Assembly: GCA_043805415.1 (NCBI GenBank)
Contig: JAZDHZ010000007.1
Span: 29,786-93,785, forward strand
Origin: Candidatus Omnitrophota bacterium
Lineage (GTDB): Bacteria > Omnitrophota > Gorgyraeia > B26-G9
Length of the DNA: 64,000 nucleotides
Direction of reading: 5' to 3'
Part shown: positions 1 to 64,000 of the stretch, in pieces
Numbering within the stretch: the first letter of the stretch is position 1
Layout: every line of letters begins with the position of its first letter
Translations under genes and position numbers: made by a program
Notes under the pieces: generated by a model
Told to the model about the DNA's origin: nothing
What the model saw: the letters and a program-made list of their open reading frames with translations, nothing else
The model's database searches: none

Positions 1-369
1 AGTTACTGTAGTCTTGCCATTACTCCCGGTAATCGCGATGATCGGCGCCTGACAAAACCACGAGGCAAATTCAATTTCACTGTAGATTTTTATTTTATTT
101 TCCTTTGCCCAGACAAGCGCCGGGGAATTATTTTTAACTCCCGGGCTGGTAATAAAAAAATCCGCGGCTTTAAAAAACTCCGGACTATGACTGCCCAGTT
201 CAACAAAAACCCCTTTTTTATTCAGGATTTTTGCTTTTTGCCGCAGCGATTTATTGTCAGAATTTTCACTTACATATACCTGAGCCTGATGCTTAAGCGC
301 TAAAAAAGCCGCGGCATATCCCGAGCGGCTAAGCCCGATGATCACAATTTTCTTATTTTTAATATCCAT
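1..369 (-). CDS. murD: UDP-N-acetylmuramoylalanine--D-glutamate ligase MurD, N-terminal part only (ORF continues past window start)
   Basis: The reverse-complement translation from ATG (369..367) reads MDIKNKKIVIIGLSRSGYAAAFLAL...CQAPIIAITGSNGKTTVT. It has an N-terminal Rossmann region and the Mur-ligase GxxGxNGKTT P-loop. Its position after mraY matches the canonical dcw order. Confidence 0.85.
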   Translation of the reverse strand, partial: MDIKNKKIVIIGLSRSGYAAAFLALKHQAQVYVSENSDNKSLRQKAKILNKKGVFVELGSHSPEFFKAADFFITSPGVKNNSPALVWAKENKIKIYSEIEFASWFCQAPIIAITGSNGKTTVT

Positions 370-501
370 AACGTTTACCTGTTTTCGCAAATCGTAGGGG
401 CGCTGCTTGCCTGCGCCCGGTCATAAATGATTTTCCCAATCTCTGATAATTGTATATTATTGCGGGCCGGGGCAAGCACGGCCCCTACATTATGACCTTG
501 C

Positions 502-1593
502 TTATCTTAATTTCAAAGTCGACAGACTAAACAGCGCCAGAATAATCGCCACAATCAAAAAGCGGAATATTATTTTTGACTCTGCCCAGCCTTTAAGCTG
601 AAAATGATGATGTAATGGGGCCATCAGAAATACTCTTTTTCCGCGCAACCGAAAAGAAAAAACCTGGATAATCACAGACAAAGCTTCGGCAACAAATATT
701 CCTCCCACCAGCACAAGCAATAATTCCTTTTTTATTAAAATAGCCACAGTACCCAAAGCACCGCCCAAAGCTAATGAACCGGTATCGCCCATAAAAATAT
801 CCGCCGGGTGACAATTATACCAAAGAAATCCCAGGCCCGCGCCGAAAATAGCCGCGCAAAAAACCGCAAGTTCGCCAGCTTGCGGCATAAAAATAATCTG
901 CAAATAATTACTAATTACATAGTGTCCGGTTACATAACTCATGCCGCAATAAGTAAGGGCCACGATTAAAACACAGCCTATGGCCAGACCATCTAAACCA
1001 TCAGTCAGGTTTACGGCGTTAGATGTTCCGATTATTACCAACGCGGAAAAAAATACATAAAAAGCGCCTAAGTGAATAATCAGATTTTTAAAAAACGGCA
1101 CATCTAAGCGATCCCCGATATTCGGATCCGCGTACAATAACAATCCGATAGCAATGCCCAAGACCATTTGACCGGCGAGCTTAACGGCAGCAGTTAAACC
1201 CCGGGATTTTTTCCTGGTCAGTTTTATATAATCATCGATAAATCCCACTATTCCTAACCAGACAGTGGAAAATAACGCGATCCAAATATATTTATTCGAT
1301 AAATCCGCCCATAATAAAACCGATAGAACAATAACAAAAATGATCAGGATTCCGCCCATGGTCGGAGTACCTTCTTTAGCTTTATGATGTTCATATAAAG
1401 ATGCCGTATCCTTTGTTTTACGTACCGATTCACCGATATTAAGCTTCTTCAGCATCTTGATAACTGTTTTACCCAGCATCGCGCTTAAAATAAATGCCGT
1501 GATCGCGCAAGCAACAATCCGAAATGTTATATATTTAAATACATTAAAACCAAAGAATACATCTTTTAAAGAATATAAAAAATGATAAAACAT
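502..1593 (-). CDS. mraY: phospho-N-acetylmuramoyl-pentapeptide transferase MraY
   Basis: A 363-aa polytopic membrane protein carrying typical MraY motifs (NAVNLTDGLDGLA, HHHFQ..GW). It lies between murF and murD. Confidence 0.95.
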   Translation of the reverse strand: MFYHFLYSLKDVFFGFNVFKYITFRIVACAITAFILSAMLGKTVIKMLKKLNIGESVRKTKDTASLYEHHKAKEGTPTMGGILIIFVIVLSVLLWADLSNKYIWIALFSTVWLGIVGFIDDYIKLTRKKSRGLTAAVKLAGQMVLGIAIGLLLYADPNIGDRLDVPFFKNLIIHLGAFYVFFSALVIIGTSNAVNLTDGLDGLAIGCVLIVALTYCGMSYVTGHYVISNYLQIIFMPQAGELAVFCAAIFGAGLGFLWYNCHPADIFMGDTGSLALGGALGTVAILIKKELLLVLVGGIFVAEALSVIIQVFSFRLRGKRVFLMAPLHHHFQLKGWAESKIIFRFLIVAIILALFSLSTLKLR

Positions 1594-1603
1594 AAGCGAT
1601 TAC

Positions 1604-3001
1604 CTATTCTTTTAATTTAGGGTTTAAAAAATCAATTATTTGTTCCAGATGCATGCCTCTTGAACCTTTAAGTAATACCACATCATCTTGTTTTCTTATT
1701 TTTTCTAAAACAGCCGCTGCTTCTTGATTAGTTTTACATTGATAAACATCTTCAGTCAACATCCCGCAATCTTTTGCGGCCATAGCCGCGTACTCCGCCT
1801 TTTGGCCAACAGTAATCAGCTTGGAGATCGAACTTTCCGCGATAAGTTTTCCAATCTGCTGATGCGCCTTATTACTGAATCTCCCTAATTCTAACATATC
1901 GCCAAAAACAAAAACTTTTCTTGTTTTACCTTTAATTGATACCAGCGTATTTATCGCCGCCAGGGTAGAATCAGGATTAGCATTATAACAATCGGCAATA
2001 ATACTCACTCCCTGACATTCTATTGTCTGCATGCGCAGCGATACTGGCTGGAATTTCAGCAATTGTTCTCTGATCAACGCATAGTCGATTTTAAAATGCT
2101 GGGCAATGGCTATTGCCGCTAAGGCATTGTACACATTATGCTCGCCTAAAACATTAATCCTAAACGTATACTTTTCATTAACCGTAAAAGCCATCCCATC
2201 AACATGACTGATTATATTTGATCCTTGATAAGCCGAGAGACTTTTTATTCCAAAATCCAGAAGCTCAACGCCAAACTCCTTAACTCTAGTATAAAGCGGC
2301 TTGCAATCAGCATTAACCACTGCCAGACTATTCGGCCCAAGCAGCTCAAGCAGCTCGCATTTCGCCTCTATTATATCAGAAATACTGTTAAAAAACTCTA
2401 GATGCGCGTTTGCCGCATTTGTAATCACCCCGATATCAGGAGCAGCGATAAAAGCCAGTCCCCTGATTTCTCCTTTATGGTTCATCCCCATTTCAATCAC
2501 TGCCGCCTGATGCGTGGCATCCAGCTCAAGCAAAGTCAGCGGCACTCCAATATGATTATTAAACGACCCTTTGCTTTTTAAGACTTTATATTTAGCTTCC
2601 AGAACGCAGGCAATCATATCCTTGGTAGTGGTTTTACCATTTGAGCCTGTCACGGCAATGATCGGGATAGAAAACTTTTTTCTATGGGTTTTAGCCAAAC
2701 AAGCTAAAGCCGCGATTGTATTTTCTACCGCGATAATCGGTTTATTAATCTTATTTAAATCTTTAGTATTTTCTTCGGCCCAGGCACTGGCAAGCAGCAC
2801 AGCTCGCGCACCCTTTTCCAGTGCCGGCAAAATATAGTCATGCCCATTAAAATTATCGCCGCGAATAGCGATAAACAAATTCCCGGGTTTTAAAGTCCGG
2901 GAATCAATCGACACTTGATTGATTTTCGTATTCAGATCAATCGCATCCTGATTAATTAAAACCCCTTGGGTAGCTTCAAGTATTTCTTTGATCGTAAACA
3001 T
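1604..3001 (-). CDS. murF: UDP-MurNAc-tripeptide--D-Ala-D-Ala ligase MurF
   Basis: The Mur ligase P-loop AVTGSNGKTTTKDM and a MurF-like N-terminal substrate domain are present. I trimmed the start to the ATG at 3001 (MFTIKEILEAT), which is preceded by AGGGAG 7 nt upstream. The longer ORF starting at 3049 would include that RBS. Confidence 0.9.
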   Translation of the reverse strand: MFTIKEILEATQGVLINQDAIDLNTKINQVSIDSRTLKPGNLFIAIRGDNFNGHDYILPALEKGARAVLLASAWAEENTKDLNKINKPIIAVENTIAALACLAKTHRKKFSIPIIAVTGSNGKTTTKDMIACVLEAKYKVLKSKGSFNNHIGVPLTLLELDATHQAAVIEMGMNHKGEIRGLAFIAAPDIGVITNAANAHLEFFNSISDIIEAKCELLELLGPNSLAVVNADCKPLYTRVKEFGVELLDFGIKSLSAYQGSNIISHVDGMAFTVNEKYTFRINVLGEHNVYNALAAIAIAQHFKIDYALIREQLLKFQPVSLRMQTIECQGVSIIADCYNANPDSTLAAINTLVSIKGKTRKVFVFGDMLELGRFSNKAHQQIGKLIAESSISKLITVGQKAEYAAMAAKDCGMLTEDVYQCKTNQEAAAVLEKIRKQDDVVLLKGSRGMHLEQIIDFLNPKLKE

Positions 3002-3014
3002 GTTGTTACTCCCT

Positions 3015-3090
3015 ATTGAGTATCGAGTATTGCGTCGTGCGTATTGCACAAAAAAACTCTAATTAATAAACAACGCTGTACTCAAGATGA
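3015..3090. repeat. IR-flanked ~75-nt conserved intergenic element, copy A (upstream of murF)
   Basis: ttgagtat...gtattgcgtCgtgcgtattgcAcaaaaa...aataaacaacGctgtactcaa matches copy B at 54253-54356. Its termini ttgagta/tactcaa are inverted. Internally GTATTGC is a direct repeat. Confidence 0.5.
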
Positions 3091-3356
3091 CCGGCAAATT
3101 TTATGCTCAGTATAAATTTTCTTGCTAAAAACCAGCAAGACCAGCTAAATATAAACTGTGTTTTTGGCTGCTGCGGAACTCACCCAGCTATGGCTGGGCT
3201 CAGACAGTCCTCGCAGCCCAAAGGGTTCCCAAAAACCCAATTCATATTTGCCTAAATTTATAAACTCGCTTAAAAATTTCCCAATCATCTTTCATAAAGT
3301 TCGTTTTTGCTTTATTTTTCTTTCTTTTTTTTTATCTATAGACCATTAGCTATTGA

Positions 3357-4839
3357 CTATTGACCATTTTCCGTCAAGAACTTCCGCACAATTTTTTTGT
3401 CATCAAACGCTATTGTTTTATCTTTAAATATCTGGTATGTCTCATGGCCTTTTCCGGCAATCAGAACAAAATCTCCCTTAACCGCGCTGCGACAGGCTTT
3501 TTGAATTGCCTGATCTCGTTCCGGCACAATTTCATAAGCTTTAAATCCCAGCCCAAACCCGGTTTTTATTTGCTCAATTATTTTAAGCGGCTCTTCTGTG
3601 CGGGGATTATCATTGGTGATAAACAGAAAATCAGAAAGCTTGCTTGCTATCCGGCCCATTAAAAACCGTTTTTCTTTATCTCTGTCTCCGCCGCAGCCAA
3701 AAACAGTAATTATTCGATTCGGGTTTAATTCGCGCAACGCGTTTAATACATTCTTCAGCGCGTCGTCAGTATGCGCATAGTCGACAAAAACATCAAAACC
3801 TTTATCAGTTTTAAGCCGCTCAAGCCTGCCGTTTACCTGCCCCATGGTTTTCAGCGCGGCAGCGATTTTTTCAATTGAGATGCCTTCTTCCCTAGCCGCG
3901 CCAATAGCGGCGAGAAGATTATAAATATTATATTTCCCAATCAGGCTTGTCTGAATCGGATAACGGCCTTGTTCACAAACCAGCATAAAACTAGTCTGAT
4001 CAATGCCTAAAACAATATCTTCCGCCTTAAGCGTAGCATTTTTATCATCAATCGCATAGCTGATTATTTTTGCTTTTGTAAGCTGTTTTAATTTTTGGGC
4101 GTAGGGATCATCACTATTTATAATCGCGGCTGAGCTGGCCGCTAATCCGGAAAACAAACTCGCTTTAGCAGCAAAATATTGTTCCTTAGATTTATGATAA
4201 TCTAAATGGTCATGCGTAAGATTAGTAAAAACCGCTGTTTTAAAATTTATCCCTTCTACCCGGAATTGGTCAAGCGCGTGCGAAGAAACTTCCATGATAT
4301 TATGAGTTAAATTATGGGCAAGCATATGATGCAGCAAATGCTGTATTTTAATCGCGTCCGGAGTTGTATTTACAGCCGGAACAATATGATCGGATATTTT
4401 ATACTGGATGGTGCCGATTACCCCGGAGTTGATTCCATTTTTTTTTTAAGATGTGCTCAATTAAATAGGATATTGTTGTCTTGCCATTTGTCCCGGTAAT
4501 CCCGATTGAGGTTAATTTATTTGAGGGGTTTCCAAAATACTCAGCAGCAAGTTTACCGACACTTATCCTGGCATTGGCAACTTCAATAAACACAGCCGAG
4601 TTGAATAATCCGCTATTTATCGGTTTATTTCCTGTTTCATAAACAATCAGCCTTGCCCCTTTCTCTATCGCTGCTTTAATAAAATCATGGCCATCGCTGC
4701 TCGTGCCTTTTATCGCGAAAAAACAATAATCCGCGGAAACAGTTCTTGAGTCAAGACTCAATCCTTTTAAATCAAAATCATCAAACTCATACTTTTCCGG
4801 GTTTTTGCCCAGGATGTTTAAAGCCTTATAAGCCTTCAC
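3357..4839 (-). pseudogene. murE: UDP-MurNAc-L-Ala-D-Glu--meso-DAP ligase MurE, interrupted by a frameshift at a T9-10 homopolymer near 4439-4448 (two ORFs, 4399..4839 and 3357..4337)
   Basis: The N-terminal ORF has the MurE leader and the P-loop GITGTNGKTT, then goes out of frame right after ...EHILKKK. The downstream ORF carries the rest of MurE, including the DNPR motif (meso-DAP specificity) and the C-terminal domain. Continuous MurE sequence (NGINSGVIGTIQYKISDHIV...) is readable across the junction in the alternate frame. Confidence 0.8.
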
Positions 4840-4872
4840 AGGATTTCCTTTGTTTAATATATTTAACCGCGG

Positions 4873-6612
4873 TTAGTCTGTTATGCTGGTCGTGTTTTTT
4901 TGATTAGTTGACGGTTTTTGATCAGCAATGTTGTTCTGCATCGGCACATCCATATACTTTAATACTTTTTCGGCAATATTTTTAAATATCGGAGCACAAA
5001 CAGTGCCGCCATAATAAAACGGCTTTGGTTCGTCAAAGACAACGGCAATAACTACCTTGGGGTTCTCTGCCGGAGCAAAACCAATAAAAGAAGCAATAAA
5101 TTTATTGTGAGAATAGCCTTCACCGGCAACTACTTTTTGCGCGGTACCGGTTTTCCCGGCAGTTGAATATCCCTTAACTTTCGCGCTTTTACCAGTCCCA
5201 TTCTCAACAACCCCTTGCAATATATCGCGCATTTTTATCGCTGTCTTTGCGCTGATAATTCTTGCCGCCGGCTCTGGCTGAATATCTTTTATAATTTCAT
5301 TTTTACTGTCGATTATCTTACTAACTAGATGCGGATTAACAAGATATCCGCCATTGGCGATAACTGCCATAGCGCGGGCCATTTGAATTACGGTTACCCC
5401 GATTTCATGTCCAATCGGAAGGGCAGCAATCGAGAGTTTTGACCATTGTTCCAGCGGTCTAAAGAACCCCTCAACTTCACCCGGAAGATCAATATCCGTC
5501 TTTTGACCAAAACCAAATTTTTTAATATATTTATATAATAAAGCCGGTCCCAGCTTTTGGGCAATTTTTACAGTTCCGATATTGCTTGATTTTTCGATAA
5601 CCTCGACAAAACTAAGATTGCCATGCGGGGTATGATCATGTAAAATATGCCGGGATACGGTATATTCGCCGTTTTCACAAAAAAATACATCATCTAAAGC
5701 AACAACATTTTCTTCTAAAACCGCGCTGGCGGTAATAATTTTAAAAGTAGATCCCGGCTCAAAATAATCACTAACTGCCCTATTTCGTTTCGCGTCATCC
5801 ATTGCTTGGCCGAAACAATTTAAATCATAGCCTGGACGGTTTACCAGCGCGTAAATTTCTCCATTTTCCGGATTCATTATAATCACCGAAGCGCCGACGG
5901 CTTTACTTTTTTCAAATCCCGCGTCTAATTCTTGTTCGGCAATATGCTGAATAACCGCGTCAAGGGTTAATACAATATTATGCCCATTAATTTCCGGAAT
6001 ATATTCATATTCAAAAGCCGGCATAATCCGCTGCTTCGCGTCGCGGACTAATGATCTTTTGCCGGCCTGGCCTCTTAAATATTTATCATAGATTAATTCC
6101 ACTCCGGAAAGACCATTTTCATCAATACCGGCAAAACCAACAACATGTGCCGCAAGGCCGGCATTCGGATAATATCTTTTATTTTCAGTTAATAAAGACA
6201 CTCCTTTGATTTTTTCCTGTTTTACCCGTAAGGCGAGATCATCTTCAATCCTTCTTTTTACCCAGATAAAAGACTTATCGCGTTTTAGTTTTTCCAATAA
6301 AACATTGTAATCAAGTTCTAATATTGATGAAAGCTTTAAAGCGACTTCTTCTTTATTTTCGATTTCCCGCGGAACAGCATATACTGAAAAAACTTTTAAG
6401 CTTAAAGCAAATGTTTTTAAATTTCGATCAAAAATAAAGCCCCTTTGCGGGAAAAGTTTCAAAGTAAGATTATGCTGCGAATCAGCAAGTTTGATATAAT
6501 CACTGTAGTTTATGACTTGAATATAAAGCAAACGGAAAAAAATAACCAGTAGGATAAAAAGGTAAGAGAAAAACACTATTGCAAGCCGAAGCTTTTGCGG
6601 CCTTTTGTACAC
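4873..6612 (-). CDS. ftsI: peptidoglycan D,D-transpeptidase FtsI / class B PBP
   Basis: There is an N-terminal TM anchor and a PBP dimerisation region. The transpeptidase motifs STFK (GSTFKIITAS), SSN (KSSNIGT) and KTGT (GKTGTAQK) are all present. The dcw position between ftsL and murE fits. Confidence 0.9.
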   Translation of the reverse strand: MYKRPQKLRLAIVFFSYLFILLVIFFRLLYIQVINYSDYIKLADSQHNLTLKLFPQRGFIFDRNLKTFALSLKVFSVYAVPREIENKEEVALKLSSILELDYNVLLEKLKRDKSFIWVKRRIEDDLALRVKQEKIKGVSLLTENKRYYPNAGLAAHVVGFAGIDENGLSGVELIYDKYLRGQAGKRSLVRDAKQRIMPAFEYEYIPEINGHNIVLTLDAVIQHIAEQELDAGFEKSKAVGASVIIMNPENGEIYALVNRPGYDLNCFGQAMDDAKRNRAVSDYFEPGSTFKIITASAVLEENVVALDDVFFCENGEYTVSRHILHDHTPHGNLSFVEVIEKSSNIGTVKIAQKLGPALLYKYIKKFGFGQKTDIDLPGEVEGFFRPLEQWSKLSIAALPIGHEIGVTVIQMARAMAVIANGGYLVNPHLVSKIIDSKNEIIKDIQPEPAARIISAKTAIKMRDILQGVVENGTGKSAKVKGYSTAGKTGTAQKVVAGEGYSHNKFIASFIGFAPAENPKVVIAVVFDEPKPFYYGGTVCAPIFKNIAEKVLKYMDVPMQNNIADQKPSTNQKNTTSITD

Positions 6613-6676
6613 GTTAGCAGATAGATCCTTATTTGATGAATGTTAAATTAAATTTAAAATTATTGAGCGGGAAAAA

Positions 6677-7051
6677 TTATCTTCTTAGATCTGAAGCGGC
6701 TTGCGCTTTAGGAACAAGTGCATCCAAAAGATTTGTTTTCCAATTCAATCTCGTTGTTTTTGCCAGTTGCGGCTGATTCTTCCGAATCACCCTGACTTGT
6801 GCCACTGCCGCAGGTTCAGGAAAACTTAAATCCATATTGTTCTGTTTCAGCATGCTAGCCAAATACTGGGGTGACTTCAAACTCATATTATTATATAATA
6901 AACTCTGGTTCTGGTCAATCATCTGACTCAAGCATTTTTCTTTATCTCTTAAACTATAACTCAGTTTTACAATTTCTACCTGCTGCCTAACATAAGCTAA
7001 GCAAATAGAGGTACTTATCACTGCGCAGATTAAGACACTTTTCAATCTCAT
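6677..7051 (-). CDS. ftsL: cell division protein FtsL-like (small bitopic membrane protein)
   Basis: A 124-aa protein with a single N-terminal TM segment followed by a coiled-coil-like region. The slot between rsmH and ftsI is the conserved FtsL position. Confidence 0.6.
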   Translation of the reverse strand: MRLKSVLICAVISTSICLAYVRQQVEIVKLSYSLRDKEKCLSQMIDQNQSLLYNNMSLKSPQYLASMLKQNNMDLSFPEPAAVAQVRVIRKNQPQLAKTTRLNWKTNLLDALVPKAQAASDLRR

Positions 7052-7076
7052 ATATTTCCCTTTTAGTAATAAAGAA

Positions 7077-7964
7077 CTATATTTTTTCAGCTACACGCAA
7101 CTTCGCGCTACGGCTTTTCCGATTTTCCGCTAACTCTGGTTCGCCAGGCACAAGCGGTCTCTTGGTGATTATTTTTAAAACTCCTTTTTTGGCCTGAGCT
7201 CTAAATTCATGCTTAACTATTCTGTCTTCTAAAGAATGGAACGATATTACGCAGATTCTTCCGCCCGGACTAAGCAAATCAATCGCGTCAATAAGCCCGG
7301 ACTGTAATACTTCCAGCTCCCGGTTAACCGCGATTCTTAAAGCCATAAATGTTTTAGTCGCGGGATGGATTTTTTTATATCTTTCTTTAACCGGAAGCGC
7401 CGCGATAACAATATCGGCTAATTCCTGAGTCGAGGTAATTACTTTATTATTCCGCTGGCTGACAATTCTCCGGGCGATTCTCCGGCTGAATCTTTCTTCG
7501 CCGAACTGAAAGATTAAATTGGCGATTTCTTCTTCCGAGAGATTATTAATCAGATCAAAAGCCGTTATTTGGGCTTTTTTATCCATGCGCATATTCAGCG
7601 GCCCGTCAAACTGAAAGCTGAAACCGCGCTCCGGATCAGTAAACTGCAAGTTGGAAACTCCCAGGTCAAAAAGGACGCCATCCATGGCGTTTAAACCCAG
7701 GCTTTGAATCACATCCCTGATACCTTGAAAGTTTCGGTTAACCAGCGTAAACGATCCGTCAAAACAAGAAAGACGCCGGCGGCTAAGACTTAGGGCATCA
7801 TCATCCTGATCAATGCCGATAAGCTGACCGCCCGGCGTTATCTTTCTCAATATGCCTTCACTGTGCCCTGCTTCCCCCACTGTACAATCAACGATCACCT
7901 TCCCTGGCAAAAGCTGCAAGTACGATAAAACTTCATTAAGCATCACAGGTACGTGTTGGCTCAT
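7077..7964 (-). CDS. rsmH: 16S rRNA (cytosine1402-N4)-methyltransferase RsmH (MraW)
   Basis: The product starts MSQHVPVMLNEVL... and contains GxAGHS and a SAM-MTase fold, which match RsmH. I trimmed the start from the longer ORF (8045) to the ATG at 7964, in line with RsmH N-termini. Confidence 0.9.
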   Translation of the reverse strand: MSQHVPVMLNEVLSYLQLLPGKVIVDCTVGEAGHSEGILRKITPGGQLIGIDQDDDALSLSRRRLSCFDGSFTLVNRNFQGIRDVIQSLGLNAMDGVLFDLGVSNLQFTDPERGFSFQFDGPLNMRMDKKAQITAFDLINNLSEEEIANLIFQFGEERFSRRIARRIVSQRNNKVITSTQELADIVIAALPVKERYKKIHPATKTFMALRIAVNRELEVLQSGLIDAIDLLSPGGRICVISFHSLEDRIVKHEFRAQAKKGVLKIITKRPLVPGEPELAENRKSRSAKLRVAEKI

Positions 7965-7986
7965 TTCAGTTTCTTCTGGTTTATCA

Positions 7987-8436
7987 TCACTCCAGACCCA
8001 TGAGTTTTTCCGCAGTATCCTCAAAGGTCTCTCGAGTATTTTCATAAAATTCCTTCCAGCTATGTTTGCTCCAGATTTCTATTCTGTTAGCAACACCGAT
8101 AATTAAAACATCCTTGTCAATCTGGGCAAACTCTTTGAGATATTGCGGAATCAGAACCCTTCCTTGGGCATCGCAGATAATTTCGCTGGCACCGGAAAAG
8201 AATAAGCGATTAAACCGTCTGGCTTCAGCTTTGGTAAACGACAAAGCCTTAAATTTCTGTTCCTGGCGCCGCCATTCATCTTCCGTGAACACAAATAAAC
8301 ATCCGTCAAGCCCACGGGTAATAAAAAACTTTTCCCCGAAATTATTCTTAACTGCCTCGCGAAACTTGGCAGGAATAATAACCCGGTTTTTTTTATCTAA
8401 TGAATGTTCAAACTCTCCGTAGAACATATACCCCAC
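7987..8436 (-). CDS. mraZ: transcriptional regulator MraZ
   Basis: The duplicated MraZ/SpoVT-AbrB motifs DxKxRVxIPAKFR and RxxIPxxLxEFA are present and the protein (MFYGEFEHSLDKKNRVIIPAKFRE...) is about 145 aa. It is the first gene of the dcw cluster. The start is ambiguous: GTG at 8436 or ATG at 8427. Confidence 0.9.
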   Translation of the reverse strand: MGYMFYGEFEHSLDKKNRVIIPAKFREAVKNNFGEKFFITRGLDGCLFVFTEDEWRRQEQKFKALSFTKAEARRFNRLFFSGASEIICDAQGRVLIPQYLKEFAQIDKDVLIIGVANRIEIWSKHSWKEFYENTRETFEDTAEKLMGLE

Positions 8437-8638
8437 TTTCTACCACTTTTCTCCACATAAACAAATATACTTTATTTTCCAGTGCATGTCAACTAAAAAA
8501 CAGAATTATTTTAAAAAATATTTAATTATACTGTTTGCGATATTGGAAGTGAAGATTTACCTCAAGATATTGCGCTTGGCCTTAAAACTAAAAAAATCAT
8601 CCGGCATGGCTTGACATCATGCGCTTTGGGGATACCAC

Positions 8639-8667
8639 TTGACTTTCAGATATTAACTTGATAAAAT
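8639..8667 (+). promoter_or_regulatory. sigma70-like promoter: -35 TTGACT (8639-8644), 17-bp spacer, -10 TAAAAT (8662-8667)
   Basis: This is a near-consensus hexamer pair with optimal spacing. It points at the downstream SD (AGAGGAG, 8693-8701) and small ORF, then at the rSAM gene. A second TTGACA lies 25 bp upstream. Confidence 0.45.
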
Positions 8668-8706
8668 AATAAACAGACAAAATGTTGTTAAAGAGAGGAG
8701 ACTCCA

Positions 8707-8790
8707 TTGAAGCTGAAAAAAATTAATAAAACCACGGAAAAGAAAAATTTACTATCTCGTTTCTGCCGTTCCGGTAGAGTCTTGTGGTAG
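8707..8790 (+). CDS. 27-codon small ORF (TTG start) (M)KLKKINKTTEKKNLLSRFCRSGRVLW, a candidate RiPP precursor peptide
   Basis: A strong SD (AAGAGAGGAG) sits 5 nt upstream. It is the only open frame here. It lies between a consensus promoter and the RRE-rSAM-SPASM gene about 160 bp downstream. The product has a Lys-rich N-terminal half and a Cys/Trp-containing C-terminal half. Confidence 0.3.
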   Translation: MKLKKINKTTEKKNLLSRFCRSGRVLW

Positions 8791-8951
8791 AAATCAATTT
8801 ACGCCCAGAATAAACACCTGTTAATTTTTACCAGATTCGCTTTCCGATCAATCTCCCGCATATTTTAATGAGATTGAAGCAAGCAGACTGGAATGTGTTT
8901 TACATTTAACAATACTCTACAAGATATTTTTATCATTAAGCGCAGAAACCA

Positions 8952-10454
8952 ATGAACAATTTTACCCCCCCATGTTACTTATTTCAAAAATTAGGCCGTT
9001 ATTTTGCTGTTTCCACGGTTTCCGGTGATTTTTATGATATTTCTGAGCAAACATACACTGCTTTGCGTAAATGGAATGAACAGCTTTCCTGTTTAGCTAA
9101 ACCAGAAGAAGCGATTGCCGATAAATTAGCCCAAGCGGAAAATATTCCGGATGATATAATCAAAGCTTTTCCTTTGGTTAAGCCTGAATCTTTAGTTAAA
9201 TTAAGCAATGCTGAAAAGTATAATATAAGCGATTTGACCTTAAATTTAACTTCTTCCTGTAATCTGGCATGCATCTATTGCTGGAATGACCAGGGCAAGT
9301 ATTCTGACAATTCATTTGCTTCGGCGCAAACCCCAATCCCAGCCCATCAGCAAAATGTTGAGAAAATGTCGATTAAAACCGCGCAAGCGGCTGTAGATAT
9401 GTTTGTGCAACAGCGCGATCCCGGCACTAAGAATCTGCTGATTGATTTTTATGGCGGCGAGCCATTATTGAATTTAGAGACAATGCGTTTTGTGATTAGC
9501 TATGTGCAGAAGAATGAGGCTAAGTGGGGCGTAAGGATCAGATTTCTCTTAGCCACAAACGCTACTTTGCTTACTCCGTCGATTGCCGAGGAATTGCTGA
9601 ATAATGGAGTGCAAATCGCGGTCAGCCTGGATGGCCCCAAAGAAGTGCAGGATAAGAACCGGCCGTTTAGTGACGGTACAGGAAGTTTTGATACGATTTA
9701 CGCTAATCTGAAAAGCATGGCTCCGGAAACGCTCAAGCGTTTGGTTGGCAGAGCTACGGTTACTCCGGCTTATTGCGATATGGTTAATCTGTACAAATCT
9801 TTAAAAGCTGTCGGGTTTGAACGGATAGAGCTGTTTGAAAGCGAAGATGCTTGCCATCGGATTAATCCGACTCGGCAAACAATGTTTTTTAATACCCCGG
9901 AACAGTATGCGGAATTATGCCGGGAATATGAAAGGCTGGCTTTGCTTTATATTGAAGAAGTGGAAAATGGATTTCTTGATTATCGCAAGACTTTTTTTAA
10001 CCGTTTTTTTAAATTAATGCAAAGATTATATTATCAGCAGGAAGTTTCCGGCGGTTGTCCAGCTGGTCGCGGACAAATAGCGGTTTCTTTGGATGGCAAG
10101 ATTTTCCCCTGCACCGCTTTTATCGGAGTGGATAAGTTTGAGATCGGCAGTGTGGACCAAGGAATTAACCAGGATAAATATAAAGCGTTTATTAAAAAAG
10201 CAGACAAACGCATTGAGCATTGTCAGGAATGTAAATTATTCAGTTTGTGCAGAGCAACCGGCTCTTGTCTGAATCTAAATCATTATTATTGCGGTGATAT
10301 GTGTAAGCCTTATGAAATCGGCTGCAAGTTTTTTACTTTTAAAATAGAATTAGCCATTGCCGCTTTGTCGATTTTATCAGATAAAATTCCCGATTCTTTG
10401 GAAGATTTATTCGGTAATGATCCGGTTGGGGAAAGAGGAAATGTTTATTATTAA
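8952..10454 (+). CDS. radical SAM/SPASM peptide-modifying maturase with an N-terminal RRE (PqqD-like)-type extension
   Basis: A ~100-aa N-terminal extension precedes CNLACIYC (CX3CX2C). The C-terminal SPASM Cys-rich region reads GGCPAGRGQIAVSLDGKIFPCTAF...CQECKLFSLCRATGSC...CGDMCKPYEIGC. At 500 aa the architecture resembles sactisynthase/ranthipeptide/streptide-type maturases. Confidence 0.8.
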   Translation: MNNFTPPCYLFQKLGRYFAVSTVSGDFYDISEQTYTALRKWNEQLSCLAKPEEAIADKLAQAENIPDDIIKAFPLVKPESLVKLSNAEKYNISDLTLNLTSSCNLACIYCWNDQGKYSDNSFASAQTPIPAHQQNVEKMSIKTAQAAVDMFVQQRDPGTKNLLIDFYGGEPLLNLETMRFVISYVQKNEAKWGVRIRFLLATNATLLTPSIAEELLNNGVQIAVSLDGPKEVQDKNRPFSDGTGSFDTIYANLKSMAPETLKRLVGRATVTPAYCDMVNLYKSLKAVGFERIELFESEDACHRINPTRQTMFFNTPEQYAELCREYERLALLYIEEVENGFLDYRKTFFNRFFKLMQRLYYQQEVSGGCPAGRGQIAVSLDGKIFPCTAFIGVDKFEIGSVDQGINQDKYKAFIKKADKRIEHCQECKLFSLCRATGSCLNLNHYYCGDMCKPYEIGCKFFTFKIELAIAALSILSDKIPDSLEDLFGNDPVGERGNVYY

Positions 10455-10591
10455 AGATAAAAAGTAAATTTATGATACAGCTGTAATCGAAATAGTCGGA
10501 TTAAATACCCAAAGCGCACTTCTCGCGGAAAAATTTAATTCCATCCAAGAGTTGGGACTGTTAAGCGAATCCGCTTCAAAAAAAACACTAT

Positions 10592-12226
10592 TTATTCCGC
10601 GGCAAACTTCTTATTCCCCGGATAAAAGCTTAAAGCCTTTAGTTTATATGCCGCTCCTTCCGCTTTCATCTGAAAAGAAAAATAGTATTTACTTAAGTAA
10701 TAATAATAAAAAGCATAATTTTTATTCAAATTTATCGCTTTATTATAATAATCAACTGCAGCCTGAGAAAATTTGCCGGGAGATTTACGCTCCGCGCAAA
10801 GCGCGAGAAAATAATATATCGCGTCATTATTTTTCCGAAAGTTTAAAGCCTTATTCGCCTGAGCTATCGCGCTATTTACTTCCTTGTTTTCCATTGACAA
10901 ATACGCTTCATCGAGTAATGTCTGAGATTTATATTCAAGGTTAAGATAAAAAATCATTAATCCACTGAGCAAAATATAAACGCTTTTTGTGAAAAAAACC
11001 GCTGCCACGCCTCCATTGTTTTTCCTTGGCGATAAATCCGGCTTTGGTTTAAACAAGCAGGCGGTAATAATAATCCAAACATATCCGCTCTGAGTTATAA
11101 AAAAACTATAATCAAAAAAATTATGCGCCAAAAAAGCAAGCACGCCTGCCCTTAAACCAATTTCTACCGGATCGCTTGATCGTTTAAAACCGCGCGCGAA
11201 CATATACACCAAGACGCACAAAAACCCGAAAAACATAATTGTCCCGGTTTCTGCCCATAATTGCAAAAACATATTATGGCTATAAATTGTTTCATTAGCA
11301 TCCGGCTGCTTAAACCGCGGATAAACAATCCCGAAATTCCCCAGCCCTATGCCCTTTAGCGGATTTGCTTTAATAACCGCGGCTGAACTTTTCCAATAAT
11401 ATAAGCGCTGGATCAGTGAATTTTGCGGATTATTGATCTCGAGAAAATATTTTGCTCTTTGACTAAACATCGCGCCAAAAATCAGCAATAATAAAACTCC
11501 GGCGATTATCCAGTTTTTTTTATTATTTTCTTTGTCGTTTAATAAATTCCCGCTCATAAAAAATAGAGATACACCAAAAGCTAAATATGCGCCGAAAGAG
11601 CGCGTTAAATATAAACCCGCACATAAAACTAGGAAAATAATCGATAAAACCATACTTTGCTTTACTTGTTTTTGCCGATAACTTTTAATCATATATCCTC
11701 CGAGAACCGGAGCAATGGTTATTAAATACGCGGCAAGCAGATTCGGAGCAAAAAACCAGGAAATTACTCTTTTTTGTTTAAGCATTTCCCAGGCATAAAA
11801 CCCCTGATTTACAATTTGAGCATAAGAATAATGCTGATTGATATAGTCCATACCTGTAAAGAACTGATAAACCGCTCTGATACTTATAAGCGCGGCGGCG
11901 AAAAGCATTAAGTTTAGGAGTATTTTGCGTTTTTCCTGCGACTGCCAGTAAACAAAAATAAAGATCAGCAGGTACATCAGGAATTTTAAAGTCTCATTCT
12001 GGCTATTGTAGGTATTTAGGGAGAACAGGGTATTGAGCAGCAATAGGCCTGATAAACCTAAGGGATAAAAAAAGGTTTTTCGATTTATTATTATTTTCCG
12101 GTCAATAATAATATACAGCGCAAAGCAAACAGTAAAACAAATATCAAAAAAAATTCCCGCGGTTGGCCAGGCTTTTTCGCAGATAAAAACTCTTAGCGCT
12201 AACATGAAAATTATCAAATAGCTCAT
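10592..12226 (-). CDS. O-antigen ligase/polymerase (Wzy_C)-like polytopic membrane protein with C-terminal TPR repeats
   Basis: A multi-TM core is followed by TPR-like repeats (AIAQANKALNFRKNNDAIYYFLALC..., YYNKAINLNKNYAFYYYYLSKYYF). Confidence 0.5.
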   Translation of the reverse strand: MSYLIIFMLALRVFICEKAWPTAGIFFDICFTVCFALYIIIDRKIIINRKTFFYPLGLSGLLLLNTLFSLNTYNSQNETLKFLMYLLIFIFVYWQSQEKRKILLNLMLFAAALISIRAVYQFFTGMDYINQHYSYAQIVNQGFYAWEMLKQKRVISWFFAPNLLAAYLITIAPVLGGYMIKSYRQKQVKQSMVLSIIFLVLCAGLYLTRSFGAYLAFGVSLFFMSGNLLNDKENNKKNWIIAGVLLLLIFGAMFSQRAKYFLEINNPQNSLIQRLYYWKSSAAVIKANPLKGIGLGNFGIVYPRFKQPDANETIYSHNMFLQLWAETGTIMFFGFLCVLVYMFARGFKRSSDPVEIGLRAGVLAFLAHNFFDYSFFITQSGYVWIIITACLFKPKPDLSPRKNNGGVAAVFFTKSVYILLSGLMIFYLNLEYKSQTLLDEAYLSMENKEVNSAIAQANKALNFRKNNDAIYYFLALCAERKSPGKFSQAAVDYYNKAINLNKNYAFYYYYLSKYYFSFQMKAEGAAYKLKALSFYPGNKKFAAE

Positions 12227-13215
12227 TTTTTCGCTTTTATTCTTTCTTTTTTTCTTTGCTTGATTCTCTTTTTCAACTTAGCTCTTTTTTTAAAAGCACT
12301 CAGAATAAGCGGCAGTCTAAAAATTATATCCGCGATAACTCTGGGTTCAAAAATCAAACAATAAAGAAAAAGCTTTGCTTCGTAACTAGCGATGTGGTAG
12401 ATATTCAAAAGGAAATCTTTTAAACAGTCATTTTTTATTATTGTCATATAGCGATTTTTTATCAGATCACTTTTCAGACTGGTTTTTAGCCAGGCGAAAT
12501 TATAGGCGCGCAAAAACTCAAAAATCGGTTTCTTTTCTTTGGACGTAGCGCCCCGTTCATGATAGCCGACCGCTTTCGGATTATAAAAAGCTTTCCAGCC
12601 AAAATTGGCCGCTCTCCAGGAAAGGTCAAAATCCTCATAAAACATATTATAATCTTTATCAAAATATTCGTTTTCTTCGATAGCGCAATCTTCCAACATG
12701 CTTTTTCTTAATAAAACCGCTGCCCCGCAAGAACCAAAGACAAAACACTCTTGATCAAACTGCCCCTTATCCAGCGTGCCATAGCCGCGTTCGACTGGCG
12801 TACGTTTTTTGCCAAGCAGCTCCCCGGCAGTATCAATCGTAGTTTTATCCATACGCAGCAATTTACCGCAAACCATGCCGATAGAATCCTCTTTATTAAT
12901 CGCCCTTAACAGCTCCTCAATAAAATTTTCTTTTAAAACAACATCATCATTTAACAGCAAAACAAAATCTGTTTCCATAAAACTAATTGCCTGATTTTGC
13001 AAATAAGTCAATGACGCGTTTTTAGTATTATCAATCCAGGTTATCTGAATAGGACAATTTTCAAAAGTTTGCTTATCCGGGCGTTGCGCTCCATCATAAA
13101 TAATAACCACCTTTTGCACCTGTGCTGTCTGAAGGCAAAGAGAGCTGACCAAATTCTCAAGGAGCTTTTTATTTTTTGCTGTAGTAGTTATTAACGCTGT
13201 AATTGATGAGCTCAT
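12223..13215 (-). CDS. glycosyltransferase family 2
   Basis: GT2 motifs VVIIYDGAQ and LLLNDDVVL (DxD) are present. Its start overlaps the stop of the upstream gene (ATGA). Confidence 0.8.
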   Translation of the reverse strand: MSSSITALITTTAKNKKLLENLVSSLCLQTAQVQKVVIIYDGAQRPDKQTFENCPIQITWIDNTKNASLTYLQNQAISFMETDFVLLLNDDVVLKENFIEELLRAINKEDSIGMVCGKLLRMDKTTIDTAGELLGKKRTPVERGYGTLDKGQFDQECFVFGSCGAAVLLRKSMLEDCAIEENEYFDKDYNMFYEDFDLSWRAANFGWKAFYNPKAVGYHERGATSKEKKPIFEFLRAYNFAWLKTSLKSDLIKNRYMTIIKNDCLKDFLLNIYHIASYEAKLFLYCLIFEPRVIADIIFRLPLILSAFKKRAKLKKRIKQRKKERIKAKK

Positions 13216-13595
13216 AATTACCTATCCGCTCCTATTATTTTTTGTAGAAATTGGCAAATACCGCTTGAATCACAAATTCCACATCCGAACGTGTCATTTT
13301 CGGATAAAAAACTAATGAGATCAGCTGGATTTCAATAGTACGGCAATCGCCTTCAATTCATTATCATATGTTTGCGGCCGATAAAAATCAAGCGGCAAAA
13401 TGTACTGCTAAAATCAACTTCTATATTATACCGCATTTCCGCTCTATAAACTTGCATAAACTGAAAATTAAGCTTAATCTTCGACACACCGCGACACGTT
13501 TAATTGGAACCAGAATCGCAGCATATCGCGCAAGGCACAAACCTTATACAAAGATGTCCGCGTTGAGCCTCATGTTTTGACGGTATTATCCTTTG

Positions 13596-15494
13596 TCAGC
13601 GCCCTTTTTGCGCCTTACAAGCAGGAGTTCCGTTGCCGCGCCGTTTCCGAACAACCCACGGCCAGACTAATAAATTCAGACATCCTATCAAAGAAACAGC
13701 GGAAATCACTACTCCAGCATAAAAAAGTACTGGCACCAAGTAAAACGAAACCGTCTGTTTTCCTGTCTGCTCGATCCGCAATGACAGCAATCCCTTGAAA
13801 TTTTCCACAACACCGGCATTTGATTTCCAATTCTTATCGAAATTCTGATTAACAACGACAATTCCCGGCTTCTTAACATCAACGTGAACAATAATTTTCC
13901 GCGGTAAAATGGAACAGCCAGTCACATGATTAAAAGAGTCAATAAAAAACGCTTCCCCTTTATACGCGGGATTAGCGACAATGAAAATTTTTGTACTCGG
14001 AGACATAAAAGCAAACCTATGCATAATAAAATAACGCGGCGTAACCGCAATAGCCCGTCCGAAAAAATCAGCCATTCCCGGATAAAAATTCGTCATGCCA
14101 AAACCTTTGCAATATAAAATAAGTTTTAAAGCCGCGCCACCACCCTCATCTCCTTTGTGCATATTCACTATCCTTACCGTAGAATTAAACGGTTGAAGTT
14201 CAGGTAATTTAAAATCAGTTCTATAATTCCTGAAATAAGCGATATTCGCGCATAACAAATCAACAAATACATAGGCTATAATTAAAATTGATATGATTCT
14301 GAATTTTTTATTAGATAGTTTTTTTTCCAATATCATAAAAAATCCTCCGCTGATAACACTGATCAAAAAAACGATTATCAGCCCATAATATTTTGCCAAA
14401 GAAGATATTGATTTAAAAAAAGGTAAATACCATAAAATCCGATGAAGATCAAGCCAGGAGTTTTGCCCAAACGATAGCACAGTAAAGATTACTAGCAACA
14501 GCAGCCAATGTTTCATTCTTCGAAACAATACAATCCCGGAAAAAAAACATAGTACAACTGGTAAAAAACCGAAATACATTGATCCCACTCCGAAGTTCTC
14601 AGGAACAAACAAACGCTGTAATAATAATGTAATCGAATTCCCATACACAACAATATCCTCATACCTTTGTCCAGTAATATTCATGTCCGCAGACAAAAGC
14701 GCCAAAATCGGCAATATCCTATAGGCAGAAAAAAGCAGGGTAAGAACCAAAACAGCAAAAAAAACAACAAAGCCGCGTTTATGAACCATAAAAGCTTGAC
14801 CGTTTCTTTTTACCATGCCAAACAACGTAATCAAAAAAAGCAATAAAAATAACAAGGGCAAAAACAAAACCGTTGTGATAAAAAATACAGCCACTGTTAG
14901 TGCCGTAAAAAATATATACTTATTATCATGCCGCGCTTTCAAAAAAAGCGCCACGACAAGCGGTAAGAATAAAATGTCTCGATTATAAATTAATCCACAC
15001 TGCTGTATAACCGGAAAAAACCCGCACATTGAAAATGCAAGTGAACAAAATACCGCGCCAAAAATATTATATTTTAAAACAAATCTCGCCAAATAAAACA
15101 TCGAAAGAGCACCGGCAAAATAGGCAAAATACCATCCCGAATTTACTCCGCAAACAATTCCCAATCCCAATACAAGTAAGAAAAAAGGGCTGTAAGAAAA
15201 ATTAAACATTGAAATATTCCAATTTAAACCTCCCTCCTCAAAGGGAACCCAGAATGGAAGCGACCGATCAGCCAGAATACTGGCGTAACTAATCAGATTA
15301 TACGAGCAAGCGCAATACCAATTATAAACCTGATTCTTGTGCGTCATTAACGGCGCCTTATTCAAAGACAATAATAGCGGTAATGTGTAAACAAAAATAC
15401 ACACTAAGATCACAAGCACTGCGGCGCAATGAGAGCGGTAAGCTCCGGACTTTTCTCTCCTAAATATTTTTCCAATCAAGCGCGACACATTCAT
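13596..15494 (-). CDS. large polytopic membrane protein (YfhO/GT-C-like?), function unknown
   Basis: A 632-aa protein with more than 12 predicted hydrophobic helices. No catalytic motif was recognised. Confidence 0.45.
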   Translation of the reverse strand: MNVSRLIGKIFRREKSGAYRSHCAAVLVILVCIFVYTLPLLLSLNKAPLMTHKNQVYNWYCACSYNLISYASILADRSLPFWVPFEEGGLNWNISMFNFSYSPFFLLVLGLGIVCGVNSGWYFAYFAGALSMFYLARFVLKYNIFGAVFCSLAFSMCGFFPVIQQCGLIYNRDILFLPLVVALFLKARHDNKYIFFTALTVAVFFITTVLFLPLLFLLLFLITLFGMVKRNGQAFMVHKRGFVVFFAVLVLTLLFSAYRILPILALLSADMNITGQRYEDIVVYGNSITLLLQRLFVPENFGVGSMYFGFLPVVLCFFSGIVLFRRMKHWLLLLVIFTVLSFGQNSWLDLHRILWYLPFFKSISSLAKYYGLIIVFLISVISGGFFMILEKKLSNKKFRIISILIIAYVFVDLLCANIAYFRNYRTDFKLPELQPFNSTVRIVNMHKGDEGGGAALKLILYCKGFGMTNFYPGMADFFGRAIAVTPRYFIMHRFAFMSPSTKIFIVANPAYKGEAFFIDSFNHVTGCSILPRKIIVHVDVKKPGIVVVNQNFDKNWKSNAGVVENFKGLLSLRIEQTGKQTVSFYLVPVLFYAGVVISAVSLIGCLNLLVWPWVVRKRRGNGTPACKAQKGR

Positions 15495-16339
15495 CCTCCC
15501 ACAGCAACCAGTTCCATGACATAGGTATCACCGCGATCACGATATTCGACATTTTTCAGAAAAAAAGGAAGAAAAAACTGCTTCAACCAGTTTTTCCCCT
15601 TCATTGCTTCAGCTGCTCTGTAATTATATTTTTCAAGATATCCTGATTTAGAAAATTCCATTCTCACAATGCCTAAAAAGGGAACTTGTGAAGATCGCCA
15701 TAAATCCAATCCTTCATCCGTGTACGCGTCTTTTTTATCAGTCGCTACCCAAAAATGAAAACATTGAAAAACGCCAACTGGTGTTTGAATGGTTTCCACC
15801 TGCGGCAACCAACGCAACTTAGCATAATCCACCGTATTTTTTTCGTCCGGAATGTCTTTATAAAATGTATCTGCCAGGATATCCGGCTGATTCAAAAATT
15901 CCTGAGGATCCACCGCGAAACTCTCGCCATCACGCGGAATAATGATTATTTTTCGCGCGGTTTCAAACAAGCTGAATAATCCTTGCGCGATATATGCCGC
16001 GGGGTCTTGAACAAAATCGTTATGATTATAGGGAAGAACTAGCGCTCTAAAAGATATTTCTCTTAATGTATCATTATACACAGCAAGTTCTATCCAAAAA
16101 TATTTATTATCCCCTATAGTTTCTTCATCAATTACAGAAATAATGTATCTATTTTTCTGCGACAAGGACTCTAAACTGATTATCCGGTATTCCGCGAATT
16201 GCCCCACATGAAACGGCAATAATCCGAAACAGCCCGCTTTCGGCTCAGACCATGATCGCGGCACCGCGAACAGCGCGCTAAAGAGAAACACCCCCAGCAG
16301 TATACACATATTTTTTTTCATATCACACATTTTCATCAA
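15491..16339 (-). CDS. secreted hypothetical protein (signal peptide)
   Basis: The N-terminus MKKNMCILLGVFLFSALFAVPRSWSEP is signal-peptide-like. It is translationally coupled to its neighbours. Confidence 0.5.
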   Translation of the reverse strand: MMKMCDMKKNMCILLGVFLFSALFAVPRSWSEPKAGCFGLLPFHVGQFAEYRIISLESLSQKNRYIISVIDEETIGDNKYFWIELAVYNDTLREISFRALVLPYNHNDFVQDPAAYIAQGLFSLFETARKIIIIPRDGESFAVDPQEFLNQPDILADTFYKDIPDEKNTVDYAKLRWLPQVETIQTPVGVFQCFHFWVATDKKDAYTDEGLDLWRSSQVPFLGIVRMEFSKSGYLEKYNYRAAEAMKGKNWLKQFFLPFFLKNVEYRDRGDTYVMELVAVGG

Positions 16340-16390
16340 TTACCCTGTCAGTATTCAAACAAAAACAACCTCAAAAAATCTTTAATAAAA

Positions 16391-17968
16391 TCATTGAAAC
16401 TTATTTGATTTAATAATGTTATCCAGATATTTATTGTTTAAATAATACCTATTTATCCTGTCTTGTTTTTTATCCGGGGTAATGAATGGCGTTATTGATA
16501 TAATAAAATTAATTATTTTCCTAATCCGGAATTCCATAAAAACGCTTCGCCACGCCCCTTGATACACCCTTAATAACACCATTTTCACTATGGGTGAGTG
16601 AGAAAAAAATTTATTAATTGATAACATACTCTTCCCTGAAGGAAGAATCCTCATTTGATTTTTACCCTTAAACCTAAAGGTAGGTATGAATTTGTCATTA
16701 TAAAACATATTTTTAAATTCTATATTCTTGTCTTTTAGCAATGCCGCATAACCCGGCATTGTCACAACAGGCTTAAAATTGGAAAACAGACCCAAATCAC
16801 AAACTCTGTTTACGTTTTTGCGCGTTAATGAGGAAGTCCTCTGCCCGGGAAACCCGTTTACGAACAAGCCTATCACCGTAATCTTATTCTTATTAAGCAT
16901 CCGGTAAATCCGTTCATAGTGGTTTATTACATCAATTTTTTTAGCCCGCATGATTTTATAATTCTTATCAAAGAGCGTTATATCACTATCTTCCAAAGAT
17001 TCTAATCCAACTGAAATAACTTTAAGCCCGGCCGGCACCGCCAATCTAATGAGCTCGGGATTATCAATGAAAACATCCGCGCGCATAGACGCTCCTAATT
17101 TAAAACCAAAATTTTTTTTAATTAAACCCTCCAAAATCGCCGCGTCCCTTTTAACGTTAGATCCAAAGTTATCGTCACTGATATGAACCTGACGAACGCC
17201 TCTTGCGTGCAATAGTTCAAATTCTTCCAGGGTTCTTTCAACAGATTTAAATCTTTGTACATTTCCAAACATTGGCCCCACACTACAAAAAGAGCACTTA
17301 TGCAAACAGCCCCTCGAGGTTTCTATGCACGCGCTCAACCCCTTCGCGCCCAATCCCAAGTCGTAATATTGCAAATCGACCTTTTCCCATCGAGGGATCG
17401 GAGACAAATCCAGATTATCAAGCAATCCCCTTTCCTCATTAAATACTATCTCCGTTTTACCGTCCTCTCGCTTCGGAGGATTACTCCCGGCATCTGTTTT
17501 TTCAAAATCACGCAAATAGGTAATGCCTTGTATCCGGCCGATACCCTTGCCGCGGTTGAAAGCGTCTAATATCTCAGGGAAGGTCTTTTCCGCTTCACCT
17601 CTGACCACAATATCCGCGCCTTTTTCAATCCATTCTTTACTATAAAAAGTTGCGTGATGGCCACCTACTATTATTTTAATCTTCGGGTTCATTATCTTAA
17701 TTAAGCGTATATTCATCTCTATATTTAATGCCACAACACTTTCCGGGCAATTCATACATACAACATCAAACATGTTTATGAGCTTAAAGTAGGATTTGGG
17801 ATCAATGTCCCGAATCGTCGCGTCAAAAATTGTAAATTCAGCGTCAGGATACAAAGATGCCAAAAGAGGATATACCGCGGAGAGCACTCTAAAAATAAAT
17901 TTAGCCGCATCATTGTGTATGGGCCAGCTCTGATAGAATTCTTTCGGTATCAACAAAAGCACTTTCAT
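16391..17968 (-). CDS. cobalamin (B12)-binding-domain radical SAM protein (class B rSAM, probable methyltransferase)
   Basis: An N-terminal B12-binding Rossmann-like domain is followed by CLHKCSFCSV (CX3CX2C) and a C-terminal rSAM TIM-barrel region. Confidence 0.85.
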   Translation of the reverse strand: MKVLLLIPKEFYQSWPIHNDAAKFIFRVLSAVYPLLASLYPDAEFTIFDATIRDIDPKSYFKLINMFDVVCMNCPESVVALNIEMNIRLIKIMNPKIKIIVGGHHATFYSKEWIEKGADIVVRGEAEKTFPEILDAFNRGKGIGRIQGITYLRDFEKTDAGSNPPKREDGKTEIVFNEERGLLDNLDLSPIPRWEKVDLQYYDLGLGAKGLSACIETSRGCLHKCSFCSVGPMFGNVQRFKSVERTLEEFELLHARGVRQVHISDDNFGSNVKRDAAILEGLIKKNFGFKLGASMRADVFIDNPELIRLAVPAGLKVISVGLESLEDSDITLFDKNYKIMRAKKIDVINHYERIYRMLNKNKITVIGLFVNGFPGQRTSSLTRKNVNRVCDLGLFSNFKPVVTMPGYAALLKDKNIEFKNMFYNDKFIPTFRFKGKNQMRILPSGKSMLSINKFFSHSPIVKMVLLRVYQGAWRSVFMEFRIRKIINFIISITPFITPDKKQDRINRYYLNNKYLDNIIKSNKFQ

Positions 17969-18475
17969 GAAAACTTCTCCTAAAACTTTCCGTTTAGGCC
18001 CCTGCAGCGACAGGGCATCAATTCCGCAAGTGACCTACGTGAACGCATCCTCAGCGGCGCGCGTTTTCACATCCGGAGAAAATAAGATTATCTCATACAG
18101 CGGATTATCCGTTACCCGTGCAGAATCACGGCAGCGCAGCAGCGGAAGCAAACAGCCCCTCTTACCTTTTATTTTCATTCGAGCCGGGGCAGACAGAGCA
18201 CGGCAACAACACCACAATAGAACCTATCAGCGTAATCACGGAAATTATTATCCCTAGATAAAAAAGCACCGGAACGAAATGCAATACTATCGTTTGCTCG
18301 CCCCTTTGGGAAATAGGGAGAGAAATCAACAAAGCCGTAAAAAGATATACCTGTTATCATCCTGCGCTTTTAGAAAAAAGGCCGTCATCAGCGGAAAAAA
18401 TCTGTTTGAAAACCTCACGGCAACCATCGCTTCCCTCATTCCCTCGCGACAGGAAAACAATCGCCTCGGTATATT

Positions 18476-20041
18476 TTATGAATCATACCAATCCGGCTTT
18501 CTCTCGTGCATAAAACCAGTCAGGCCTTCACCTTTTCTTCGGTTAAGAATAGTATCGATGATATCCAACGACATCATCCTCATCGTATTCAGAAAAAACC
18601 ATTGATACAGTTTTCGTTTATGCCGATGCCGGGAAAAGAGCCCGCGAATTAACCAATGCGGACGGTACAGGACATACCGCTTGTTGAGTTCCATATTCAG
18701 GGCAGCAAAGTCATTGCGGGAAAGCCCCGCGCGTGAACGCATTAAAGGCGTTGTCCAATCATATTTTTTAAAATCTTTTTCTTCCAAAAGATCTTCCCGG
18801 CAAACTTCCTGATAAAAATAAGTCCCGGGGATCGGCGTTACCGGGTGAAAAGCCGGATAATCGATATCCAACTCCACAGCATACTTTACCAGTTCCAGCA
18901 TCGATTCCCTAGTATCCCACGGCAAACAGGTTAAAAAAGTACCTTGTCTAAAAACCTGGGGATATTTTTTTTTAAAAATATGGAAAACTTCTTTTACCAA
19001 ATCCTGGGAATACCCCGATTTGCGAATTGCTTCGAGGTCCTGTACACAACAGCGTTCGACTCCGATCAACGGATGAATCAGGCCAGCCTTAACCATCTTT
19101 TCAAGGATACCTTTTTTCTCGTCACGCAAAAGATAATCCGCCCTCAGAAACGCCCACCAATTCAAATCGCGGTAACGTCTCTTTAAAAGTTTTTCGCAAA
19201 ATTCATCATTCCAAGCCGGATCGACATTAAAGGTAGGGTCAGCCCAGAAAATATAGCGCACATTGTATTTTTTGTAGACAATATCAATTTCCTCGAGTGT
19301 CCTATCGACGCTCTTCGTCCGATATTGCGGAACAACCTCCAATTCCCCTTTTTCTATATCCGTTTTTACCTGTTTGCCCCAGAAAGTCCACAGGGAACAA
19401 AAACTGCAGCGATCGACACATCCCCGGGAATGTTCCAATGTAGCGCTTTGCGGCCATAAATAGCCATAAGGGGAATACTTATTCATGGGGAGCAGGTCAA
19501 AGGCCGGTAAGGGCAGTGCGTCCAAATCCTTGATTAAGGGACGCAAAGGGGTGCTGATAACCTGTCCATCACGCAGATAAGCGATACCGCTAACACGGGA
19601 CGGGTCTTCTCCTTTGAGCAAAACGCGCAACAGCTCCACCATGGTCTGTTCTCCTTCGAACCGCACGATAAAATCCAAAGGAAATTTGTTAAGACAACTC
19701 TCCGGCATCCAAGAAAAGAAATATCCCCCTGCGATCGTGATCGTTGCGGGATTGATCTCTTTAGCCAGTTCAAAAAGCTTGCCAGCTTCATGATGGTACA
19801 GCGCTTCCTCTCCCGCTCCAATGAAATCTGGACGTTCCTGCTCCAAAATAGTTTTAAGACTTTTCCATCCTATCTTTAAAGGAGCACAATCGATTATTTT
19901 TATTTCGATATCCGGGATATTGGCTCTAATATTAGCGGCTATGCAAGGAAGCCCGAGGGGAAGGAGAAAATTATCAGATTCATTGACAAAAGGCCAAATA
20001 TATCTGGGGGGTCGGATTAAAATTATCTTTTTCCGTGCCAT
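18476..20041 (-). CDS. cobalamin-binding-domain radical SAM protein (class B)
   Basis: N-terminal B12-binding domain, then CVDRCSFCSL. It is a paralog of 16391..17968. Confidence 0.85.
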   Translation of the reverse strand: MARKKIILIRPPRYIWPFVNESDNFLLPLGLPCIAANIRANIPDIEIKIIDCAPLKIGWKSLKTILEQERPDFIGAGEEALYHHEAGKLFELAKEINPATITIAGGYFFSWMPESCLNKFPLDFIVRFEGEQTMVELLRVLLKGEDPSRVSGIAYLRDGQVISTPLRPLIKDLDALPLPAFDLLPMNKYSPYGYLWPQSATLEHSRGCVDRCSFCSLWTFWGKQVKTDIEKGELEVVPQYRTKSVDRTLEEIDIVYKKYNVRYIFWADPTFNVDPAWNDEFCEKLLKRRYRDLNWWAFLRADYLLRDEKKGILEKMVKAGLIHPLIGVERCCVQDLEAIRKSGYSQDLVKEVFHIFKKKYPQVFRQGTFLTCLPWDTRESMLELVKYAVELDIDYPAFHPVTPIPGTYFYQEVCREDLLEEKDFKKYDWTTPLMRSRAGLSRNDFAALNMELNKRYVLYRPHWLIRGLFSRHRHKRKLYQWFFLNTMRMMSLDIIDTILNRRKGEGLTGFMHERKPDWYDS

Positions 20042-20265
20042 GCTGTTCTACCTCACAATACCCGATTAGAGGGAGCGACCATGCTGAGATTTTTATTCAT
20101 CTTAACTATCGTCATCCCATCGACTAACGTCATAAAAACACTTATGCTAAAACATCTTTCAAGACACGCAATTATAGTGCTGAGTTGGCATTATAGCATA
20201 GCCCTCTTAATAAAGCAAGCCGGCAAACAGCCTCTCTATTTTTTGCTTCATTTCTTTGCAGCGAT

Positions 20266-21465
20266 TCAGGCAAGAGAGCATACAATCTTATTTTTCCTGC
20301 AAAAACGTATCGCTTCCTGTAAGCGACCGTGAATTACCGCGGGACTCACTACATTATCAAGTACTTCGGTATCCCGAATATGCTGGTTAATGCTGTAGCC
20401 GTGAATATGAACCAGTCCGGGACGGATATCCCGCAGCAGTGCAAGCGTTTGGCGGAAATCATCCGCTGTTTCCGTAGAAAAGCCAACCAATATATGCGTA
20501 TTGATCTGCAATTCAGACCAGGCGCTCTTTAGTTTTTTCCAAGCATCTTTTAACTCAGCCTTTGTGTGCCGGCGATTCATAAAACCCAGCATCCGGTCAC
20601 TGCCTGACTGCACAGGACAATGCAGCACACTTATTTTCCCGGATCTAATTAACAAAGCCAATTCATCGGCATAACGGATCAGCCATACCGGGTGCAAATC
20701 CTCTATTTCTATACGAAAGTCTCCTTCAACTGATAAAATAGCTTTAAGCAATTCCGGTAAGCTGCTGTTTATATCTAATCCATACGCGCCTGAATTATTA
20801 GCGGTCAGGACTATTGTCTTTATTCCTTTTTTAACAGCGAGTTGTAACTCATTAAGGCAAATGGAAATATGCTTGCTGCGCAAAGCACCGATCGCTTGCC
20901 AGATCACACAAAAGCGGCAATGTTCTTTTTCACAGCCTGAAGCAATTCTAATATAACAATAATTACGAACATCTCTTCTGCGAAAATAGAATAACACTCG
21001 CTTGATAAAATTAAGATCAAAGCGAAAGACAAATAAATTTTCCTTTAAAAACCGCAATAGGTTAAAGCGGTAAATATTATTGCCATCTTTTACCGCGCTA
21101 AATCCAACCTTAAACTCAGGAAATAAAATATCAATATCATTATGATCAGCAGTCACAAGACTTAATCCTTTAAAATTTTCGTCCAGCCGCTTTTTATTTA
21201 TCCCCTTTAAGCATCCCGCAACAATAAGCCGCCCGCGATATTTGTCCAGTTCTTTTATCCGCTTTATTGCCCTATCTTCCCGGTCCTGGCTAAAAGCACA
21301 GGATATATAAAGAATATGCTCGGCCAATCCAGGCGATTTAATTACCCTGCATCCGTTTTGCATAAAATAATGTTCAAAGCGGGTAGCATCGATCCCTCGA
21401 TTAGGGCAGCCGGAATATTCGATATAAACTTTAGTTTTTCTAGGCAGTACCATATTCATGCTCAC
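20266..21465 (-). CDS. MiaB/RimO-family methylthiotransferase-like radical SAM protein (no TRAM domain; non-canonical CX4CX2C)
   Basis: The N-terminal MTTase domain has three Cys (SGCPNRG, ISCAF, AGCLKG). The rSAM motif is GCEKEHCRFC, aligned to MiaB GCNKYCTFC with a one-residue insertion. Confidence 0.65.
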   Translation of the reverse strand: MSMNMVLPRKTKVYIEYSGCPNRGIDATRFEHYFMQNGCRVIKSPGLAEHILYISCAFSQDREDRAIKRIKELDKYRGRLIVAGCLKGINKKRLDENFKGLSLVTADHNDIDILFPEFKVGFSAVKDGNNIYRFNLLRFLKENLFVFRFDLNFIKRVLFYFRRRDVRNYCYIRIASGCEKEHCRFCVIWQAIGALRSKHISICLNELQLAVKKGIKTIVLTANNSGAYGLDINSSLPELLKAILSVEGDFRIEIEDLHPVWLIRYADELALLIRSGKISVLHCPVQSGSDRMLGFMNRRHTKAELKDAWKKLKSAWSELQINTHILVGFSTETADDFRQTLALLRDIRPGLVHIHGYSINQHIRDTEVLDNVVSPAVIHGRLQEAIRFCRKNKIVCSLA

Positions 21466-22613
21466 TGGAGAATTTTACCAAAACAGATACTTTTATACAA
21501 AGCCTCTAGCTGAACCCTTGGATCAGACATGAGATATTTAGGATCCCGATAGCAGCCAAATAAGCAGCCGCTACAATTGGTTCTTATCTTACGGCATTTA
21601 TTTTTAAATTCTACACTTTTAAAAACACGCATAAAATCACGGCTCTTACAATCTGCCACCGGAGTCTCATAAGCACGCATAATCGTATCACAACAGGGCG
21701 CCATAACCCCTGTAGGCGCGATGTCAAAAGAAAGTATTCCGGCAGCGCATGGCCAGCCGCATTGACCGCTTGTGAGATAATTTTGCAGATCATCTATCAT
21801 CCGCTTTGTCGTAAGGATGCGATAACCTCTATCCATGAACTTGCGTACTTTTTTACATACCGCTTCAGCTGCTTTCTTTTCCAATCTGAGCAAACTGAAT
21901 TCATTATCAATCTCTGCCGGATTTTCAGAAGATAAACTGGAGAAATTACGCACAAAAATACAAGGATCAAAAAACGCGCCCATTGCTTGCACATATTCTA
22001 TTAAATCCGGCAATTCAAAAAAATTCTTAGCCGAAATAACAACATTGACCGCGACCACTCCTTTTCGCGAGTAATTTTTTACGCAGTAGCGGATAACCCG
22101 TTGAGCATTACTAAGCACATTTTCAGCATTGCAGATGTCATCCTGCTTTTTAGGATCAAGCGTATCCAGCGAGATACTGATATCATTAAGCCCGGCTCGA
22201 TAACAACTGTCCAGCAATGCTTCACTCACATGCTCTCCGCCATTAGTCTGAATCCGCACAATAAACCCGTAGCGGCTGAAAAGTTCTATTATACTTAAAA
22301 TATCCTCACGCAATAAAGGCTCACCACCGGTAAGAATTACCTGAGAGGTTCCGATTTTTTTTAGATTTTCCGCTACTACCGTCAATTCGCTTAACGACAT
22401 TTCAGGCGTGCCGATGACTTTATCTACAGAACACATTTTACAGTGATAATTGCACCGGCTGCTCAGCCACAAACGAACATTGAGCGGGGTGCCAAACAGC
22501 ATGCTTTTCAAAACTCCCTGTGCAAATCTAAACATAATCAGCCTTAGAAAAAAAGTTGAATATCCAAAATAATGATCTAAAATTAATATCCTAACCGATA
22601 AACGCTTTGTCAA
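21462..22613 (-). CDS. radical SAM/SPASM-domain protein
   Basis: CNYHCKMCSV is present. The C-terminal Cys cluster reads GQCGWPCAAG...APCCDT...CSGCLFGC. Confidence 0.8.
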   Translation of the reverse strand: MTKRLSVRILILDHYFGYSTFFLRLIMFRFAQGVLKSMLFGTPLNVRLWLSSRCNYHCKMCSVDKVIGTPEMSLSELTVVAENLKKIGTSQVILTGGEPLLREDILSIIELFSRYGFIVRIQTNGGEHVSEALLDSCYRAGLNDISISLDTLDPKKQDDICNAENVLSNAQRVIRYCVKNYSRKGVVAVNVVISAKNFFELPDLIEYVQAMGAFFDPCIFVRNFSSLSSENPAEIDNEFSLLRLEKKAAEAVCKKVRKFMDRGYRILTTKRMIDDLQNYLTSGQCGWPCAAGILSFDIAPTGVMAPCCDTIMRAYETPVADCKSRDFMRVFKSVEFKNKCRKIRTNCSGCLFGCYRDPKYLMSDPRVQLEALYKSICFGKILQ

Positions 22614-23550
22614 ACGCGGTCAAACATTCCTTATTAACCCGATTAAAAGGAGCCAGCCTGATCACATCTTGCCATATTTCATTCAAGGAATTATCATTAA
22701 TATTCCCCAGTTTTTTCCGCATAAAATCGCAGCCATACACATTCCCCGCGGGATCAATATAAAGCCGTTCACGTCCGGCAAGACATTTAACTGATCCATA
22801 ACTTGACTGTCCATCCCAACGCACTCCGGGCATCAAAACAAACCTAAAAAAAAGTTCCTTATCTTCCTGATTAAATAATACATCCTTACGCTCATTCCAC
22901 TTGCCCATCGCACGCGCGGGCAAAAGCTGTAAAGCTAGTTTTAGGTTTTGACAATACTTTATTTGCGCCGCCAGATCTCCATTGCGCAAATTTTCCCGAG
23001 TTACTACCATAGCGGCCATGACCTTTAAACCCGCCTGCCGCGCGGCGAAAATTCCCTTCCAGGCCTGCTTATGCGCGCCTTGCACTCCCCGGATAGAATC
23101 ATGTTCAGCAGGATTAGAACTGTCAATGCTGACAATCACAAGATCAAACCCGGCGTTTTTAAGTTTAATTGCTTGCTGTTCCAATAATAAACCGTTTGTG
23201 GCAAGACTAAGAATATTTAATTTTGGACTGACTACTGCTGCTAATTCATACAGATTTTCATAGAGTAAAGGCTCACCCCCGCTAAAATGAATATTAATCG
23301 CGCCGCAGCGCATAGCATCTTGGAAGACTTTGGCAACAAGCGTCAATGCTGTCTGAGTTTTTGAACGAGTATCCGCGGAGCAATGCTGGCAATGGCATTG
23401 ACAATCATAACCCAAAGCTATGGTAACAACACGAAGCCGCGGCTTTTGCATAAAAACATATCCGTAATTCTTAAGCAGTCTGAACCAGACTAGCGGCTTT
23501 GCCGGTAAAAACTGAATATTGCGTGAAAAAAAATCATATATTGAAAACAT
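22591..23550 (-). CDS. radical SAM/SPASM-domain protein
   Basis: CQCHCQHCS (CX3CX2C) is present. The SPASM-like C-terminus includes YGCDFMRKKLGNI. Confidence 0.8.
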   Translation of the reverse strand: MFSIYDFFSRNIQFLPAKPLVWFRLLKNYGYVFMQKPRLRVVTIALGYDCQCHCQHCSADTRSKTQTALTLVAKVFQDAMRCGAINIHFSGGEPLLYENLYELAAVVSPKLNILSLATNGLLLEQQAIKLKNAGFDLVIVSIDSSNPAEHDSIRGVQGAHKQAWKGIFAARQAGLKVMAAMVVTRENLRNGDLAAQIKYCQNLKLALQLLPARAMGKWNERKDVLFNQEDKELFFRFVLMPGVRWDGQSSYGSVKCLAGRERLYIDPAGNVYGCDFMRKKLGNINDNSLNEIWQDVIRLAPFNRVNKECLTAFDKAFIG

Positions 23551-23555
23551 AAAAT

Positions 23556-24782
23556 TTAGCGCCCTCGCGCAATGACCTCAGATACAATATGGCTATTCCC
23601 ATCTGCCTTTTTACGCCAGAATTCTGTGTTCACACCGAAAAACCCGTTAAGAATATCCCCAGGATATTTTTTCGTTTTTTGTCTGAGCAAAGATGTTCCC
23701 ATGCTTCTGGCCAAGCAGGAAATTAACTGACGATGCCAAAACCAGTTATCTCCCTCTATCCGGCCTAAAACACAAATATCACTGCCTGACTTTAGGTTAT
23801 TATAAATAAGCCGCGCATTATCCGCCAAGTATTGTCCGTCACCATCCATAACAATAAAATACACTGTGTTTACCAGTTTTATCGCCTCACAAACACTTAC
23901 GGTTAGTCCTTTAATTTTTTTATCTTTCCCATCCAGGAGTTTAATGTCACTGCATATGCTCTGGGTTGCCATAATAATCTCAGTAGTTTTATCATTGGAA
24001 CCATCCTCGACGCAGATGATGGTTGCCCCAGGATATTGTGATATAAGATTGTTAAGAACAGGTTTAAGCTTATCTTCCTCGTTGTTTAGGGGAATAATCA
24101 GGGTTAAATCTTTACAGCTTTTTTCCAGAGGTAAACATTGTTTATACGCAGTAATAAAAAGATGGAAATTGAAAAAAGAAAAATCAGTCCATATTTTAAA
24201 ACCATTAATTTTAACTATACTCCGAAGTGATTTAGGAGAGAAATGCTGAATATGACCGCATTGTTTTTTATAGTATGCTGAACCGCAAAAATAGCTCTGA
24301 TATAATACCTGGAGAGAGAAAAACATCTTCCATAGACTAAACGGAGTATCATGCGGTACAGAAAGCACAATCACTCCCCCTGGCTTTAATATCCGATACA
24401 TCTCTGCTAATACCAGATCTATATCCGCTATATGCTCAAGCGTTTCCGTAGAAACAATAATATCGCATGAGTTATCGGCTAAACCGCTATTAGCGATATC
24501 CGCGACGCTGAAATCAGTCAGCCTGCCTTGATTCTTGCCGTGGATCAAAGAATTCTCGTTCAGATCGACCCCGATTACCGGCAAACGATCCGGATTCCAA
24601 CAGCAGCTGGCTGAGCCAAAATCAGCAATAACTTTACCCGGCCGATAAAAGCCCTTAACTAATGAACGGATAATCCGATAACGGTTCCCATGAAGCCACC
24701 GCCTAAACGGATTACTACTTTTCACCTGATCATCGTAAAAAGTATTTTTTATTGTACTATAAAATTTCTTTGTATCAAGCAT
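23556..24782 (-). CDS. fusion: class I SAM-dependent methyltransferase + GT2 (Dpm1/ArnC-like polyprenol-phosphate glycosyltransferase-type) domain
   Basis: The N-terminal part (VIADFGSASCCW...LKPGGVIVLSVP) is a Rossmann MTase. The C-terminal part (LTLIIPLNNEED...CVEDGSNDKT...IVMDGDGQY) has the GT2 DxD, DGDGQ ~ DADLQ. Confidence 0.7.
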   Translation of the reverse strand: MLDTKKFYSTIKNTFYDDQVKSSNPFRRWLHGNRYRIIRSLVKGFYRPGKVIADFGSASCCWNPDRLPVIGVDLNENSLIHGKNQGRLTDFSVADIANSGLADNSCDIIVSTETLEHIADIDLVLAEMYRILKPGGVIVLSVPHDTPFSLWKMFFSLQVLYQSYFCGSAYYKKQCGHIQHFSPKSLRSIVKINGFKIWTDFSFFNFHLFITAYKQCLPLEKSCKDLTLIIPLNNEEDKLKPVLNNLISQYPGATIICVEDGSNDKTTEIIMATQSICSDIKLLDGKDKKIKGLTVSVCEAIKLVNTVYFIVMDGDGQYLADNARLIYNNLKSGSDICVLGRIEGDNWFWHRQLISCLARSMGTSLLRQKTKKYPGDILNGFFGVNTEFWRKKADGNSHIVSEVIARGR

Positions 24783-24812
24783 ATTCTTATTTTTTTAAGG
24801 GATTAAGTTGTA

Positions 24813-26735
24813 TTATTTTAGCACGAAATGCTGTTGCATGCCATCTTTCATAAAATTATCATGCCAAATAAAAAAACTCAACAGTGCCCAGATCTTTAAA
24901 CTATTGTCCTTTTTCAAAGCAAAATGATCATTCAATATACTTTTTATATAATTTTCATTAAAAACTCCAACGTCCTTTATTTTTTTTGAGCTGAGATGAT
25001 CAAGAATAAAATCCTTCAATTCATGCCTTATCCATTTAGATATCGGGACACTAAGACCTCTTTTTTTTCTATAAATAATATCTTTTGCTAATCTGCCTTC
25101 CATCGCTCTTTTTAGAATATATTTAGTTGTTAATCCCTTTAATTTCAATCTGTCCGGAATCGCAAAAATAAAATCCAACAAATCATTATCTAAAAAAGGA
25201 ACCCTTACCTCAAGCCCTGATGCCATACTCATCGAATCGATTCGCGCAAGCATAACATCCGGCAAAAGCTGTTTTATATCAGCCCTTAAAAATTCATTCA
25301 AAATAAATTTTTTATCCGCTTTGAAATCATCTGAATTTGGCTCTAATCGCTTATTGAGAAAGCGCTGAACATCTCCATTTAATATCCTTGTTCTTTCTTT
25401 ATGATAAAATGTTTCCCTCCAATAATCGTGCACAGCATTATTTCCGGCATAACTTGATGCTAATAAAAACCTTTTTATCTTATATCCCATATTTAAAGGA
25501 TATTCAAAAGCCGGAAGATTTTCTCCTAACGAGGTAAGCAAACTGTTACTTAAGCTATAAGGAAATATTCTTTTATAATAATAATATAATTTATCGGCAA
25601 TATATGTTTCATATCCTCCCAGCAGCTCATCTGCTCCTTCACCCGACAAAACCACATTAATCCCCGCTTTTTCTTTAATAAATCTACAGATATAATGTGT
25701 CGGCATTATAGCAGGATAAGCCTGCAAGCGATCTAAAGAACTCATGCTCTGGATAAGATCAGCAGCGGATATATTGAACTTTATAGTTTCAAGATCAAGA
25801 CCAAGATACCTAGATGTCTGCTCCGCGAAAGGGCGCTGGTCAAAAGAACTTTCTCCAAATCCAACACAAAAAGCCTTTACTGGGGTTTTACTTAAATGCG
25901 AGGCAAAATAAGCTATACTGCTAGAGTCTAGTCCCCCGCTCAAAAGAATTCCTGCCTGAGATTCTGCGGGAACCTGCCTTTTTACAGATTGCTCTAATAA
26001 ATATCTAAATTTATCTATCTGCTCGGTGTCTGACATAGTATTTTTTAAAAAATCAGCGTCAGGGATACTCCAATATTTTTTAGTAATAATCTCTTTTTCC
26101 TTTGAACATAAAATATACTGTCCTGGCTCTAATAGCTTAATATTATTAAACATTGTTCTTGGCGCACGCACATAGCTGTGGGCTAAAAAATCTGATAAGG
26201 CATCAATATCTATTTCTTTTTTATAATTAGGATCAAGTAAAATAGCCTTTATTTCCGAAGCAAATATTAAGCCCTCAACATCAATTGAATAAAAAAGCGG
26301 CTTAATCCCTATCCTATCCCTTGCCAGGAATAAGGATTTTTTATTTTTATCCCAAATCGCAAAAGAAAACATACCATTTAATTTGTTTAAGCAATCTATC
26401 CCAAATTCCTCATATAAATGAACTATGACCTCTGTATCTGTCTCTGTTTTAAAATTATGTTTTTTTGCCGATAACACATGTTTTAATTCTTTATAATTGT
26501 AGATTTCTCCGTTAAATACTATAGCAATATTCCTCTCTTCATTAAAAATAGGCTGAACGCCTTTAGGGCCTCCTGTTATATTAAGTCTTCTTGCCCCAAA
26601 GCCAATCTCCGCTTCTAGAAAAATACCGACATCATCAGGACCGCGATGCATTAAACTATAAGACATCCTCTCAAGAAGATCTCTGCTTAAAGGTTTACTG
26701 CTTAGATAATTATATTTTCCGAATATCCCGCACAT
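24813..26735 (-). CDS. asnB: asparagine synthetase (glutamine-hydrolysing)-family amidotransferase
   Basis: The N-terminal MCGIFG carries the Ntn Cys. The PP-loop SGGLDSS is present. The size (640 aa) is typical. Confidence 0.9.
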   Translation of the reverse strand: MCGIFGKYNYLSSKPLSRDLLERMSYSLMHRGPDDVGIFLEAEIGFGARRLNITGGPKGVQPIFNEERNIAIVFNGEIYNYKELKHVLSAKKHNFKTETDTEVIVHLYEEFGIDCLNKLNGMFSFAIWDKNKKSLFLARDRIGIKPLFYSIDVEGLIFASEIKAILLDPNYKKEIDIDALSDFLAHSYVRAPRTMFNNIKLLEPGQYILCSKEKEIITKKYWSIPDADFLKNTMSDTEQIDKFRYLLEQSVKRQVPAESQAGILLSGGLDSSSIAYFASHLSKTPVKAFCVGFGESSFDQRPFAEQTSRYLGLDLETIKFNISAADLIQSMSSLDRLQAYPAIMPTHYICRFIKEKAGINVVLSGEGADELLGGYETYIADKLYYYYKRIFPYSLSNSLLTSLGENLPAFEYPLNMGYKIKRFLLASSYAGNNAVHDYWRETFYHKERTRILNGDVQRFLNKRLEPNSDDFKADKKFILNEFLRADIKQLLPDVMLARIDSMSMASGLEVRVPFLDNDLLDFIFAIPDRLKLKGLTTKYILKRAMEGRLAKDIIYRKKRGLSVPISKWIRHELKDFILDHLSSKKIKDVGVFNENYIKSILNDHFALKKDNSLKIWALLSFFIWHDNFMKDGMQQHFVLK

Positions 26736-26748
26736 ATTATTTAATTGT

Positions 26749-27735
26749 TTAAAATTTCTTTAATCCGTTAAAAATAGCTCCGAGCTTAAGCGAATATATA
26801 AAATTAAGCTCTAAAGTAGTTGTGCATAGACAATGTCTGCAATTTACAGATACTACTTTCTTAAATTCTTCTTCTATGCTCGTTTGTGTAAAAGGCGACT
26901 TATTTGTTTTATCATGCGTCATTTGGCAAGGATATAAATAGCCATTGCTATTTATTCGCGCGTAGATTTTACCCGCGCAGCAAGTAATATTCCTGACATT
27001 AGGATAAGCATACATATATTTTAATGCTTCAATTGAATTTATAATGTTTTTATTTTTCTTTTTTTTATTTATTAAATATTTTAAAATCACTTTTTTTTGC
27101 GTATTAGAAAGCGCATATGAAGATATATCCTTATCCCCGGATAAAAACGCGTTAATGATTTGAAATTTTACCGGAACTTTTAATTCATTAGAAACTTTTA
27201 AAATATAGTCTACCTGATCCACATTCCCTGCATGTAAACTGCAATTTAAAGTCATTTTTATTCCATTACTCCTGGCAAGCTCTAAAGCTCTTAATACTTT
27301 CTTATGAGTCCCTTTACCCCTTAGGCTATCATGCGCGTTCTCATTACCATCAAAACTTATTTTAACCATGTCTGAGAGCTTTATAACATCAATTTTCTCT
27401 TCGAAAAGAACTCCGTTAGTAAGCACTACCGTACTAATACCCCTTTGCTTACATAGCGTTAATATCTGTCCCAGATCATCTCTTAAAAGAACCTCCCCCC
27501 CGCCAAAATGTATTCTTTTTGTTCCCAGAGCCCATAGCTGTTCTATTCCTTCGCAAACTTCCTTTGTTGAAAGCTCAATCAATGGCTCAATTTGAGGAAT
27601 CTTACAGTATTTACAATCTAAATTACAGCGATAAGTCAAATCCCATCCAACAAACAAAGGAATTCTACGGCGCAACAAAAATGCTTTAATGAATGAATAT
27701 ATTATCAAGATCCTTTTCGAAACTTTACTAAACAT
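26749..27735 (-). CDS. radical SAM/SPASM-domain protein
   Basis: CNLDCKYCK is present. C-terminal Cys motifs CCAGK...YPCQM...CRHCLC. Confidence 0.8.
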   Translation of the reverse strand: MFSKVSKRILIIYSFIKAFLLRRRIPLFVGWDLTYRCNLDCKYCKIPQIEPLIELSTKEVCEGIEQLWALGTKRIHFGGGEVLLRDDLGQILTLCKQRGISTVVLTNGVLFEEKIDVIKLSDMVKISFDGNENAHDSLRGKGTHKKVLRALELARSNGIKMTLNCSLHAGNVDQVDYILKVSNELKVPVKFQIINAFLSGDKDISSYALSNTQKKVILKYLINKKKKNKNIINSIEALKYMYAYPNVRNITCCAGKIYARINSNGYLYPCQMTHDKTNKSPFTQTSIEEEFKKVVSVNCRHCLCTTTLELNFIYSLKLGAIFNGLKKF

Positions 27736-27743
27736 AAGCTTTT

Positions 27744-28727
27744 TCAGGTTATGATCTTTTCTATTGAAGCCAAGACCTTTGTTTTAAATGACATTAAATA
27801 ATTAAGCTCTAATGATCCGCAAAAACCGCATCCGTTACAATGCACTTCCGGCAATCTAGCCAGTGCTTCTTTTACGCTCAAGCTTGTAATATTAGGCAAT
27901 TCTCTATCATAGCTAATTCTATCACAGGCACACATTTGGCCATCCGGATTTATAATGCAAAAAATCCATCCAGCATAGCATTTTAGCTTTTTGTATTTCG
28001 GACAGTTATATACATGCCTCAGCCCCAACAGGGAGTTTCGGATATTTTTATTACCGGATAGTTTTTTAGATATAAGCCCATCAATCGCTTTTTTAAAATA
28101 GCCCTCATCAGGAATAAGCTCATCTATATTTTCTAAGCCTCGGTATAATTTTTTAAGCGGCTGAAAAGCAACAATAGTATTATAATACTTTGCTATTTTA
28201 AGAATTTCATCCAACTTATCAATATTGTACTTAGTCAGAGTAGTAGTAAACCCAAACTTTATGCCTTCGGTTACACAAGCATCCGCAGCCTGCATAACCT
28301 TACGATATGAGCCATTACCTCTTAAAAAATCATGGCTATCTTCAGGCCCATCCAGGCTAAGCTTAATGAAATCAAGATATTTAAGTAATTTTATTTTTTC
28401 TTTTACCATAACTCCATTGCTATTCATTTCGGAGTATATCTTCCTCAGACTCGTATGTTTTAATATTTTCTCAAAATCATCTCGCAGCAATACATCTCCC
28501 CCGCTATAAGATATTCTTTTTGTTCCCAGCTTAGCCAGGGCATCGATACCTTTGGCTACAGTATCAAAATCAAGTTCATCACAGTGAGTTTTCCATACAT
28601 TGCAGTAGCGGCATCGCAATGTACAGCGATTTGTCAACTGCCAGCGCACAGCTAAAGGAACGCGTTTCCTAAAAAACCGGCATTTCCCGATTGACCAGAG
28701 GCATAATATTTTATCTTTAGTTCTCAT
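27744..28727 (-). CDS. radical SAM/SPASM-domain protein (paralog of 26749..27735)
   Basis: CTLRCRYCN is present. C-terminal Cys motifs CYAG...CACD...CNGCGFCG. The start was trimmed to the internal Met (MRTKDK), which avoids a 53-nt overlap. The start is uncertain. Confidence 0.75.
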   Translation of the reverse strand: MRTKDKILCLWSIGKCRFFRKRVPLAVRWQLTNRCTLRCRYCNVWKTHCDELDFDTVAKGIDALAKLGTKRISYSGGDVLLRDDFEKILKHTSLRKIYSEMNSNGVMVKEKIKLLKYLDFIKLSLDGPEDSHDFLRGNGSYRKVMQAADACVTEGIKFGFTTTLTKYNIDKLDEILKIAKYYNTIVAFQPLKKLYRGLENIDELIPDEGYFKKAIDGLISKKLSGNKNIRNSLLGLRHVYNCPKYKKLKCYAGWIFCIINPDGQMCACDRISYDRELPNITSLSVKEALARLPEVHCNGCGFCGSLELNYLMSFKTKVLASIEKIIT

Positions 28728-30996
28728 TATCTTTTCCCTTACGAATAGCCGCGGGCATTGTCCCGGCAACCCCCCGGGGCTTTTTATCTCTTGGCTTTAT
28801 TTTTATAAATCTTCTTAGCGAGAGTTTCAAGACAAGAGCAATCGCCTCGCGAAATATCTCAAGAGAAATTTTCGATCTTCCTCTTTGCCGTTCACAAAAA
28901 ATTATCGGGATTTCCTTTATACTCGCCGCGATGTTTCTTATCGCACATAGCGATTCAATCTGAAACGCGTATCCTTTAGATCCGATATGCTCCCAGTCAA
29001 TTTTTCGCAGTAAGGACCGTCTATAGCATTTATATCCTGAGGTCACGTCGCTAAAACTTGTCCCCAACAAAAGGTTTACTCCCCATTTTGTTGTCTTGGA
29101 AATAAGATTTCTCCAAAGCCTTCGGTTCTTAATACTCACCCTGCGTAAAAATCTTGAGCCTAAAACCAGATCATAAAAACAGGCATAATAAAGAAATATC
29201 GGCAAATATTCAGGATCATGTGAAAAATCAGCATCCATTTCAAAAATATAATCAGCATCAATATTACTCAATATATACTTAAATCCATTAATATATGCTG
29301 TTCCCAATCCCTGCTTTTCGGCTCTATGTATAACTTTTATTCTTTCATCGGCTAAAGCCATCTCTGTTGCTAATTTCCCCGTACCATCAGGAGAATTATC
29401 ATCAATAATTAGAATAAACGCATTACTCAAAACATTATGTATCTTATTACAAATAAGCCGGATATTGTCTTTTTCATTATAGGTAGGCATCACTATTGCT
29501 ACTTTTTTTTCTTTGGCACTTTTGAGAAAATATTTACTTTGCGACAGCATTCCCGCCGCTTCAGCAGTGTCGGTGAAAATCAAAGCATAAAACTTAACTT
29601 TCTGGATAAAAAAGTTAATGCCTGCCCTTAAATAACGCCGCAACTCAGTGAAAGACTTTAACCGAAACAATAACTTTGCTATAGTCTTAAAACTAAAATA
29701 GAATTTGAAATAAAATTCCTGAGTTAAAGAAAGAATCTCCTGTTCGGTCAAACTACTCCAGGGAGTTGGTAGCCGCTGTTTTAGTTCATTGCCTAAAACA
29801 TGCTCTTGCCACAGATCAATCCCAATTGTCTTGTTTAATCTAAGATGCAATTCGGTTCCGGGTTTCGCGATAACCTGACAAACCTGAATAAAATCAAGAT
29901 CTAATATTTTCGCGAACTTTATCGTCTCTCTAACCGAATCAGGGGTATCCCCTTCGTTCCCGACCATAAAAAAGCCCATTGTTCTAATTCCATATTTTTT
30001 CGTAAGGAAAATTGCCTTTTTGACATCGCTGATAGAAATTCGCTTGTTTATGTTATTTAAAACGCTCTGGTTTATCGATTCAATCCCGTAGTAGATCTGG
30101 CGGCATCCGGCATTTCTTGCTGCCTCCAGAATTTCCGCGTCAACAAGATCTACTCGGCTGCGGCATGACCACTCAAGATCCAGATTCAGTTCTTGCAGTT
30201 TTCTCATTATTTCCAGACTTCTTGTTTTATCCATAAAAAATATCGCGTCAAAAAAATCAATTTCCCGAATATTGTATTCTCGATAACAAAACTCTATCTC
30301 ATTAACTACACTCTGAGCTGCGCGAATACGATAAACACTTGGAATCGCGCAAAAGACACAAGTAAATGGACACCCCGTACTTGTAAGCATTATTGTGAAA
30401 TTTTTTCTCTGTGAGATAAAAGAATAATACTTCTCATTAGCCAAAAGATGACGCGCTGGATACGGATAATCATTAAAATCGAAAATTTTCGCATCCGGCT
30501 TATTCACAATTACCTTATTATCTTTCTGCTTGTAAGCAATGCCGGCAATACCGGAAAGATCTTTATTTACTGAAAGAGCTTCCAGCAATTTTGGTAAAGA
30601 TTCTATCGCCTCACCGATAACCCCATAATCAATTTGAGCATGCGACATAGTTTCTTCCGGATAGAGTGTCAGGTTAGGCCCGCCGGCAAACACGGGTTTT
30701 TTGAGTTTGCTTTTCAAAAATCCGATCCACTCAAGCGCATCATGAAAATGATAAGTTTCCGCTCTAAAACCCAGGATATCCGGATTAAATTCTGTTAATA
30801 TCTCAAGTGCCTGCTCTTTCCCAACTGCAAGCGCACGCGCATCTAAAATTTTTACAATATGCCCATGCTTTTCAAGAATAGCGGCAACATAAGCCAATAT
30901 TATCGGCGGAGCAAAACAGAATTCTTCATCAACTACCTGAAGATTTTCTGAAAAAATTTTATGATTATATGGCGGATAAATCAGCGCAACACGCAT
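28717..30996 (-). CDS. fusion: cobalamin-binding radical SAM (N-terminal) + Dpm1/GtrB-like polyprenol-phosphate glycosyltransferase GT2 (C-terminal)
   Basis: The N-terminal half has a B12 domain and CPFTCVFCAIPS. The C-terminal half (VAIVMPTYNEKDNI...IIDDNSPDGT...EMDADFSHDP) is the classic Dpm1/ArnC signature (DAD.SH). Confidence 0.8.
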   Translation of the reverse strand: MRVALIYPPYNHKIFSENLQVVDEEFCFAPPIILAYVAAILEKHGHIVKILDARALAVGKEQALEILTEFNPDILGFRAETYHFHDALEWIGFLKSKLKKPVFAGGPNLTLYPEETMSHAQIDYGVIGEAIESLPKLLEALSVNKDLSGIAGIAYKQKDNKVIVNKPDAKIFDFNDYPYPARHLLANEKYYSFISQRKNFTIMLTSTGCPFTCVFCAIPSVYRIRAAQSVVNEIEFCYREYNIREIDFFDAIFFMDKTRSLEIMRKLQELNLDLEWSCRSRVDLVDAEILEAARNAGCRQIYYGIESINQSVLNNINKRISISDVKKAIFLTKKYGIRTMGFFMVGNEGDTPDSVRETIKFAKILDLDFIQVCQVIAKPGTELHLRLNKTIGIDLWQEHVLGNELKQRLPTPWSSLTEQEILSLTQEFYFKFYFSFKTIAKLLFRLKSFTELRRYLRAGINFFIQKVKFYALIFTDTAEAAGMLSQSKYFLKSAKEKKVAIVMPTYNEKDNIRLICNKIHNVLSNAFILIIDDNSPDGTGKLATEMALADERIKVIHRAEKQGLGTAYINGFKYILSNIDADYIFEMDADFSHDPEYLPIFLYYACFYDLVLGSRFLRRVSIKNRRLWRNLISKTTKWGVNLLLGTSFSDVTSGYKCYRRSLLRKIDWEHIGSKGYAFQIESLCAIRNIAASIKEIPIIFCERQRGRSKISLEIFREAIALVLKLSLRRFIKIKPRDKKPRGVAGTMPAAIRKGKDNEN

Positions 30997-31007
30997 TTTT
31001 AACTCTT

Positions 31008-32702
31008 TTACCTACTCTCTTTGTTTAAGTTTTCAAAATCAGCAACTATTTTTTTAGCATCTATGACTATGTACTTTTTATCTTTAAAAACTATTTTTGA
31101 ATCCGGAAACTCAAGCAGAGCAAAGCGTTGTTTTTTGTTATTATTAATAATTTTTCCAATAAACTCATTATAAGGCGCGAAATAAAAACTGTCTGACTCT
31201 AGGTATTCAGCAGTAAAATGCTCACGATCAACCACAATATAATCTAGTTTATAAGTCTTTGAAAGCTTATAAATCTCTTGTTTTGACGCAGCATAGTATG
31301 CGGTAAAAAAATCATATGTGCGCTTACTTATTTGCGCATAATATTTTTGCTGATACGGAATATCTGCTTCCTGCATTATAAGTCCTTTGCGCAAGGCAAA
31401 AACCGTAATATCATCCATAACCTCTGGGTGCGCCGCGATAAAAGTATCTTTGGGCGTCTTGCCCAAAAATTCATAAAGCTTAATACCTTTGTCCGCTTTA
31501 TTGCTGAAAGAATAAGCATTTTGCAAATAAGGCAGAAAAGCAAATAAAACAAAAAGGCTTAAAGAAAAATGTATTATTGCCCTTTTTCCTGGGTTTTTCG
31601 TTAAATTACTGATCAGCCTTTGGATATTTAGACTAACAAAAATAATCAGCACAAACAAGAACGTATACCGCATATATCGCTCCGGCTCAAACAATTTCAG
31701 CATAAATATACGCGCGAGACAAAATAAAAATAAACCGCATAACAGCAATATCCATAACTCAGAACGGATCTTAAACGCCTTTTTCCCCATTAGAATCACC
31801 AGCAAACACGCGGCAAAAAATAATCCTGTCTTTGCTCTATCCAGACCCAGCCCGCTTCTATAATTTGTAATGCTTTGAAAAAAACTATCATAAAAGACAG
31901 GCAGCCTTCCCTTACTGCTGAACTCAGCCATTTGTTTCATCTCGCTAAGATTAAATACCGGTCCAAGTTCATCCGGAGGATTAAAATACTTTGGAGCTAT
32001 TAAACAAACAGCCACCAGGATAACTCCTGAAAAAACGATCCATATTTTTCTGTTTTTAATAAAACTGAGTGATTTTTTCGAAAACCTAGTCGCTGAAAGC
32101 GGATAGGTTAAAGCCGAAATAATAAACAGCGGCGGATATATGAACACTTGCGCTATCATTACTATTCCAGTTTTAAGATAATCCTTTTTTAAGAAATAAA
32201 AAATAAACATTAGCAATAAAACCGGATGGAATGCTCCCGCTCCGCCTTCTCCAAACCAGACATCTGAGAAAGCGAATGAACGCTCTGTATACCACGCGCT
32301 AAGAGTAACCAAAAAAGATACCCACAGCCCTGTTGTATTATTTTTAAGATAACAACCAATATGATAAGCAAATAGAGCAGAGATAGCTCCCAGAAAAAAA
32401 GGCAGAATTTTAACTACCGCAAGCGGGTTAAAAAATCGCCCGGATACATAATAAAAAGCCTTAAGGCCAATAGGTATTTTCCAATTTTCATAAACTAAAT
32501 GCAGATCACCTCTAAAAAGCTCACTATCTGCCAAATGCGCCATCCAGATAATGCTTTCTCTTGTATCTTCATGAACAGCGTATTTATTAAACAATAAATA
32601 AGACTGCGCATTAAAACATATCAATACCGCAAATACAACTACCGCAATTCGCATGATACATTTCTTATGGCTTTTTATTACTCCGACACCGGCATCTTGC
32701 AT
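31008..32702 (-). CDS. polytopic membrane protein with C-terminal soluble domain, function unknown
   Basis: A 564-aa ORF with multiple TM helices. The likely true start is the internal MRIAVVVFAVLICF (~32654). Confidence 0.5.
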   Translation of the reverse strand: MQDAGVGVIKSHKKCIMRIAVVVFAVLICFNAQSYLLFNKYAVHEDTRESIIWMAHLADSELFRGDLHLVYENWKIPIGLKAFYYVSGRFFNPLAVVKILPFFLGAISALFAYHIGCYLKNNTTGLWVSFLVTLSAWYTERSFAFSDVWFGEGGAGAFHPVLLLMFIFYFLKKDYLKTGIVMIAQVFIYPPLFIISALTYPLSATRFSKKSLSFIKNRKIWIVFSGVILVAVCLIAPKYFNPPDELGPVFNLSEMKQMAEFSSKGRLPVFYDSFFQSITNYRSGLGLDRAKTGLFFAACLLVILMGKKAFKIRSELWILLLCGLFLFCLARIFMLKLFEPERYMRYTFLFVLIIFVSLNIQRLISNLTKNPGKRAIIHFSLSLFVLFAFLPYLQNAYSFSNKADKGIKLYEFLGKTPKDTFIAAHPEVMDDITVFALRKGLIMQEADIPYQQKYYAQISKRTYDFFTAYYAASKQEIYKLSKTYKLDYIVVDREHFTAEYLESDSFYFAPYNEFIGKIINNNKKQRFALLEFPDSKIVFKDKKYIVIDAKKIVADFENLNKESR

Positions 32703-32864
32703 TCTTCCTCTACTTTTGAATCATTTAAACATATTTAAAATCCTTAAAAGACACCGAAAGCTTCGTCCGTTTTGTTAATTAAGGCATCTATGATATGATA
32801 ATATAATATGAAATAGCTGATAATTTTTCTTAGAGTCAGTATCCAACATAGACAGGCAAAAACC

Positions 32865-33887
32865 ATGAATAGTTTTTCACTCTTATTATACAAATACAAA
32901 TCGCTTTTTCAAGCACTATTTTGCAAGAACAGGTGTTATAATCTGGTATTTTCGCTGCTTTCCTGTTTGCGGAAAGATCCCAAAACAAAGCATCTCCCTT
33001 TTATTTTCCAGATAGAACCGACAAATCAATGTAATTTATGCTGTGTTCTTTGTCCTACCGGAGAAAAAACCTTAAAACGCCCTAAAACTAATTTATCCTT
33101 AGATATCTACAAACAAGCTGTCGATCAGCTGGAGAATCACGTAATCTATTTATCTTTATATAATATGGGCGAACCGCTTTTAAATAAAGACATTTTTCCA
33201 ATGATCCGCTATGCGCGCGACAAAAATATATTCGTCAGACTCAACAGCAATGGAACGCTTATTAATAAATCAGTTGCCGAACAAATCATTGACAGTGATT
33301 TAAATGAGATCCTTATCTCTCTAGATTCCGCAACCGCAGAAAAATATTTAACATACAAAAAAAGTGATGGTTTTGCTAAAGTGCTGCATAATCTCAAGCT
33401 GCTTATTGAAAAACGCGCTAACAAAAAACACCCTTTTATCGCTATTCAACTCCTCCTGCAAAAAAATTCAGAATATGATATCCTTAAATTCAAGCAGATC
33501 GCCAAGAGCTTAAAAGTAGATAAAGTGCTGTTAAAAAAAATAAGGGTAAACTCCCCTGGTTCTGCTATTAAAGCGGATTTTTTACCTCAAAACAAAAAGC
33601 TGATAAGAAATTATTACAAATCCAAGCAAAACAAAAAATCATGTCTGCGGCCATGGCAATCAGCGGTAATACTTAGTAACGGCGATGTCGTTGCCTGCTG
33701 TTTCGACATGGAGGCTAAGCATGTTTTTGGTAACATATCCCAGAACAGTTTTCAAACAATATGGAGCAATAAAAAATACATTGAATTCAGAGAGAAAATT
33801 AAAACCGATCTCAATCAACTTTCACTGTGCAAAGCATGCAGTCTTGAAGATATTTCCTTTTATTTAGGCCTTTTACTAAACAAGTAA
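32865..33887 (+). CDS. radical SAM/SPASM-domain protein (only plus-strand gene inside the cluster)
   Basis: CNLCCVLCPTG is present. The SPASM-like C-terminus reads CLRPWQSAVILSNGDVVACCFDM...GNISQNSFQTIW...CKACS. Confidence 0.8.
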   Translation: MNSFSLLLYKYKSLFQALFCKNRCYNLVFSLLSCLRKDPKTKHLPFIFQIEPTNQCNLCCVLCPTGEKTLKRPKTNLSLDIYKQAVDQLENHVIYLSLYNMGEPLLNKDIFPMIRYARDKNIFVRLNSNGTLINKSVAEQIIDSDLNEILISLDSATAEKYLTYKKSDGFAKVLHNLKLLIEKRANKKHPFIAIQLLLQKNSEYDILKFKQIAKSLKVDKVLLKKIRVNSPGSAIKADFLPQNKKLIRNYYKSKQNKKSCLRPWQSAVILSNGDVVACCFDMEAKHVFGNISQNSFQTIWSNKKYIEFREKIKTDLNQLSLCKACSLEDISFYLGLLLNK

Positions 33888-34004
33888 TAACCTGTTTATA
33901 GCTATAGCTGCACTTTGGATTTAGCGATTAATCCGAATTATTTAGCTTCAACTTAACCATCCGCTTATTATTATTGATATTTTCCTCGTGTTTTTTAAAC
34001 CTTT

Positions 34005-35567
34005 TCAGAGGCTATCCGGTTTATAGTAAAGTACCTCCACTCCATCCCATACAAATCTACTTTCTTTCTCTAATTTATAATTTTTTTGTAAACCCAACTT
34101 AAGCTTGCGCATATTTTCTCTGCCATACCAATCAGGAGACACAACTATCCAAAAGGCATGCCGCCGAACAAGGGGATTAAAAACCTCATCACAATTAGCT
34201 GGTATATTTCCTAATTCAAAGCCTGTAATTAAATTATCCTTATCGTAAAACTCTTTAACCCATTTATCATTAATCTTTCTAGTTTTCCCAAAAAAGGAAT
34301 CCCCGATATCTTTCAGCTGCCTTGGTTCATTATATTTATAGTAATACCAGAAAGGTGTGATCTGCGCCATCGGAAAAAATACTATAGAATCTCCTTTTTG
34401 CATATTCTTCTTAACTAAAAAAGCAATCTCTCTCCAAGAGTCCTGGTTAGGCGCATAATAATAATAAACTAAATTTATTGAATAACTTAAAACAAAAAAA
34501 CCGATAAGCAACCTGCTTATGTCCTTTCTTAATGACAAAAACATCCGTCCAACTAGCAAACAAAATGCAGGGAGAAGAATAATAGCGATTTTACTCCACC
34601 GGCTAAAAGCCACAAACAAATTTACTATCCCAAAAATCCCAAACGGAATAAAAAACCATAAAATAGTAAAACCATCATTAAATTTTATCTTTTGTTCACT
34701 TTTCCTTTTGCAAAGCAAAAATCGCAAAAAAACCAAATAGGTTAAGCCCAATATCATGTAGAAACCGCATTTTGTAATCCATGGTCTATTGGTATCTAAA
34801 TATCCTCCCACCCCTGCTTGCGATAATACTCTTCCGTAACTAAAATCTTCTATTAGCATTTTAAAAATATTTTCATTAACAATCGGGCAATACTTATCAT
34901 TCTCTATTTCAATATTATAATGGTTAAGCACCGGGATAAGCAGGATTGATGCTAACAGGATTATAACTGCCTGCATAGACATCCAGCGTTTTAAATCAAT
35001 TTTAAACAAAAACAAAAAACAATTTGTTAACAGAAAAACCATACCGCCAATAAAAGGATTTGTATACACCAGCATAAGCAGACTTACCGGATAGGCTATC
35101 CAATAAAATAACTTCGGTTTACGCCTTAGCTGCAATAAGCAAAATGCTGTGCTGATAAACAGCAACATTGCTAAGGAATACCACCTTGCTTGTTGACTAC
35201 GAATCACATGGTAAGCTGATAAAGCGAGCAATAAAGCGCAAAATAATCCTATTTTTTTATTAAATAATAGCTTGCCTAAGCGGTATAGCATAATTATCGA
35301 TAGGGTCCCAAAAACCACAGACAGCATTCTAAGATTAAACTCCGTATACCCAAACAAAGATGCCCAGCACTTAACTATCATAAAATATAATGGTCTGATC
35401 GAATAATGATGGAAAAAAATAGTTCCCCAGTCTTTTTGCGCGAAAGCCACGGTAAATGCCTCATCAAGCCAAAGACTCTTGGCATCAAGCTTGAATACGC
35501 GCAATAAAAGCCCAAGCATAGTAATAATTAAAAGTGGAACATTAATTTTTCTAAATTTATGAATCAT
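34005..35567 (-). CDS. GT-C-fold glycosyltransferase, ArnT/PMT (GT39/83)-like, polyprenol-phosphate-sugar dependent
   Basis: The N-terminus LLRVFKLDAKSLWLDEAFTVAFAQ is the typical ArnT/PMT first-loop DE motif. It is followed by about 11 TM helices and a C-terminal periplasmic domain. Confidence 0.65.
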   Translation of the reverse strand: MIHKFRKINVPLLIITMLGLLLRVFKLDAKSLWLDEAFTVAFAQKDWGTIFFHHYSIRPLYFMIVKCWASLFGYTEFNLRMLSVVFGTLSIIMLYRLGKLLFNKKIGLFCALLLALSAYHVIRSQQARWYSLAMLLFISTAFCLLQLRRKPKLFYWIAYPVSLLMLVYTNPFIGGMVFLLTNCFLFLFKIDLKRWMSMQAVIILLASILLIPVLNHYNIEIENDKYCPIVNENIFKMLIEDFSYGRVLSQAGVGGYLDTNRPWITKCGFYMILGLTYLVFLRFLLCKRKSEQKIKFNDGFTILWFFIPFGIFGIVNLFVAFSRWSKIAIILLPAFCLLVGRMFLSLRKDISRLLIGFFVLSYSINLVYYYYAPNQDSWREIAFLVKKNMQKGDSIVFFPMAQITPFWYYYKYNEPRQLKDIGDSFFGKTRKINDKWVKEFYDKDNLITGFELGNIPANCDEVFNPLVRRHAFWIVVSPDWYGRENMRKLKLGLQKNYKLEKESRFVWDGVEVLYYKPDSL

Positions 35568-36124
35568 TTTAAAATAATCTCGTTTTGCTGAAGCATTTTC
35601 CGCGTATCTACTTCAATTAAAATAAACTTATCAATAAAAATTTTCCCTTCCATTTTCATTGTTTTCTGTTCCCAACAGGAATTCTTTGAATCCGCCCAAA
35701 ATCTTATTTTTGCTTTACCTTTGCGCAATTTCCAAAAAGGTTCCGCGCTAGGACTGCGGTATTCCCAGCGGCCCTGGCCATGCGGCAAATACCAGCGCTG
35801 CTCGGAAAATACATAATTATAATAATGCTTGCCTTGCGCGTCAGTAAGCTTAATATATATAAATGGACAATATTTACGCCATTGGTGATAGAGGCTTATA
35901 TAGAGCTGATAATATCCATCCTCAGGGATATCAATATTTAAAGTCTGAACAGCATTACTCTTGTCTGTGGCAATTGCCTGCCGGTCATCAAGCAAAACTT
36001 TCTCCCAATCACCGGTTGAATTTTTAATTAAAAAAGTAAGCGGCTGCTCAGCGGCATAAACCAAATCCGCTGCCGCGAATATAAACAAAACAATAAATCC
36101 GAATTTAATTATCCGCTTAAACAT
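35564..36124 (-). CDS. secreted hypothetical protein
   Basis: The signal-anchor MFKRIIKFGFIVLFIFAAADLVYA is present. The start was trimmed to this Met. Confidence 0.45.
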   Translation of the reverse strand: MFKRIIKFGFIVLFIFAAADLVYAAEQPLTFLIKNSTGDWEKVLLDDRQAIATDKSNAVQTLNIDIPEDGYYQLYISLYHQWRKYCPFIYIKLTDAQGKHYYNYVFSEQRWYLPHGQGRWEYRSPSAEPFWKLRKGKAKIRFWADSKNSCWEQKTMKMEGKIFIDKFILIEVDTRKMLQQNEIILK

Positions 36125-37226
36125 AATTAGGCAATTCCGGATATGTATTATTAGCCGGCATCTCCCAGTCCATGGACACATCCGCTATCCTATCTCCTTT
36201 AATCTCAATCATTGATTCTTTTATCTGGCCTAATCCCTGCTGATAAGCTAAACGCAGATGTTTAACATACCAGGGAACGCCAAGATCTTTATTCTTAGGC
36301 CGCGGCTGCCAATTCCTTGTGATAATCCGCGTAGCCGTGGCGTCAGTAGCCACAGGGTCAAAGCCGGCAATCACCAAAGCCCCTCCCAGAATCGCGCTGA
36401 TATCAACTGTTTTACCGCCTAAAAATTTAACCACGCCTTCGCCTTGCATTCCATAAGCGCCGCTGATTACTGTCAGGCGGGGTTTTATCCCTTTATTTAT
36501 ATCCACGATAACTTGATGGATTCCGGCTTGATGCAATTTAGCTCTTGGCTCGCCATAAATCACGGAAGGCATTATTCCCATGAAGTTTTTCATGCCAAGA
36601 GTAACTGAAATCGGCCAATGATGCGTTTTAAGCACCGCGATTGAAATAACGGTATCCGCTTTTTTAACAATGTCCGGGATCGCTAACCAATCGAGCTTGC
36701 TACACGATGGAACATAAATAAATGATTTTGTATGTTCCCGCAGATTGATCAGCGACACTTTATTCCCGTATTTTTTATTTATTTCCTCAATTAATTTTTT
36801 TACTTGCGCGCCTTCAATATTTTTTTTCCCTTGCCATAAAATATTAAGCGGCCGTTCAATCCATTCCCCGATAATAACATGCTTAGCTCCGGCTTTAACA
36901 CATTCGCGAGCGACTGCCGCGACAACCTCCGGATGCGGTATTTCACCTGCGGTAACCGGATCATGCCCCATCAAGCCGCCGGTAATATAATTTGGCTTGA
37001 TAAAAACAATCTGCCTTGGTTTAACAACTTTTCCCACACCGCCGATTATCGCCAAAGCCTGTTCCGTAGTTTTTCTAATATCATTACCTTTAATTACCCC
37101 AACAATGCTCGGAGAAATTATCGTCTCTTTCCCATAAATATATTCAGGCAATAGCGCTTGGGCGGCTAATCCCGCGCCAAAGCCCAGGCTTGTCTTAACA
37201 AATTCTCTTCTGGTGAATTTCTTCAT
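36117..37226 (-). CDS. Tat-signal (twin-arginine) exported protein, DUF362-like?, function unknown
   Basis: The N-terminus MKKFTRREFVKTSLGFGAGLAAQA matches the S/T-R-R-x-F-L-K Tat consensus. Confidence 0.5.
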   Translation of the reverse strand: MKKFTRREFVKTSLGFGAGLAAQALLPEYIYGKETIISPSIVGVIKGNDIRKTTEQALAIIGGVGKVVKPRQIVFIKPNYITGGLMGHDPVTAGEIPHPEVVAAVARECVKAGAKHVIIGEWIERPLNILWQGKKNIEGAQVKKLIEEINKKYGNKVSLINLREHTKSFIYVPSCSKLDWLAIPDIVKKADTVISIAVLKTHHWPISVTLGMKNFMGIMPSVIYGEPRAKLHQAGIHQVIVDINKGIKPRLTVISGAYGMQGEGVVKFLGGKTVDISAILGGALVIAGFDPVATDATATRIITRNWQPRPKNKDLGVPWYVKHLRLAYQQGLGQIKESMIEIKGDRIADVSMDWEMPANNTYPELPNYV

Positions 37227-38149
37227 AAAAATAATGCTCGGTTATAGCGTTTTTTTCTAAGCGCCGGGAAATAATCATATATTTGCCGCAAAGCTTTAGA
37301 AGTATTCTTATTAAATAAAAGCATAAAAATGAATCGGGGTAATTCGTAAATAAAAAAACCGAATACAAACAGCAGCAAATGCTTCCAGCTCCCGTTTTTA
37401 ATCAGGAGAAAATATCTATTGCGAAAAGAAAGATACTGTTTAAACGGATCGCTATGCTCAGAACTTTCGCGGTAATGATAGGCAATAGCCGTAGGCACAT
37501 ACATAGCACTCCATCCGCGAATCCGCGCCCTCCAGGCCAAGTCAAAATCCTCGACTAAAAAAAAGAATTTTTCATCAAAAAATTCATCTTTATCCCGGAC
37601 AGCATCCAGTAATTCTTTTTTATAAACAGCCGCCGCGGCGCATGGACCGAAGATCTCAATTTGCTTATCAAATTTCTTACTATCAGCTTTAGCTTCTCCA
37701 ATATTGTAAAGCCGCATTAGCGCCGAGAACCGCAAGCCCAGGCTATCGATTGTTTTCCTATCCAGCCTAAGTAATCTGCCCTGCACCATGCCGACATGTT
37801 TGTGCTTATCAAGACAATCTTTTAAATCTCTAATGTATCCTTTTTCCAATATCACATCACTATTTAATGTAAAAATATAAGCCCCTTCAGCTTTAAGGAT
37901 CGCTTGATTATTAGCAGCGCAAAAACCGCTATTTATTTTATTTTTAATCAGCTTTATCCGATCCGAGTAATCTTCTAATATAGTAAGCGTCTTATCGGTT
38001 GAGCCATTATCCACGACAATAATCTCCATATCCTCAATTTGCTGTAAAAATACTGACTCAAGACAATCCTGTATAAATTTTTCAGCGTTCCATGTTACGA
38101 TAACTACGCTTACCTGAACCATCGTTTTCCTTAATCCCCTATTATTCAA
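37223..38149 (-). CDS. glycosyltransferase family 2
   Basis: VSVVIVTWNAEKFI, DNGSTDKT and TLNSDVIL (DxD-like) are present. Confidence 0.8.
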   Translation of the reverse strand: MNNRGLRKTMVQVSVVIVTWNAEKFIQDCLESVFLQQIEDMEIIVVDNGSTDKTLTILEDYSDRIKLIKNKINSGFCAANNQAILKAEGAYIFTLNSDVILEKGYIRDLKDCLDKHKHVGMVQGRLLRLDRKTIDSLGLRFSALMRLYNIGEAKADSKKFDKQIEIFGPCAAAAVYKKELLDAVRDKDEFFDEKFFFLVEDFDLAWRARIRGWSAMYVPTAIAYHYRESSEHSDPFKQYLSFRNRYFLLIKNGSWKHLLLFVFGFFIYELPRFIFMLLFNKNTSKALRQIYDYFPALRKKRYNRALFL

Positions 38150-38153
38150 ATTA

Positions 38154-39620
38154 TTATTTTGCTCTAAAATATTTTATTTCCAATAAAAATCGCCGATAAG
38201 CTTTTACAATAAACCCGGCAAATCCATAACGTTTAAAAGTCTCGATAACCCACTTTAAAAAACTGCGCTGTTTTATTTTTTTCTTTAAATATAAATGATC
38301 GCGGATAAGCAAAGCCTGCTGTTTTATTTTTTCTATCTGTCCATGATTATAGCTTGGATAGCTTATCATTGCAAAATTTCCGCCATCATAATCACAAAAA
38401 ACCGCTTTCTCGCGCAACAAATTATTCTCTAAGGCGGTGTTATAAAAAGGAGTTCCCGGCTGGGGAGTACAAATAGAAAGCTGCAATCCGTCTAAAAGAT
38501 CCTGTTTTATCAGATCTTCCATAAACTGAATTGTTTTAGTATCTTCAGCATAATCAGACCCTAAGGCTCCAAAAGTAAATGTTCCGTAAGTTCTTAAGCC
38601 GATCTTTTTAGCTGATAATAATGTGTCTTGAATATGGGTTAAATTCATTGGTTTATTTATCGCCCGCATAACCTTTGCGCTTGCAGTCTCAATCCCGATT
38701 CTTATCTTATAATATCCGGCTTTTTTCATTGCCAGCAGCACTGGTTCATCTAAGAACCGCACATCACACATCGCTTCATAATGCAGAGTATTCAGCCCGG
38801 CGTTTATAATCGCCTTACTTAATTGCAAAATAAATTCTCTATTGCCGTTATGGACTTCTTCATCAAAGAAAACCCCCTGCATTTGAGGATATTTTTCTTT
38901 CAGATAGGCGATCTCTTTAACAAGATCATCCACATTACGGCCGCGCCAATTAGCGCGATTATAGTAAACATGCCGGGCAACGCAAAAATTACACGCTCCC
39001 GGACAGCCGCGCGACGCGTACATTTGAATTTCACGGAATTCGGAACTAGGCTCACCAGGAACAGCATAATCCAGCCTGCTGACATCCTCATCTTCTGGCC
39101 AAGGCAGCGCATTTATATCAAGTAATGGTCTTCTTTGATTTGGATAAACCCCTAATATCATCGCTTGATCAGGGTTTTGGATCAATTCTAATACCGAATA
39201 TTCATATTCACCGATGCAGACATTATCCACTCCCTGCTCAATAAGCTGCTGGGGAAAAGCAGTAGCATGCTGTCCGACAAAGATAATCCGGCTGGCACAG
39301 TCCTTTTTAATGTCTAAAGCTAAAGCCAGATTTTCATCAATCATCCGCGTAGCGCTTTCAAGTATTAAAATATCCGGTTTTAAGCTTTTAATAAGTTCCG
39401 AATAATGGGCTCGATCCATTTTCAGCAAACAGCCGTCAATAAATTTCACCTCATGCTTAGTTTCTTTTTTTAATAAGCTGGATAGATAAGCCAGCTCCCA
39501 GGGATAATAAGCAAACCAATGCGATTTATCTTTTACCCCCTCAGACCATCTGCTGGGCGAGTGGATTATATAGTATCCGTTTTTATCAATTCCAATTGAA
39601 TTAGCGATAACTATCTTCAT
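38154..39620 (-). CDS. cobalamin-binding-domain radical SAM protein (class B)
   Basis: B12-binding N-terminal domain and CPGACNFCVARH. Confidence 0.85.
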   Translation of the reverse strand: MKIVIANSIGIDKNGYYIIHSPSRWSEGVKDKSHWFAYYPWELAYLSSLLKKETKHEVKFIDGCLLKMDRAHYSELIKSLKPDILILESATRMIDENLALALDIKKDCASRIIFVGQHATAFPQQLIEQGVDNVCIGEYEYSVLELIQNPDQAMILGVYPNQRRPLLDINALPWPEDEDVSRLDYAVPGEPSSEFREIQMYASRGCPGACNFCVARHVYYNRANWRGRNVDDLVKEIAYLKEKYPQMQGVFFDEEVHNGNREFILQLSKAIINAGLNTLHYEAMCDVRFLDEPVLLAMKKAGYYKIRIGIETASAKVMRAINKPMNLTHIQDTLLSAKKIGLRTYGTFTFGALGSDYAEDTKTIQFMEDLIKQDLLDGLQLSICTPQPGTPFYNTALENNLLREKAVFCDYDGGNFAMISYPSYNHGQIEKIKQQALLIRDHLYLKKKIKQRSFLKWVIETFKRYGFAGFIVKAYRRFLLEIKYFRAK

Positions 39621-40708
39621 ATCAGCCTGATTACTTTCAATAAATCCTTTGCGGTTTTTTCCAGAGAGTACTTTTCCAATACAGTTTTTCTTGCTTTTTT
39701 ACCCATAGCCTGTCTAAGATTCTTATCTTTGCACAGCAAAAGCAGTTTATTCACAAAATCATCTTTAGTTACTGCCAGCATCCCATTCTCACCATCAATA
39801 ATAATTCTTCGCGCTTCCGCGAAACAACTGGCAACAAAGGGTTTTTCCATCGCCATATACTCAAACATCCGCGTCGGACTCTTAGCTTTGTTAAATTTAG
39901 TATCCTGAATTAGCGGCATTATTCCAATATCTATCTGATTAAGATATTCCGGAATATCTTCCGGAGCCATCCAATCCTTAATTATTATCAAATCGCTGTT
40001 TAGCTGTTCCACTTTCCGCTTAACTTCGGAAACATAAACTCCATCCCCAAGTATCTCCAGTTTAATTCCGCTGACTTTATTCCTTAATATCTGAAAACAA
40101 TCAATTAAAAAATAGAGGTTTTCTAAATTATCCTTGCGATGCATGGTTCCAATCCAGGACAAGACAAGGCCGTGTTTTTCAATTAGCTGCTTTTCCGGCT
40201 TAAATATCTCTGTATCCACCGCAGTAGGAGCATAAATAACATTCTGATTATACGAAAGCAAAAAATCTTCTAAAAATTTACTCGCGCCAAGACATAAACA
40301 ACTCTTCCGGGCAATAAAACTCATCGCGGCATATGCCAGAGATTTAGGGAATCTTCCAAAATAATATTCTATATTTTCCCTTGCCTCCCAATCATCTAAA
40401 TCAAAAATCAGCTTTCTGTTTCTCAATAAGCTTACCAGTAAAGGAGCCAGGGAATGATAATTACAACGCTGCAAAAATAAGACAGCATCTTTATCCCATA
40501 GATATTTAAAAGCCTTTAGATTATAGACCATCTTATCAGCCAGAGACATTTTTGATTCCTCTTTACCGCTTTTTGCCCCTAAATTATCGGCAAAAGAAAA
40601 TATCTCTGTTTCAATACCCGCTTGATTTAAATACTTGGCAAATCCGTAACAGCGCACTCTTACTGCCGGCATTTGTTTACTTTCTCTGGTTATAAATATT
40701 ATTTTCAT
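39617..40708 (-). CDS. glycosyltransferase family 4 (GT-B fold)
   Basis: The GT4 C-terminal EX7E region FEYMAMEKPFVAS is present. The overall GT-B length is typical. Confidence 0.75.
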   Translation of the reverse strand: MKIIFITRESKQMPAVRVRCYGFAKYLNQAGIETEIFSFADNLGAKSGKEESKMSLADKMVYNLKAFKYLWDKDAVLFLQRCNYHSLAPLLVSLLRNRKLIFDLDDWEARENIEYYFGRFPKSLAYAAMSFIARKSCLCLGASKFLEDFLLSYNQNVIYAPTAVDTEIFKPEKQLIEKHGLVLSWIGTMHRKDNLENLYFLIDCFQILRNKVSGIKLEILGDGVYVSEVKRKVEQLNSDLIIIKDWMAPEDIPEYLNQIDIGIMPLIQDTKFNKAKSPTRMFEYMAMEKPFVASCFAEARRIIIDGENGMLAVTKDDFVNKLLLLCKDKNLRQAMGKKARKTVLEKYSLEKTAKDLLKVIRLI

Positions 40709-40714
40709 CTGATT

Positions 40715-42112
40715 TTATTTTATTCTTTGAAAAATTAAATACCCTTTTAGCGTCTTTATTTTATCCCATTTTTCAAAATCAATATTCATCTCGGAAGATA
40801 AAGGTAAAACCAGGTATTGCTGTTTATTTTTCGGTTCAATATCGGCAAACTCTTTGGGTAAATAGCAAAAATTCAACTGCGGCAATCCGCTTTCCATGGC
40901 AATAAAACTATGAAAGCCGGCAGCTTGTTTTTGAATATAAATCAAAGAATCAGCACTTGCGTTTTTCTGCAGCCAAAAGCTAGCTTCTTTAACCAAAACC
41001 GGGACTTCAGGTCTTTGAAAAAATCCTGCCTGCAATGATAGTAAGCAGATGATAACTGTCGCCAGCAACGCGTATATTTTGCGTTTTAAGTTCAGCGCTT
41101 TTAATCCGGCAATAAGGCCCCTGACTAAATAAGGAATAAGCAGGGCCGCGACAAAAAGCGATCCTTGCTCCAGAATTAATATTTCCTTGCGAAAAACATT
41201 CAAGCTAAGCAAAAATACTATAGAAATTACGCATAAAAGATATCCCAAATCCTTTCTCTTTTTCACAGCGGAAAATATCCCGATTAAACCCAGGAAAAAT
41301 ATCCGGGACTCAGGCTTTAAGAATAAACCCGCTAATATCTGCCGCATGGTTTTGCCGACTAAAAACAGAAAAGTATATAAACTATCCGCTTCGTGAAAAT
41401 TTTTATACCACAACCAACCCGGTCCATATTGTTTATCAACAAGAAAATTCCAAAATAACGGAAAGATACAACTTATCGCTAAAAAGAGAAAACTGTTTAG
41501 CAGCTTCTGCTTGAGACTTTTTTCCTGCTTCAAAAGAATATAGATAATTATCCCTGGAGCTGTCAGCCAGGCCAGATAACTATAGCCGCAAGCAATCAGG
41601 CAAAAAACAGCCCCCAGTAAATATTTTTGCTCAAACACCATCCACAAGCACAAGAATAAAAATCCTATCGCGATAACCTCAGGCATAGTCACAACACTCA
41701 TTATTATATGCTGATAATAACTATACAGCAAAACTCCGGAGAGTAACGCGATTTTACTGTTAAATATTTTTTTTACTAAATAGTAATAGGGGATTAATGA
41801 AAGACTGGAAGCAGCCGCGATGAAAAATCTGGCACTAACTATCTGCTCCGAACCAAGCTTAACCGCCCCGGCAAGACTATATAAAAAAAGCGGTAATTGC
41901 TGATAAAAAATATTCTGGAGAAAAGCCGGTTTAGTTAATATATGCAAAGCAGTAGTGATATTCAGCATCGGCTCTGGGCCATAAAAATTATCCGAGCTAA
42001 GCAAAAAAGCAAACCGGATAAGATAAGCATCGATAAATAAACAAATCGCTACGACCAGATGGTTTTTTAATAATAAGGCGTAAATGGAATTATATTGTGG
42101 TTTTTGATTCAT
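40715..42112 (-). CDS. polytopic membrane protein, probable GT-C-type glycosyltransferase
   Basis: 465 aa with more than 10 TM helices, embedded among ArnT-like genes. No soluble catalytic motifs were seen. Confidence 0.45.
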   Translation of the reverse strand: MNQKPQYNSIYALLLKNHLVVAICLFIDAYLIRFAFLLSSDNFYGPEPMLNITTALHILTKPAFLQNIFYQQLPLFLYSLAGAVKLGSEQIVSARFFIAAASSLSLIPYYYLVKKIFNSKIALLSGVLLYSYYQHIIMSVVTMPEVIAIGFLFLCLWMVFEQKYLLGAVFCLIACGYSYLAWLTAPGIIIYILLKQEKSLKQKLLNSFLFLAISCIFPLFWNFLVDKQYGPGWLWYKNFHEADSLYTFLFLVGKTMRQILAGLFLKPESRIFFLGLIGIFSAVKKRKDLGYLLCVISIVFLLSLNVFRKEILILEQGSLFVAALLIPYLVRGLIAGLKALNLKRKIYALLATVIICLLSLQAGFFQRPEVPVLVKEASFWLQKNASADSLIYIQKQAAGFHSFIAMESGLPQLNFCYLPKEFADIEPKNKQQYLVLPLSSEMNIDFEKWDKIKTLKGYLIFQRIK

Positions 42113-43337
42113 AATATTTCTCGATTGATTTCGCGATCTTAACCATATCCTTCTCGGTTAAAGGTAAATACACCGGCAAATATACATTTTCCCGCTCCAG
42201 AATCAGACTGTTCGGACAAGCACTGGCATATGCGGCAAATTCCTTTAGATAAGCACATGCCTGCACAAATCCCGGACTGATATCAATGCCTTGATCAAAT
42301 AAAAACTTAATCAGTTCTTGTCTATCAGCAACGCGGATTACATAGTTAAGATAAATATTTTTTATATTTTCCCGGCTATTAAAAATTCCAATTTGTTTAA
42401 TTATTGATAATTTTTCATTTAACACCTTGGCATTGTTTATCTTCTGCTGATTTAATTCATCCAGATCTTTAATCCGCAGCAGCCCCAAACTTGCCTGTGC
42501 CGGAGAAAATGAAACATTAAACTTATTTAAATCGGTTTTATTTAATGACTTTACTTTAAGAGTTTGCTTAATATTTTTATCGCGATACCTGCCCATCAGT
42601 CTTAATCCCGGGTATCCCAGCCAAGAAAAGATAAAGGGTTTTGTAAAAAAAGCCAGCAGGCCCGCGATAAAAAATCTTTTTATCAGTTCTCTTTTAGAAA
42701 TCGGTTTAAATTCACTGACAAGTTGTCTTATCTTGGCAGCCAGATTATGATCATCAGTAACAATCATCGAACCGCCCAAAGTGTTTAAATTCTTAAATAG
42801 ATTAAAACTAAAGTAAGCGATTTTACCAAAAGAGCCGATTTTTTTTCCCTTATACTCTGCCCCGCAGGCCTGGGCGGCATCTTCAATTACTCTGATGCCG
42901 TATTTTTTAGCGATGCTTATTATTGAATCTATCTCACAGGGATTACCATGGATATGAGTCATTAAAATAAATTTAGTCTTACAAGTGATTTTTTGCTCAA
43001 TTAATTCCGGGATCATATTCCCATCTTGTAAACTAATATCAACAAATACCGGTTTCAGCCCATTAGAGATAATAACATCAATTACCTCAGTTACCGTATA
43101 ACCGGGCACAATAATCTCATCGCCGGCTTGGGCTTTTAAAATTTTTAGCGATAAGCTTAAGGCTGTCTTCGCGCAGGAAACAGCAATTGCCTGTTTCCTC
43201 TGGATATACAAGGAAAACTGGTTTTCAAACTCAGCAAGCAGAACCTTACCCTGTTTATTACTTAGGAATAAAGCTCCCAGAAAAACCTTGGCATATTTTC
43301 CGGAAAAACTAATCCTTCCTCTGCAGATTTTAGTCAT
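42090..43337 (-). CDS. DegT/DnrJ/EryC1/StrS (ArnB-type) PLP-dependent sugar aminotransferase
   Basis: The family motifs are present: GDEIIVPGYT, VFVDI, IEDAAQACGAEYKGKKIGSFG, and SFNLFKNL carrying the PLP Lys. Confidence 0.85.
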   Translation of the reverse strand: MTKICRGRISFSGKYAKVFLGALFLSNKQGKVLLAEFENQFSLYIQRKQAIAVSCAKTALSLSLKILKAQAGDEIIVPGYTVTEVIDVIISNGLKPVFVDISLQDGNMIPELIEQKITCKTKFILMTHIHGNPCEIDSIISIAKKYGIRVIEDAAQACGAEYKGKKIGSFGKIAYFSFNLFKNLNTLGGSMIVTDDHNLAAKIRQLVSEFKPISKRELIKRFFIAGLLAFFTKPFIFSWLGYPGLRLMGRYRDKNIKQTLKVKSLNKTDLNKFNVSFSPAQASLGLLRIKDLDELNQQKINNAKVLNEKLSIIKQIGIFNSRENIKNIYLNYVIRVADRQELIKFLFDQGIDISPGFVQACAYLKEFAAYASACPNSLILERENVYLPVYLPLTEKDMVKIAKSIEKYYESKTTI

Positions 43338-44847
43338 TGTTTTTCACTTTCTGAATATCATATATAAAATACGGAGCGCTCTTATATTTCAGGATAAATA
43401 AAAAACCCTGTCTTTGCTGCGGCGCGTTTTGCGCGTTTAAATTTAAAACAGTTTTTAACTGCCCATAAGGAGAATACACCAGCGTCGTTATGTTTTCCTC
43501 TCTAAGCGCTTGAAAAAACTTATTCTCATCCAGCGCGTACTCATTTTTTTCATTAATAATCTGGGGGATTAAAACAAAGCGAAGCGGATTAATCCTGCTT
43601 AGTACCTTTATCGGCTCTCGATATTTTTCATCTCCGCAATGGTCGATCATAATATTTTCCAGGGAATTTGAATTGGTTTCCAGAAATAAAGCCGTGTTTT
43701 TAGCAAACACAGGCAAATATAATGGACTGGCCAAAATCAGCTCTCCTATAGGAATAATCATGGTCCATAACAGAATCAGGACTATCCATTTTGGGATTTT
43801 TCGATTAAGCTGCTCAAGGACTTTAATAAATAAATAGACGCTAAACGGAATCAAAATTAATCCCAAGGTTATTCCATAACGCGGCTGCAAGTAAAGAGTT
43901 TCCCGCAAAGTATTAAGCACAAAAACCGAAAAAAACATTATAAATATTGCCGAAAGTTCTTTTATTCTGCCTTTTAATCCAGAGTATAAAACTCCTGCCA
44001 GACCAAAAGCAAACACTCCTATCCCTAATGTTTGGATCAGAGATCTAGGCCAAAAAAGCAATTTGTAAGCAAAATCAATATTCCCTCCCTGCCCTCTGAT
44101 CCAATTAATCTGTTGGGGAACAATAAAATTATTGCTTGAAATAAACTCAAAAGCATTGCCAAATGCCGCATAATTAACCAGCAGCCAGATTCCGGGAAAA
44201 ATTAAAGCATGAATTGTGAATTCACTTAGCGCAAGCTTGTTTTTCCGCAAAAAAACAATGTAAAAAGGAATTAAGAGCAAGCCTTCATAACGGCACATGC
44301 CGGCCATGCCTACGCATAGCCCAAGGAGAATTAATAAATATCTTTCTGCTTTTTGCTTAAATAATTCATAAACATAAAGACTGAGAAATAAAAAGAAATG
44401 AAAACTTGTTTCTGATGTGGCAATAATACTATACACAATATGCGCTGAATACAAGCTAATCCCAAGTATGGAAAACAAAGCGATTTCCTGATCAAATACA
44501 CGCTTAAGATACAAATAAAACACGACAATAGTCATAATTCCAAAACCCAGACTAATAAGCCTCGGGATAAGCATAAACGAACCAAATAGCTTTATGCCGG
44601 CAATTAAAAATAATATGTGCGCCGGAGGATGCACCGGAGTCCAGAGCTTAATATTGGCTGGATTATTTATAATCATTAAAGCCTCTAAGATTTTTCCATT
44701 GGCAACTCCATGAAAATCAACAGTATGCGATAATATTCCCAACCGGAGAAGCAAAGCCCCTAGGATAATCGCGCCTGCCAATATATATTCCTTATATTGA
44801 AGAAGTGTTTTTTTTATTTGGTTTCTTGACTTAGTTTTTAACATCAT
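43330..44847 (-). CDS. GT-C-fold glycosyltransferase, ArnT/PMT-like (tandem paralog 1)
   Basis: The protein is polytopic and carries an RYEGLLL motif. It shares clear similarity with 44831..46240 (PRLISLGFG..., FHG). Confidence 0.6.
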   Translation of the reverse strand: MMLKTKSRNQIKKTLLQYKEYILAGAIILGALLLRLGILSHTVDFHGVANGKILEALMIINNPANIKLWTPVHPPAHILFLIAGIKLFGSFMLIPRLISLGFGIMTIVVFYLYLKRVFDQEIALFSILGISLYSAHIVYSIIATSETSFHFFLFLSLYVYELFKQKAERYLLILLGLCVGMAGMCRYEGLLLIPFYIVFLRKNKLALSEFTIHALIFPGIWLLVNYAAFGNAFEFISSNNFIVPQQINWIRGQGGNIDFAYKLLFWPRSLIQTLGIGVFAFGLAGVLYSGLKGRIKELSAIFIMFFSVFVLNTLRETLYLQPRYGITLGLILIPFSVYLFIKVLEQLNRKIPKWIVLILLWTMIIPIGELILASPLYLPVFAKNTALFLETNSNSLENIMIDHCGDEKYREPIKVLSRINPLRFVLIPQIINEKNEYALDENKFFQALREENITTLVYSPYGQLKTVLNLNAQNAPQQRQGFLFILKYKSAPYFIYDIQKVKNND

Positions 44848-46240
44848 AAATCCTACAATCCCCTGAATTAAATACTTGCTTTAAATTATGCATTTTTCTT
44901 TGGGAAATTAAAACAACATACTTTAACCGTGCCCGGCCGAGAGGATCCATTAATTCCAAATGCCGAAAAAAATGGTTTTTACCAATAAACCGGTCTATAT
45001 CAGTATTTGTCTGCAGTTTTAGCGGGTCTTTATAATTATCCTCCTCCGAATCAATATAAACCGCATTATCCTCTTTTAGATTATCATGGAGAAATTCTCC
45101 TGCCTGCACCAGCCATATCGGAGTCTTCGGAAGCGATATCGCCGTTAAATAAGTTCCTCTTACCAGAACATATAAAACAAGGGCCGCGATAATCACCATC
45201 CGCTTGTTTCCTTTTATTTTGTTCAGCAGCTCAATTGCCGCCAAGGCAAAGAACGGAATAAACAGAATCGCTAAGCTAAGCCCGTAACGCGGCTGCATGG
45301 CCAGCTCTTCTTTTACGGTTTTCCAGGTAAAATAGCTTATGATGATTAAGAACAGGAATAAGATTCTTTTATTCTTCGCGTAAGCCCCCCGGACTAAACC
45401 GAATAAGCCAATAATAAAAATCGGCAGGCCGAAGAATTTAGCTAATTGGCCTGGCCAATAAACCAATTTTTCGCTAAATGTCACGCTTTGGCCTAAATTG
45501 CGCAAATAATCATATTCCGTATGTACTATAGAGTCACTGGCGGAAAGAAAAAATAAAAAATTGCCGCCGTAAACATAATTAAAAATCATCCAGATAACCG
45601 GCAGAATCGAGGCAATACTTATAAATAAAAATAGCTTTTTCGGCTGTTTAAGTAAAAATATTCCCGCGAACAATATAAACAGCCCTCCCTCAAAACGGCA
45701 CATGCTCGCTAAGCTGATTAAAATCGCCGCGTAAATCAAGCAATTATCCTGCTTGTTTTTTAAATATCGCTCCATAAAAAATAAGCCGCAAACTAAGAAA
45801 AATAAAAAACAAGCCTCAGCCGTGGAAAGAATACTATGGATAATATGCAGGGGAAAAAGCGCGATCAAAAAGCTGCTAATCAATGCGATTTTTTCATCAA
45901 AAGCCTGTTTGAGAAAATAGTAGTAAACCCCGACAAAACCAATACCGGCAAATAAACTAATCAACCGCGGCGCTAATAAAGGATCATTGAATAATTTAAA
46001 AACCAACGCAATAAGATAAATATGCACCGGCCCATGAGCCGGGATAATCCAGGATTCAAGATAATTCGGATGTTTAACTAAACTCTGCGCGCAAACAACC
46101 TTGCCCGCCGCGATTCCATGGAAATTATCTGAATTCAAAAGCGCGATAACCCGGATAAAAATAGTCAACAGCATAACCAGATAAAATAAATATTTCATTA
46201 TTTGGGTTTTATCAACATTTTTTAAATTGATTTCAATCAT
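44831..46240 (-). CDS. GT-C-fold glycosyltransferase, ArnT/PMT-like (tandem paralog 2)
   Basis: The protein is polytopic and carries an RFEGGLF motif. It is a paralog of 43330..44847 (PRLISLFAGIGF...). Confidence 0.6.
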   Translation of the reverse strand: MIEINLKNVDKTQIMKYLFYLVMLLTIFIRVIALLNSDNFHGIAAGKVVCAQSLVKHPNYLESWIIPAHGPVHIYLIALVFKLFNDPLLAPRLISLFAGIGFVGVYYYFLKQAFDEKIALISSFLIALFPLHIIHSILSTAEACFLFFLVCGLFFMERYLKNKQDNCLIYAAILISLASMCRFEGGLFILFAGIFLLKQPKKLFLFISIASILPVIWMIFNYVYGGNFLFFLSASDSIVHTEYDYLRNLGQSVTFSEKLVYWPGQLAKFFGLPIFIIGLFGLVRGAYAKNKRILFLFLIIISYFTWKTVKEELAMQPRYGLSLAILFIPFFALAAIELLNKIKGNKRMVIIAALVLYVLVRGTYLTAISLPKTPIWLVQAGEFLHDNLKEDNAVYIDSEEDNYKDPLKLQTNTDIDRFIGKNHFFRHLELMDPLGRARLKYVVLISQRKMHNLKQVFNSGDCRIYDVKN

Positions 46241-46790
46241 TTTTAGGCCTCAAAAGCAAAGCAGTATAAGCAAATATGCTTTGGCTAAAACTAAAACTAT
46301 TTTCAATATAAAAATCCTCAAGAAAAAGCTTCGCGAATTCATCGCTATGGCGCACATAGTGGCCGCGGTCAAAGTACCTGATCAACCAACCCAGAACATT
46401 CAGCCTTGAATCAGGATAAACCCCGTCCGCAATAATTGCCCTGCCGTTTTTACTTAAAATTCGCTTTATCCGGACAATAAGCTGCTTTGCCTGTTTGGCA
46501 CTCAGATGATGAAAAAAGCTTACAGATAGAACATAATCAAAAAATCCATCCGGATAAGGCAAGCCCTGACATACATCCTGTAATTTATAAGTCCCATCCC
46601 TTCTTTCGGCAAGTTTTCTCAGTACATTCCTGTCCGCGTCTAAACCAATATAATTTTCCGGAGCGAATCCCCAGAAATTTCCGGTTTTCCCGCAGCCAAT
46701 ATCGAGAATTCTCGTTTTGCTTTTAATCTCCATATTTTTAAAAGCAAATCGGGTGATCTGGTCATAACACTTTTTTAGAAGAATTTTCAT
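46233..46790 (-). CDS. class I SAM-dependent methyltransferase
   Basis: SAM motif I is ILDIGCGKTGNF and a post-I acidic residue is present. The protein is 185 aa. Confidence 0.75.
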   Translation of the reverse strand: MKILLKKCYDQITRFAFKNMEIKSKTRILDIGCGKTGNFWGFAPENYIGLDADRNVLRKLAERRDGTYKLQDVCQGLPYPDGFFDYVLSVSFFHHLSAKQAKQLIVRIKRILSKNGRAIIADGVYPDSRLNVLGWLIRYFDRGHYVRHSDEFAKLFLEDFYIENSFSFSQSIFAYTALLLRPKND

Positions 46791-47854
46791 AATTTACAAC
46801 ACCGCACGCATCCCGGAAGAATCTTTTTGCTGAGAATCGCGGAAAACTCCCGGCGTTTTTGGTTTTGCCAAACATCAGACAGCTCTCCAGTTTTAATATT
46901 CCCCAGAATATAATCAGAAAAGAACTGACAAGGGATAATATCCCCATTAGCCTTGATAAATACAGAATGCCGCACAAACATACACTTGCGGTCAAAGTCA
47001 AAATTATTGGCAAACCATTTTTCCCGCTCCTTAGCCGTCAGGTAAGGCTTAAATATAATAAAATTTCCATATTTTTTCTTTAAACGCGAAACTTCTTTTT
47101 GCAGTTTGATCCCTATTCCCGGCTGATTAATGTCTTTGATATAGGTCGTCATTTCCGCTTCTTTTTCAGTTAACAGCCCATTGTCATCGCAGGCCGCTAG
47201 ATGCTGTTTATATTCATCCCGCGATAAAAAAATAAGCTGCTCAAATCTGACTCGATCAACACCTAATCTTTTGCCTTGGGCAATAATATCTTCTAAATCA
47301 TAATAATTATCCGGGGTGATCACGGAATTAAGCAATAAAGCGGCTTTTTTTCTATGGGCAACTGACAGTTCTATGGCTCTAGACAGCGCGGAATATGCTC
47401 CTTTTTTTCCGGTTTTAGCATCGTGGCCTAATTCATCTCCATGAACTGAAAAGATTACAACTTCCGGTTCAACATTAAAAAGTTTTTTAATTTTATCCTG
47501 ATCCAGCAATGTTCCATTAGTAACTAACCCATATTTTAAGTTGCACTGTTTAACCGCATGAAGAATTTCAAAAATATCTTTTCTGATAAACGGCTCTCCC
47601 CCTCCAAAAAAAACAGCGGGTTTATATCTTGCGATTTTCTTAATAAAACAAATAATATCTGCAGCCGGAAGCGCTTCGGCTTTATTCAGCATCGAATGGG
47701 CAGAGCAAATGCTACAGTCAAGATTGCAGTTATTTGTAATCAGAAAGTTTACAGTAACCGGGAATCTATTGCCCGCAGACAAAATTTGTCTTAGCGAAAA
47801 TAGACCGCGAAAGGCTAATAAATTATTTATTTGAGAATAAATACCGCGAAACAT
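46787..47854 (-). CDS. radical SAM/SPASM-domain protein
   Basis: CNLDCSICSAH is present. The C-terminal motif reads GDIIPCQFF...CVRCC. Confidence 0.8.
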   Translation of the reverse strand: MFRGIYSQINNLLAFRGLFSLRQILSAGNRFPVTVNFLITNNCNLDCSICSAHSMLNKAEALPAADIICFIKKIARYKPAVFFGGGEPFIRKDIFEILHAVKQCNLKYGLVTNGTLLDQDKIKKLFNVEPEVVIFSVHGDELGHDAKTGKKGAYSALSRAIELSVAHRKKAALLLNSVITPDNYYDLEDIIAQGKRLGVDRVRFEQLIFLSRDEYKQHLAACDDNGLLTEKEAEMTTYIKDINQPGIGIKLQKEVSRLKKKYGNFIIFKPYLTAKEREKWFANNFDFDRKCMFVRHSVFIKANGDIIPCQFFSDYILGNIKTGELSDVWQNQKRREFSAILSKKILPGCVRCCKL

Positions 47855-49555
47855 CTAGTTTATCCTTTTATAAATATGCACATTTTCATAAGTATTATCA
47901 TTTTTAAGATCATCCAAAACAATAGCGTTTATTTTTTGAAACTTTTCACGCATTGCAACCAGGCTTATTACATCAGCATCTTTAACAATTAACTGATTGG
48001 CGGTTTTTAAATTCATTTGCTCAAGAAACCGGCGGAAACTTTTTTTTGTTATCCATTGCTGGTCTGAGCGGCTAACAAAAATCATAATATCAAAATCATT
48101 TAATCCCGCCCAAAACACATCAGAACAAAACGAAAAATCAACTATTTGCGCTTTTTTTTGCGGTTTTAAACCAACTAATCTGACAAAATATGAAGGGAAA
48201 AATAAACCGATATTATCATTATCATAAAAAATCCCCACTTTAGCATCGCTATTGCCGATATTTTCCAGAACTTGGTTAACATCATAACTTCCGTTTTCCG
48301 AATAGGTTGCGTTTATTTTTGGCAAAGGCGGATAATAAGTAGCATAAAACATTCTATCTTTGCCCAATGAGAGCCGATAATAACTGAAAATGCTTATACA
48401 GATAACTGCGGCTATAATCAGAATTCGGATGAATTTTCTGTTTATGCTTGCTATTGCTAAACCAGTTATCAATCCAAAAGCCGGCAAATAAGCAATCGTG
48501 TATTCCGCGTATTTAAGTTTAATGAACGTAAACACGCAAAACGGCACTAATCCCCATAGGATTAGGATATATTTTATATATTTCGTGTTTTCTATATCTT
48601 TTGGATTTACTTTTTCTTTTAAGATTACTTTATCTTTTGCGTTTTGTTCAATCATGCCAAAATTAAAAAAAGCCGCGATCAATAGGAATAAGAAAAAAGC
48701 TCCGATTGTATTCAGCAATGAAACCAAATAATAACTAAGATGTTCAAAGGAAAACAGATTGTTGTTATTTACCGCTCCGATAAAGCCAGCTCGGTTCAGC
48801 ACACTCAGATAAACACCTTGATTATAGTAAAAAATAGAACTTATTAAAACCCCGATGCTCAGACAGATAAACAGATTAAGCTTTCTTTTATCCAAAATAA
48901 GACTTGCTTGTTTTTGGGAAAAGCATGCCCATAAGTAAAAACCCATTGGCCCAGAGATATAAATAAAAAATGTCTGTTTTGTCAGCATGCCCAAGCCTAA
49001 AAAAACACCCAGAAAAAAAGAAAATTTCAGATTCTGAAAAAAGTCAGTTTTAAGCAGAAAGTAAATACTTACCGCGCTCATAGCCGAAAGCGCGAGTTCA
49101 ATACTAAAATGCCGGGATGAGAGAAAAATCATCGGATACATGCCGCAGATAAAAGCACTGATGATTCCGGCAAGCGGGCTGATCCGGTTCGCGATAGCAT
49201 AAACACTTAAAAGCAAAATAATCAGATAAAAAGTATTGGTCAGCAAAGCCGCGTTCATAATAAAACTGCCTAATAGTAAATTTACTATACAAGCGCTGGC
49301 ATAAAACAAAGGCGGATAATCAATCACCCCGAAAACCAGATTATAAACCAGGCTTTTTTCCTGGCGATAAAAAGGATTATGTTTCCCGTTTTCAATAATC
49401 TGTTTAAAATTAGAATACGCGGTTAGATGCGCGTAGCTATCCTTGCCCTCGGCCAAAGGATGCTTGGCTAAAAAATAGAGATTATTCGTAATATGAAAAA
49501 TAATTAAAATTGCTAGTAACCCCAGGCATATGTATTTTATTTTTTTTTCATTCAT
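47855..49555 (-). CDS. polytopic membrane protein, probable GT-C-type (ArnT/PMT-like) glycosyltransferase
   Basis: 566 aa, multi-TM with a large C-terminal non-membrane domain. Adjacent genes abut it exactly at both ends. Confidence 0.5.
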   Translation of the reverse strand: MNEKKIKYICLGLLAILIIFHITNNLYFLAKHPLAEGKDSYAHLTAYSNFKQIIENGKHNPFYRQEKSLVYNLVFGVIDYPPLFYASACIVNLLLGSFIMNAALLTNTFYLIILLLSVYAIANRISPLAGIISAFICGMYPMIFLSSRHFSIELALSAMSAVSIYFLLKTDFFQNLKFSFFLGVFLGLGMLTKQTFFIYISGPMGFYLWACFSQKQASLILDKRKLNLFICLSIGVLISSIFYYNQGVYLSVLNRAGFIGAVNNNNLFSFEHLSYYLVSLLNTIGAFFLFLLIAAFFNFGMIEQNAKDKVILKEKVNPKDIENTKYIKYILILWGLVPFCVFTFIKLKYAEYTIAYLPAFGLITGLAIASINRKFIRILIIAAVICISIFSYYRLSLGKDRMFYATYYPPLPKINATYSENGSYDVNQVLENIGNSDAKVGIFYDNDNIGLFFPSYFVRLVGLKPQKKAQIVDFSFCSDVFWAGLNDFDIMIFVSRSDQQWITKKSFRRFLEQMNLKTANQLIVKDADVISLVAMREKFQKINAIVLDDLKNDNTYENVHIYKRIN

Positions 49556-50410
49556 TTATTTTTCCGGATTAGCTACTTGAATATTAACATCATCCACTAA
49601 TACCATTGGTAAAGGCATTCCCCGCGCCTGGTTTAAGGTAATTTCCAGCATTATTGCTCTTCCGTCATTAGGCACAGTTCCCTTTAATTCAATATATTCC
49701 CATTGGCTGCAAGCCGAGCCGGAAACACTGGCCAGATTATCCCATTGGCCATTAGGCTTAAGCACATTAACTGTAAATTTTATAATATCTCCTTTATACC
49801 ATAGACTTGCCTTTACATCCGCGTTGGGTAAAACCCCTAACCAGCATTCTGTCTGTCTATAACTATAAGCGTTATTAATCAGGCTTTTAGCCGTTTTTTT
49901 TGAATAATGATAACGGCTAGCCGGAACAAGACATTGAATTTTCAGACAGCTGGGCGCGGAATGAAACTCCTTACTATCAATACTGGCAATACTTTTTGAA
50001 TTAGGAAATAATTTCCCGCCATCAGAAGTTACCCAATGCTCCAAGCCCTGGTTAAAATCATTGTTCTCGAGTTTATGGTCAGGACTAAAATAATTTTTCT
50101 CAATATGAGTTTTAATATATCTCTCCGACTCAAAAAACTGTTTATAAAAAAAGCCTTTTATCGGCTCATAAAATATCCAGAATGAAAATATGGCCGTCAT
50201 TGCCAGGATTAAAATTATCTGAATCGGACCAAGATTAATCGCGTCTTCATCAACATTTGACTGCTCAGGATTTTTCTCCTCCTCAAAAAACCATCGAATA
50301 ATTTTCAACAGTTTATTTTCTTTCTTTGTTTTATGATCCTTGGGATCTTTATTCTCCTTACTCTCTTTATCTGCCGCATTCTCTTTATTGCCTTTATTTT
50401 CCTGATTCAT
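49556..50410 (-). CDS. membrane-anchored hypothetical protein (K/E-rich cytoplasmic tail, single TM, extracytoplasmic beta-rich domain)
   Basis: The N-terminus is low-complexity (NKENAADKESKENKDPKDHKTKKENK). A TM segment (ILILAMTAIFSFWIF) follows. The C-terminal domain has Trp/Cys in a CBM-like pattern. Confidence 0.45.
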   Translation of the reverse strand: MNQENKGNKENAADKESKENKDPKDHKTKKENKLLKIIRWFFEEEKNPEQSNVDEDAINLGPIQIILILAMTAIFSFWIFYEPIKGFFYKQFFESERYIKTHIEKNYFSPDHKLENNDFNQGLEHWVTSDGGKLFPNSKSIASIDSKEFHSAPSCLKIQCLVPASRYHYSKKTAKSLINNAYSYRQTECWLGVLPNADVKASLWYKGDIIKFTVNVLKPNGQWDNLASVSGSACSQWEYIELKGTVPNDGRAIMLEITLNQARGMPLPMVLVDDVNIQVANPEK

Positions 50411-52085
50411 CGCCCCTCCTTTTTACCAGAAAATCGCCTATAGCCAGATAATCCAGCCCGCTTTTCTGAAAACTGTTTATCGCGTCTTGCGGACTGCGGA
50501 CAATCGGTTCTTCATGAATATTAAAACTCGTATTTAATACTCCCGGAATATTGGTAATCTGTTTATATTCAGTAAGAATCTGATACAAATCATTATTTGA
50601 CTCGCCACAGACAAACTGCGGCCGGGTTGTCTTGTCTTTGTGCACAGCCGCGGGACAGGTTCTTTGAAAATAATCCGTTGCCTTAAAACTTATATTCATA
50701 AACTGTCCGGAATATTCCGCCTTTTGCGTATTAACGCAGCATTTTGACTTATATTCATCAAGAATACTTGGACCAAAAGGCATAAATCCGTCTCTGCGCA
50801 GTTTAATGTTCAGAGAATTCTGGATATCGCTGTCTGTGGCCTGCGCCAGAATCGAGCGGTTGCCCAAAGCTCTTGGCCCAAACTCCATCCTTCCACTAAA
50901 CCTGGCGACAACTTTTTCCTGACTAAGCAATTCGGCGATCTGCCTATGAATATGATTGCTTTTTATATATTCAATTTTTAGAGCTTCCAGGGTTTCTTGG
51001 ATTTGCTCATTTGAATAGCTTGGCCCCCAGAAAACATTGTTTACTTTAAACGGCTTTTGTTTTTTAACGAAAAAAGCCGCGCCTAAACCTAATCCGCCGT
51101 CCCCCATATGCGGACAGACAAACAACGTTTCTACCGGCGCGAGTTCGCAGATTTTCTGATTAACTTTTATATTAGCAAAAAATCCGCCGCTGAGCACAAC
51201 TTTGGAAATACCGGTTTTCTCAACCCAATAAGCCACTATTCGCTCTAAACAATCCTCAGCCTGTTTTTGAAAAGAAGCCGCGACTTCCTGTTTACTGAAT
51301 GTTTTTAAGCGGCTGAATATTTCCCTGTCTTTAACAAAAGGATTCTTTGGTTTAAATCTGCCTTTTTTTACGCGCAAAAGTCTGATTGCCTGCTCTAAAG
51401 CCGGGTATTCATCACCATAAGCCGCCAGTCCCATTACCTTGCCTTCATCCTGTATCGGCTTAAACCCGAGAAATTCAGTTAAGCGCGAATAATAAAGAGT
51501 TATATCATTTAAAGCGCTTTGCCGGAATAGCGGCTTTATTATTCCGTCCCTGCCGATATTAACGCTAAAGGACACGCCGTCGCCTAATCCGTCAATAGTA
51601 ATAATCAAAGCATTGTCAAAGCCGCAAATACTATAAGCGCAATAAGCATGCGCTGTATGATGGTCAACACTAATCACTTTGGCTTTAATTCCCAGCCTGC
51701 TTAATTTTCGGCTTAAAACCCCGCGGCTTAAAAACGCTTCGATTTTTTTAAGCAAAATAAATTTTTCCGCCAGAACCTGATAAGTAATATACCCGGCTAA
51801 TAAAAAGCTGAATTGCTTATTGCCGCTTCTAAGCTTAGCATGGCTTTGGGAAAATAACCTTAAAATAAATGCCGGAGTCATGTCCGAAGCCGCGGCAACC
51901 AAACTGACATCTTCGGGTTTTATTTTCTTTAAACGTAAAACTTCTTTGATTGACAAAACCGGAAATCCGCCCTGAAGTTTAATCCGGCTCAAACGCTCTT
52001 CATTAACCGCGACAATTTCAGGGGATTGACTGCTGAGCAAAGCCGCGCCCGCGTCCTGGCTGTCGCAGATTCCGAGTATATACAT
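50394..52085 (-). CDS. carbamoyltransferase, NodU/CmcH family
   Basis: The N-terminus MYILGICDSQDAGAALL...VNEERLSRIK is the Kae1/YgjD-like ASKHA start of NodU/CmcH. The size (563 aa) and the C-terminal carbamoyltransferase domain fit the family. Confidence 0.85.
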   Translation of the reverse strand: MYILGICDSQDAGAALLSSQSPEIVAVNEERLSRIKLQGGFPVLSIKEVLRLKKIKPEDVSLVAAASDMTPAFILRLFSQSHAKLRSGNKQFSFLLAGYITYQVLAEKFILLKKIEAFLSRGVLSRKLSRLGIKAKVISVDHHTAHAYCAYSICGFDNALIITIDGLGDGVSFSVNIGRDGIIKPLFRQSALNDITLYYSRLTEFLGFKPIQDEGKVMGLAAYGDEYPALEQAIRLLRVKKGRFKPKNPFVKDREIFSRLKTFSKQEVAASFQKQAEDCLERIVAYWVEKTGISKVVLSGGFFANIKVNQKICELAPVETLFVCPHMGDGGLGLGAAFFVKKQKPFKVNNVFWGPSYSNEQIQETLEALKIEYIKSNHIHRQIAELLSQEKVVARFSGRMEFGPRALGNRSILAQATDSDIQNSLNIKLRRDGFMPFGPSILDEYKSKCCVNTQKAEYSGQFMNISFKATDYFQRTCPAAVHKDKTTRPQFVCGESNNDLYQILTEYKQITNIPGVLNTSFNIHEEPIVRSPQDAINSFQKSGLDYLAIGDFLVKRRGDESGK

Positions 52086-53042
52086 TTAAACTTTTTCCTT
52101 GTTCTCTGGTTTTATTCTGTAACTGGACTGGTCGCGCATACCGGAATAAAGCCGGATAACAATCTCGGCTAAAATCCCGATTAAAATAAACTGAATGCCA
52201 ATTATAAAAAAAAGCACGAATAAAAATAAAAGCGGGCTGACCCACTGCCCGGCCCATAAGACTTTGCGCAGAACGATAAACACGCCGATGAGTACGGAAA
52301 ATACCACGGAAACCAGGCCAATGCCGCCGAATACCTGCATCGGTTTGGCCATGAATTTCCAGGTAAATAAAATCGTCAACATATCCAGGATAACTTTAAA
52401 AAACCGCGACGCGCCGTATTTTGAGCAGCCGTGTTTTCTTTCATGATGGCGCACCGGGATTTCACCGATCTTCGCTCCCTGTATGGCCGCGCATAAAGGT
52501 AAAAACCGGTGAATATCCCCTTTAAATTCAATATCTTTCAGCACCTTCGCTTTATAGGCTTTTAAGGTACAGCCCAGATCATGCAGTTTTACCCCGGTCA
52601 AGCGGGCGCTGAGAAAATTCGCCAGCGCTGAAGGCAGTTTTTTGCCCCAGAAACTGTCCCGGCGCTTGATCCGCCAGCCGCTGACCACATCATAGCCCTG
52701 GCTGATTTTATCCAGCAGTTTGGGGATATCCCGCGGATCATTCTGCAGATCAGCATCCATAGTCACAATCAGCTTGGCCAAAGCATTATCCACACCCGCG
52801 GCAATTGCCTGGGTCTGTCCGTAATTTCTTAAAAAGGTTATTATCCGCGCGTGCTTATCGGCTTGGGCTATTTCCTCAAGCTCCTGGCTGCTGTTATCCG
52901 TACTGCCGTCATTAATAAAAATAACTTCATAATTAAAATCCATTTTACTCATCACATCAGTAATCTGCTGATCCAGGATCTTAAGATTGCCCTGTTCATT
53001 AAAAACCGGGATGATAATCGATACTTGAATATTATTTTCCAT
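52086..53042 (-). CDS. polyprenol-phosphate glycosyltransferase GT2 (ArnC/GtrB/Dpm1-like) with C-terminal TM helices
   Basis: VSIIIPVFNEQGNL and TMDADLQNDP (DAD.Q) are present, followed by two C-terminal hydrophobic helices. Confidence 0.85.
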   Translation of the reverse strand: MENNIQVSIIIPVFNEQGNLKILDQQITDVMSKMDFNYEVIFINDGSTDNSSQELEEIAQADKHARIITFLRNYGQTQAIAAGVDNALAKLIVTMDADLQNDPRDIPKLLDKISQGYDVVSGWRIKRRDSFWGKKLPSALANFLSARLTGVKLHDLGCTLKAYKAKVLKDIEFKGDIHRFLPLCAAIQGAKIGEIPVRHHERKHGCSKYGASRFFKVILDMLTILFTWKFMAKPMQVFGGIGLVSVVFSVLIGVFIVLRKVLWAGQWVSPLLFLFVLFFIIGIQFILIGILAEIVIRLYSGMRDQSSYRIKPENKEKV

Positions 53043-53060
53043 GTTATATTATCCTATTTA

Positions 53061-54215
53061 TTATTGCCATGACTGAGCGTAAATATTCAGTAAATTCTCT
53101 GCCGTGGTCTGCCAATTATACAGTTCTTCCGCTCTTTGGCGCGCTTTTTTGGCTAATCTCCGGCGCAAAGGTTCATCCTCCAAAAGTTTAATTATCCCGC
53201 GGGCTAAGTCCTCGGAATCTCCGGGTAAAGTAAGGATTCCGGCTCCGCCAAGCATCCGCTTTACTTCCCCAACATCACTGGCGACAATCGGCTTACCGCT
53301 GGCTAAATACTCGGCGATTTTAAGCGGGCTTTTACACTGGGTAATGTCATTATCCTCAAAACAAGCCACGCAAATATCAGTTGCCGCTAAGTACAGCGGC
53401 GTTTCTTGATGGCTGATTGCCCCGGTAAAAATAATCTGCTTAGCCATATCCATATCCTTAGCCATTTTTTTTAATTCCTCCAAACGGTAACCGCCGCCGA
53501 TAATAAAAAAAATTATTCCTTTCATCTGATTGCTGATCATTTTGGCCGCGCGGATAAACTGCTCCGCGTATTGGCCGCCGTGCAATTGGCCGAGATAGCT
53601 GATGATCGGGCCATGAATATTATACTTTTCTCTGATCCGGACAGGAGAAATATCCGGATTAAATAAATCAAGATCCGCGCCCACCGGAGCCATGGCGATT
53701 TTATCTGGCTTAATGCCGTATTTAATACACTCCTGCTTCAGGCGCTGGCTGGAAACCGAGATAGTGTCGCAAAGATTCGGGATATAGCGCTCTAAAGCCC
53801 AAAGAAAACTGCCGGCCAAACGCGGCTGTTTAGCGCAATAGTAAAATATTTTTATTTCCCAGTCATCCCAGTCATAATGTACTGGCTTATTATTTATAAA
53901 ACCCGCGAGCAAAGCCGGCAATGCCGCGTAATAAAAACACTTTTGGACATGAATTATATCCGCCCATCTGGCCTGAGCGCGGACACGGCCGATATTCTTA
54001 AAATAATTATTAATTCCCAGCCTCCGGCTTAAAGGAATATATTCAATGCCTTGGATTGTAAAATCAGCCTGCTGCTCCTGATATTCCAAAGGAAAATAAA
54101 TTATTTTCACGCTATGGCCTTTCCGCTTAAATTCCTGGGCGATTTTTTTAATCCGGATCGTCCAGGGCTCTTTGCGCGAAAACAAATCATGGGGATGAAT
54201 CATTAATATATTCAT
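53061..54215 (-). CDS. glycosyltransferase family 4 (GT-B fold)
   Basis: GT4 motifs are present (GKPIVASDVGEVKRML, EX7E-type). It is the first gene of the 54215->34005 operon. Confidence 0.8.
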   Translation of the reverse strand: MNILMIHPHDLFSRKEPWTIRIKKIAQEFKRKGHSVKIIYFPLEYQEQQADFTIQGIEYIPLSRRLGINNYFKNIGRVRAQARWADIIHVQKCFYYAALPALLAGFINNKPVHYDWDDWEIKIFYYCAKQPRLAGSFLWALERYIPNLCDTISVSSQRLKQECIKYGIKPDKIAMAPVGADLDLFNPDISPVRIREKYNIHGPIISYLGQLHGGQYAEQFIRAAKMISNQMKGIIFFIIGGGYRLEELKKMAKDMDMAKQIIFTGAISHQETPLYLAATDICVACFEDNDITQCKSPLKIAEYLASGKPIVASDVGEVKRMLGGAGILTLPGDSEDLARGIIKLLEDEPLRRRLAKKARQRAEELYNWQTTAENLLNIYAQSWQ

Positions 54216-55072
54216 AAAAATTCCTTAATGTCTTTATCACTATACGCTTTTAAGTATTGCGTTGTGAGTCGTGCGTATTGCGCAAAAAGAACTAACAAAT
54301 AAACAACTAATATGCTTTTTCGCTTTTTCTAACCGCTATTCGCTGTACTCAATACTATTTTCTTTGTGACTTTGTGTCCTTGTAACCATCGTATCGAAGG
54401 CGGTCCGGAATCAATCATTTTGGCTCATTCTCGCATTACATCCTGTAATGCTCCGAGGATGAATCTCTGATTTTGTCAGTCCTATCAAAATCAGGCTTCA
54501 AACCCGCCTAAATAATTATTCCTGCCCTCCAAAGTGTACAGTTATTAATTACGAATTTTTAGTTTTTACCATTAGCCATCGACCATCATCCATTAGCCCT
54601 ACGCTTTTACTTTGTGACCTGGTGACTTTACAAACTTTATAAACTGTTTTGTCTTGTGTCCTTGCGTAGAGCAACTTTTTCTAAAGATGATCATCATCTT
54701 AAAAACAAATTAATAAAGAACTAAACGCTATTCGCAGATAGCTAATGACTAATGGTCACTAGTCTATTCGCCAGGCGAAAATTCTCTTTTAGCGGCGCTT
54801 TAAATGAGAGCCTGACTTACTGAGTGTTAGCGAAGTCAAGTCAGCCTGCTCGAATTTAGTCCGAAATAGCTGCGACCTAGCAGATATTTTCGGAATCATT
54901 AGCGAGAACGCGCGGCTGAGCCTGTACGATGCAGGCTCAGGCTTAGCTAAAAGATGTGTTTTTGCCTGTCAAACAACTCTTGCGTGTCATTAATTTTTAA
55001 CACGTTAACCTATTACCCCTCAACCTGCTTTTCTGCTTTGGCTATAAGTCATGCGCTATGCGCTAAACGCTA
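54216..55072. other. 857-bp ORF-free, locally GC-richer inter-operon region with multiple stable hairpins and short motif repeats (possible ncRNA or regulatory region)
   Basis: No ORF of 60 aa or more lies on either strand. There are three clear hairpins: gcattacatcctgtaatgc (54433-54451), ctgattttgtcagtcctatcaaaatcag (54467-54494) and gagcctgtacgatgcaggctc (54918-54938). Recurring motifs include ccattag/ctaatgg and ttgtgtccttg. Confidence 0.4.
54253..54356. repeat. IR-flanked conserved intergenic element, copy B (upstream of the GT4 gene 53061..54215), with a ~28-nt insertion relative to copy A
   Basis: agtattgcgttgtgagtcgtgcgtattgcgcaaaaaga...aataaacaac...cgctgtactcaatact. The termini agtattg/caatact are inverted. 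The core shared with copy A covers about 60 nt. Confidence 0.5.
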
Positions 55073-56752
55073 TTAGTTTCCTGGGAAAACAATCGATTTC
55101 CGGATTTTCTTTAAAATTAATAAATAAAACTCAATAATAATACTTGCGCCAAATAAAGCCAAAAGCAGGATAAACTTAAATATTTTATGTTCGCGCTTAA
55201 ATTGTCCCGGATTAAGAACAGTTAAGTCCTTGTCCTTGTCCTTGTTCTTTTTCTGATTCAAAATTTCTGTTTCTTCAATTATTAAGCTATCCTTTGCTTT
55301 TGGATTAAAGTTTTCATCCTGGTAATTTACAATCAGGTTTTTAATCTTTAGCTCTTTAAGTAGATCACAGATCCGCTTAACCCGCTGATTCCGCTCGGCC
55401 TGGGATAAATTATTTTCATCTGTCCATTTGCCTGGATCAAGCGGGTCAAGAAATTTAATCCCAAAACGCCGCGGATAAATCCCCACGTCAGAACCCGGCA
55501 TCAGCACAAAAGAAGAAACATTGGTCACCTGAGATATATATTTACAGTTGCGCTTAATAAAATCAATTGTCTGCTGAAAATCCTCTTCAGTCTCCCCGGG
55601 AAAACCGACAATAATATTCAGGCTTCCCTGGATGCCGGCTTTAAAGCTTTTTTCCAGCACTGCCTGGGCATCAGCAGCTGTATAATGTTTGTTCATTTGC
55701 TTTAAAATCCTGTCTGAGCCGCTTTCCAGTCCATAACACAAAGAATTACATCCGGCCTGTTTCAGATCATCGAGCAGTTCCTGAGTCATGTTTTTTCTGA
55801 TTGCCGCGTAGCTGATCCAGGTTAAATTAAGCTTTTCTTCCCGGATTTGTTTACAGAGCTTATCCAGAGCATGCGGATTGCCGTTACAAAGCAAATCATT
55901 AAACTCAATATGAGTTATATTGTATTTCTGTTTAAGATATTTCAGCTCTTGAATTATAAGCTCCGGGCTTTTCATCCGGAAACTTCCGCAAATATACCAG
56001 TCAATACAATAACCGCATTGATTGATACAGCCGCGGCTAAGCAGCATGGGCAGCGGATGATATTCGCTGTTTTTATTATAGCGGTTTAAATCAAATTCCT
56101 GGAAATCCGGATAAGGCAGGCTGTTTAAATCTTTTATCGGCTGCCAGGGCAGATAGGCTATATCTGCCGAATCTTGGGCATAAAGCAGTCCCGGGATTTT
56201 TGAACATAAATAATCCGCGGACGGATTATTTGAAAATTCCCGGATGAATTTTTCCAGGGCCAGCTCGCCCTCGCCGATTATAAAAAAATCAATGTTTTTG
56301 GTTGCAATCGCCTTTCTGTCCCAGCTGTGATAAATCCCCGGTCCTCCGAGAATAATAACTTTGTCGGGATATTTAAGCTTTATTTTATCCGCGGCAAATC
56401 CGGCAAAAACCGCGCTGATCAGATTATTGGCGGAAAAGCCGATGATTTTATACTGTTCCAAACTATCAACAAACCGCTCAATATGGTTTTCAAAAGCCTG
56501 AAAAATATTTTCGGCGATCTTTACCGGCTTGATCCGGTTGATTTCAGCCAAATGCCAAAACAGCTGTTGTTGGGAGTCTGCCTGTTCGTATAAATCCAGA
56601 TTTAAATCAAAAATATCTGCCGCTAGGCCTTTGGCCCTTAAGTACGCGGATAAACAAGCAATGCCCAAAGGCGGCATTACCACTCCCCAGGGCGGACAAT
56701 TAACTAAAATTAATTTATTCATTTGCTGCCTTTTAGGTTTAGTTTTAAACAA
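55073..56752 (-). CDS. cobalamin-binding-domain radical SAM protein (class B) with C-terminal TM helix
   Basis: B12 N-terminal domain and CINQCGYCIDW (CX3CX2C) are present. The C-terminal hydrophobic segment is FKFILLLALFGASIIIEFYLLIL. Confidence 0.85.
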   Translation of the reverse strand: MFKTKPKRQQMNKLILVNCPPWGVVMPPLGIACLSAYLRAKGLAADIFDLNLDLYEQADSQQQLFWHLAEINRIKPVKIAENIFQAFENHIERFVDSLEQYKIIGFSANNLISAVFAGFAADKIKLKYPDKVIILGGPGIYHSWDRKAIATKNIDFFIIGEGELALEKFIREFSNNPSADYLCSKIPGLLYAQDSADIAYLPWQPIKDLNSLPYPDFQEFDLNRYNKNSEYHPLPMLLSRGCINQCGYCIDWYICGSFRMKSPELIIQELKYLKQKYNITHIEFNDLLCNGNPHALDKLCKQIREEKLNLTWISYAAIRKNMTQELLDDLKQAGCNSLCYGLESGSDRILKQMNKHYTAADAQAVLEKSFKAGIQGSLNIIVGFPGETEEDFQQTIDFIKRNCKYISQVTNVSSFVLMPGSDVGIYPRRFGIKFLDPLDPGKWTDENNLSQAERNQRVKRICDLLKELKIKNLIVNYQDENFNPKAKDSLIIEETEILNQKKNKDKDKDLTVLNPGQFKREHKIFKFILLLALFGASIIIEFYLLILKKIRKSIVFPGN

Positions 56753-59700
56753 AATTCCTGCGCGTCGCCGGGCAGAAAAATCCTCGCTTTATTTGTTTCG
56801 ATTTTCTGCGCTGAAATGATCCGGGCATTGATCAGCTTATCGGCATTCTGGACCTGCGGCCTTAAGCCTGATCCACTATCCGCGGAAAAATCAAAAATCA
56901 GTTCAGGAAATTCACTATTCTTTGTTTTTCCTCCCAGGACTTTTATTTGTCTGGCGTTTAAATTTTTAATCTCAGCTTGCTGCCAATCTTTTAAATTAAA
57001 AAACTTGCCTGTTTCATTGGCAATCTGCCATTTTTTATAAACCGGGCAAAGCATGATGCTTGATTTAGTCTGTTCGATTTCGATTTTCGCGTCAACTGCC
57101 ATCCGGATATTCCATTCCAGCAGATAATCCTGATCCAGTTTTATCCGCCAAATCTGGGAAAGCGGAATATTATGCCAGGTGCTTTTCAGCTCAAGCTCAT
57201 GCTGATTATGCTTAAGCACTTCCCATTTTGCTTTGGAAGAGTCATACCATAAGCCAAACACGCGTACCGAAGTATTTAAGCCGATACTCTGAGTGATTTC
57301 CTGATTATCCCAAAAGAGTTTTACTCCTTCGCCATGATACACTGCCTGCAATCTGCCTTGTTTGATACTCTTTTTACTGTCTGATTTTCTTTTATCGATT
57401 CTCGCTTTTACGGCCTGGGAAAATGTTTTGCCTTTAAGATAGTTTTTCAGCTTTAGCCAGAATAAAGCCAGTTTCAATAACTTATATTCTAAGCCGGTCA
57501 AAGACTGGATCTTTTTATGCATATGAATATTCCGGGCAAGGTCGTCACAGCCTTTAAAACAGCCGACTTTTACATTCGAGTCATTGCCGATAAATGAAAA
57601 AAATACATCCTGCTTGGGCAAAGACATTGCCCGTTTTCGGAATTCCTGCTGTTTGCGGCTATTCCAGATCTGAACAAAATCATGAGCATAAATATTTCCC
57701 ACGGGGATGCGATGGGCTTTTAAGCAAAAATTCACATTGCCGTCAGCCCGGATTCTGGCAAACAGCCAACCCATATAACAAGGGATTTGATTTAAAATAT
57801 CATTATCATATTGAGCGATTTTCGCCTCATAATTCTCCACCCGGCGCATAAACTGCTCAAACTGTAGGATTTTGATTTTATTTTTTAAATCCCCTGTTTC
57901 TAAACGCTGTTTGATTTTATAACAATCATTGATTACGCTTTTTTGCTGCTCATCATTGAGCGTCAGAGCATCCGTAGCATCGGGAATAGTATCAATAACC
58001 GTAAATTCCAAAGAATCACAGCCGGTTTCCAGGGCGAAATCAAGCATTTGATTTATTTCCTGATAATTCTGATTGGAAATCACATTATAAATATTTACCC
58101 ACGGCTTTTGCTGTTTAAGCGAATTAAGCAGTTTAAGCGTACCTTTAAGCTGATAAAACATTGCCTCGGATTTATTGGGATGGGTCAGATGATAGGTTTT
58201 TGCTGTTCCGGCCCAGATACTGACCACCAGATTATCCACGCCAATATCAACCAATTGCTTTACCATATCCTCGCTGACTAAAGTAAAATTTGTATTAATA
58301 TAACAGCGCAAACCCAGCGCCTTAGCATGTTCCAGAATTTTCATAATCTGCGGATGCATAAACGGCTCGCCGCCTCCGGCAAAATAGATTTCCCGGGTGC
58401 CCAGACGCTTAAGCTGATCAATGGTTTTTTTAACAACTTCCATAGGTAAAGTCTGTTGTTTAACCTGCTCAGTGATCTTTTTATCTTTTAATAAAGGCGA
58501 ATTGCACCAGCAGCCGATGCAGTCATTATTACAATCATTGGTAAGGTCTATTTGCGCGCAAAACGGCCCCTTATAAGCCATATTACCGTCGATAACTCCG
58601 ATAATATCCAGATAATAATCTTTCAGTTTTTTCAAATTAAGATTTTTGATGATTTTAGCGCAAACCGCGAGCAGCCCTTTATCGCTTAGCTGCTCTTTAA
58701 TAAATTTTAAAGGCGCTTTTGTTTTATATTCCTGAATCGCCTGAGACTGTTTATTTTGCCTTAAAGTAATCTCCAAATCAAAATAATCATAAACTCCGGG
58801 CAAAAACCTGTCTATTTTTAATCTGCGCATCTGGACAATCCGTCCCTTGATCTTTTTATCCGTATTCTGGATCTGGGGATAAGTATTATCTTTGTACAGT
58901 CTAAGAGTTTTTAGCTCAATCTCCGGCAGAGCATTTTTGTATTTATTCTCACTGCCTGCCAAAAGCCGGGAACTATTGGGATTATATAATTCAATTTCTT
59001 CCCATTCCGTTATTTTTGGGAAAAAGCCTGTACCCAGGTTATCCTTCCACATCGTATATTTACTGTCCAGCAGCAGCCCGGCTTTGTATTCCATGATCTC
59101 CATATCCTGATCAATCCGCATCTGGCTGGACCATTTGATAATATCATTATCTTCAATAATGATCAGCCATTGCTGGCGTACCGGATGCTGATCCCATTTC
59201 AGCCAGACCTTAATCATATTCTCAGCGGTTTTTTCCAGTTTCCAATGCGCCAGAGAAGAATCAATCCAGCTTTGGCCGCAATGCATGGAAGTATTCAGGC
59301 CCACGTCTTTGCTGATTTCCTGATTTTTCCAAAACAGCCTTACCTTGCCTTCGCTAAAAGCAATTTTTGTATTTCCATTGGTAATTGTCTCTTCAATAAG
59401 CCAAAGTTTTCTGCTAAAATACTGCCTGACACGCAAAGGCAAAAACATCAGCCGCCTTAAAATAAATAAGCATATTTTAAAAAGCGCGGCCAGCAGCCCT
59501 TTGGTTTTATAATAAACTATTAATTTTTGCTTTAGGCTCCGCGGCTGAACCGGCAGCAGCTTTTTAATTTTCAGCTGACAGTGTTTTTCCCATTGCTTAT
59601 ACGCGTTATTTTTTGCCTGTTTAAGCTGTTTCGAGGACAAGTCCTGAGTGCGGATAACGCAGCTGTGATTTCCGTCAAAATTATCCCAGTTCTTATCCAG

Positions 59701-60918
59701 AATATAACCCTGCTTATCCATTTGCTCATAAAACCGGGTTCCGGGAAAAGGCGTGGCCAGAGAAAACTGCACGGAAGTCGGATTTAATTTTTTGGCATAT
59801 TCAATAGTATCGCTGACTGTCTGGCTGGTTTCACCCGGCAGCCCAAAGGTAAAAGTCAAATGCGTCCTGATCCCTAAATATTTCGTGTACTTAACCATTT
59901 CCTCGACTTTTTTCAAATCACTGCCTTTATTAATATTATCCAGCAATTGCTGGGAGGAAGATTCCACGCCGTATTTGACGGAAAACAAGCCGGCTTTACG
60001 CATTCTTTCCAGCAGCGGCTCATCCATAAGCTCAGCTCTGGCCATAATCGCCCAAGGCACCTGGAGATTTCTTTTTTCCAGCTCATCGCAAAACGCGAAG
60101 ATCCGCTGTTTGCCGATATTCCAGGTATCATCATCAAAATAAATTGATTTAAATCCCAGCTGTTTAACCAAATATTCCATTTCATCAACAACATCAACCA
60201 CATCTCTGACGCGGTACGAACCGCCTTTATACATTACCTGCGGCCATAAACAAAAACTGCATTTAAACGGACAGCCGCGGCTGGCCCACATTGAGGCGCA
60301 AGGCACAGGAATATCCCCGGGAGCATCATTGTAGGACTTGAGCAGCAGTTTTTTTCGCCGCGGCCAGGGCAAAGAATCCAGATCCTTAATCAAAGGCCGA
60401 GGCGGATTTTTCATGGCTTGATTATTTTGTTTATAAATCAACCCTGAGACATCAGCTAAGCTGCTTTTATCCCTAAGTTTTTGGCAGAGCTCAAGTAAAG
60501 TAGCCTCATACTCGCCGTACATGAGATAATCAATAAAAGCGGTTTTTTCTAAAAATTCCGGATTTTCCAGCTGCGCTTCCGGGCCGCACAAGGCTATGGG
60601 CAGATGACCTTTATGCCGGATAAGCATTTTCAGGTCATGCGCCAAAGTAACAGTTGATGTTTCCGCTACCATTAACTGCGGCTTAAGCGCGATTATTTTC
60701 TGGAAAAACTCATTTTTCGAGAGTTTCTCGGCAATCGCGTCAATAATTTCCACTTCAAAACCGTTTTTTTCCAGCAAAGCAGCGGCATAAGCCAGATAAA
60801 ACGGAAACGGCAGATAATTATTTTCCGTATGATCTTTTATATGCGGCCAGCGCGAACCGGCTCTGACTCCCCAGCGATTGCCTTTTTTCCAGGGTAAATT
60901 AACTAAAACAATCCTCAT
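56719..60918 (-). CDS. giant 1399-aa multidomain protein: B12-binding rSAM (aa 1-~470) - hydrophobic helix - novel Trp-rich domain (aa ~515-700) - rSAM/SPASM (aa ~770-1130; CNNDCIGCWC) - novel Trp-rich domain copy 2 (aa ~1165-1399)
   Basis: The first rSAM motif is CPFKCSFCLW. The second rSAM with SPASM reads CYMGWLFARIRADGNVNFC...CFKGCDD. Two internal repeats carry LFW-NQEI-GLNTS-W.DSS conserved positions. Confidence 0.85.
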   Translation of the reverse strand: MRIVLVNLPWKKGNRWGVRAGSRWPHIKDHTENNYLPFPFYLAYAAALLEKNGFEVEIIDAIAEKLSKNEFFQKIIALKPQLMVAETSTVTLAHDLKMLIRHKGHLPIALCGPEAQLENPEFLEKTAFIDYLMYGEYEATLLELCQKLRDKSSLADVSGLIYKQNNQAMKNPPRPLIKDLDSLPWPRRKKLLLKSYNDAPGDIPVPCASMWASRGCPFKCSFCLWPQVMYKGGSYRVRDVVDVVDEMEYLVKQLGFKSIYFDDDTWNIGKQRIFAFCDELEKRNLQVPWAIMARAELMDEPLLERMRKAGLFSVKYGVESSSQQLLDNINKGSDLKKVEEMVKYTKYLGIRTHLTFTFGLPGETSQTVSDTIEYAKKLNPTSVQFSLATPFPGTRFYEQMDKQGYILDKNWDNFDGNHSCVIRTQDLSSKQLKQAKNNAYKQWEKHCQLKIKKLLPVQPRSLKQKLIVYYKTKGLLAALFKICLFILRRLMFLPLRVRQYFSRKLWLIEETITNGNTKIAFSEGKVRLFWKNQEISKDVGLNTSMHCGQSWIDSSLAHWKLEKTAENMIKVWLKWDQHPVRQQWLIIIEDNDIIKWSSQMRIDQDMEIMEYKAGLLLDSKYTMWKDNLGTGFFPKITEWEEIELYNPNSSRLLAGSENKYKNALPEIELKTLRLYKDNTYPQIQNTDKKIKGRIVQMRRLKIDRFLPGVYDYFDLEITLRQNKQSQAIQEYKTKAPLKFIKEQLSDKGLLAVCAKIIKNLNLKKLKDYYLDIIGVIDGNMAYKGPFCAQIDLTNDCNNDCIGCWCNSPLLKDKKITEQVKQQTLPMEVVKKTIDQLKRLGTREIYFAGGGEPFMHPQIMKILEHAKALGLRCYINTNFTLVSEDMVKQLVDIGVDNLVVSIWAGTAKTYHLTHPNKSEAMFYQLKGTLKLLNSLKQQKPWVNIYNVISNQNYQEINQMLDFALETGCDSLEFTVIDTIPDATDALTLNDEQQKSVINDCYKIKQRLETGDLKNKIKILQFEQFMRRVENYEAKIAQYDNDILNQIPCYMGWLFARIRADGNVNFCLKAHRIPVGNIYAHDFVQIWNSRKQQEFRKRAMSLPKQDVFFSFIGNDSNVKVGCFKGCDDLARNIHMHKKIQSLTGLEYKLLKLALFWLKLKNYLKGKTFSQAVKARIDKRKSDSKKSIKQGRLQAVYHGEGVKLFWDNQEITQSIGLNTSVRVFGLWYDSSKAKWEVLKHNQHELELKSTWHNIPLSQIWRIKLDQDYLLEWNIRMAVDAKIEIEQTKSSIMLCPVYKKWQIANETGKFFNLKDWQQAEIKNLNARQIKVLGGKTKNSEFPELIFDFSADSGSGLRPQVQNADKLINARIISAQKIETNKARIFLPGDAQEFCLKLNLKGSK

Positions 60919-61031
60919 AAATAAAACCTCTCTTTTTCAAATTCTCTGCTGCTAAATAATAGTTTAAAGCTTTAATCTCTTTAGCTTTATTTTTTCTATC
61001 CCATTTTTATTATCGCTATTCTTCTTATCAA

Positions 61032-63980
61032 TCATAAAAACTCTTCCAGATGATACAGGGAAAACTGATCCCAGACATCCCTAAGCACCTGATGCGTATC
61101 GCAATGCTGACAATCATCACCAAATAAAGGAGTGCCGTTTAGGAATTTTTCCTGTTTATGAGCACTAAGATATTTAGCTTGATACCGGAAGCGTTCATAT
61201 GCTTCGGAGTTCCAGATTTCTTTAAATGATTTATCTTTTAAATACCCTACGGTTCTTAAATGACAGCAAAAGCTCACGTCTCCGGCAGCGGGAATAAGGC
61301 TGAAATTCCAGCCCAAAGCGCAGCCTTTTTCCAGAAAAACATCTTTGGACCATGACCCTGTATCCGGCTCGAGATTTTTTAACTGAAATTGGGTAGTATC
61401 AAGCAGCTCGATTTCTTTACCTTTAAGCATTTGTTTAATTTCAGGTAAAGCCTGCTTAATCGCCTCAATATCCTCTGGTTTTAGTTTTAAAGCCTGAATA
61501 TTCTGATCAAGCCTGACCAGATAAAACCGGATCACATTTGCGCCAACGGCAATATCATTTTCCGCCATCTCCACCAGCTCATGGGCGTTCATTGTATGAA
61601 TAACATGAGTCATAATCAAACGCGGCTTTTTTGCTTTGCTCTGTTTTTTATAATCAGATAAATATTTAAGATTTTCCAGGATCGTATCAAACGCTTTCTC
61701 ATTCTGCTTGGTATTTATTTGGGCAAAGGTTTTTGCCAAACCAGCTGGCAGACTGCAGAAAATTTCGCTTACCCCATAATCAACCGCCTGTTTAGCCACT
61801 GTTTTATTCAAAAGAATGCCATTAGTAAAAAACGATACTTCAATTCCCTTTTCCCGGCCGTATTTAACCATATCAAAAAATCGCTCATGCAATAGCGGCT
61901 CGCCGTCTCCTTGAAAAATCATCAGGTCAGTGTAAAGTTCACTTAGATCATCAGCGATTTTTTTAAAGCCTTCAAAGCTGAGTTTCCGGTCAAGAAATTC
62001 CTGGGGATGTTTTATGCTCGGCGTATGCACCCAGCAATGCACGCAATTAGCATTACAGCGGTGATACGGATCAATAACCACGATCTGCGGTCCAATAAAA
62101 GCGTGTTCGCAGATCACGCCCAATAAACGCAATAACTGGCGTTCATTATCTGTTTCCACCTGAGTATAAACCGCAGTAATCAGATCAAACAGCTTATCAT
62201 CAGCCAGAACAAATTCAATATTACCGATACGGCTGGCGATTTTTTTCAAGGCACCAAGATACTCAATAAAACTACGCCGCAATTTTTTTAAGGGGAAGAT
62301 ATTTAAAGTCAAAGACCTCAGGTCAATCGGTTCCCCGATTTCCTTAGCCGCAAATTGAAGAATTTCATTAAGTTTAAAGAAATTATATCTGGACACTCCG
62401 ATTGTTATCAGAGGAGTTCTTCCCTGTTTTTTCAGCAAACGCAGATTGTTTATTTTTGTCTCAAACTCTTTTACTCCGCTAATCCGGTCATGGAGAATCG
62501 GGTTGTCCGCGTATATATAGCTTGATTGCGGCTCAAAACGCAATGGCTGGGCATCCCGCCTATAATCATCGATACAGCTATTGTCATCACTGAGATATAT
62601 ACCGCCTTTAAATTCACGAAATTCTTTGGCCGCGTATTTACTGGTCTGGCTGGTTTCAATTACCTGGGCCTGCAAAGCCCGGCCGCGGATAATCCGATCC
62701 GAATTCTGAATCAAAGAGATGTATTCCGGGTCAATGCAAAACATCACTGCCGGCAAACCATTATCCGCGTAAGTACCGAAAGTTTCTCCGTCCCGGTTAG
62801 CGATAATATCATGCCAGGACCCGAACTGTTCAGGAAAAACACCTTGCTCAAAAGAATTAAACCAGCGCTGATACGCGCCGCTTAGGATAATCCCGGTTTT
62901 GCGCTGCTTAATCTCCACTGCCTGTTTAAACTCAATGCGCGCGTGCCATTCAATAGTATGATCGTCTTTTAGCGTAACCATCCATTTCTCAACCGCGGGA
63001 AAAGGGCTAAAATCAATTACTATCTCCATCTTCCTATCTGATATCTTGGTTACATCCCAATTAATTTTTCCGGAATCATACCAATAGCCGTCGGAATACA
63101 GCGCTGTATGCAAACCAATATCCGTAGTTATTTCCCTGCTTTTCCAAAAAATCCTTAATCTGCCTTTATCCGGCAATAGCTTAATATTTTTATTTTCCAA
63201 ACCGCTGCGCGTAATCATAGCCTGCATTTTCTGATTAAGCTGCTGTTCGATTAAATCAGGCTGGGGAATAAGCGTGATTTCCAGAGCAAAATTATTTTTT
63301 TCTTGCGAACCATTTACTTTCACTGCCTGGAGATAACGCGCCTGATTATTCCGGTCTGAATTCTGGACAAGCAGATAATCGCAGCTTTGCTCTTTAGCTC
63401 TGAGCATTATCCCGGGAATTTTCCCCTGGTTTTTCAAACCAACCGCGCCCTCAGGTTTATCTTTAATTACCCGCTGCCAATCAGCGAATTCTTGGCTGAA
63501 AATTCCGCTTTCATATCCGCCAAACCATTGTTCATATTCCGGGCTCAAGATTATTCCTGCTGCCTGATTTTCAATAAGCGTGTTTTTATCCAGAATATCC
63601 GTGGAAATTTTCCACTCAATCAGTTGCTGATTATTAAGCATTATCTGCCAGCACTGGCGGATGGCTAAAGGCCGCCAGTCAATTTCAATGTATAAAGACT
63701 GGGAATTGATCCGCTCAACCTGCCAAATACACTTACTGGAATCAAACCATTGTCCGGACACAAACAAAGCTGAATGCAGTCCAGCGCCTTTGCTCAACTG
63801 TTTATCCTGCCAAAACAACTGAATTGACTGGTCTTTAAGCTCAAGCTTTAGATCAGCTTCAATGATCTGTCTTGACCGCAGAGCCTGGCTGATGCTTTCC
63901 TGCTTTATTTTGCTGAACAAATCCCGATCCAAGCAAAACAGGATCTCTGATTTTAACAACCGGTATCTGGCCTTAGCCAT
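61032..63980 (-). CDS. 982-aa protein: two tandem copies of the novel Trp-rich domain (aa ~50-225 and ~272-445) fused to a C-terminal rSAM/SPASM domain
   Basis: The repeats begin QLFWQDKQLSKGAGLHSALF...WFDSSKCIW and RIFWKSREITTDIGLHTALY...WYDSGKINW. The rSAM motif is CNANCVHCW. The SPASM region (CALGWNFSLIPAAGDVSFCC) is paralogous to that of 56719..60918. Confidence 0.85.
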   Translation of the reverse strand: MAKARYRLLKSEILFCLDRDLFSKIKQESISQALRSRQIIEADLKLELKDQSIQLFWQDKQLSKGAGLHSALFVSGQWFDSSKCIWQVERINSQSLYIEIDWRPLAIRQCWQIMLNNQQLIEWKISTDILDKNTLIENQAAGIILSPEYEQWFGGYESGIFSQEFADWQRVIKDKPEGAVGLKNQGKIPGIMLRAKEQSCDYLLVQNSDRNNQARYLQAVKVNGSQEKNNFALEITLIPQPDLIEQQLNQKMQAMITRSGLENKNIKLLPDKGRLRIFWKSREITTDIGLHTALYSDGYWYDSGKINWDVTKISDRKMEIVIDFSPFPAVEKWMVTLKDDHTIEWHARIEFKQAVEIKQRKTGIILSGAYQRWFNSFEQGVFPEQFGSWHDIIANRDGETFGTYADNGLPAVMFCIDPEYISLIQNSDRIIRGRALQAQVIETSQTSKYAAKEFREFKGGIYLSDDNSCIDDYRRDAQPLRFEPQSSYIYADNPILHDRISGVKEFETKINNLRLLKKQGRTPLITIGVSRYNFFKLNEILQFAAKEIGEPIDLRSLTLNIFPLKKLRRSFIEYLGALKKIASRIGNIEFVLADDKLFDLITAVYTQVETDNERQLLRLLGVICEHAFIGPQIVVIDPYHRCNANCVHCWVHTPSIKHPQEFLDRKLSFEGFKKIADDLSELYTDLMIFQGDGEPLLHERFFDMVKYGREKGIEVSFFTNGILLNKTVAKQAVDYGVSEIFCSLPAGLAKTFAQINTKQNEKAFDTILENLKYLSDYKKQSKAKKPRLIMTHVIHTMNAHELVEMAENDIAVGANVIRFYLVRLDQNIQALKLKPEDIEAIKQALPEIKQMLKGKEIELLDTTQFQLKNLEPDTGSWSKDVFLEKGCALGWNFSLIPAAGDVSFCCHLRTVGYLKDKSFKEIWNSEAYERFRYQAKYLSAHKQEKFLNGTPLFGDDCQHCDTHQVLRDVWDQFSLYHLEEFL

Positions 63981-64000
63981 GGCCTGGTCATAATAATCTC

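Follow-up and report, generated by a model that had tools for sequence, protein, structure and literature searches.

How should a class-B radical-SAM (rSAM) enzyme with a predicted cobalamin-binding domain be understood when it is covalently joined to a glycosyltransferase (GT2) of the kind that loads sugars onto polyprenyl phosphate, and does its chemistry act on the sugar that its partner makes? The question is raised by a real and conserved gene of an uncultured Omnitrophota bacterium, which lies in a 64,000-nt stretch of DNA analyzed here as a whole (the window). The gene is one uninterrupted ORF of 759 aa with an ATG start and zero internal stops. The Pfam models PF02310, PF04055, and PF00535 each exceeded their curated cutoffs (Glycos_transf_2, PF00535, at aa 501–666: 87.3 bits vs. 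23.3), and the following parts were delimited.

28717..30996, minus strand: whole fusion gene, 759 aa, with B12-binding domain, radical-SAM core, helical C-terminal domain, linker, and Dpm1/Ppm1-type GT2
30586..30909, minus strand: predicted B12-binding (Rossmann-like) domain, aa 30–137 (PF02310, 61.9 bits, cutoff 32.1)
29911..30387, minus strand: radical-SAM core, aa 204–362 (PF04055, 68.7 bits, cutoff 29.5; Foldseek matches)
30349..30372, minus strand: CPFTCVFC, the CxxxCxxC motif (C209, C213, C216) with the [4Fe-4S] cluster ligands, invariant in 48/48 family members
29578..29910, minus strand: C-terminal helical domain of the rSAM module, aa 363–473, a region common to the HpnJ and BchE models
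29506..29577, minus strand: interdomain linker, aa 474–497, variable in length and sequence except for a TDT motif
28801..29505, minus strand: Dpm1/Ppm1-type GT2 catalytic domain, aa 498–732, lacking a transmembrane (TM) segment (PfDPMS 5mlz, E = 1e-25; Foldseek; 44–52% identity to named synthases)
29218..29235, minus strand: DADFSH motif (D588-A-D590-F-S592-H593), equivalent to the metal and diphosphate site 89-DADLQH-94 of PfDPMS
29098..29154, minus strand: GSR-to-IFH1 segment (R615...R629...S633), equivalent to R117, R131, and S135 of PfDPMS
28870..28890, minus strand: A-loop RQRGRSK (R703, G706, K709), equivalent to R202, G205, and K208 of PfDPMS

The first-pass annotation had called this a natural fusion and had named, as evidence that would overturn it, a frameshift merging two genes at ~29.5 kb, the domain junction (residue 495, nt 29512–29514). 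Checking this mattered because murE on the same contig is split at an A-run, probably by a homopolymer indel error. The identical protein is present in an NCBI Omnitrophota MAG on a 182-kb contig, and >80 other full-length homologues (720–767 aa, 41–88% identity), drawn from independent NCBI, JGI, ENA, and Logan assemblies and spanning the phyla Omnitrophota and Elusimicrobiota, combine the same three Pfam domains. The reading frame is continuous through the linker (aa ~474–497) in a 48-sequence alignment, and this region varies in length and sequence, as expected of a genuine interdomain linker. A frameshift merger was ruled out by the >80 homologues that keep the frame across the junction, and the natural fusion was borne out. 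The AF2 model was confident in both halves (mean pLDDT 87.1) and poor only in a short linker segment (low pLDDT at ~aa 467–470) and the C-terminal tail (aa 733–759), while a pTM of only 0.66 gave no confident interdomain geometry or common active-site face. That an assembly or sequencing error joined two genes into this ORF, or that the GT2 half is a degenerate non-catalytic remnant, might be argued from the murE lesion and from one homologue (L009) with an in-frame stop within the fused gene. This reading is effectively refuted, its probability being negligible, by the independent homologues that share the frame, by catalytic and substrate-binding residues that are invariant or nearly so in both halves, and by the confidently predicted fold of each.

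The GT2 half is well supported by sequence comparison as a TM-less polyprenyl-phosphate hexose synthase of the Dpm1/Ppm1 type. Its best PDB sequence match was the Pyrococcus furiosus dolichyl-phosphate mannose synthase PfDPMS (E = 1e-25, vs. 2e-9 for ArnC and 2e-4 for GtrB), and Foldseek placed DPMS 5mm1 (28% identity, rmsd 3.4 Å), ArnC, and GtrB at the top, ahead of other GT2 folds. At 44–52% identity, its closer relatives are stand-alone TM-less proteins of ~240 aa, which bear the names polyprenol monophosphomannose synthase (NCBI) and dolichol-phosphate mannosyltransferase (JGI). Like PfDPMS (PDB 5mlz, 5mm1), the domain is a GT-A fold GT2 with a DAD motif, and it has equivalents of the acceptor-phosphate residues R117, R131, and S135 and of A-loop R202 and K208. 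In the PfDPMS structure, 89-DADLQH-94 binds the metal and diphosphate, and R117, R131, and S135 bind the phosphate of the polyprenyl-phosphate acceptor (PMC5526996). Conservation across the 48-sequence family alignment follows these sites: D588, D590, S592, and H593 are invariant (48/48), as are the equivalents E508 and D532 of further functional residues; R615 is kept in 48/48, R629 in 47/48, and S633 in 37/48 (otherwise G or T); and the A-loop retains R703 and G706 in 48/48 and K709 in 47/48. A hydrophobic-moment scan identified the GSR-to-IFH1 segment as the most amphipathic cationic stretch of the protein. Unlike in PfDPMS DADLQH, the metal-coordinating Gln (Q93) is replaced by an invariant Ser, as in stand-alone bacterial Ppm1-type relatives, which likewise carry DADFSH (e.g. 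P0140). The fused domain also differs from PfDPMS, which has four TM helices, since a hydrophobic-segment scan found no TM segment in the GT2 half; in this and in its size it resembles type-II DPM1 and Ppm1 (~240–260 aa, no TM helix). From PfDPMS and the stand-alone synthases alike it is set apart by the 470-aa class-B radical-SAM module that covalently precedes it. ArnC-type identity was rejected (46.6–49.3 bits vs. the 529-bit cutoff, and the C-terminal TM hairpin is absent), so that of the "Dpm1/ArnC-type" label given at first only Dpm1 stands, upheld by the DAD signature, the conserved acceptor-phosphate and A-loop residues, and DPMS as the closest solved structure.

The radical-SAM half combines an N-terminal Rossmann-like B12-binding domain with a CxxxCxxC radical-SAM barrel, as do TsrM, MgmA, TokK, CysS, and OxsB. 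Foldseek matched its core to TsrM, MgmA, AprD4, OxsB, CysS, and TokK (E-values 3e-23 to 1e-16), although identity to these characterized enzymes is only 14–21%. Among curated NCBIfam models, HpnJ scored highest (185 bits), followed by BchE (156), PhpK (126), the MgmA type (99), and HpnR (86), and no family cutoff was reached, all scores being far below; identity as HpnJ itself was rejected at 185 vs. 577.6 bits. The HpnJ and BchE models align over aa 28–466, HpnJ covering the full rSAM half (aa 28–463), and W396, R408, Y429, F432, Y433, and E451 are conserved in the C-terminal helical domain. The half has no TM segment, and its last helices (aa 428–463) are cationic and amphipathic in the hydrophobic-moment scan. 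It thus appears nearest to models of non-methylating enzymes, HpnJ (ring contraction) and BchE (oxidative cyclase), and its best PDB sequence match is AprD4 (6.5e-22), a related, cobalamin-independent, sugar-acting dehydratase. The earlier expectation that the chemistry is "most likely C-methylation" finds no support in these comparisons. Cobalamin-dependent C-methylation of the lipid-linked sugar or its precursor is, in our estimate, improbable: most characterized class-B rSAM enzymes methylate, the structural matches include TsrM, MgmA, CysS, and TokK, and the predicted B12-binding domain lies well above its Pfam cutoff, but PhpK, MgmA-type, and HpnR models all trail HpnJ and BchE, AprD4 is no methylase, and in relatives the module already comes with class-I methyltransferases. 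Sequence cannot separate a methylase from other rSAM chemistries, and methylation would be a sub-case of tailoring either on the lipid carrier or on a nucleotide sugar, both weighed below. A literature search returned no paper on a characterized class-B rSAM enzyme fused to a glycosyltransferase or acting on a polyprenyl-phosphate sugar; the fusion family is uncharacterized.

Comparison across relatives suggests that the two activities belong together. The rSAM halves of fused Omnitrophota, unfused Omnitrophota, and fused Elusimicrobiota proteins belong to a single orthogroup (bootstrap support 86/100 and 78/100). Between the two fused clades the GT2 halves share only 33% identity, and each shares 40–50% with Ppm1-type enzymes that stand alone; no tree united the two (2/100 and 0/100 bootstraps). 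These trees are neighbour-joining trees of limited samples, in which some short "stand-alone" matches may be fragments of fused genes. Because the GT2 halves are not each other's closest relatives within a single rSAM orthogroup, the fusion probably arose twice. A split form occurs at L014, where a B12-rSAM, a small rSAM, a 246-aa Dpm1-type GT2, an LPG_synthase_TM protein, and two PMT_2 genes lie within 7 kb, and at L037 and L019 a short DPMS- or GtrB-like GT2 sits directly upstream of more distant B12-rSAMs. In one protein, P0026, the rSAM and GT2 are fused to a methyltransferase as well, which is 37% identical (E = 7e-33) to a methyltransferase domain that is fused to an LPG_synthase_TM membrane domain at L003. 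A functional link between the rSAM and GT2 activities is therefore supported at the level of sequence by apparently independent fusions, a split operon, and chains of fusions with a methyltransferase and a membrane domain. The two are not always coupled: in GTDB reference genomes 5/9 orthogroup loci are unfused with no Dpm1-class GT2 within 6 kb, the rSAM tree mixes fused with unfused forms, and one cluster syntenic with the window (L001) lacks exactly the GT2 domain. The initial claim that the fusion "strongly implies" action of the rSAM on the lipid-linked sugar or its precursor was accordingly too strong, though right about the linkage. Omnitrophota commonly fuse pathway enzymes, so a fusion shows membership in the same pathway, not consecutive steps; a preprint describes multi-enzyme giant proteins in the phylum, and the window itself holds other rSAM fusions of 1399 and 982 aa.

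The surrounding genes include further radical-SAM enzymes and candidate users of the product.

27744..28727, minus strand: small radical-SAM partner, ~327 aa when read from the ATG at 28727, with an 11-nt overlap between its start and the fusion stop
26749..27735, minus strand: another small radical-SAM gene, paralogous to the preceding one (36% identity)
31008..32702, minus strand: polytopic membrane protein of 564 aa, 11 nt upstream of the fusion, with ~10 hydrophobic segments
34005..49555, minus strand: upstream part of the cluster, with five PMT_2-type GT-C transferases and other genes
34005–35567, 40715–42112, 43330–44847, 44831–46240, and 47855–49555, minus strand: the PMT_2-type GT-C transferases, expected users of polyprenyl-P-sugar donors
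23556..24782, minus strand: class-I methyltransferase–GT2 fusion, another case of a tailoring enzyme joined to a GT2; here too PfDPMS is the best match to the GT2 among solved structures
52086..53042, minus strand: separate ArnC/GtrB-type polyprenyl-phosphate GT2 (ArnC model 218 bits; two C-terminal TM helices)

At L001, L004, L007, and L013 the gene immediately downstream of the B12-rSAM, whether or not the latter is fused, is an orthologue of the small rSAM (42–61% identity), and another orthologue is part of the L014 split operon; the small rSAM is a more constant partner of the B12-rSAM than the GT2. The five PMT_2 genes share the co-directional array of the fusion in a cluster of roughly 45 kb, whose 34005..49555 part also holds a DegT aminotransferase, a GT4, a B12-rSAM/GT2 pair, a DUF362 gene, a methyltransferase, and an rSAM/SPASM gene. 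No Pfam or NCBIfam model matched the 564-aa membrane protein.

We propose that the gene product is a bifunctional peripheral-membrane enzyme. On the cytoplasmic side of the membrane, its GT2 would move a hexose from a nucleotide sugar (by homology, putatively GDP-mannose) to polyprenyl phosphate, the well-supported step. The class-B rSAM module, of an HpnJ/BchE-like clade, and the translationally coupled small rSAM might then tailor the sugar while still on its carrier, by C-methylation, deoxygenation or dehydration, epimerization, or ring contraction as in HpnJ/Cds. The tailored polyprenyl-P-sugar would be flipped across the membrane, which the LPG_synthase_TM protein of the relatives' module could accomplish, and the PMT_2-type GT-C transferases of the cluster would draw on it as their sugar donor when decorating a glycan or glycoconjugate of the envelope. 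The fusion would thereby tether a rare radical tailoring activity to the site of substrate synthesis. We give even odds to this sequence of synthesis, radical tailoring on the lipid-linked sugar, and supply of the five transferases. The chemistry is placed at the membrane by the kinship of the P0026 methyltransferase with the membrane-fused one of L003, by the cationic amphipathic helices that end the rSAM module, and by HpnJ and BchE, which act on membrane-bound hydrophobic substrates.

Known pathways offer partial parallels. Tailoring of lipid-linked sugars is familiar from ArnD and from DprE1/E2 on decaprenyl-P-ribose. As in ArnC/ArnD/ArnT (compare also GtrB), a GT2 would form the polyprenyl-P-monosaccharide, tailoring would follow on the lipid, and a PMT_2/ArnT-type GT-C would use the product at the outer face; the cluster likewise offers, besides its five PMT_2 genes, an aminotransferase of the DegT (ArnB) type and, at 52086–53042, a GT2 that truly is ArnC-like. 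Unlike in those pathways, the proposed tailoring enzyme is a radical-SAM protein rather than a deformylase or oxidoreductase, and, unlike in the Arn pathway, tailoring and transfer share a single polypeptide. Ppm1 of Mycobacterium tuberculosis (Rv2051c) pairs a catalytic domain of the TM-less Dpm1 type with a same-pathway partner, an integral-membrane Lnt-like domain; the two are fused in certain species and separate elsewhere. Here, by contrast, the radical-SAM partner is soluble or peripheral, and simple membrane anchoring cannot explain the fusion. Radical remodelling of a lipid-attached hexose, with proposed ring contraction to a cyclitol, is known from HpnI/HpnK/HpnJ and Cds (PMC13459092), which makes tailoring of a lipid-linked sugar plausible: as with HpnI and HpnJ, whose model is the best curated one for the rSAM half, a glycosyltransferase would set a hexose on a membrane lipid before radical-SAM remodelling. 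Unlike the fusion, HpnI and HpnJ are separate proteins, and a polyprenyl phosphate carrier would here take the place of the hopanoid or GDGT; no hopanoid genes were found within the window.

Two other accounts of the coupling deserve weight. The order might be reversed, the rSAM modifying a nucleotide sugar (C-methylation or deoxygenation of a GDP- or UDP-hexose) before the GT2 loads the unusual sugar onto polyprenyl phosphate, with the fusion channelling a scarce donor. Known sugar-tailoring rSAM enzymes use soluble substrates (AprD4 acts on paromamine), the domain order rSAM–GT2 parallels tailoring then transfer, and a diffusible substrate would better explain unfused orthologues that have no Dpm1-type GT2 nearby. 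We nevertheless consider this unlikely, as the GT2 keeps every donor- and acceptor-binding residue of an ordinary mannose-type DPMS and, with its 44–52% identity to Ppm1-type enzymes, gives no sign of an altered donor pocket, while the relatives' methyltransferase on an integral membrane domain, the HpnJ/BchE resemblance, and the amphipathic C-terminal helices all favour a lipid-bound substrate. Alternatively, both domains could serve one envelope-glycan pathway with intermediates that are not consecutive, co-localized or co-expressed only; the rSAM may then act on a later glycan intermediate, another lipid, or the polyprenyl chain, and the partner may simply scaffold the TM-less Dpm1 domain, much as the catalytic domain of M. 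tuberculosis Ppm1 is joined to a membrane domain. TM-less Dpm1-type enzymes do depend on partners (DPM3 in humans, Ppm2 or domain D1 in mycobacteria), the lineage and window are rich in multi-enzyme fusions, and both the mixed rSAM tree and the syntenic cluster that lost the GT2 domain alone fit such a loose association. This account seems doubtful to us: that one rSAM orthogroup apparently recruited different Ppm1-type domains independently would be difficult to account for if no specific functional link existed, GT2/B12-rSAM adjacency recurs in other paralogous lineages, and an rSAM half without a TM segment makes a poor membrane anchor. Tailoring on the carrier lipid, our preferred reading, is suggested but not proved by the fusion; it would mean radical chemistry on lipid-carried sugars destined for the cell surface.

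Extending this substrate assignment to the other class-B rSAMs of the cluster, as initially proposed, goes too far. They are only 24–28% identical to the rSAM of the fusion, and the sole one adjoining a GT2 (38154–39620) is paired with a GT2 that is not Dpm1-type.

The gene at 28717–30996 (-) is a single 759-aa open reading frame with an ATG start and no internal stops. Its product joins a B12-binding domain and a radical-SAM (rSAM) core, through a linker, to a GT2 glycosyltransferase domain:

aa 30–137, B12-binding domain, Pfam PF02310, 61.9 bits against a cutoff of 32.1 (profile positions 13–120 of 121)
aa 204–362, Radical_SAM domain, Pfam PF04055, 68.7 bits, above the curated cutoff
aa 501–666, Glycos_transf_2 domain, Pfam PF00535, 87.3 bits against a cutoff of 23.3

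Residue 495, where the domains join, lies at nt 29512–29514, close to the position (~29.5 kb) at which the first-pass annotation, which had proposed a natural fusion, placed the frameshift merge that would undo its proposal. Elsewhere in the window, murE (3357–4839 (-)) is split into two ORFs, 4399–4839 and 3357–4337, by a frameshift beside an A-run; the gene is essential, and a homopolymer error in sequencing or assembly is the probable cause. The contig is thus not free of indel errors, which made a frameshift check on the fusion worthwhile. An identical protein was found in an NCBI Omnitrophota metagenome-assembled genome (protein database), and more than 80 other full-length homologues (720–767 aa, 41–88% identity) from independent NCBI, JGI, ENA and Logan assemblies share this three-domain layout. 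In a 48-sequence family alignment, the linker (aa ~474–497) varies in length and sequence with its frame unbroken, and both flanking domains are strongly conserved (mean column identity 58%). Given this many proteins of the same architecture and a frame continuous across the junction, an assembly or sequencing product is vanishingly improbable, and the fusion is natural. An AF2 model built from the family alignment was confident in both halves (mean pLDDT 87.1), with a pTM of 0.66 that makes the interdomain geometry unreliable. Among 1.84 billion cluster representatives, the best 150 of the 8,192 that matched at E ≤ 1e-30 included only two full-length fused proteins, P0002 (Omnitrophota-type clade) and P0085 (Elusimicrobiota-type clade), and were otherwise mostly ~470-aa stand-alone relatives of the rSAM half (27–59% identity). 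With two fused representatives among mostly stand-alone matches, the fusion is rare in sequence space yet a genuine family and no one-off.

The GT2 half (aa 495–759) is a predicted TM-less Dpm1/Ppm1-type polyprenyl-phosphate hexose synthase, an assignment that follows from its closest solved relative, its conserved functional residues, its lack of a TM segment, its stand-alone relatives and its poor score on the ArnC model. The best sequence match among solved structures (PDB phmmer) was the Pyrococcus furiosus DPMS (PfDPMS), which covered the whole catalytic domain (E = 1e-25), followed by ArnC (2e-9) and GtrB (2e-4). Foldseek likewise ranked DPMS first (5mm1, E = 1.5e-14, 28% identity, rmsd 3.4 Å) and placed it, ArnC and GtrB, which we take to be the three solved polyprenyl-phosphate glycosyltransferases, above other GT2 folds. 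The domain is modelled as a GT-A fold (AF2 pLDDT mostly 85–96 over aa 498–732). Searched alone, the GT2 half was 44–52% identical to hundreds of stand-alone ~240-aa proteins named polyprenol monophosphomannose synthase (NCBI) or dolichol-phosphate mannosyltransferase (JGI); by homology, GDP-mannose would be its donor. Functional-residue roles and the DXD-motif definition for PfDPMS (PMC5526996) were transferred through an alignment of PfDPMS with the GT2 half to the 48-sequence alignment:

PfDPMS E12, here E508, 48/48
PfDPMS D39, here D532, 48/48
PfDPMS D89 and D91 (DAD motif), here D588 and D590, 48/48 each; A589, 43/48
PfDPMS H94, here H593, 48/48
PfDPMS acceptor-phosphate ligand R117, here R615, 48/48
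PfDPMS acceptor-phosphate ligand R131, here R629, 47/48
PfDPMS acceptor-phosphate ligand S135, here S633, 37/48, G or T otherwise
PfDPMS A-loop R202, here R703, 48/48
PfDPMS A-loop K208, here K709, 47/48

The metal-coordinating Gln (Q93) of the PfDPMS DADLQH motif is absent, with Ser592 in 48/48 sequences. P0140, a stand-alone protein named polyprenol monophosphomannose synthase, likewise has MDADFSHDP, so DADxSH looks like the usual form in bacteria and not like a sign of lost function. Except for this Ser, the GT2 half has the Dpm1/Ppm1 defining features that were tested, and the DxD and Dpm1 signature sought by the first-pass annotation is in place, with DAD, acceptor-phosphate and A-loop positions invariant or nearly so apart from S633. 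Of its label "Dpm1/ArnC-type", the Dpm1 part stands and the ArnC part falls away: the half scored 46.6–49.3 bits on the NCBIfam ArnC model NF007986 (cutoff 529) and has no C-terminal TM hairpin. The ArnC/GtrB-like gene of the cluster is 52086–53042 (218 bits on the ArnC model, two C-terminal TM helices).

The fold of the rSAM half matches the class-B enzymes TsrM, MgmA, OxsB, CysS and TokK, with Foldseek matches to cobalamin-bound TsrM, OxsB and TokK, and also the cobalamin-independent AprD4. The cysteines of its [4Fe-4S] cluster-binding CxxxCxxC motif (C209, C213 and C216) are present in 48/48 sequences. AprD4, which does not use cobalamin, is the closest PDB sequence match to the rSAM core, and class-B rSAM enzymes have no reliable sequence motif for cobalamin binding or use. 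By its predicted structure the half falls within the definition of class B as a member of no characterised family, and its use of cobalamin is putative. It reached no cutoff among the curated NCBIfam models. The two best, HpnJ (TIGR03471, 185.2 bits against a cutoff of 577.6) and BchE (TIGR02026, 155.6 against 481), both aligned along aa 28–466; neither identity was accepted, and the window contains no hopanoid genes. Because these models score best and none is reached, the half is placed in an HpnJ/BchE-like clade, which does not reveal its reaction. Methylase models ranked lower, all under their own cutoffs (PhpK 126 bits, MgmA-type 98.6, HpnR 85.7, KedN5 31). C-methylation, put forward in the first-pass annotation as the most likely chemistry, is possible; outscored by HpnJ and BchE and favoured by none of the evidence generated, it now seems improbable. 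The other B12-rSAM proteins of the cluster do not help in assigning the chemistry, because their best models (likewise HpnJ, BchE or RiPP-methylase) all score below cutoff.

Comparison with other assemblies points to different histories for the two halves. The rSAM halves of fused and unfused Omnitrophota and of fused Elusimicrobiota proteins belong to one orthogroup; in neighbour-joining trees of modest samples, fused and unfused Omnitrophota-type sequences grouped in 86/100 bootstraps, and in 78/100 with the Elusimicrobiota clade added. Some unfused sequences branch basally to the fused ones, and others lie nested among them. Between the two fused clades, the GT2 halves are only 33% identical, each being 40–50% identical to stand-alone Ppm1-type enzymes, and in trees of the same modest kind they grouped together in 2/100 and 0/100 bootstraps. 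Since the rSAM halves form one orthogroup and the GT2 halves have separate histories, the simplest reading would be two or more separate acquisitions of a Ppm1-type domain by the rSAM family, some lineages having lost it again later. Locus L001, which is syntenic with the window minus exactly the GT2 domain, exemplifies such loss. Some short "stand-alone" matches are probably fragments of fused genes. P0121 (63% identity) was rejected as a true stand-alone GT2: it begins inside the linker, and in its locus, L009, one reading frame spans the complete fusion, interrupted by a lone in-frame stop because of which gene callers report a false "stand-alone" protein. This fused homologue (L009 3–1940, 59% identical over aa 93–729) has the stop within its rSAM module and could represent a pseudogene, a sequencing error or recoding.

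The fusion lies within a co-directional gene array of ~45 kb that encodes:

six B12-rSAM proteins, the fusion included
nine other radical-SAM proteins
five PMT_2-type GT-C transferases
two further large polytopic membrane proteins
several GT2 and GT4 enzymes
a DegT aminotransferase, an AsnB-type amidotransferase, a TobZ/NodU-type carbamoyltransferase, methyltransferases and a Wzy_C protein

PMT_2/ArnT-type GT-C enzymes take polyprenyl-phosphate sugars as donors, so a Dpm1-type synthase has obvious customers in the array. At 23556–24782 (-), a class-I methyltransferase is fused to a GT2 for which PfDPMS is again the closest solved structure (E = 2e-9), so that the cluster holds a second tailoring enzyme joined to a GT2 most like the polyprenyl-phosphate type. 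The AsnB-type amidotransferase, DegT aminotransferase and TobZ/NodU-type carbamoyltransferase (24813–26735, 42090–43337 and 50394–52085 (-)) stand amid many rSAM genes. The tailoring set resembles that of aminoglycoside biosynthesis, from which the cluster differs by its polyprenyl-carrier and GT-C context.

Several independent lines support a functionally meaningful link between the two halves, among them their different histories, with the apparently repeated capture of a Ppm1-type domain, and the methyltransferase–GT2 fusion of the window. A split form of the module spans L014 6001–13370, where a stand-alone B12-rSAM orthologue (48% identical to that of the fusion) occurs with a convergent operon of two PMT_2 genes, a small rSAM, a 246-aa TM-less GT2 (MDADFSHDP and GSRF motifs) and an LPG_synthase_TM protein. 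In two more distant B12-rSAM lineages the gene just upstream of the rSAM encodes a short GT2, which has the DPMS-type DAD-x-SH signature in L037 and, in L019, a C-terminal TM segment and a more GtrB-like character. In P0026 (959 aa) a B12-rSAM, a GT2 and a class-I methyltransferase are all joined in one protein; the last is 37% identical (E = 7e-33) to a methyltransferase domain fused to LPG_synthase_TM in L003 (14985–16598). Genes for LPG_synthase_TM recur in L003, L005, L007 and L014, and this chain of fusions would tie the module to the membrane. In L007, a 714-aa GT2–rSAM fusion adjoins the family member.

The Elusimicrobiota loci L007 (5860–8004) and L004 (7714–9820) both have a GT2 and a small rSAM upstream of the family member, fused in L007 and separate in L004, where the GT2 has a Glyco_transf_21-like Pfam match; on the downstream side of these family members (L007, L004), TPR proteins are encoded along with giant ORFs 7181 and 13124 aa long. 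The L014 contig is labelled Nanohalarchaeota and the family member P0044 Lokiarchaeia; the genes are otherwise bacterial-type, and these labels look like mis-binning or possibly transfer.

We propose that the GT2 domain forms a polyprenyl-P-hexose on the cytoplasmic side of the membrane, a step that homology supports well. The tethered class-B module, together with the small rSAM encoded by the adjoining gene (27744–28727 (-)), would then tailor the lipid-linked sugar by radical chemistry, and the product, once flipped to the other side of the membrane, would serve the GT-C transferases of the cluster. We consider this three-step model (synthesis, radical tailoring on the lipid, GT-C use) about evenly poised. 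A lipid-bound substrate is supported by the methyltransferase partner being membrane-anchored in relatives, by the cationic, amphipathic last helices of the rSAM module and by the precedents of HpnI/HpnJ and Cds, in which an rSAM enzyme remodels a hexose already attached to a lipid (PMC13459092). Tailoring of a nucleotide sugar by the rSAM half before transfer seems rather unlikely beside this evidence. Our more specific proposal, that the chemistry acts directly on the polyprenyl-phosphate monosaccharide and gives a C-modified, deoxygenated or carbocyclic donor that GT-C enzymes install on the envelope, is more tentative and falls somewhat short of an even chance. The pairing of one rSAM orthogroup with different Ppm1-type synthases suggests that radical tailoring of a lipid-linked sugar was wired together at least twice.

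The functional link has limits, and co-localisation within one pathway, with no closer coupling of the halves, is a rival reading. Among nine orthogroup loci in GTDB reference genomes, five lack a Dpm1-class GT2 within 6 kb, and no Dpm1-type gene was found within 8–10 kb of the unfused orthologues in L001, L005 and L006. The small rSAM is a more constant partner of the B12-rSAM than is the GT2: its ATG overlaps the fusion stop codon by 11 nt, and in L001, L004, L007 and L013 the gene directly after the B12-rSAM, fused or unfused, is its orthologue (42–61% identity). Comparison with its solved relatives (SkfB, viperin-like enzymes, PqqE, MoaA) did not point to a function. Omnitrophota also readily fuse pathway enzymes, as the 1399-aa and 982-aa rSAM fusions of the window show, and a preprint describes multi-enzyme giant proteins. 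Set against the apparently repeated capture of Ppm1-type domains and the adjacency of GT2 and B12-rSAM genes in other lineages, this reading is unlikely, and we retain lipid-level tailoring as the working model. Adjacent B12-rSAM/GT2 pairs (38154–39620 with 37223–38149 in the window; L001; L008) were rejected as split paralogues of the fusion; their GT2s, which are not of Dpm1 type, did not match the GT2 half of the fusion significantly, and their rSAMs are only 22–26% identical.

The proposed logic has parallels in ArnC-ArnD-ArnT and DprE1/E2, which tailor a sugar on its lipid carrier, and in HpnI-HpnJ, with its radical remodelling of a sugar bound to a lipid. The reactions known on lipid-carrier-linked monosaccharides form a short list (ArnD deformylation, DprE1/E2 epimerisation), to which the model, if true, would add radical chemistry. 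We know of no biochemical demonstration of radical tailoring at the lipid-carrier level, and a literature search found no rSAM enzyme acting on a polyprenyl-phosphate sugar or covalently fused to its synthase; each half is itself a member of a known superfamily. Few groups of enzymes that lack known substrates are as large as the class-B rSAM enzymes, and Omnitrophota and Elusimicrobiota are phyla with almost no cultured members. The fusion is of interest because its link to a polyprenyl-phosphate hexose synthase, apparently gained more than once, provides a concrete and cheaply testable substrate hypothesis for an orthogroup of this large orphan family. If correct, the model would help to explain the rSAM-rich, GT-C-rich envelope-glycan clusters of both phyla; if wrong, the fusion still marks a conserved module of B12-rSAM, small rSAM, Dpm1-type GT2, methyltransferase, LPG_synthase_TM and GT-C.

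The glycan cluster abuts the dcw cell-wall cluster (mraZ, rsmH, ftsI, murE, murF, mraY) with the Wzy_C gene between them (502–8436 and 8952–13215), and the same juxtaposition occurs in the PVC-group relative L008 (11956–18262). Neither Pfam nor NCBIfam gave a significant match for two large polytopic membrane proteins (31008–32702 and 13596–15494 (-), 564 and 632 aa), which may be unrecognised GT-C-like transferases; the latter has a 40%-identical orthologue in L001 that matches YfhO weakly. Two further large rSAM fusions were found: a 1399-aa protein (56719–60918 (-)) with an N-terminal B12-rSAM (269 bits on the HpnJ model, the strongest in the window) and a second rSAM/SPASM module, and a 982-aa protein (61032–63980 (-)) whose N-terminal ~630 aa, without assignment, precede an rSAM/SPASM module. 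A protein with UPF0004 and radical-SAM domains (20266–21465 (-)), the architecture of MiaB/RimO-type methylthiotransferases, occupies an unusual place inside the glycan cluster and might point to a methylthio-modified sugar.

Follow-up and report, generated by a model that had tools for sequence, protein, structure and literature searches.

A conserved Omnitrophota operon with six GT-C-fold proteins probably directs the stepwise periplasmic assembly of an envelope glycoconjugate

Introduction

Does a Candidatus Omnitrophota operon that encodes a DegT-family aminotransferase, an ArnC-type polyprenol-phosphate glycosyltransferase (Pren-P GT2) and several GT-C membrane proteins represent an expanded Ara4N (Arn) pathway, or does it build something else? 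A sequence-only reading of the window (the whole analyzed stretch of 64,000 nucleotides, to which all coordinates refer) had proposed the former. The seven elements on which it was based, namely five GT-C proteins assigned by Pfam PMT_2 (PF13231), one DegT protein and one Pren-P GT2, are indeed present on the minus strand (Table 1; genes are named by their first coordinate), and the general logic was also retained, as a Pren-P GT2 together with several GT-Cs implies that lipid-linked donors are used in the periplasm to serve several acceptors or linkages. The specific Arn analogy was not supported: the operon resembles the Ara4N pathway but is not that pathway.

Table 1. Genes of the operon, in order of transcription, and three further genes of the window.
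Product	Coordinates	Strand	Evidence
GT4 (GT-B), first operon gene	53061-54215	-	Glycos_transf_1 E 4e-23; Glyco_transf_4
Pren-P GT2, ArnC/GtrB/DPMS type	52086-53042	-	PF00535 E 1.2e-32
NodU/CmcH-type O-carbamoyltransferase	50394-52085	-	Carbam_trans_C E 2e-55; Carbam_trans_N E 4e-30
Single-pass membrane protein, ~200 aa predicted periplasmic domain	49556-50410	-	One predicted TM helix
GT-C, 566 aa, distant from other paralogs	47855-49555	-	PMT_2 E 5.9e-8
Radical SAM/SPASM enzyme	46787-47854	-	Radical_SAM E 1e-17; SPASM E 3e-11
Class I SAM methyltransferase	46233-46790	-	Methyltransf_11 E 3e-13
GT-C, 469 aa, tandem paralog A	44831-46240	-	PMT_2 E 2.7e-14
GT-C, 505 aa, tandem paralog B	43330-44847	-	PMT_2 E 1e-11
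DegT/DnrJ/EryC1-family PLP aminotransferase	42090-43337	-	PF01041 E 3.8e-69, two stretches
GT-C, 465 aa, divergent third member of 43330/44831 subfamily	40715-42112	-	PMT_2 E 8.4e-6
Second GT4 (GT-B)	39617-40708	-	Glyco_trans_1_4 E 1e-18
B12-binding radical SAM enzyme	38154-39620	-	Radical_SAM and B12-binding (Pfam)
GT2 (GT-A)	37223-38149	-	PF00535 E 1.6e-30
DUF362 protein, twin-arginine signal	36117-37226	-	PF04015 E 2.5e-29
Signal-anchored periplasmic protein, directly upstream of GT-C 34005	35564-36181	-	One N-terminal TM helix
GT-C, 520 aa, last gene of tight operon	34005-35567	-	PMT_2 E 1.5e-8
B12-binding radical SAM enzyme, upstream neighbor	55073-56752	-	Pfam
Sixth GT-C-fold membrane protein, 564 aa	31008-32702	-	AlphaFold2 and Foldseek; no Pfam/NCBIfam detection
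Radical SAM enzyme, 328 aa	26749-27735	-	Ortholog inside module in contig L005

Operon organization and conservation

The operon of this MAG comprises 17 tightly packed genes, running from 54215 to 34005, with gaps of up to 18 nt and ten overlaps between neighboring genes, and it adjoins the dcw cell-wall cluster. Each of the 17 genes has a one-to-one ortholog in related Omnitrophota/PVC contigs, and 16 of these orthologs occur in L002. A core of 13 genes retained its order in at least seven contigs (L001, L002, L003/L004, L006, L009, L010, and the truncated L013), with protein identities of 32-85%. The operon is vertically conserved in uncultivated Omnitrophota. The sequence-only reading covered seven of the 17 genes, but missed this conservation as well as the remaining ten genes, which encode two GT4s, a GT2, a carbamoyltransferase, a methyltransferase, two radical-SAM enzymes, a Tat-exported DUF362 protein, and two single-pass periplasmic proteins. 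That every GT-C paralog has been kept one-to-one over long times is an argument for a fixed structure on which each performs its own, non-redundant step, and against a variable O-antigen. Because all relatives compared are MAG or metagenome contigs, the operon product is not tied to any known glycan.

The 64-kb window is extremely rich in genes for SPASM and B12 radical-SAM enzymes. One of these, 55073, is separated from the operon by 857 bp, and equally placed orthologs with 52-74% identity occur in L001, L002, and L009. The radical SAM enzyme 26749 shares 54-55% identity with a gene of L005 (7445-8431) that is located between the 35564-type and 34005-type orthologs. A YfhO-family protein is encoded at 13596-15494.

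The donor synthase and the aminotransferase

Protein 52086 is the single Pren-P GT2, being the only one with the motif DADLQN (residue 96) and two predicted C-terminal TM helices. Its assignment as ArnC-type was upheld: it aligned with E. coli ArnC over the full length at 37% identity (BLAST, E 4e-64), and ArnC was the best solved homolog in the PDB (E 1.6e-58), followed by GtrB (4e-36) and DPMS (3.5e-18). The NCBIfam ArnC model was matched over its full length (positions 7-309 of 316) with 218 bits against a cutoff of 529, and the PgfS model of S. mutans with 149 bits. Protein 52086 is presumed to be the lipid-linked sugar donor synthase.

The DegT protein 42090 carries the Lys motif SFNLFK (residue 177) and an insertion of ~50 aa (about residues 208-276), predicted to contain a hydrophobic helix and conserved in orthologs. 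It had been considered ArnB-type, which was not sustained. Its best PDB match was 7b0d, annotated as glutamine--scyllo-inositol transaminase (E 5.5e-46), and 2-deoxy-scyllo-inosose aminotransferases were also matched, whereas ArnB (E 9e-31) ranked about eleventh behind other sugar/inositol aminotransferases. The NCBIfam ArnB model gave 152 bits against a cutoff of 631, and the alignment with E. coli ArnB was confined to the N-terminal 170 residues, this N-terminal half being 42% identical. As judged from these comparisons, the protein is at least as close to other sugar aminotransferases as to ArnB and is not an ArnB ortholog. Furthermore, blastp and tblastn searches of the whole window detected no homologs of ArnA, ArnD, ArnE, or ArnF. 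E. coli ArnT had no significant BLAST match among the GT-Cs (E > 3); ArnT matches Pfam PMT (PF02366) with 211 bits, whereas the GT-Cs of the window match only the catch-all PMT_2, with weak PF02366 matches in some of their orthologs.

The GT-C proteins

At least five GT-Cs had been counted in the sequence-only reading; five were borne out, but the number was too low, as 31008 has the GT-C fold as well. The concerns that the proteins might lack an acidic first-loop residue or the GT-C fold, or might instead be YfhO proteins, found no support. Acidic residues that are invariant among orthologs directly follow TM1 in all six proteins, namely D28/E36 in 34005 (loop LWLDEAF), D41 in 40715, D44 in 43330, D38 in 44831, E36/D39 in 47855, and D46 in 31008. 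None of the five PMT_2 proteins matched the YfhO family, including three that were re-scanned up to E 10. For two proteins, 44831 and 31008, predicted structures and Foldseek searches support the fold. The AlphaFold2 model of 44831 (pLDDT 89.5) significantly matched GT-C structures only (AglB, STT3, PglB, ArnT, ALG12, Pmt4, and AftB), with E 4e-8 to 1e-4 for AglB/STT3/PglB and the best TM-score, 0.67, for ArnT (5f15). The model of 31008 (pLDDT 89.2) matched DPY19, PglB, STT3, AftA, and AglB (E 4e-8 to 8e-6). ALG9 and ALG12, with STT3, AglB, and PglB, were among the top structural matches of the two models, and AftA, AftB, and Emb were also matched. Protein 31008 aligned co-linearly with the 44831 family, P-R-Y motif included (hhalign E 1.3e-4), and its ortholog in L005 directly follows that of 34005. 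None of the GT-Cs, 31008 included, showed a WWDYG-type OST motif.

The adjacent genes 43330 and 44831, which overlap by 17 nt, encode true paralogs, as had been noted (32% identity over 425 aa, E 1.8e-66). The conserved residues of 44831 are D38, R182, E184, and Q316-P-R-Y-G320, and 43330 likewise keeps the R-x-E pair and QPRYG. The assignment of 40715, previously termed a probable GT-C, is borderline by PMT_2 score (26.5 bits, cutoff 26.1) but is backed by paralogy to 44831 (BLAST, 25% identity over 446 aa, E 4e-19) and 43330 (E 4e-12). It has no equivalents of R182/E184 and QPRYG, and with these residues lost it may be non-catalytic. Protein 34005 matched the 44831 family profile (hhalign E 1e-5), and 47855 is predicted to have ~11 TM helices followed by a 173-aa C-terminal domain. 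Weak NCBIfam matches were found for 34005 and 44831 to TIGR03663, "flippase activity-associated protein Agl23" (E 6e-7 and 1e-6; 28-29 bits, cutoff 126), and for 44831 to LA3751_2_3_fam (E 2e-7).

Other genes of the operon

The GT4 53061 has no predicted TM helices, and its orthologs in L001, L002, and L009 are 64-85% identical; it shares 27% identity with the second GT4, 39617. The GT2 37223 had only generic GT2 matches in NCBIfam. The carbamoyltransferase 50394 (orthologs 56-81% identical) reached 109 bits with the NodU model, far under the cutoff. The SPASM enzyme 46787 contains CxxxCxxC at residue 43; its best NCBIfam matches were NirJ1/AhbD-like, far under the cutoffs, and its PDB matches were SkfB, BlsE (weak, E 1.4e-6), and, weakly, BtrN. 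The B12 radical-SAM enzyme 38154 (orthologs 61-80% identical) best matched AprD4 of apramycin biosynthesis in the PDB (E 2.5e-9) and HpnJ in NCBIfam (136 bits, cutoff 578); HpnJ is associated with hopanoid biosynthesis and has been implicated in forming a cyclitol ether. As these scores are far under every curated family cutoff, any radical-SAM chemistry assigned to the operon is a guess.

Protein 49556 had no Pfam matches even at E 10, and of 1.84 billion cluster representatives just 49 matched it. Its gene is always located immediately 5' of the 47855-like (GTC566-type) GT-C gene and was kept in all related loci; the two form a cassette that was duplicated as a unit, with extra copies in L003, L006, L010, and L013, and that has the reversed gene order in L001. 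The periplasmic domain of 49556 was also found inside giant beta-helix/Big/FG-GAP surface proteins. The DUF362 protein 36117 is presumably periplasmic, judging from an N-terminal TRRE(F/L)(V/L)K (Tat) motif that is conserved in its orthologs (68% identical); DUF362 and LarA belong to the common Pfam clan CL0471 (PMC11770544). Protein 35564 had no Pfam matches, its orthologs are 44-52% identical, and translation of its gene probably starts at the codon for Met 21.

Proposed pathway and alternatives

We consider it probable, at roughly 0.6, that this conserved operon encodes a split-compartment pathway by which a conserved and heavily tailored glycoconjugate of the envelope is assembled step by step in the periplasm. 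Judging from the protein families, a precursor would be built at the cytoplasmic face by the two GT4s and the GT2, and sugars would be tailored there by the DegT protein, the NodU-type carbamoyltransferase, the SAM methyltransferase, and the SPASM and B12 radical-SAM enzymes. The one ArnC/GtrB-type Pren-P GT2 would load a monosaccharide onto polyprenol phosphate, and a flippase encoded outside the window would flip the lipid-linked sugar. At the periplasmic face, the five PMT_2 GT-Cs and the divergent sixth would each serve a different position or acceptor from the lipid-linked donor(s), probably helped by the two small single-pass proteins and the Tat-exported DUF362 protein, so that one defined envelope glycan would be built stepwise. 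The compartment of each step, the use of one donor by many transferases, and the nature of the product are what we infer. Several observations count against this pathway: the window encodes no flippase (GtrA, SMR/EamA, MATE, or Wzx), no initiating phosphoglycosyltransferase, and no nucleotide-sugar dehydratase or dehydrogenase for supplying the DegT protein with a keto-sugar, and the radical-SAM chemistry is a guess.

The absence of a flippase gene would be explained if only some of the GT-C paralogs were transferases and at least one, such as 40715, were a lipid-sugar flippase or a non-catalytic scaffold, as has been suggested for Agl23, an archaeal PMT_2-like protein. The Agl23 matches and the residues lost from 40715 agree with this, but those matches are far under the cutoff, 40715 keeps its invariant first-loop Asp, and a flippase gene could be located elsewhere in the genome. 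We regard this alternative as decidedly unlikely. Protein O-glycosylation of the PMT/Pgf type is unlikely. Here the GT-Cs would use the polyprenol-P-sugar to initiate and elongate glycans on proteins exported to the surface, such as those of S-layers or pili or giant adhesin-like proteins. This reading is favored by the PMT_2 family membership, the weak PF02366 matches of some orthologs, the PgfS match of the GT2 in view of the two GT-Cs of the Pgf system, and the recurrence of the 49556 domain in giant surface proteins. However, all scores are under curated cutoffs, MIR, TPR, or other protein-acceptor-binding domains are absent, the operon encodes no candidate acceptor protein, and the cytoplasmic GT4/GT2 and tailoring enzymes suggest a lipid-linked or polymeric acceptor.

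A natural-product cluster, in which radical-SAM enzymes, DegT, GT4s, and the carbamoyltransferase would produce a modified aminoglycoside- or aminocyclitol-like pseudo-oligosaccharide or a RiPP-like glycosylated peptide, is very unlikely. The known aminoglycoside and RiPP pathways have, to our knowledge, no use for six polytopic GT-Cs and a Pren-P GT2. In addition, neither a precursor-peptide ORF nor genes for 2-deoxy-scyllo-inosose synthase, an exporter, or resistance were observed, several products are predicted to be periplasmic, and the operon is vertically conserved beside the dcw cluster. The inositol and inosose aminotransferase matches of DegT, the AprD4 and HpnJ matches, and the abundance of radical-SAM genes speak for such a cluster, as does the report that Omnitrophota MAGs carry and express BGCs (PMC9902471). 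Most improbable of all is the expanded Ara4N-type pathway, in which the ArnC-like GT2 would load undecaprenyl phosphate from a 4-amino sugar nucleotide made by DegT, and the ArnT-like GT-Cs would decorate lipid A/LPS with a cationic sugar at several sites. ArnC is the closest characterized relative of the GT2, half of DegT resembles ArnB, ArnT gave the top TM-score, and radical-SAM chemistry could in principle replace the oxidative decarboxylation by ArnA, BlsE, a weak match of 46787, being a radical-SAM sugar decarboxylase. On the other hand, DegT and the GT2 are far under the ArnB/ArnC equivalog cutoffs, and the GT-Cs have neither BLAST similarity to ArnT nor its PF02366 match. The substrate of ArnC has to be the formylated sugar (PMC12690121), whereas formyltransferase and deformylase are absent here, as are homologs of ArnA, ArnD, ArnE, and ArnF. 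Six GT-Cs, three more GTs, a carbamoyltransferase, and a methyltransferase would be superfluous for decoration with a single sugar.

Comparison with known systems

With the Arn system (PmrHFIJKLM) of E. coli/Salmonella, the operon shares the ArnC-type Pren-P GT2, which has the DADLQN motif and two C-terminal TM helices in both, and the combination of a DegT-family aminotransferase with PMT-clan GT-Cs in one operon, but it differs in the missing Arn genes, in six GT-Cs instead of one, and in ten further genes that are absent from Arn. S. mutans Pgf (PgfS, PgfM1, PgfE, and PgfM2) and the tandem putative GT-Cs LA_3751/LA_3752 of Leptospira likewise combine a Pren-P GT2 with at least two PMT_2-like GT-Cs; the similarity is weak, far under curated cutoffs, and the accessory genes differ.

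A multi-GT-C assembly line, as in mycobacteria (Aft/Emb/Mpt) or the ER (ALG), is a closer analogy than lipid A decoration. The mycobacterial arabinan/lipomannan system (the AftA-EmbC-EmbA-EmbB cluster, AftB/C/D, PimE, and MptA/B/C, with Ppm1 or DPA donors) also has many GT-Cs, some of them tandem paralogs, which draw on one lipid-linked monosaccharide donor, a decaprenyl-P-sugar, to build one conserved envelope glycan after cytoplasmic GT4 steps, and the structural matches include AftA, AftB, and Emb. Unlike those enzymes, the Omnitrophota GT-Cs are PMT_2-like rather than GT53, GT85, GT87, or GT89. The two systems also differ in phylum and envelope type, and the Omnitrophota locus lacks a PRPP-/DprE-type donor pathway and has radical-SAM, carbamoyl, and amino tailoring. 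In the ER lumen, the ALG3/9/12/6/8/10 series adds single sugars from Dol-P-sugars to a lipid-linked oligosaccharide, and ALG9, ALG12, and the OSTs (STT3/AglB/PglB) are top structural matches; the Omnitrophota locus differs in its bacterial polyprenol context, in the unseen WWDYG-type motif, and in showing no sign of en bloc transfer to protein.

The three-component paradigm of Pren-P GT, flippase, and GT-C is established (GtrA/GtrB/Gtr*; Citrobacter ORF15/14/12 GT136; PMC11127046), and the pairing of a polyprenol-P-sugar synthase with extracytoplasmic GT-C(s) is the same here. Those systems are three-gene additions to an O-antigen locus, whereas the Omnitrophota locus, without a flippase gene, is a stand-alone conserved operon that includes cytoplasmic GTs and tailoring enzymes and has six GT-Cs for a single synthase. 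Multi-GT-C elaborations with unexplained significance have also been noted (PMC11127046).

Operon Organization and Conservation

The source is a Candidatus Omnitrophota MAG, according to the annotation of an NCBI protein with 100% identity and to the nearest GTDB genome hit, itself an Omnitrophota MAG. The window is a single long run of minus-strand genes, within which 17 genes, from 54215 down to 34005, are packed as one operon with ten overlaps and no gap above 18 nt (Table). All seven genes named in the sequence-only reading (five GT-Cs, a DegT aminotransferase and a Pren-P GT2) were recovered at the coordinates it gave for them. The 13 genes that run from the Pren-P GT2 to the GT2 constitute a core whose order is retained in at least seven related, independent contigs (L001, L002, L003/L004, L006, L009, L010, and the truncated L013), and every gene was one-to-one orthologous, with core protein identities from 85% down to approximately 32%. 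The flanks differed among contigs: the leading GT4 was absent in L003 and L006, and the tail comprising the GT2, the DUF362 protein and the 205-aa protein was partly absent in L001, L006, and L009. This conservation is vertical. Horizontal transfer, or a hypervariable island like those for O-antigen, was considered and rejected because GC content was unremarkable and gene order was kept down to protein identities of about 32-43%.

The first operon gene directly follows an ORF-free stretch of 857 bp without an Rfam match; its counterpart in L002 measured only about 40 bp. Scans for promoters and terminators, here and at 31-34 kb, were uninformative; the gap showed weak sigma-70-like sites on the minus strand (54268-54205) and a hairpin resembling a terminator (54506-54492). 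No tRNA or Rfam element was found in the window.

Table. Coordinates and assignments of the operon genes (numbered in order of transcription) and of other features in the window. Single values are left-hand gene coordinates; residues are the invariant first-loop acidic positions of the GT-Cs.
Feature	Position	Strand	Assignment	Acidic residues
Operon 1		minus	GT4	
Operon 2	52086-53042	minus	Pren-P GT2; PF00535-type, E 1.2e-32	
Operon 3		minus	NodU-type carbamoyltransferase	
Operon 4	49556	minus	284-aa single-pass protein	
Operon 5	47855-49555	minus	GT-C, 566 aa; PMT_2 (PF13231), E 5.9e-8	E36/D39
Operon 6	46787	minus	Radical SAM/SPASM	
Operon 7		minus	Methyltransferase	
Operon 8	44831-46240	minus	GT-C, 469 aa; PMT_2, E 2.7e-14	D38
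Operon 9	43330-44847	minus	GT-C, 505 aa; PMT_2, E 1e-11	D44
Operon 10	42090-43337	minus	DegT; PF01041, E 3.8e-69	
Operon 11	40715-42112	minus	GT-C, 465 aa; PMT_2, E 8.4e-6 (0.4 bits over gathering cutoff)	D41
Operon 12		minus	GT4	
Operon 13	38154	minus	B12-radical SAM	
Operon 14		minus	GT2	
Operon 15		minus	DUF362	
Operon 16	35564	minus	205-aa signal-anchored protein	
Operon 17	34005-35567	minus	GT-C, 520 aa; PMT_2, E 1.5e-8	D28/E36
Upstream gap	54216-55072		857 bp, no ORF	
Sixth GT-C (predicted)	31008-32702	minus	564 aa	D46
Polytopic protein	13596-15494	minus	YfhO family, via orthologs	
Exported protein	15491-16339	minus	282 aa, family unknown	
Paralog remnant	18138-18400	minus	Degraded remnant of a 13596-15494 paralog	
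Radical-SAM fusion	28717-30996	minus	B12-binding radical SAM-GT2, 759 aa	
Methyltransferase fusion	23556-24782	minus	Methyltransferase-GT2, 408 aa	
Amidotransferase	24813-26735		AsnB-type	
Radical SAM	26749-27735	minus	328 aa	
Radical SAM	32865-33887	plus	SPASM	
Radical SAM	56719-60918	minus	1399 aa; B12-binding, two Radical_SAM stretches, SPASM	
Radical SAM	61032-63980	minus	982 aa; Radical_SAM and SPASM in C-terminal third	
Radical SAM	8952 (plus), 16391, 18476, 20266, 21462, 22591, 27744, 55073		Other genes with the domain	
dcw genes	502-8436		MraZ, MraW, FtsL-like, FtsI, two Mur ligases, MraY	
Split Mur ligase	3357-4839	minus	ORFs 4399-4839 and 3357-4337	
Polytopic protein	10592-12226	minus	Wzy_C/O-antigen-ligase-like, E 1.6e-16	
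GT2	12223-13215	minus	Adjoins 10592-12226	

GT-C Proteins

The adjacent GT-Cs 43330 and 44831, which had been proposed as a tandem paralog pair, were indeed related, with 32% identity over 425 residues (E 1.8e-66). GT-C 40715 was a third, more distant member of their subfamily (BLAST E 4e-19 to 44831) and had neither the R182/E184 pair nor the QPRYG motif, both of which are shared by 44831 and 43330. GT-Cs 34005 and 47855 showed only marginal relatedness to each other and to the remaining GT-Cs; therefore, the proteins comprise three GT-C lineages rather than one gene multiplied five-fold.

No useful match emerged when the GT-Cs were queried, as single sequences or as profiles, against PDB sequences. 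The AlphaFold2 model of 44831 (pLDDT 89.5, pTM 0.89), when searched against the PDB by Foldseek, gave only GT-C enzymes as significant matches, including AglB, STT3, and PglB (E 4e-8 to 1e-4), ALG12, Pmt4, AftB, Emb, and ArnT (5f15, E 1e-5), the last with the best TM-score (0.67). For this model and that of 31008, non-GT-C matches appeared only at E 0.04 or worse and with low probability, so that both proteins are predicted to adopt the GT-C superfamily fold. GT-Cs 43330 and 40715 were tied to 44831 by BLAST; the assignment of 34005 rests on its PMT_2 match and hhalign (E 1e-5), and that of 47855 on its PMT_2 match and conserved first-loop residues. The profile of the 44831 family (31 homologs were collected, and 25 of these were aligned with three window paralogs) gave no significant hhalign match to the single sequences of 47855, 31008, or 13596. 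In ortholog alignments, an acidic residue just after TM1 was invariant in all GT-Cs, and by fold homology we infer that these acidic loops are extracytoplasmic. The sequence-only reading had named a missing fold or acidic loop, or membership of the YfhO family, as what would overturn the GT-C assignment; the 44831 model and the invariant residues uphold it, and none of the five PMT_2 proteins matched PF09586. Nor did these five match STT3, Emb or any other GT-C family in Pfam, three of them having been re-scanned to E 10.

A further protein, 31008, had no match in Pfam or NCBIfam. Its model (pLDDT 89.2) matched DPY19, PglB, STT3, AftA, and AglB in Foldseek (E 4e-8 to 8e-6), and its family profile was co-linear with that of the 44831 family, with a P-R-Y motif in common (E 1.3e-4). 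The profile-profile comparison and the model settled the question in favor of a sixth GT-C, as judged from predicted structure. In a related genome, the 31008 ortholog sits directly after the ortholog of GT-C 34005. The polytopic protein 13596 was assigned to the YfhO family because its orthologs, P0050 and P0051, carry PF09586, and thus seven GT-C-type proteins are encoded in 64 kb. It is preceded by an exported protein, the two forming a third pair of an exported partner and a GT-C-type protein, and a remnant of a 13596 paralog persists nearby in two pieces, one matching residues 569-628 at 42% identity and the other residues 176-195 at 65%.

Comparison with the Ara4N Pathway

Every window ORF and the six-frame translation were compared, by blastp and tblastn, with the proteins that the arn operon of E. 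coli K-12 encodes. The Pren-P GT2 proved to be ArnC-like, as had been supposed, with 37% identity to E. coli ArnC over 319 residues (E 4e-64). Among solved structures, its best match was ArnC (E 1.6e-58), followed by GtrB (4e-36) and DPMS, and the alignments to the ArnC and GtrB structures were full-length. Residues 96-101 (DADLQN) are identical to the ArnC motif and correspond to the DADLQx motif defined elsewhere (PMC12690121), and two C-terminal TM helices (240-258 and 272-290) were predicted. On these sequence features, the protein is assigned to the Pren-P glycosyltransferase type (ArnC/GtrB/DPMS).

The aminotransferase is likewise predicted to belong to the DegT/DnrJ/EryC1/StrS family; K182 in its SFNLFK motif aligned with the lysine of FYPTKNL in 7b0d and was taken as the PLP-binding lysine. 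It contains a conserved insertion of approximately 50 aa with a hydrophobic helix, which is atypical of the family. Its 42% identity to ArnB was confined to the N-terminal 170 residues, and its best solved homologs were other sugar or inositol aminotransferases, with ArnB about eleventh.

The sequence-only reading had interpreted these genes as an expanded Ara4N module, and that interpretation stood only in part. The combination of a Pren-P GT2 with GT-Cs is genuine, as is the likeness of the GT2 to ArnC, but the GT2 and DegT fell below the equivalog cutoffs (218 vs. 529 bits for ArnC, NF007986; 152 vs. 631 bits for ArnB, NF008658), and ArnA, ArnD, ArnE, and ArnF found nothing better than E 0.04 in the whole window, their Pfam families being absent from all window ORFs. 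Membership of the GT-Cs in the ArnT/PMT family proper (PF02366; CAZy GT83/GT39) was rejected: E. coli ArnT matches PF02366 at 211 bits, no window GT-C matches it, and ArnT showed nothing significant among window ORFs by blastp (E > 3 for the GT-Cs). By its gene content, then, the locus is not predicted to encode an Arn pathway, and lipid A decoration of the Ara4N type is very unlikely. For annotation, co-occurrence of ArnC-like, DegT, and PMT_2 proteins does not indicate polymyxin-resistance chemistry.

Putative Partner Proteins

The 284-aa protein and GT-C 47855 form a two-gene cassette, of which extra copies were present in L003 (228-2940), L006 (1-3278), L010, and L013, located upstream of the Pren-P GT2 and in some cases with GT-Cs of only about 360 aa; loci with extra cassettes contained up to eight PMT_2 genes. 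In L001, a single cassette in reversed order (18637-21014) replaced the tail of GT2, DUF362, 205-aa protein, and GT-C 34005. This recurrence suggests that the 284-aa protein and GT-C 47855 are functional partners. The 284-aa family is tiny (49 representatives in 1.84 billion clusters), and its periplasmic domain recurs in giant beta-helix/Big/FG-GAP proteins, in stretches lacking Pfam annotation. The idea that both small periplasmic proteins are CBM4_9-like carbohydrate-binding modules gained no support from Pfam scans that included orthologs, which returned nothing at E up to 10. The DUF362 protein carries a conserved twin-arginine motif, and sequence search found no solved homolog; DUF362 is placed in the LarA clan (PMC11770544).

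Radical-SAM Enzymes

The radical-SAM enzymes of the operon could not be assigned. The nearest relatives of the B12-radical SAM protein 38154 were HpnJ (136 bits vs. a cutoff of 578) and AprD4 (E 2.5e-9), and those of the SPASM protein 46787 were NirJ1/AhbD, SkfB, and BlsE. Because some of these relatives act on sugars, sugar remodeling by the operon enzymes is plausible.

The Radical_SAM domain was present in 15 genes within the 64 kb (8952-63980), often alongside a B12-binding or SPASM domain, and these genes are interleaved with glycosyltransferases; L005 (GCA_024231215.1) is equally rich downstream of the module. The GT2 part of the 28717 fusion showed 28% identity to the ArnC catalytic domain (E 8e-13), and the fusion physically couples radical-SAM chemistry with glycosyl transfer. 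An AsnB-type gene lies between it and the methyltransferase-GT2 fusion. In L002, an ortholog of the 1399-aa protein occupies the equivalent position, and the N-terminal 630 aa or so of the 982-aa protein are blank in Pfam. The 26749 gene, about 7 kb downstream of the module, has its L005 counterpart (7445-8431) inside the module, between the genes for the 205-aa protein and GT-C 34005, which reflects a local rearrangement; a different SPASM gene, 32865, separates GT-C 34005 from the sixth GT-C.

Proposed Pathway and Alternatives

The locus is best explained by a split-compartment glycoconjugate pathway, for which fold, motifs, operon structure, and conservation are shown, and topology, donor sharing, and the envelope product are inferred. 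Cytoplasmic GT-A, GT-B, and tailoring enzymes would prepare a precursor, while the single Pren-P GT2 would make a polyprenol-P-monosaccharide; after flipping, each of the six GT-Cs would attach a sugar to its own site on a single conserved envelope glycoconjugate. That Pren-P-sugars serve GT-Cs is textbook knowledge. Mycobacterial arabinan/lipomannan synthesis is alike in its tandem AftA-EmbCAB array, single lipid donor, and preceding GT4 steps, and the ALG series of the ER is a close working analogy. This logic is reduced to its minimum in the three-component Gtr paradigm (PMC11127046), although such systems encode a flippase beside the synthase and GT-C, whereas this locus has no flippase gene: no window ORF matched the GtrA, SMR/EamA, or MATE flippase families in Pfam, no free small ORF with at least two predicted TM helices was found, and the window also encodes no initiating phosphoglycosyltransferase or nucleotide-sugar dehydratase.

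If catalysis had been partly lost, one GT-C paralog could serve as flippase or scaffold, in keeping with weak Agl23 matches and with the conserved residues lost in 40715; we consider this quite unlikely, given that an acidic first-loop residue is invariant in 40715 as well. Protein O-glycosylation of the PMT or Pgf type, with GT-Cs glycosylating proteins, is unlikely but to a lesser degree. A natural-product cluster is very unlikely.

The split-compartment pathway may be extended to an as yet undescribed, phylum-specific periplasmic glycan line, in which one polyprenol-P-sugar supplies at least six GT-Cs; this extension is tentative, with a probability of about 0.3 for all its parts jointly. 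Some GT-Cs would work as obligate pairs: 43330 and 44831 as a heterodimer, and others with single-pass periplasmic subunits dedicated to them, with which they duplicate as a cassette. The SPASM enzyme and a membrane-docking DegT might, e.g., act on a lipid-linked sugar to turn OH into C=O and then into NH2; the HpnJ/AprD4-like B12 enzyme might carry out, e.g., sugar rearrangement or deoxygenation. The resulting conserved amino-glycan, both carbamoylated and methylated, would define the Omnitrophota cell surface.

The Omnitrophota occur widely and are for the most part uncultivated, often ultra-small, and possibly host-dependent, and to our knowledge nothing is known of the chemistry of their surface. 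With its six GT-Cs and one lipid-sugar synthase, this vertically conserved operon would constitute a multi-GT-C extracytoplasmic line outside Actinobacteria, akin to arabinomannan synthesis or, in eukaryotes, the ALG pathway. The literature searched on Omnitrophota glycan or radical-SAM clusters and on PF13231 did not describe the operon, and the searched literature held no characterized precedent for radical-SAM, carbamoyl, and amino tailoring coupled to such a line. Undescribed there are the conserved six-GT-C operon in a PVC-group phylum, the Pfam-invisible GT-C family (31008), the partner-protein cassettes, and this tailoring. For glycobiologists the locus is noteworthy in offering defined targets for heterologous reconstitution from uncultivated organisms: the Pren-P GT, the 31008 family, and the recurrent cassette of single-pass partner and GT-C. 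If the partner proteins are true subunits, they would extend bacterial GT-C enzyme architecture.

Other Genes in the Window

The window also carries dcw genes. One of their Mur ligases, which its place behind FtsI marks as MurE-like, is broken into two ORFs by a frameshift in a Lys-codon A-run, which is probably a MAG assembly or sequencing error; otherwise, it is a pseudogene. The Wzy_C-like protein 10592, whose best NCBIfam match was the IctB family, may ligate or polymerize either the glycan proposed for the operon or a different one.

Follow-up and report, generated by a model that had tools for sequence, protein, structure and literature searches.

A tryptophan-rich supersandwich domain on radical SAM enzymes and Wzt-type ATPases of Candidatus Omnitrophota is a candidate glycan-recognition module

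Two adjacent genes of a Candidatus Omnitrophota bacterium encode very large radical SAM (rSAM) proteins (hereafter proteins A and B) in which the catalytic domains are accompanied by repeated copies of a Trp-rich segment. What is this segment, and what is its role on radical enzymes? The DNA analyzed (hereafter the window) is a stretch of 64,000 nucleotides of contig JAZDHZ010000007.1. A preliminary description, made from the letters of the window, had reported four copies of a domain of ~180 aa that was not recognized as any named one, and had suggested that it binds a substrate, either carbohydrate or lipid. The features on which the argument depends are as follows:

63897-64000, minus strand: C-terminal tail of a further domain copy, with inter-copy linker; the frame is open, DYYDQAMAKARYRLLKSEILF aligns with residues 201-221 of the three-copy ortholog in the syntenic locus L002, and the gene runs past the window end
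63255-63896, minus strand: first domain copy of protein A; profile E 8.3e-64; counterpart of the middle one (copy 2) of the three in full-length orthologs, 71% identical to L002 copy A2
62574-63233, minus strand: second domain copy of protein A; orthologous to copy 3 of 3, and the copy used for the structure model
62090-62528, minus strand: conserved alpha/beta subdomain of protein A between the copies and the rSAM core (residues ~485-630); model pLDDT ~90, with alternating strands and helices
61035-62069, minus strand: SPASM-type rSAM catalytic domain of protein A; CX3CX2C at residue 642
59590-60864, minus strand: N-terminal B12-binding rSAM domain of protein B, distantly HpnJ/BchE-like; PF02310 and PF04055; TIGR03471 HpnJ E 5.8e-80 at 269 bits, below the 577-bit cut-off
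59428-59505, minus strand: hydrophobic helix before copy B1 (protein B residues 472-497); mean Kyte-Doolittle 2.06, internal Arg-Arg
58744-59418, minus strand: domain copy B1 of protein B; profile E 2.3e-65, 79% identity to L002 B1
57625-58551, minus strand: SPASM-type rSAM domain of protein B; PF04055 (residues 792-962) and PF13186 (residues 1047-1095)
57424-57501, minus strand: segment of amphipathic appearance before copy B2 (residues ~1140-1165); pattern KLLKLALFWLKLKNYL, judged by eye
56722-57399, minus strand: C-terminal domain copy B2 of protein B; profile E 1.7e-67, 69% identity to L002 B2
55073-56752, minus strand: next gene of the operon, a B12-binding rSAM protein with a C-terminal membrane helix and without a domain copy; PF04055 and PF02310; 74% identical to the syntenic L002 gene

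The four segments are homologous. Pairwise BLASTP aligns them at E 4.5e-22 to 3.6e-36 with 25-30% identity over 190-220 residues, and 24 alignment columns are invariant among all four. Each matches a 45-sequence family profile (E 1.7e-67 to 8.3e-64) with envelopes that agree with the positions first reported, and the conserved motifs listed at that time are all visible in the alignment; the length, given as ~180 aa, is measured at ~215-225 aa. Comparison of the six-frame ORFs of the window with the same profile gave no match beyond these four copies. Repeats at the DNA level are absent apart from remnants of 18-35 nt at the conserved motifs, and the duplication is therefore ancient. A recent duplication or an assembly artefact was set aside, given the lack of DNA repeats and the fact that every copy has its own orthologs.

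Protein A had been described as a 982-aa protein with two copies at its N-terminus. The two tandem copies stand, but the length and the N-terminus do not, as the window edge cuts the gene. The reading frame is open up to base 63998. Residues 201-234 of the L002 ortholog (1,183 aa) find their match in the six codons 5' of the supposed start (DYYDQA) plus the initial 28 residues of the protein as described, and this ortholog is 77% identical to protein A across all 982 residues. Orthologs of protein A are ~1,185 aa long and carry three copies, so the two copies seen here are not at the true N-terminus. The alpha/beta subdomain that follows them has the conserved motifs IYIYGD..LHDRI.G and GVSR.NFFKL and gave no Pfam match. 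No record of the window's protein A was found in the assembly collection.

Protein B (1,399 aa) carries copies on either side of its SPASM-type domain, as described, and has a further catalytic part that had escaped mention, the N-terminal B12-binding rSAM domain. The SPASM domain is 29% identical to the catalytic domain of protein A (E 2.5e-39). A hydrophobic or amphipathic helix had been placed ahead of each protein B copy. Residues 472-497 are indeed hydrophobic, whereas at residues ~1140-1165 a Kyte-Doolittle scan never reached the threshold for a membrane span, and their amphipathic look comes from a reading of the sequence. Residues 472-497 probably act as a membrane-surface anchor; a true span was set aside because it would be expected to place the iron-sulfur rSAM domain outside the cytoplasm, which makes a surface helix the likelier of the two.

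An exhaustive profile search recovered 593 representative clusters (50% identity) at E <= 1e-3, of which 221 remained at E <= 1e-30, with mostly 2-9 copies per relative protein and an overall range of 1 to 9. The named relatives are almost all Candidatus Omnitrophota, the organism labels coming from a search seeded with the catalytic motif of protein A. Public annotation of the relatives reads 'radical SAM protein' or 'hypothetical protein' only. A word-indexed protein search with the four-copy alignment had a sole match, a fragment of a protein B ortholog (P0001), as the family is too divergent for such an index. The excised copies matched nothing in Pfam-A or NCBIfam at E <= 10 beyond single-copy noise; weak matches of single copies to DUF7452, DUF3613, TMEM71, and lpxB (E 0.013-0.19) were dismissed as such, and the CBM families within Pfam did not match any of the four. 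Among PDB sequences the best match to the 45-sequence profile was a metallo-beta-lactamase at E 0.22, a chance match. The domain did not turn up in literature searches that combined Omnitrophota with radical SAM, or Wzt with either mutarotase or radical SAM. The original impression that it corresponds to no named domain is thus borne out.

One copy (62574-63233) was modeled with AlphaFold2. The model is confident (pLDDT 95.6, pTM 0.91) and adopts a galactose-mutarotase-like beta-supersandwich (Foldseek probability 1.00, query-normalised TM-score up to 0.69); superposed on known members of this fold, the predicted structure follows the same topology. The fold neighbors are overwhelmingly carbohydrate-associated, and the fold also occurs in proteins without known sugar binding, the YidC periplasmic domain, a PBCV-1 capsid protein, and the chloroplast NDH subunit PnsB2. 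Known galactose-mutarotase-like families (aldose 1-epimerases; accessory or central domains of GH2, GH31, GH36, GH38, GH97, and other hydrolases, phosphorylases, and lyases; OpgG/OpgD) are 5-14% identical to the domain and gave no profile match. The Omnitrophota domain also differs from them in that it occurs in a setting of biosynthesis and export, not of degradation, and its partners (ABC ATPase, rSAM, and GT-C) are new for the fold.

Across 617 distinct copies the conserved columns are mainly aromatic (five Trp, one Tyr, and two Phe), joined by Thr, Ser, Gln, Asn, Arg, two Gly, and one Pro. Asp, Glu, and His stay below 60% in every column of this set, the highest being E34 (58%), D179 (53%), and D53 (50%). 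Judged from residue conservation, such a make-up would suit a binding site better than a catalytic site. Across genomes, the copies at a given position group together as orthologs (42-79% identity), while paralogs of one genome share 10-32%, and a genome has ~10 distinct, separately conserved copies. In one protein (P0003) two adjacent copies are identical in sequence, which indicates that copy number changes readily.

If the domain binds something, what is it? The relatives outside the enzymes are informative here. In just over half of the best 150 of the 593 relatives, an ABC ATPase domain is followed from ~residue 231 by 2-5 copies. The nearest known protein to this ATPase is Aquifex aeolicus Wzt (E 1e-64, with a match that spans the nucleotide-binding domain only), and the next nearest are TarH/TagH and mycobacterial galactan Wzt. 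A gene for an ABC-2/Wzm permease (PF01061) lies immediately upstream, and in relatives the ATPase-plus-copies gene stands in the same operon as the orthologs of proteins A and B, upstream of them. Going by the gene order of L002, small rSAM genes, wzt, and wzm are predicted past base 64000 of the window. Proteins of both types, ATPase-plus-copies and rSAM-plus-copies, are encoded in 37 of 64 domain-bearing loci (adjacent genes in 25), a set gathered with protein A and its close homologs as query and so biased towards the protein A architecture. Three proteins (P0006 and ORFs in loci L014 and L076) are single polypeptides that contain ATPase, copies, and rSAM together.

The place after the ATPase domain is taken in canonical Wzt by the C-terminal carbohydrate-binding domain, Pfam Wzt_C (PF14524), with structures from E. 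coli O9a, Raoultella terrigena, and Aquifex aeolicus. Both domains are directly C-terminal to a Wzt-type nucleotide-binding domain whose gene lies beside Wzm, in the Omnitrophota case in relatives and not in the window itself. However, Wzt_C is a ~150-aa jelly-roll beta-sandwich that dimerizes by C-terminal strand exchange, a description that does not fit the Omnitrophota domain, and it gave no sequence match to the four copies (Pfam-A, E <= 10) or to the whole proteins (E <= 0.1). The Omnitrophota domain is moreover present as 2-5 diverged tandem copies instead of one, and has rSAM enzymes and GT-C glycosyltransferases as further fusion partners. The domain at this position of canonical Wzt binds the O-antigen cap and is needed for export (PMC9445017); by analogy, the Omnitrophota copies may share the role of recruiting finished lipid-linked polysaccharide to the exporter.

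A third type of partner is found among relatives with a long N-terminal region, where all eight proteins tested are PMT_2 (GT-C) glycosyltransferases with 2-4 C-terminal copies. Basic residues precede their last membrane helix, and by the positive-inside rule these copies would lie outside the cytoplasm. The surroundings are rich in glycan genes: the window encodes GT2, GT4, and PMT_2 glycosyltransferases, a sugar aminotransferase, a carbamoyltransferase, and a Wzy_C/WaaL-like ligase, and the gene cluster, with its many glycosyltransferases, exceeds 50 kb.

The fold, the Wzt position, and the GT-C fusions are three independent lines of evidence, and on their strength we think it probable that this unnamed ~220-residue family is a glycan-recognition module common to the exporter and the tailoring enzymes of an ABC-transporter-dependent surface-glycan pathway in Candidatus Omnitrophota. 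Its most likely ligand is the cell-surface glycan built by these proteins, since a sugar-binding fold is attached to rSAM enzymes, an exporter ATPase, and membrane glycosyltransferases alike. The early suggestion of a substrate-binding, possibly carbohydrate-binding, module has therefore gained support. In the pathway that we propose, the cluster's many glycosyltransferases would build a lipid-linked polysaccharide on the cytoplasmic side of the membrane. Copies on proteins A and B would hold the rSAM catalytic domains on the polymer, so that its sugars could be modified by radical chemistry, and the 2-5 diverged copies on the Wzt ATPase, in place of the canonical carbohydrate-binding domain, would recruit the finished polymer to Wzm/Wzt. 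Those on GT-C glycosyltransferases may keep the glycan in place while more sugars are added, perhaps at the periplasmic face.

Could the copies bind proteins instead of sugar? As docking modules, pairs of copies would assemble Wzm/Wzt, the rSAM enzymes, and the glycosyltransferases into a membrane-associated complex without direct sugar binding. The co-encoding of domain-bearing proteins in one operon, and their occasional fusion, would fit such a complex, and the separate conservation of every copy position as an orthologous group is what specific partner pairs would lead one to expect; canonical Wzt carbohydrate-binding domains themselves dimerize (PMC9445017), and no sugar binding is known for the supersandwich domain of YidC. 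We nevertheless regard docking as unlikely, given a fold family that is overwhelmingly carbohydrate-associated, a domain that occupies the exact site of the Wzt carbohydrate-binding domain, and GT-C-fused copies whose predicted location outside the cytoplasm would keep them away from cytoplasmic partners. Docking and glycan binding are in any case not mutually exclusive. A specific pairing of exporter and enzyme copies was set aside, as no such pair within a genome is notably similar; with a maximum of 26% identity, nothing indicates a common epitope for exporter and enzymes.

It is very unlikely that each copy is an enzyme, mutarotase/epimerase-like or glycan-cleaving in the manner of aldose 1-epimerases or OpgD/OpgG, adding a further reaction to each fusion protein. 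Aldose 1-epimerases use acidic and His residues, and neither a family-wide acid/base or His pair nor the His/His/Asp/Glu catalytic set of these enzymes is seen in the conservation of the 617 copies. The aldose 1-epimerase profile (PF01263) did not match the copies at E <= 10 in Pfam or NCBIfam searches, and strongly diverged tandem arrays of 2-5 are typical of binding modules, not of catalysts. Little credit can be given, likewise, to inert spacers that set the distances between catalytic domains or from the membrane, as the coiled coil of the WbdD chain terminator serves as a molecular ruler. The variable copy number and the identical neighboring copies of P0003 would agree with this, but spacers would not need surface-type polar and aromatic residues kept family-wide, nor positions kept across genomes. 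Least probable of all, in our estimate, is binding of a polyprenyl-phosphate lipid carrier or of the membrane surface. All fusion partners do act on lipid-linked intermediates, and hydrophobic or apparently amphipathic helices precede the protein B copies; against this, the top fold matches include no lipid-binding relatives, polar Thr, Ser, Gln, Asn, and Arg are among the conserved residues, and recognition of one carrier lipid would not call for 10 different copies in a genome, each conserved on its own. The lipid half of the original suggestion has accordingly gained no support.

Glycan recognition, the reading we favor, has a bolder extension that is possible but doubtful. The copies might be the reading heads of a glycan quality control, in which each of the ~10 per genome recognizes a different rSAM-installed modification or polymer stage. 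This would arrange the tailoring enzymes in sequence on the polymer, which the exporter, through 3-5 different copies of its own, would release only after several modifications. If true, this would be a multi-epitope checkpoint, in contrast to the single terminal cap read by canonical Wzt, and these rSAM enzymes would be the first for which a dedicated binding module is shown to direct them to polysaccharide.

For annotation, a family of 593 clusters could receive a name and a profile, and hundreds of large Omnitrophota entries that now have generic names would become readable as parts of glycan export. The cap-reading position of Wzt exporters, it appears, can hold a different fold in multiple diverged copies, which would widen the model of polysaccharide selection by ABC transporters. 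The same module on rSAM enzymes points to extensive radical chemistry on surface polysaccharide, for which no published precedent was found in the literature searched. The isolated domain could also be a handle for fishing out the glycan of an uncultured, host-dependent phylum.

Other rSAM systems offer partial parallels. RiPP recognition elements (the PqqD-like RRE) are fused to SPASM rSAM peptide maturases, but an RRE is a small winged helix, a fold unrelated to the all-beta supersandwich of the Omnitrophota domain. A RiPP-type pathway was set aside: protein A matched no PqqD or other RRE-type model in Pfam, and the neighboring genes are glycan-related. The SPASM enzymes of the window resemble SkfB and PqqE. 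The structure nearest to the catalytic domain of protein A is the sugar-modifying rSAM enzyme BlsE, with DesII ranking fourth. The substrates of BlsE and DesII are small sugars linked to a nucleoside or nucleotide, and the two proteins, with 327 and 462 residues, are too short to contain a module of this kind; their NCBIfam models score 34 and 31 bits, far under the cut-offs of 400 and 450. Domain-linked rSAM enzymes sit in clusters with 16 rSAM domains. One rSAM protein free of the domain, that of the gene at 55073-56752, has its hydrophobic segment at residues 521-551, with a mean hydropathy of 2.55.

A Trp-rich domain recurs four times on two radical-SAM (rSAM) proteins, A and B, whose genes are consecutive with that of protein C, all on the minus strand. 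The genes and the domain copies (the latter as profile envelopes) lie as follows in window coordinates:

61032-63980, minus: protein A, listed as 982 aa
63255-63896, minus: domain copy, protein A
62574-63233, minus: domain copy, protein A
56719-60918, minus: protein B, 1,399 aa
58744-59418, minus: domain copy B1, protein B
56722-57399, minus: domain copy B2, protein B
55073-56752, minus: protein C, 559 aa

The preliminary description had taken these segments to be homologous repeats of about 180 residues. When the four were excised and compared by BLASTP, every pair aligned significantly over 190-220 residues (25-30% identity, E 4.5e-22 to 3.6e-36), and a 45-sequence family profile matches the copies at E 1.7e-67 to 8.3e-64, bearing out the homology. 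The four-way alignment contains 24 invariant columns and displays all of the motifs first listed, seen here as LFW..(Q/R)E(I/L)(S/T)...GL, W.DS, (I/L)EW, L...Y..W.....G.F and QN(S/A)D....R. The length requires revision to about 215-225 residues, since this is what the profile envelopes span. At the DNA level only remnants of 18-35 nt persist between copies, at the conserved motifs, so the duplications appear old. The same profile found no further matches in a six-frame translation of the 64 kb.

Protein A is truncated by the window edge, its frame being open up to base 63998. Six codons ahead of the listed ATG (DYYDQA) and the residues after it match the ortholog from L002, an Omnitrophota genome-bin locus, from residue 201 (L002 9989-13540; identity is 68% in the first 300 residues and 77% across the full 982). 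In L002 and a dozen other genomes, protein A orthologs are approximately 1,185-1,215 residues long and carry three copies; the window protein therefore comprises copies 2 and 3 and the last strand of copy 1, and its original description as a 982-aa protein with copies at the N-terminus reflects the window edge. The listed ATG (63980) is an internal methionine, and the ORF exits the window end (63897-64000). A model of residues 470-982 (pLDDT 86.7) places an alpha/beta subdomain at about 485-630, followed by the SPASM rSAM core. This subdomain (62090-62528; pLDDT about 90), situated between the copies and the rSAM core, is conserved, with invariant motifs IYIYGD..LHDRI.G and GVSR.NFFKL, and has no Pfam match.

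Protein B is counted here as a three-enzyme-domain protein, in which Pfam-A and NCBIfam show rSAM, SPASM and B12-binding parts. Its features outside the copies are:

residues 19-443: B12-binding rSAM domain, distantly HpnJ/BchE-like, far under family cut-offs
residues 472-497: hydrophobic helix ahead of B1, mean hydropathy 2.06
residues ~790-1098: SPASM rSAM domain, between B1 and B2
residues around 1140-1165: amphipathic-looking segment ahead of B2, read from the sequence by eye

Of the hydrophobic or amphipathic helices proposed ahead of each copy, the first is thus hydrophobic; the second is only amphipathic-looking and stays below threshold throughout the hydropathy scan.

The domain had been described as corresponding to no named family, and database searches agree. 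Pfam-A and NCBIfam recognize only the rSAM, SPASM and B12-binding parts of the whole proteins, excised copies give no credible match in either even at E <= 10, and the 45-sequence profile finds no match in the PDB by sequence (best, a metallo-beta-lactamase, E 0.22). Public names of domain proteins are “radical SAM protein”, “MoaA/NifB/PqqE/SkfB family radical SAM enzyme” or “hypothetical protein”. A word-indexed protein search recovered a single fragment; a profile search run exhaustively against 1.84 billion representatives returned 593 proteins at E <= 1e-3 (221 at E <= 1e-30), mostly with 2-9 copies each. Protein A and its homologs served as seeds for a genome scan, which yielded 80 loci: nearly all are labelled Candidatus Omnitrophota, and some bear a Planctomycetia or other label assigned by automated pipelines. 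The Omnitrophota label comes from these scan loci. Archaeal, Desulfobulbales and Aminicenantes loci in the scan matched in the rSAM part only, with no domain copy. Closest to the window is L002, in which five syntenic genes encode proteins 74-84% identical to those of the window.

An AlphaFold2 model of the second window copy, built from 45 aligned copies (pLDDT 95.6, pTM 0.91), is all-beta, with about 19 strands preceded by a short N-terminal helix. Its structural relatives include GH38 alpha-mannosidase 2wyh (17.6), GH174 fucanases, the aldose 1-epimerases 3nre and 3mwx (about 16), beta-galactosidases, phosphorylases, lyases and OpgG/OpgD; the YidC periplasmic domain is likewise listed. Foldseek gives an agreeing picture. 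Sequence identity to these relatives is 5-14%. The novelty of the domain thus lies in its sequence; its predicted fold is a well-known one, overwhelmingly tied to carbohydrates.

The proteins that carry the domain point the same way. Just over half of the 150 best relatives share one layout, the most frequent: an ABC ATPase (PF00005; Walker A near residue 48) and then, from about residue 231, 2-5 copies. The protein A-like order, copies then SPASM rSAM, was counted in 12; one relative, P0004, is a protein B ortholog, and in some the copies lie downstream of B12-binding or other rSAM domains. Eight relatives with a long N-terminal region were tested, and each proved to be a PMT_2 (GT-C) membrane glycosyltransferase bearing 2-4 copies at its C-terminus. 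The ATPase belongs to the Wzt/TagH type: in the PDB it best matches Aquifex aeolicus Wzt (8dku, 7k2t, 6oih; E about 1e-64), then TarH/TagH and mycobacterial galactan Wzt; NCBIfam agrees, and the gene immediately upstream encodes an ABC-2 (Wzm-like) permease. The Wzt match is confined to the nucleotide-binding domain and ends where the canonical carbohydrate-binding domain starts. That domain is a jelly-roll dimer; it binds the O-antigen at its terminal cap, and capped polymers cannot be exported without it (PMC9445017). Unlike canonical Wzt, these proteins carry multi-copy arrays in place of the cap-binding domain, and the same domain is found on rSAM and GT-C enzymes: a new sequence family with a known fold in a new use.

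Exporter and radical enzymes are also linked in the genome. Across the 64 fetched loci containing the domain, 41 encode an ATPase-plus-copies protein and 37 encode this together with an rSAM-plus-copies protein, the two genes being adjacent or overlapping in 25; in two more loci they are fused. Single-ORF fusions of a Wzt-type ATPase, 3-5 copies and one or two rSAM domains occur in L014 (3489-9083), L076 (8564-14308) and P0006, a single 1,856-residue chain with five copies and a SPASM rSAM domain, and argue that exporter and radical enzymes work together. In L002 the genes run wzm, wzt (five copies), four small SPASM/rSAM genes, the A, B and C orthologs, GT4 and GT2. The window shares this order from A onward, and its exporter genes are therefore expected just past base 64000.

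From 10.6 kb onward the window consists essentially of a single cluster, over 50 kb long and on the minus strand, which holds 15 of the 16 window rSAM domains and 14 of the 15 rSAM ORFs, several of which carry B12-binding domains. Individual genes mentioned here are:

8952-10454, plus: SPASM rSAM gene with the sixteenth rSAM domain, just below the ligase gene and outside the cluster
10592-12226: Wzy_C/WaaL-like ligase, at the far end of the cluster
28717-30996: B12-rSAM and GT2 fusion
32865-33887, plus: SPASM rSAM, the sole plus-strand gene in the cluster

The cluster also encodes glycosyltransferases (GT2, GT4 and five PMT_2), methyltransferases, a DegT-type aminotransferase, an asparagine-synthase-like (AsnB-like) amidotransferase and a carbamoyltransferase; the cell-division and cell-wall genes mraW, ftsI, murE, murF and mraY lie below 8 kb. 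Judged by gene content, this is a glycan locus unusually rich in radical chemistry.

What, then, might one domain contribute to such different proteins? Fold, Wzt position, fusion partners and gene neighbourhood all agree, and the domain is thus probably a glycan-recognition module common to the exporter and to enzymes that tailor or extend the same lipid-linked polysaccharide. The carbohydrate-binding role offered in the preliminary description, here a predicted one, gains support from the same evidence; lipid binding, its other suggestion, is the least probable of the readings considered. On proteins A and B the domain would tether radical chemistry to the polymer, conceptually like the recognition elements of peptide-modifying SPASM enzymes, with polymer in place of peptide. 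In the GT-C enzymes the copies come after the last membrane helix, which is preceded by basic residues, and the positive-inside rule would place them outside the cytoplasm; if so, the glycan is the sole thing common to both membrane sides.

A protein-docking scaffold is unlikely, and would be compatible with glycan recognition. A catalytic role is very improbable, conserved acid/base residues being lacking: the positions conserved in 617 distinct copies are T36, G40, W51, S54, W59, Q82, W84, W96, Y121, W124, G131, F133, W140, P161, N177, R185 and F208, and no acidic or His column reaches 60%. A role as a spacer is slightly less credible again.

Several smaller features of the window deserve mention. 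A 284-aa protein (49556-50410), flanked by PMT_2 and carbamoyltransferase genes, has a Lys/Glu-rich N-terminus, one hydrophobic segment and a C-terminus that reads like a beta-rich carbohydrate-binding-type domain, and matches nothing in Pfam or NCBIfam. Three cluster ORFs (632, 282 and 564 aa; 13596-16339 and 31008-32702) have zero Pfam matches. The 857 nt between the protein C and GT4 genes (54216-55072) contain no ORF of at least 100 aa and form the only sizeable gap seen within 50-64 kb of a tightly packed operon. In the cell-wall run, the first of two Mur-ligase ORFs (3357-4337, presumably murE) begins at a TTG and is 326 aa long; of the Mur-ligase domains it has the middle and C-terminal ones but lacks the N-terminal catalytic one. 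A wrongly set start, or a frameshift in the gap at 4337-4873, may be the cause.

Copies from six genomes (L002, L004, L005, L011, L017, L025) and the window were clustered. Each position (exporter copies 1-5, A1-A3 and B1-B2) forms a separate orthologous group whose members are 42-79% identical to the window copies, and copies inside one genome share only 10-32%. In this set the greatest identity between an exporter and an enzyme copy is 26%, and no such pair is notably close. Identity among exporter-borne copies is much lower (10-21%) than among enzyme-borne ones (25-32%); the two A copies of L017 share 41%. In P0003, a Wzt-type relative, the adjacent copies at residues 453-671 and 678-901 are identical in sequence; they arose by tandem duplication very recently or are an artefact of assembly, and suggest that copy number can change quickly.
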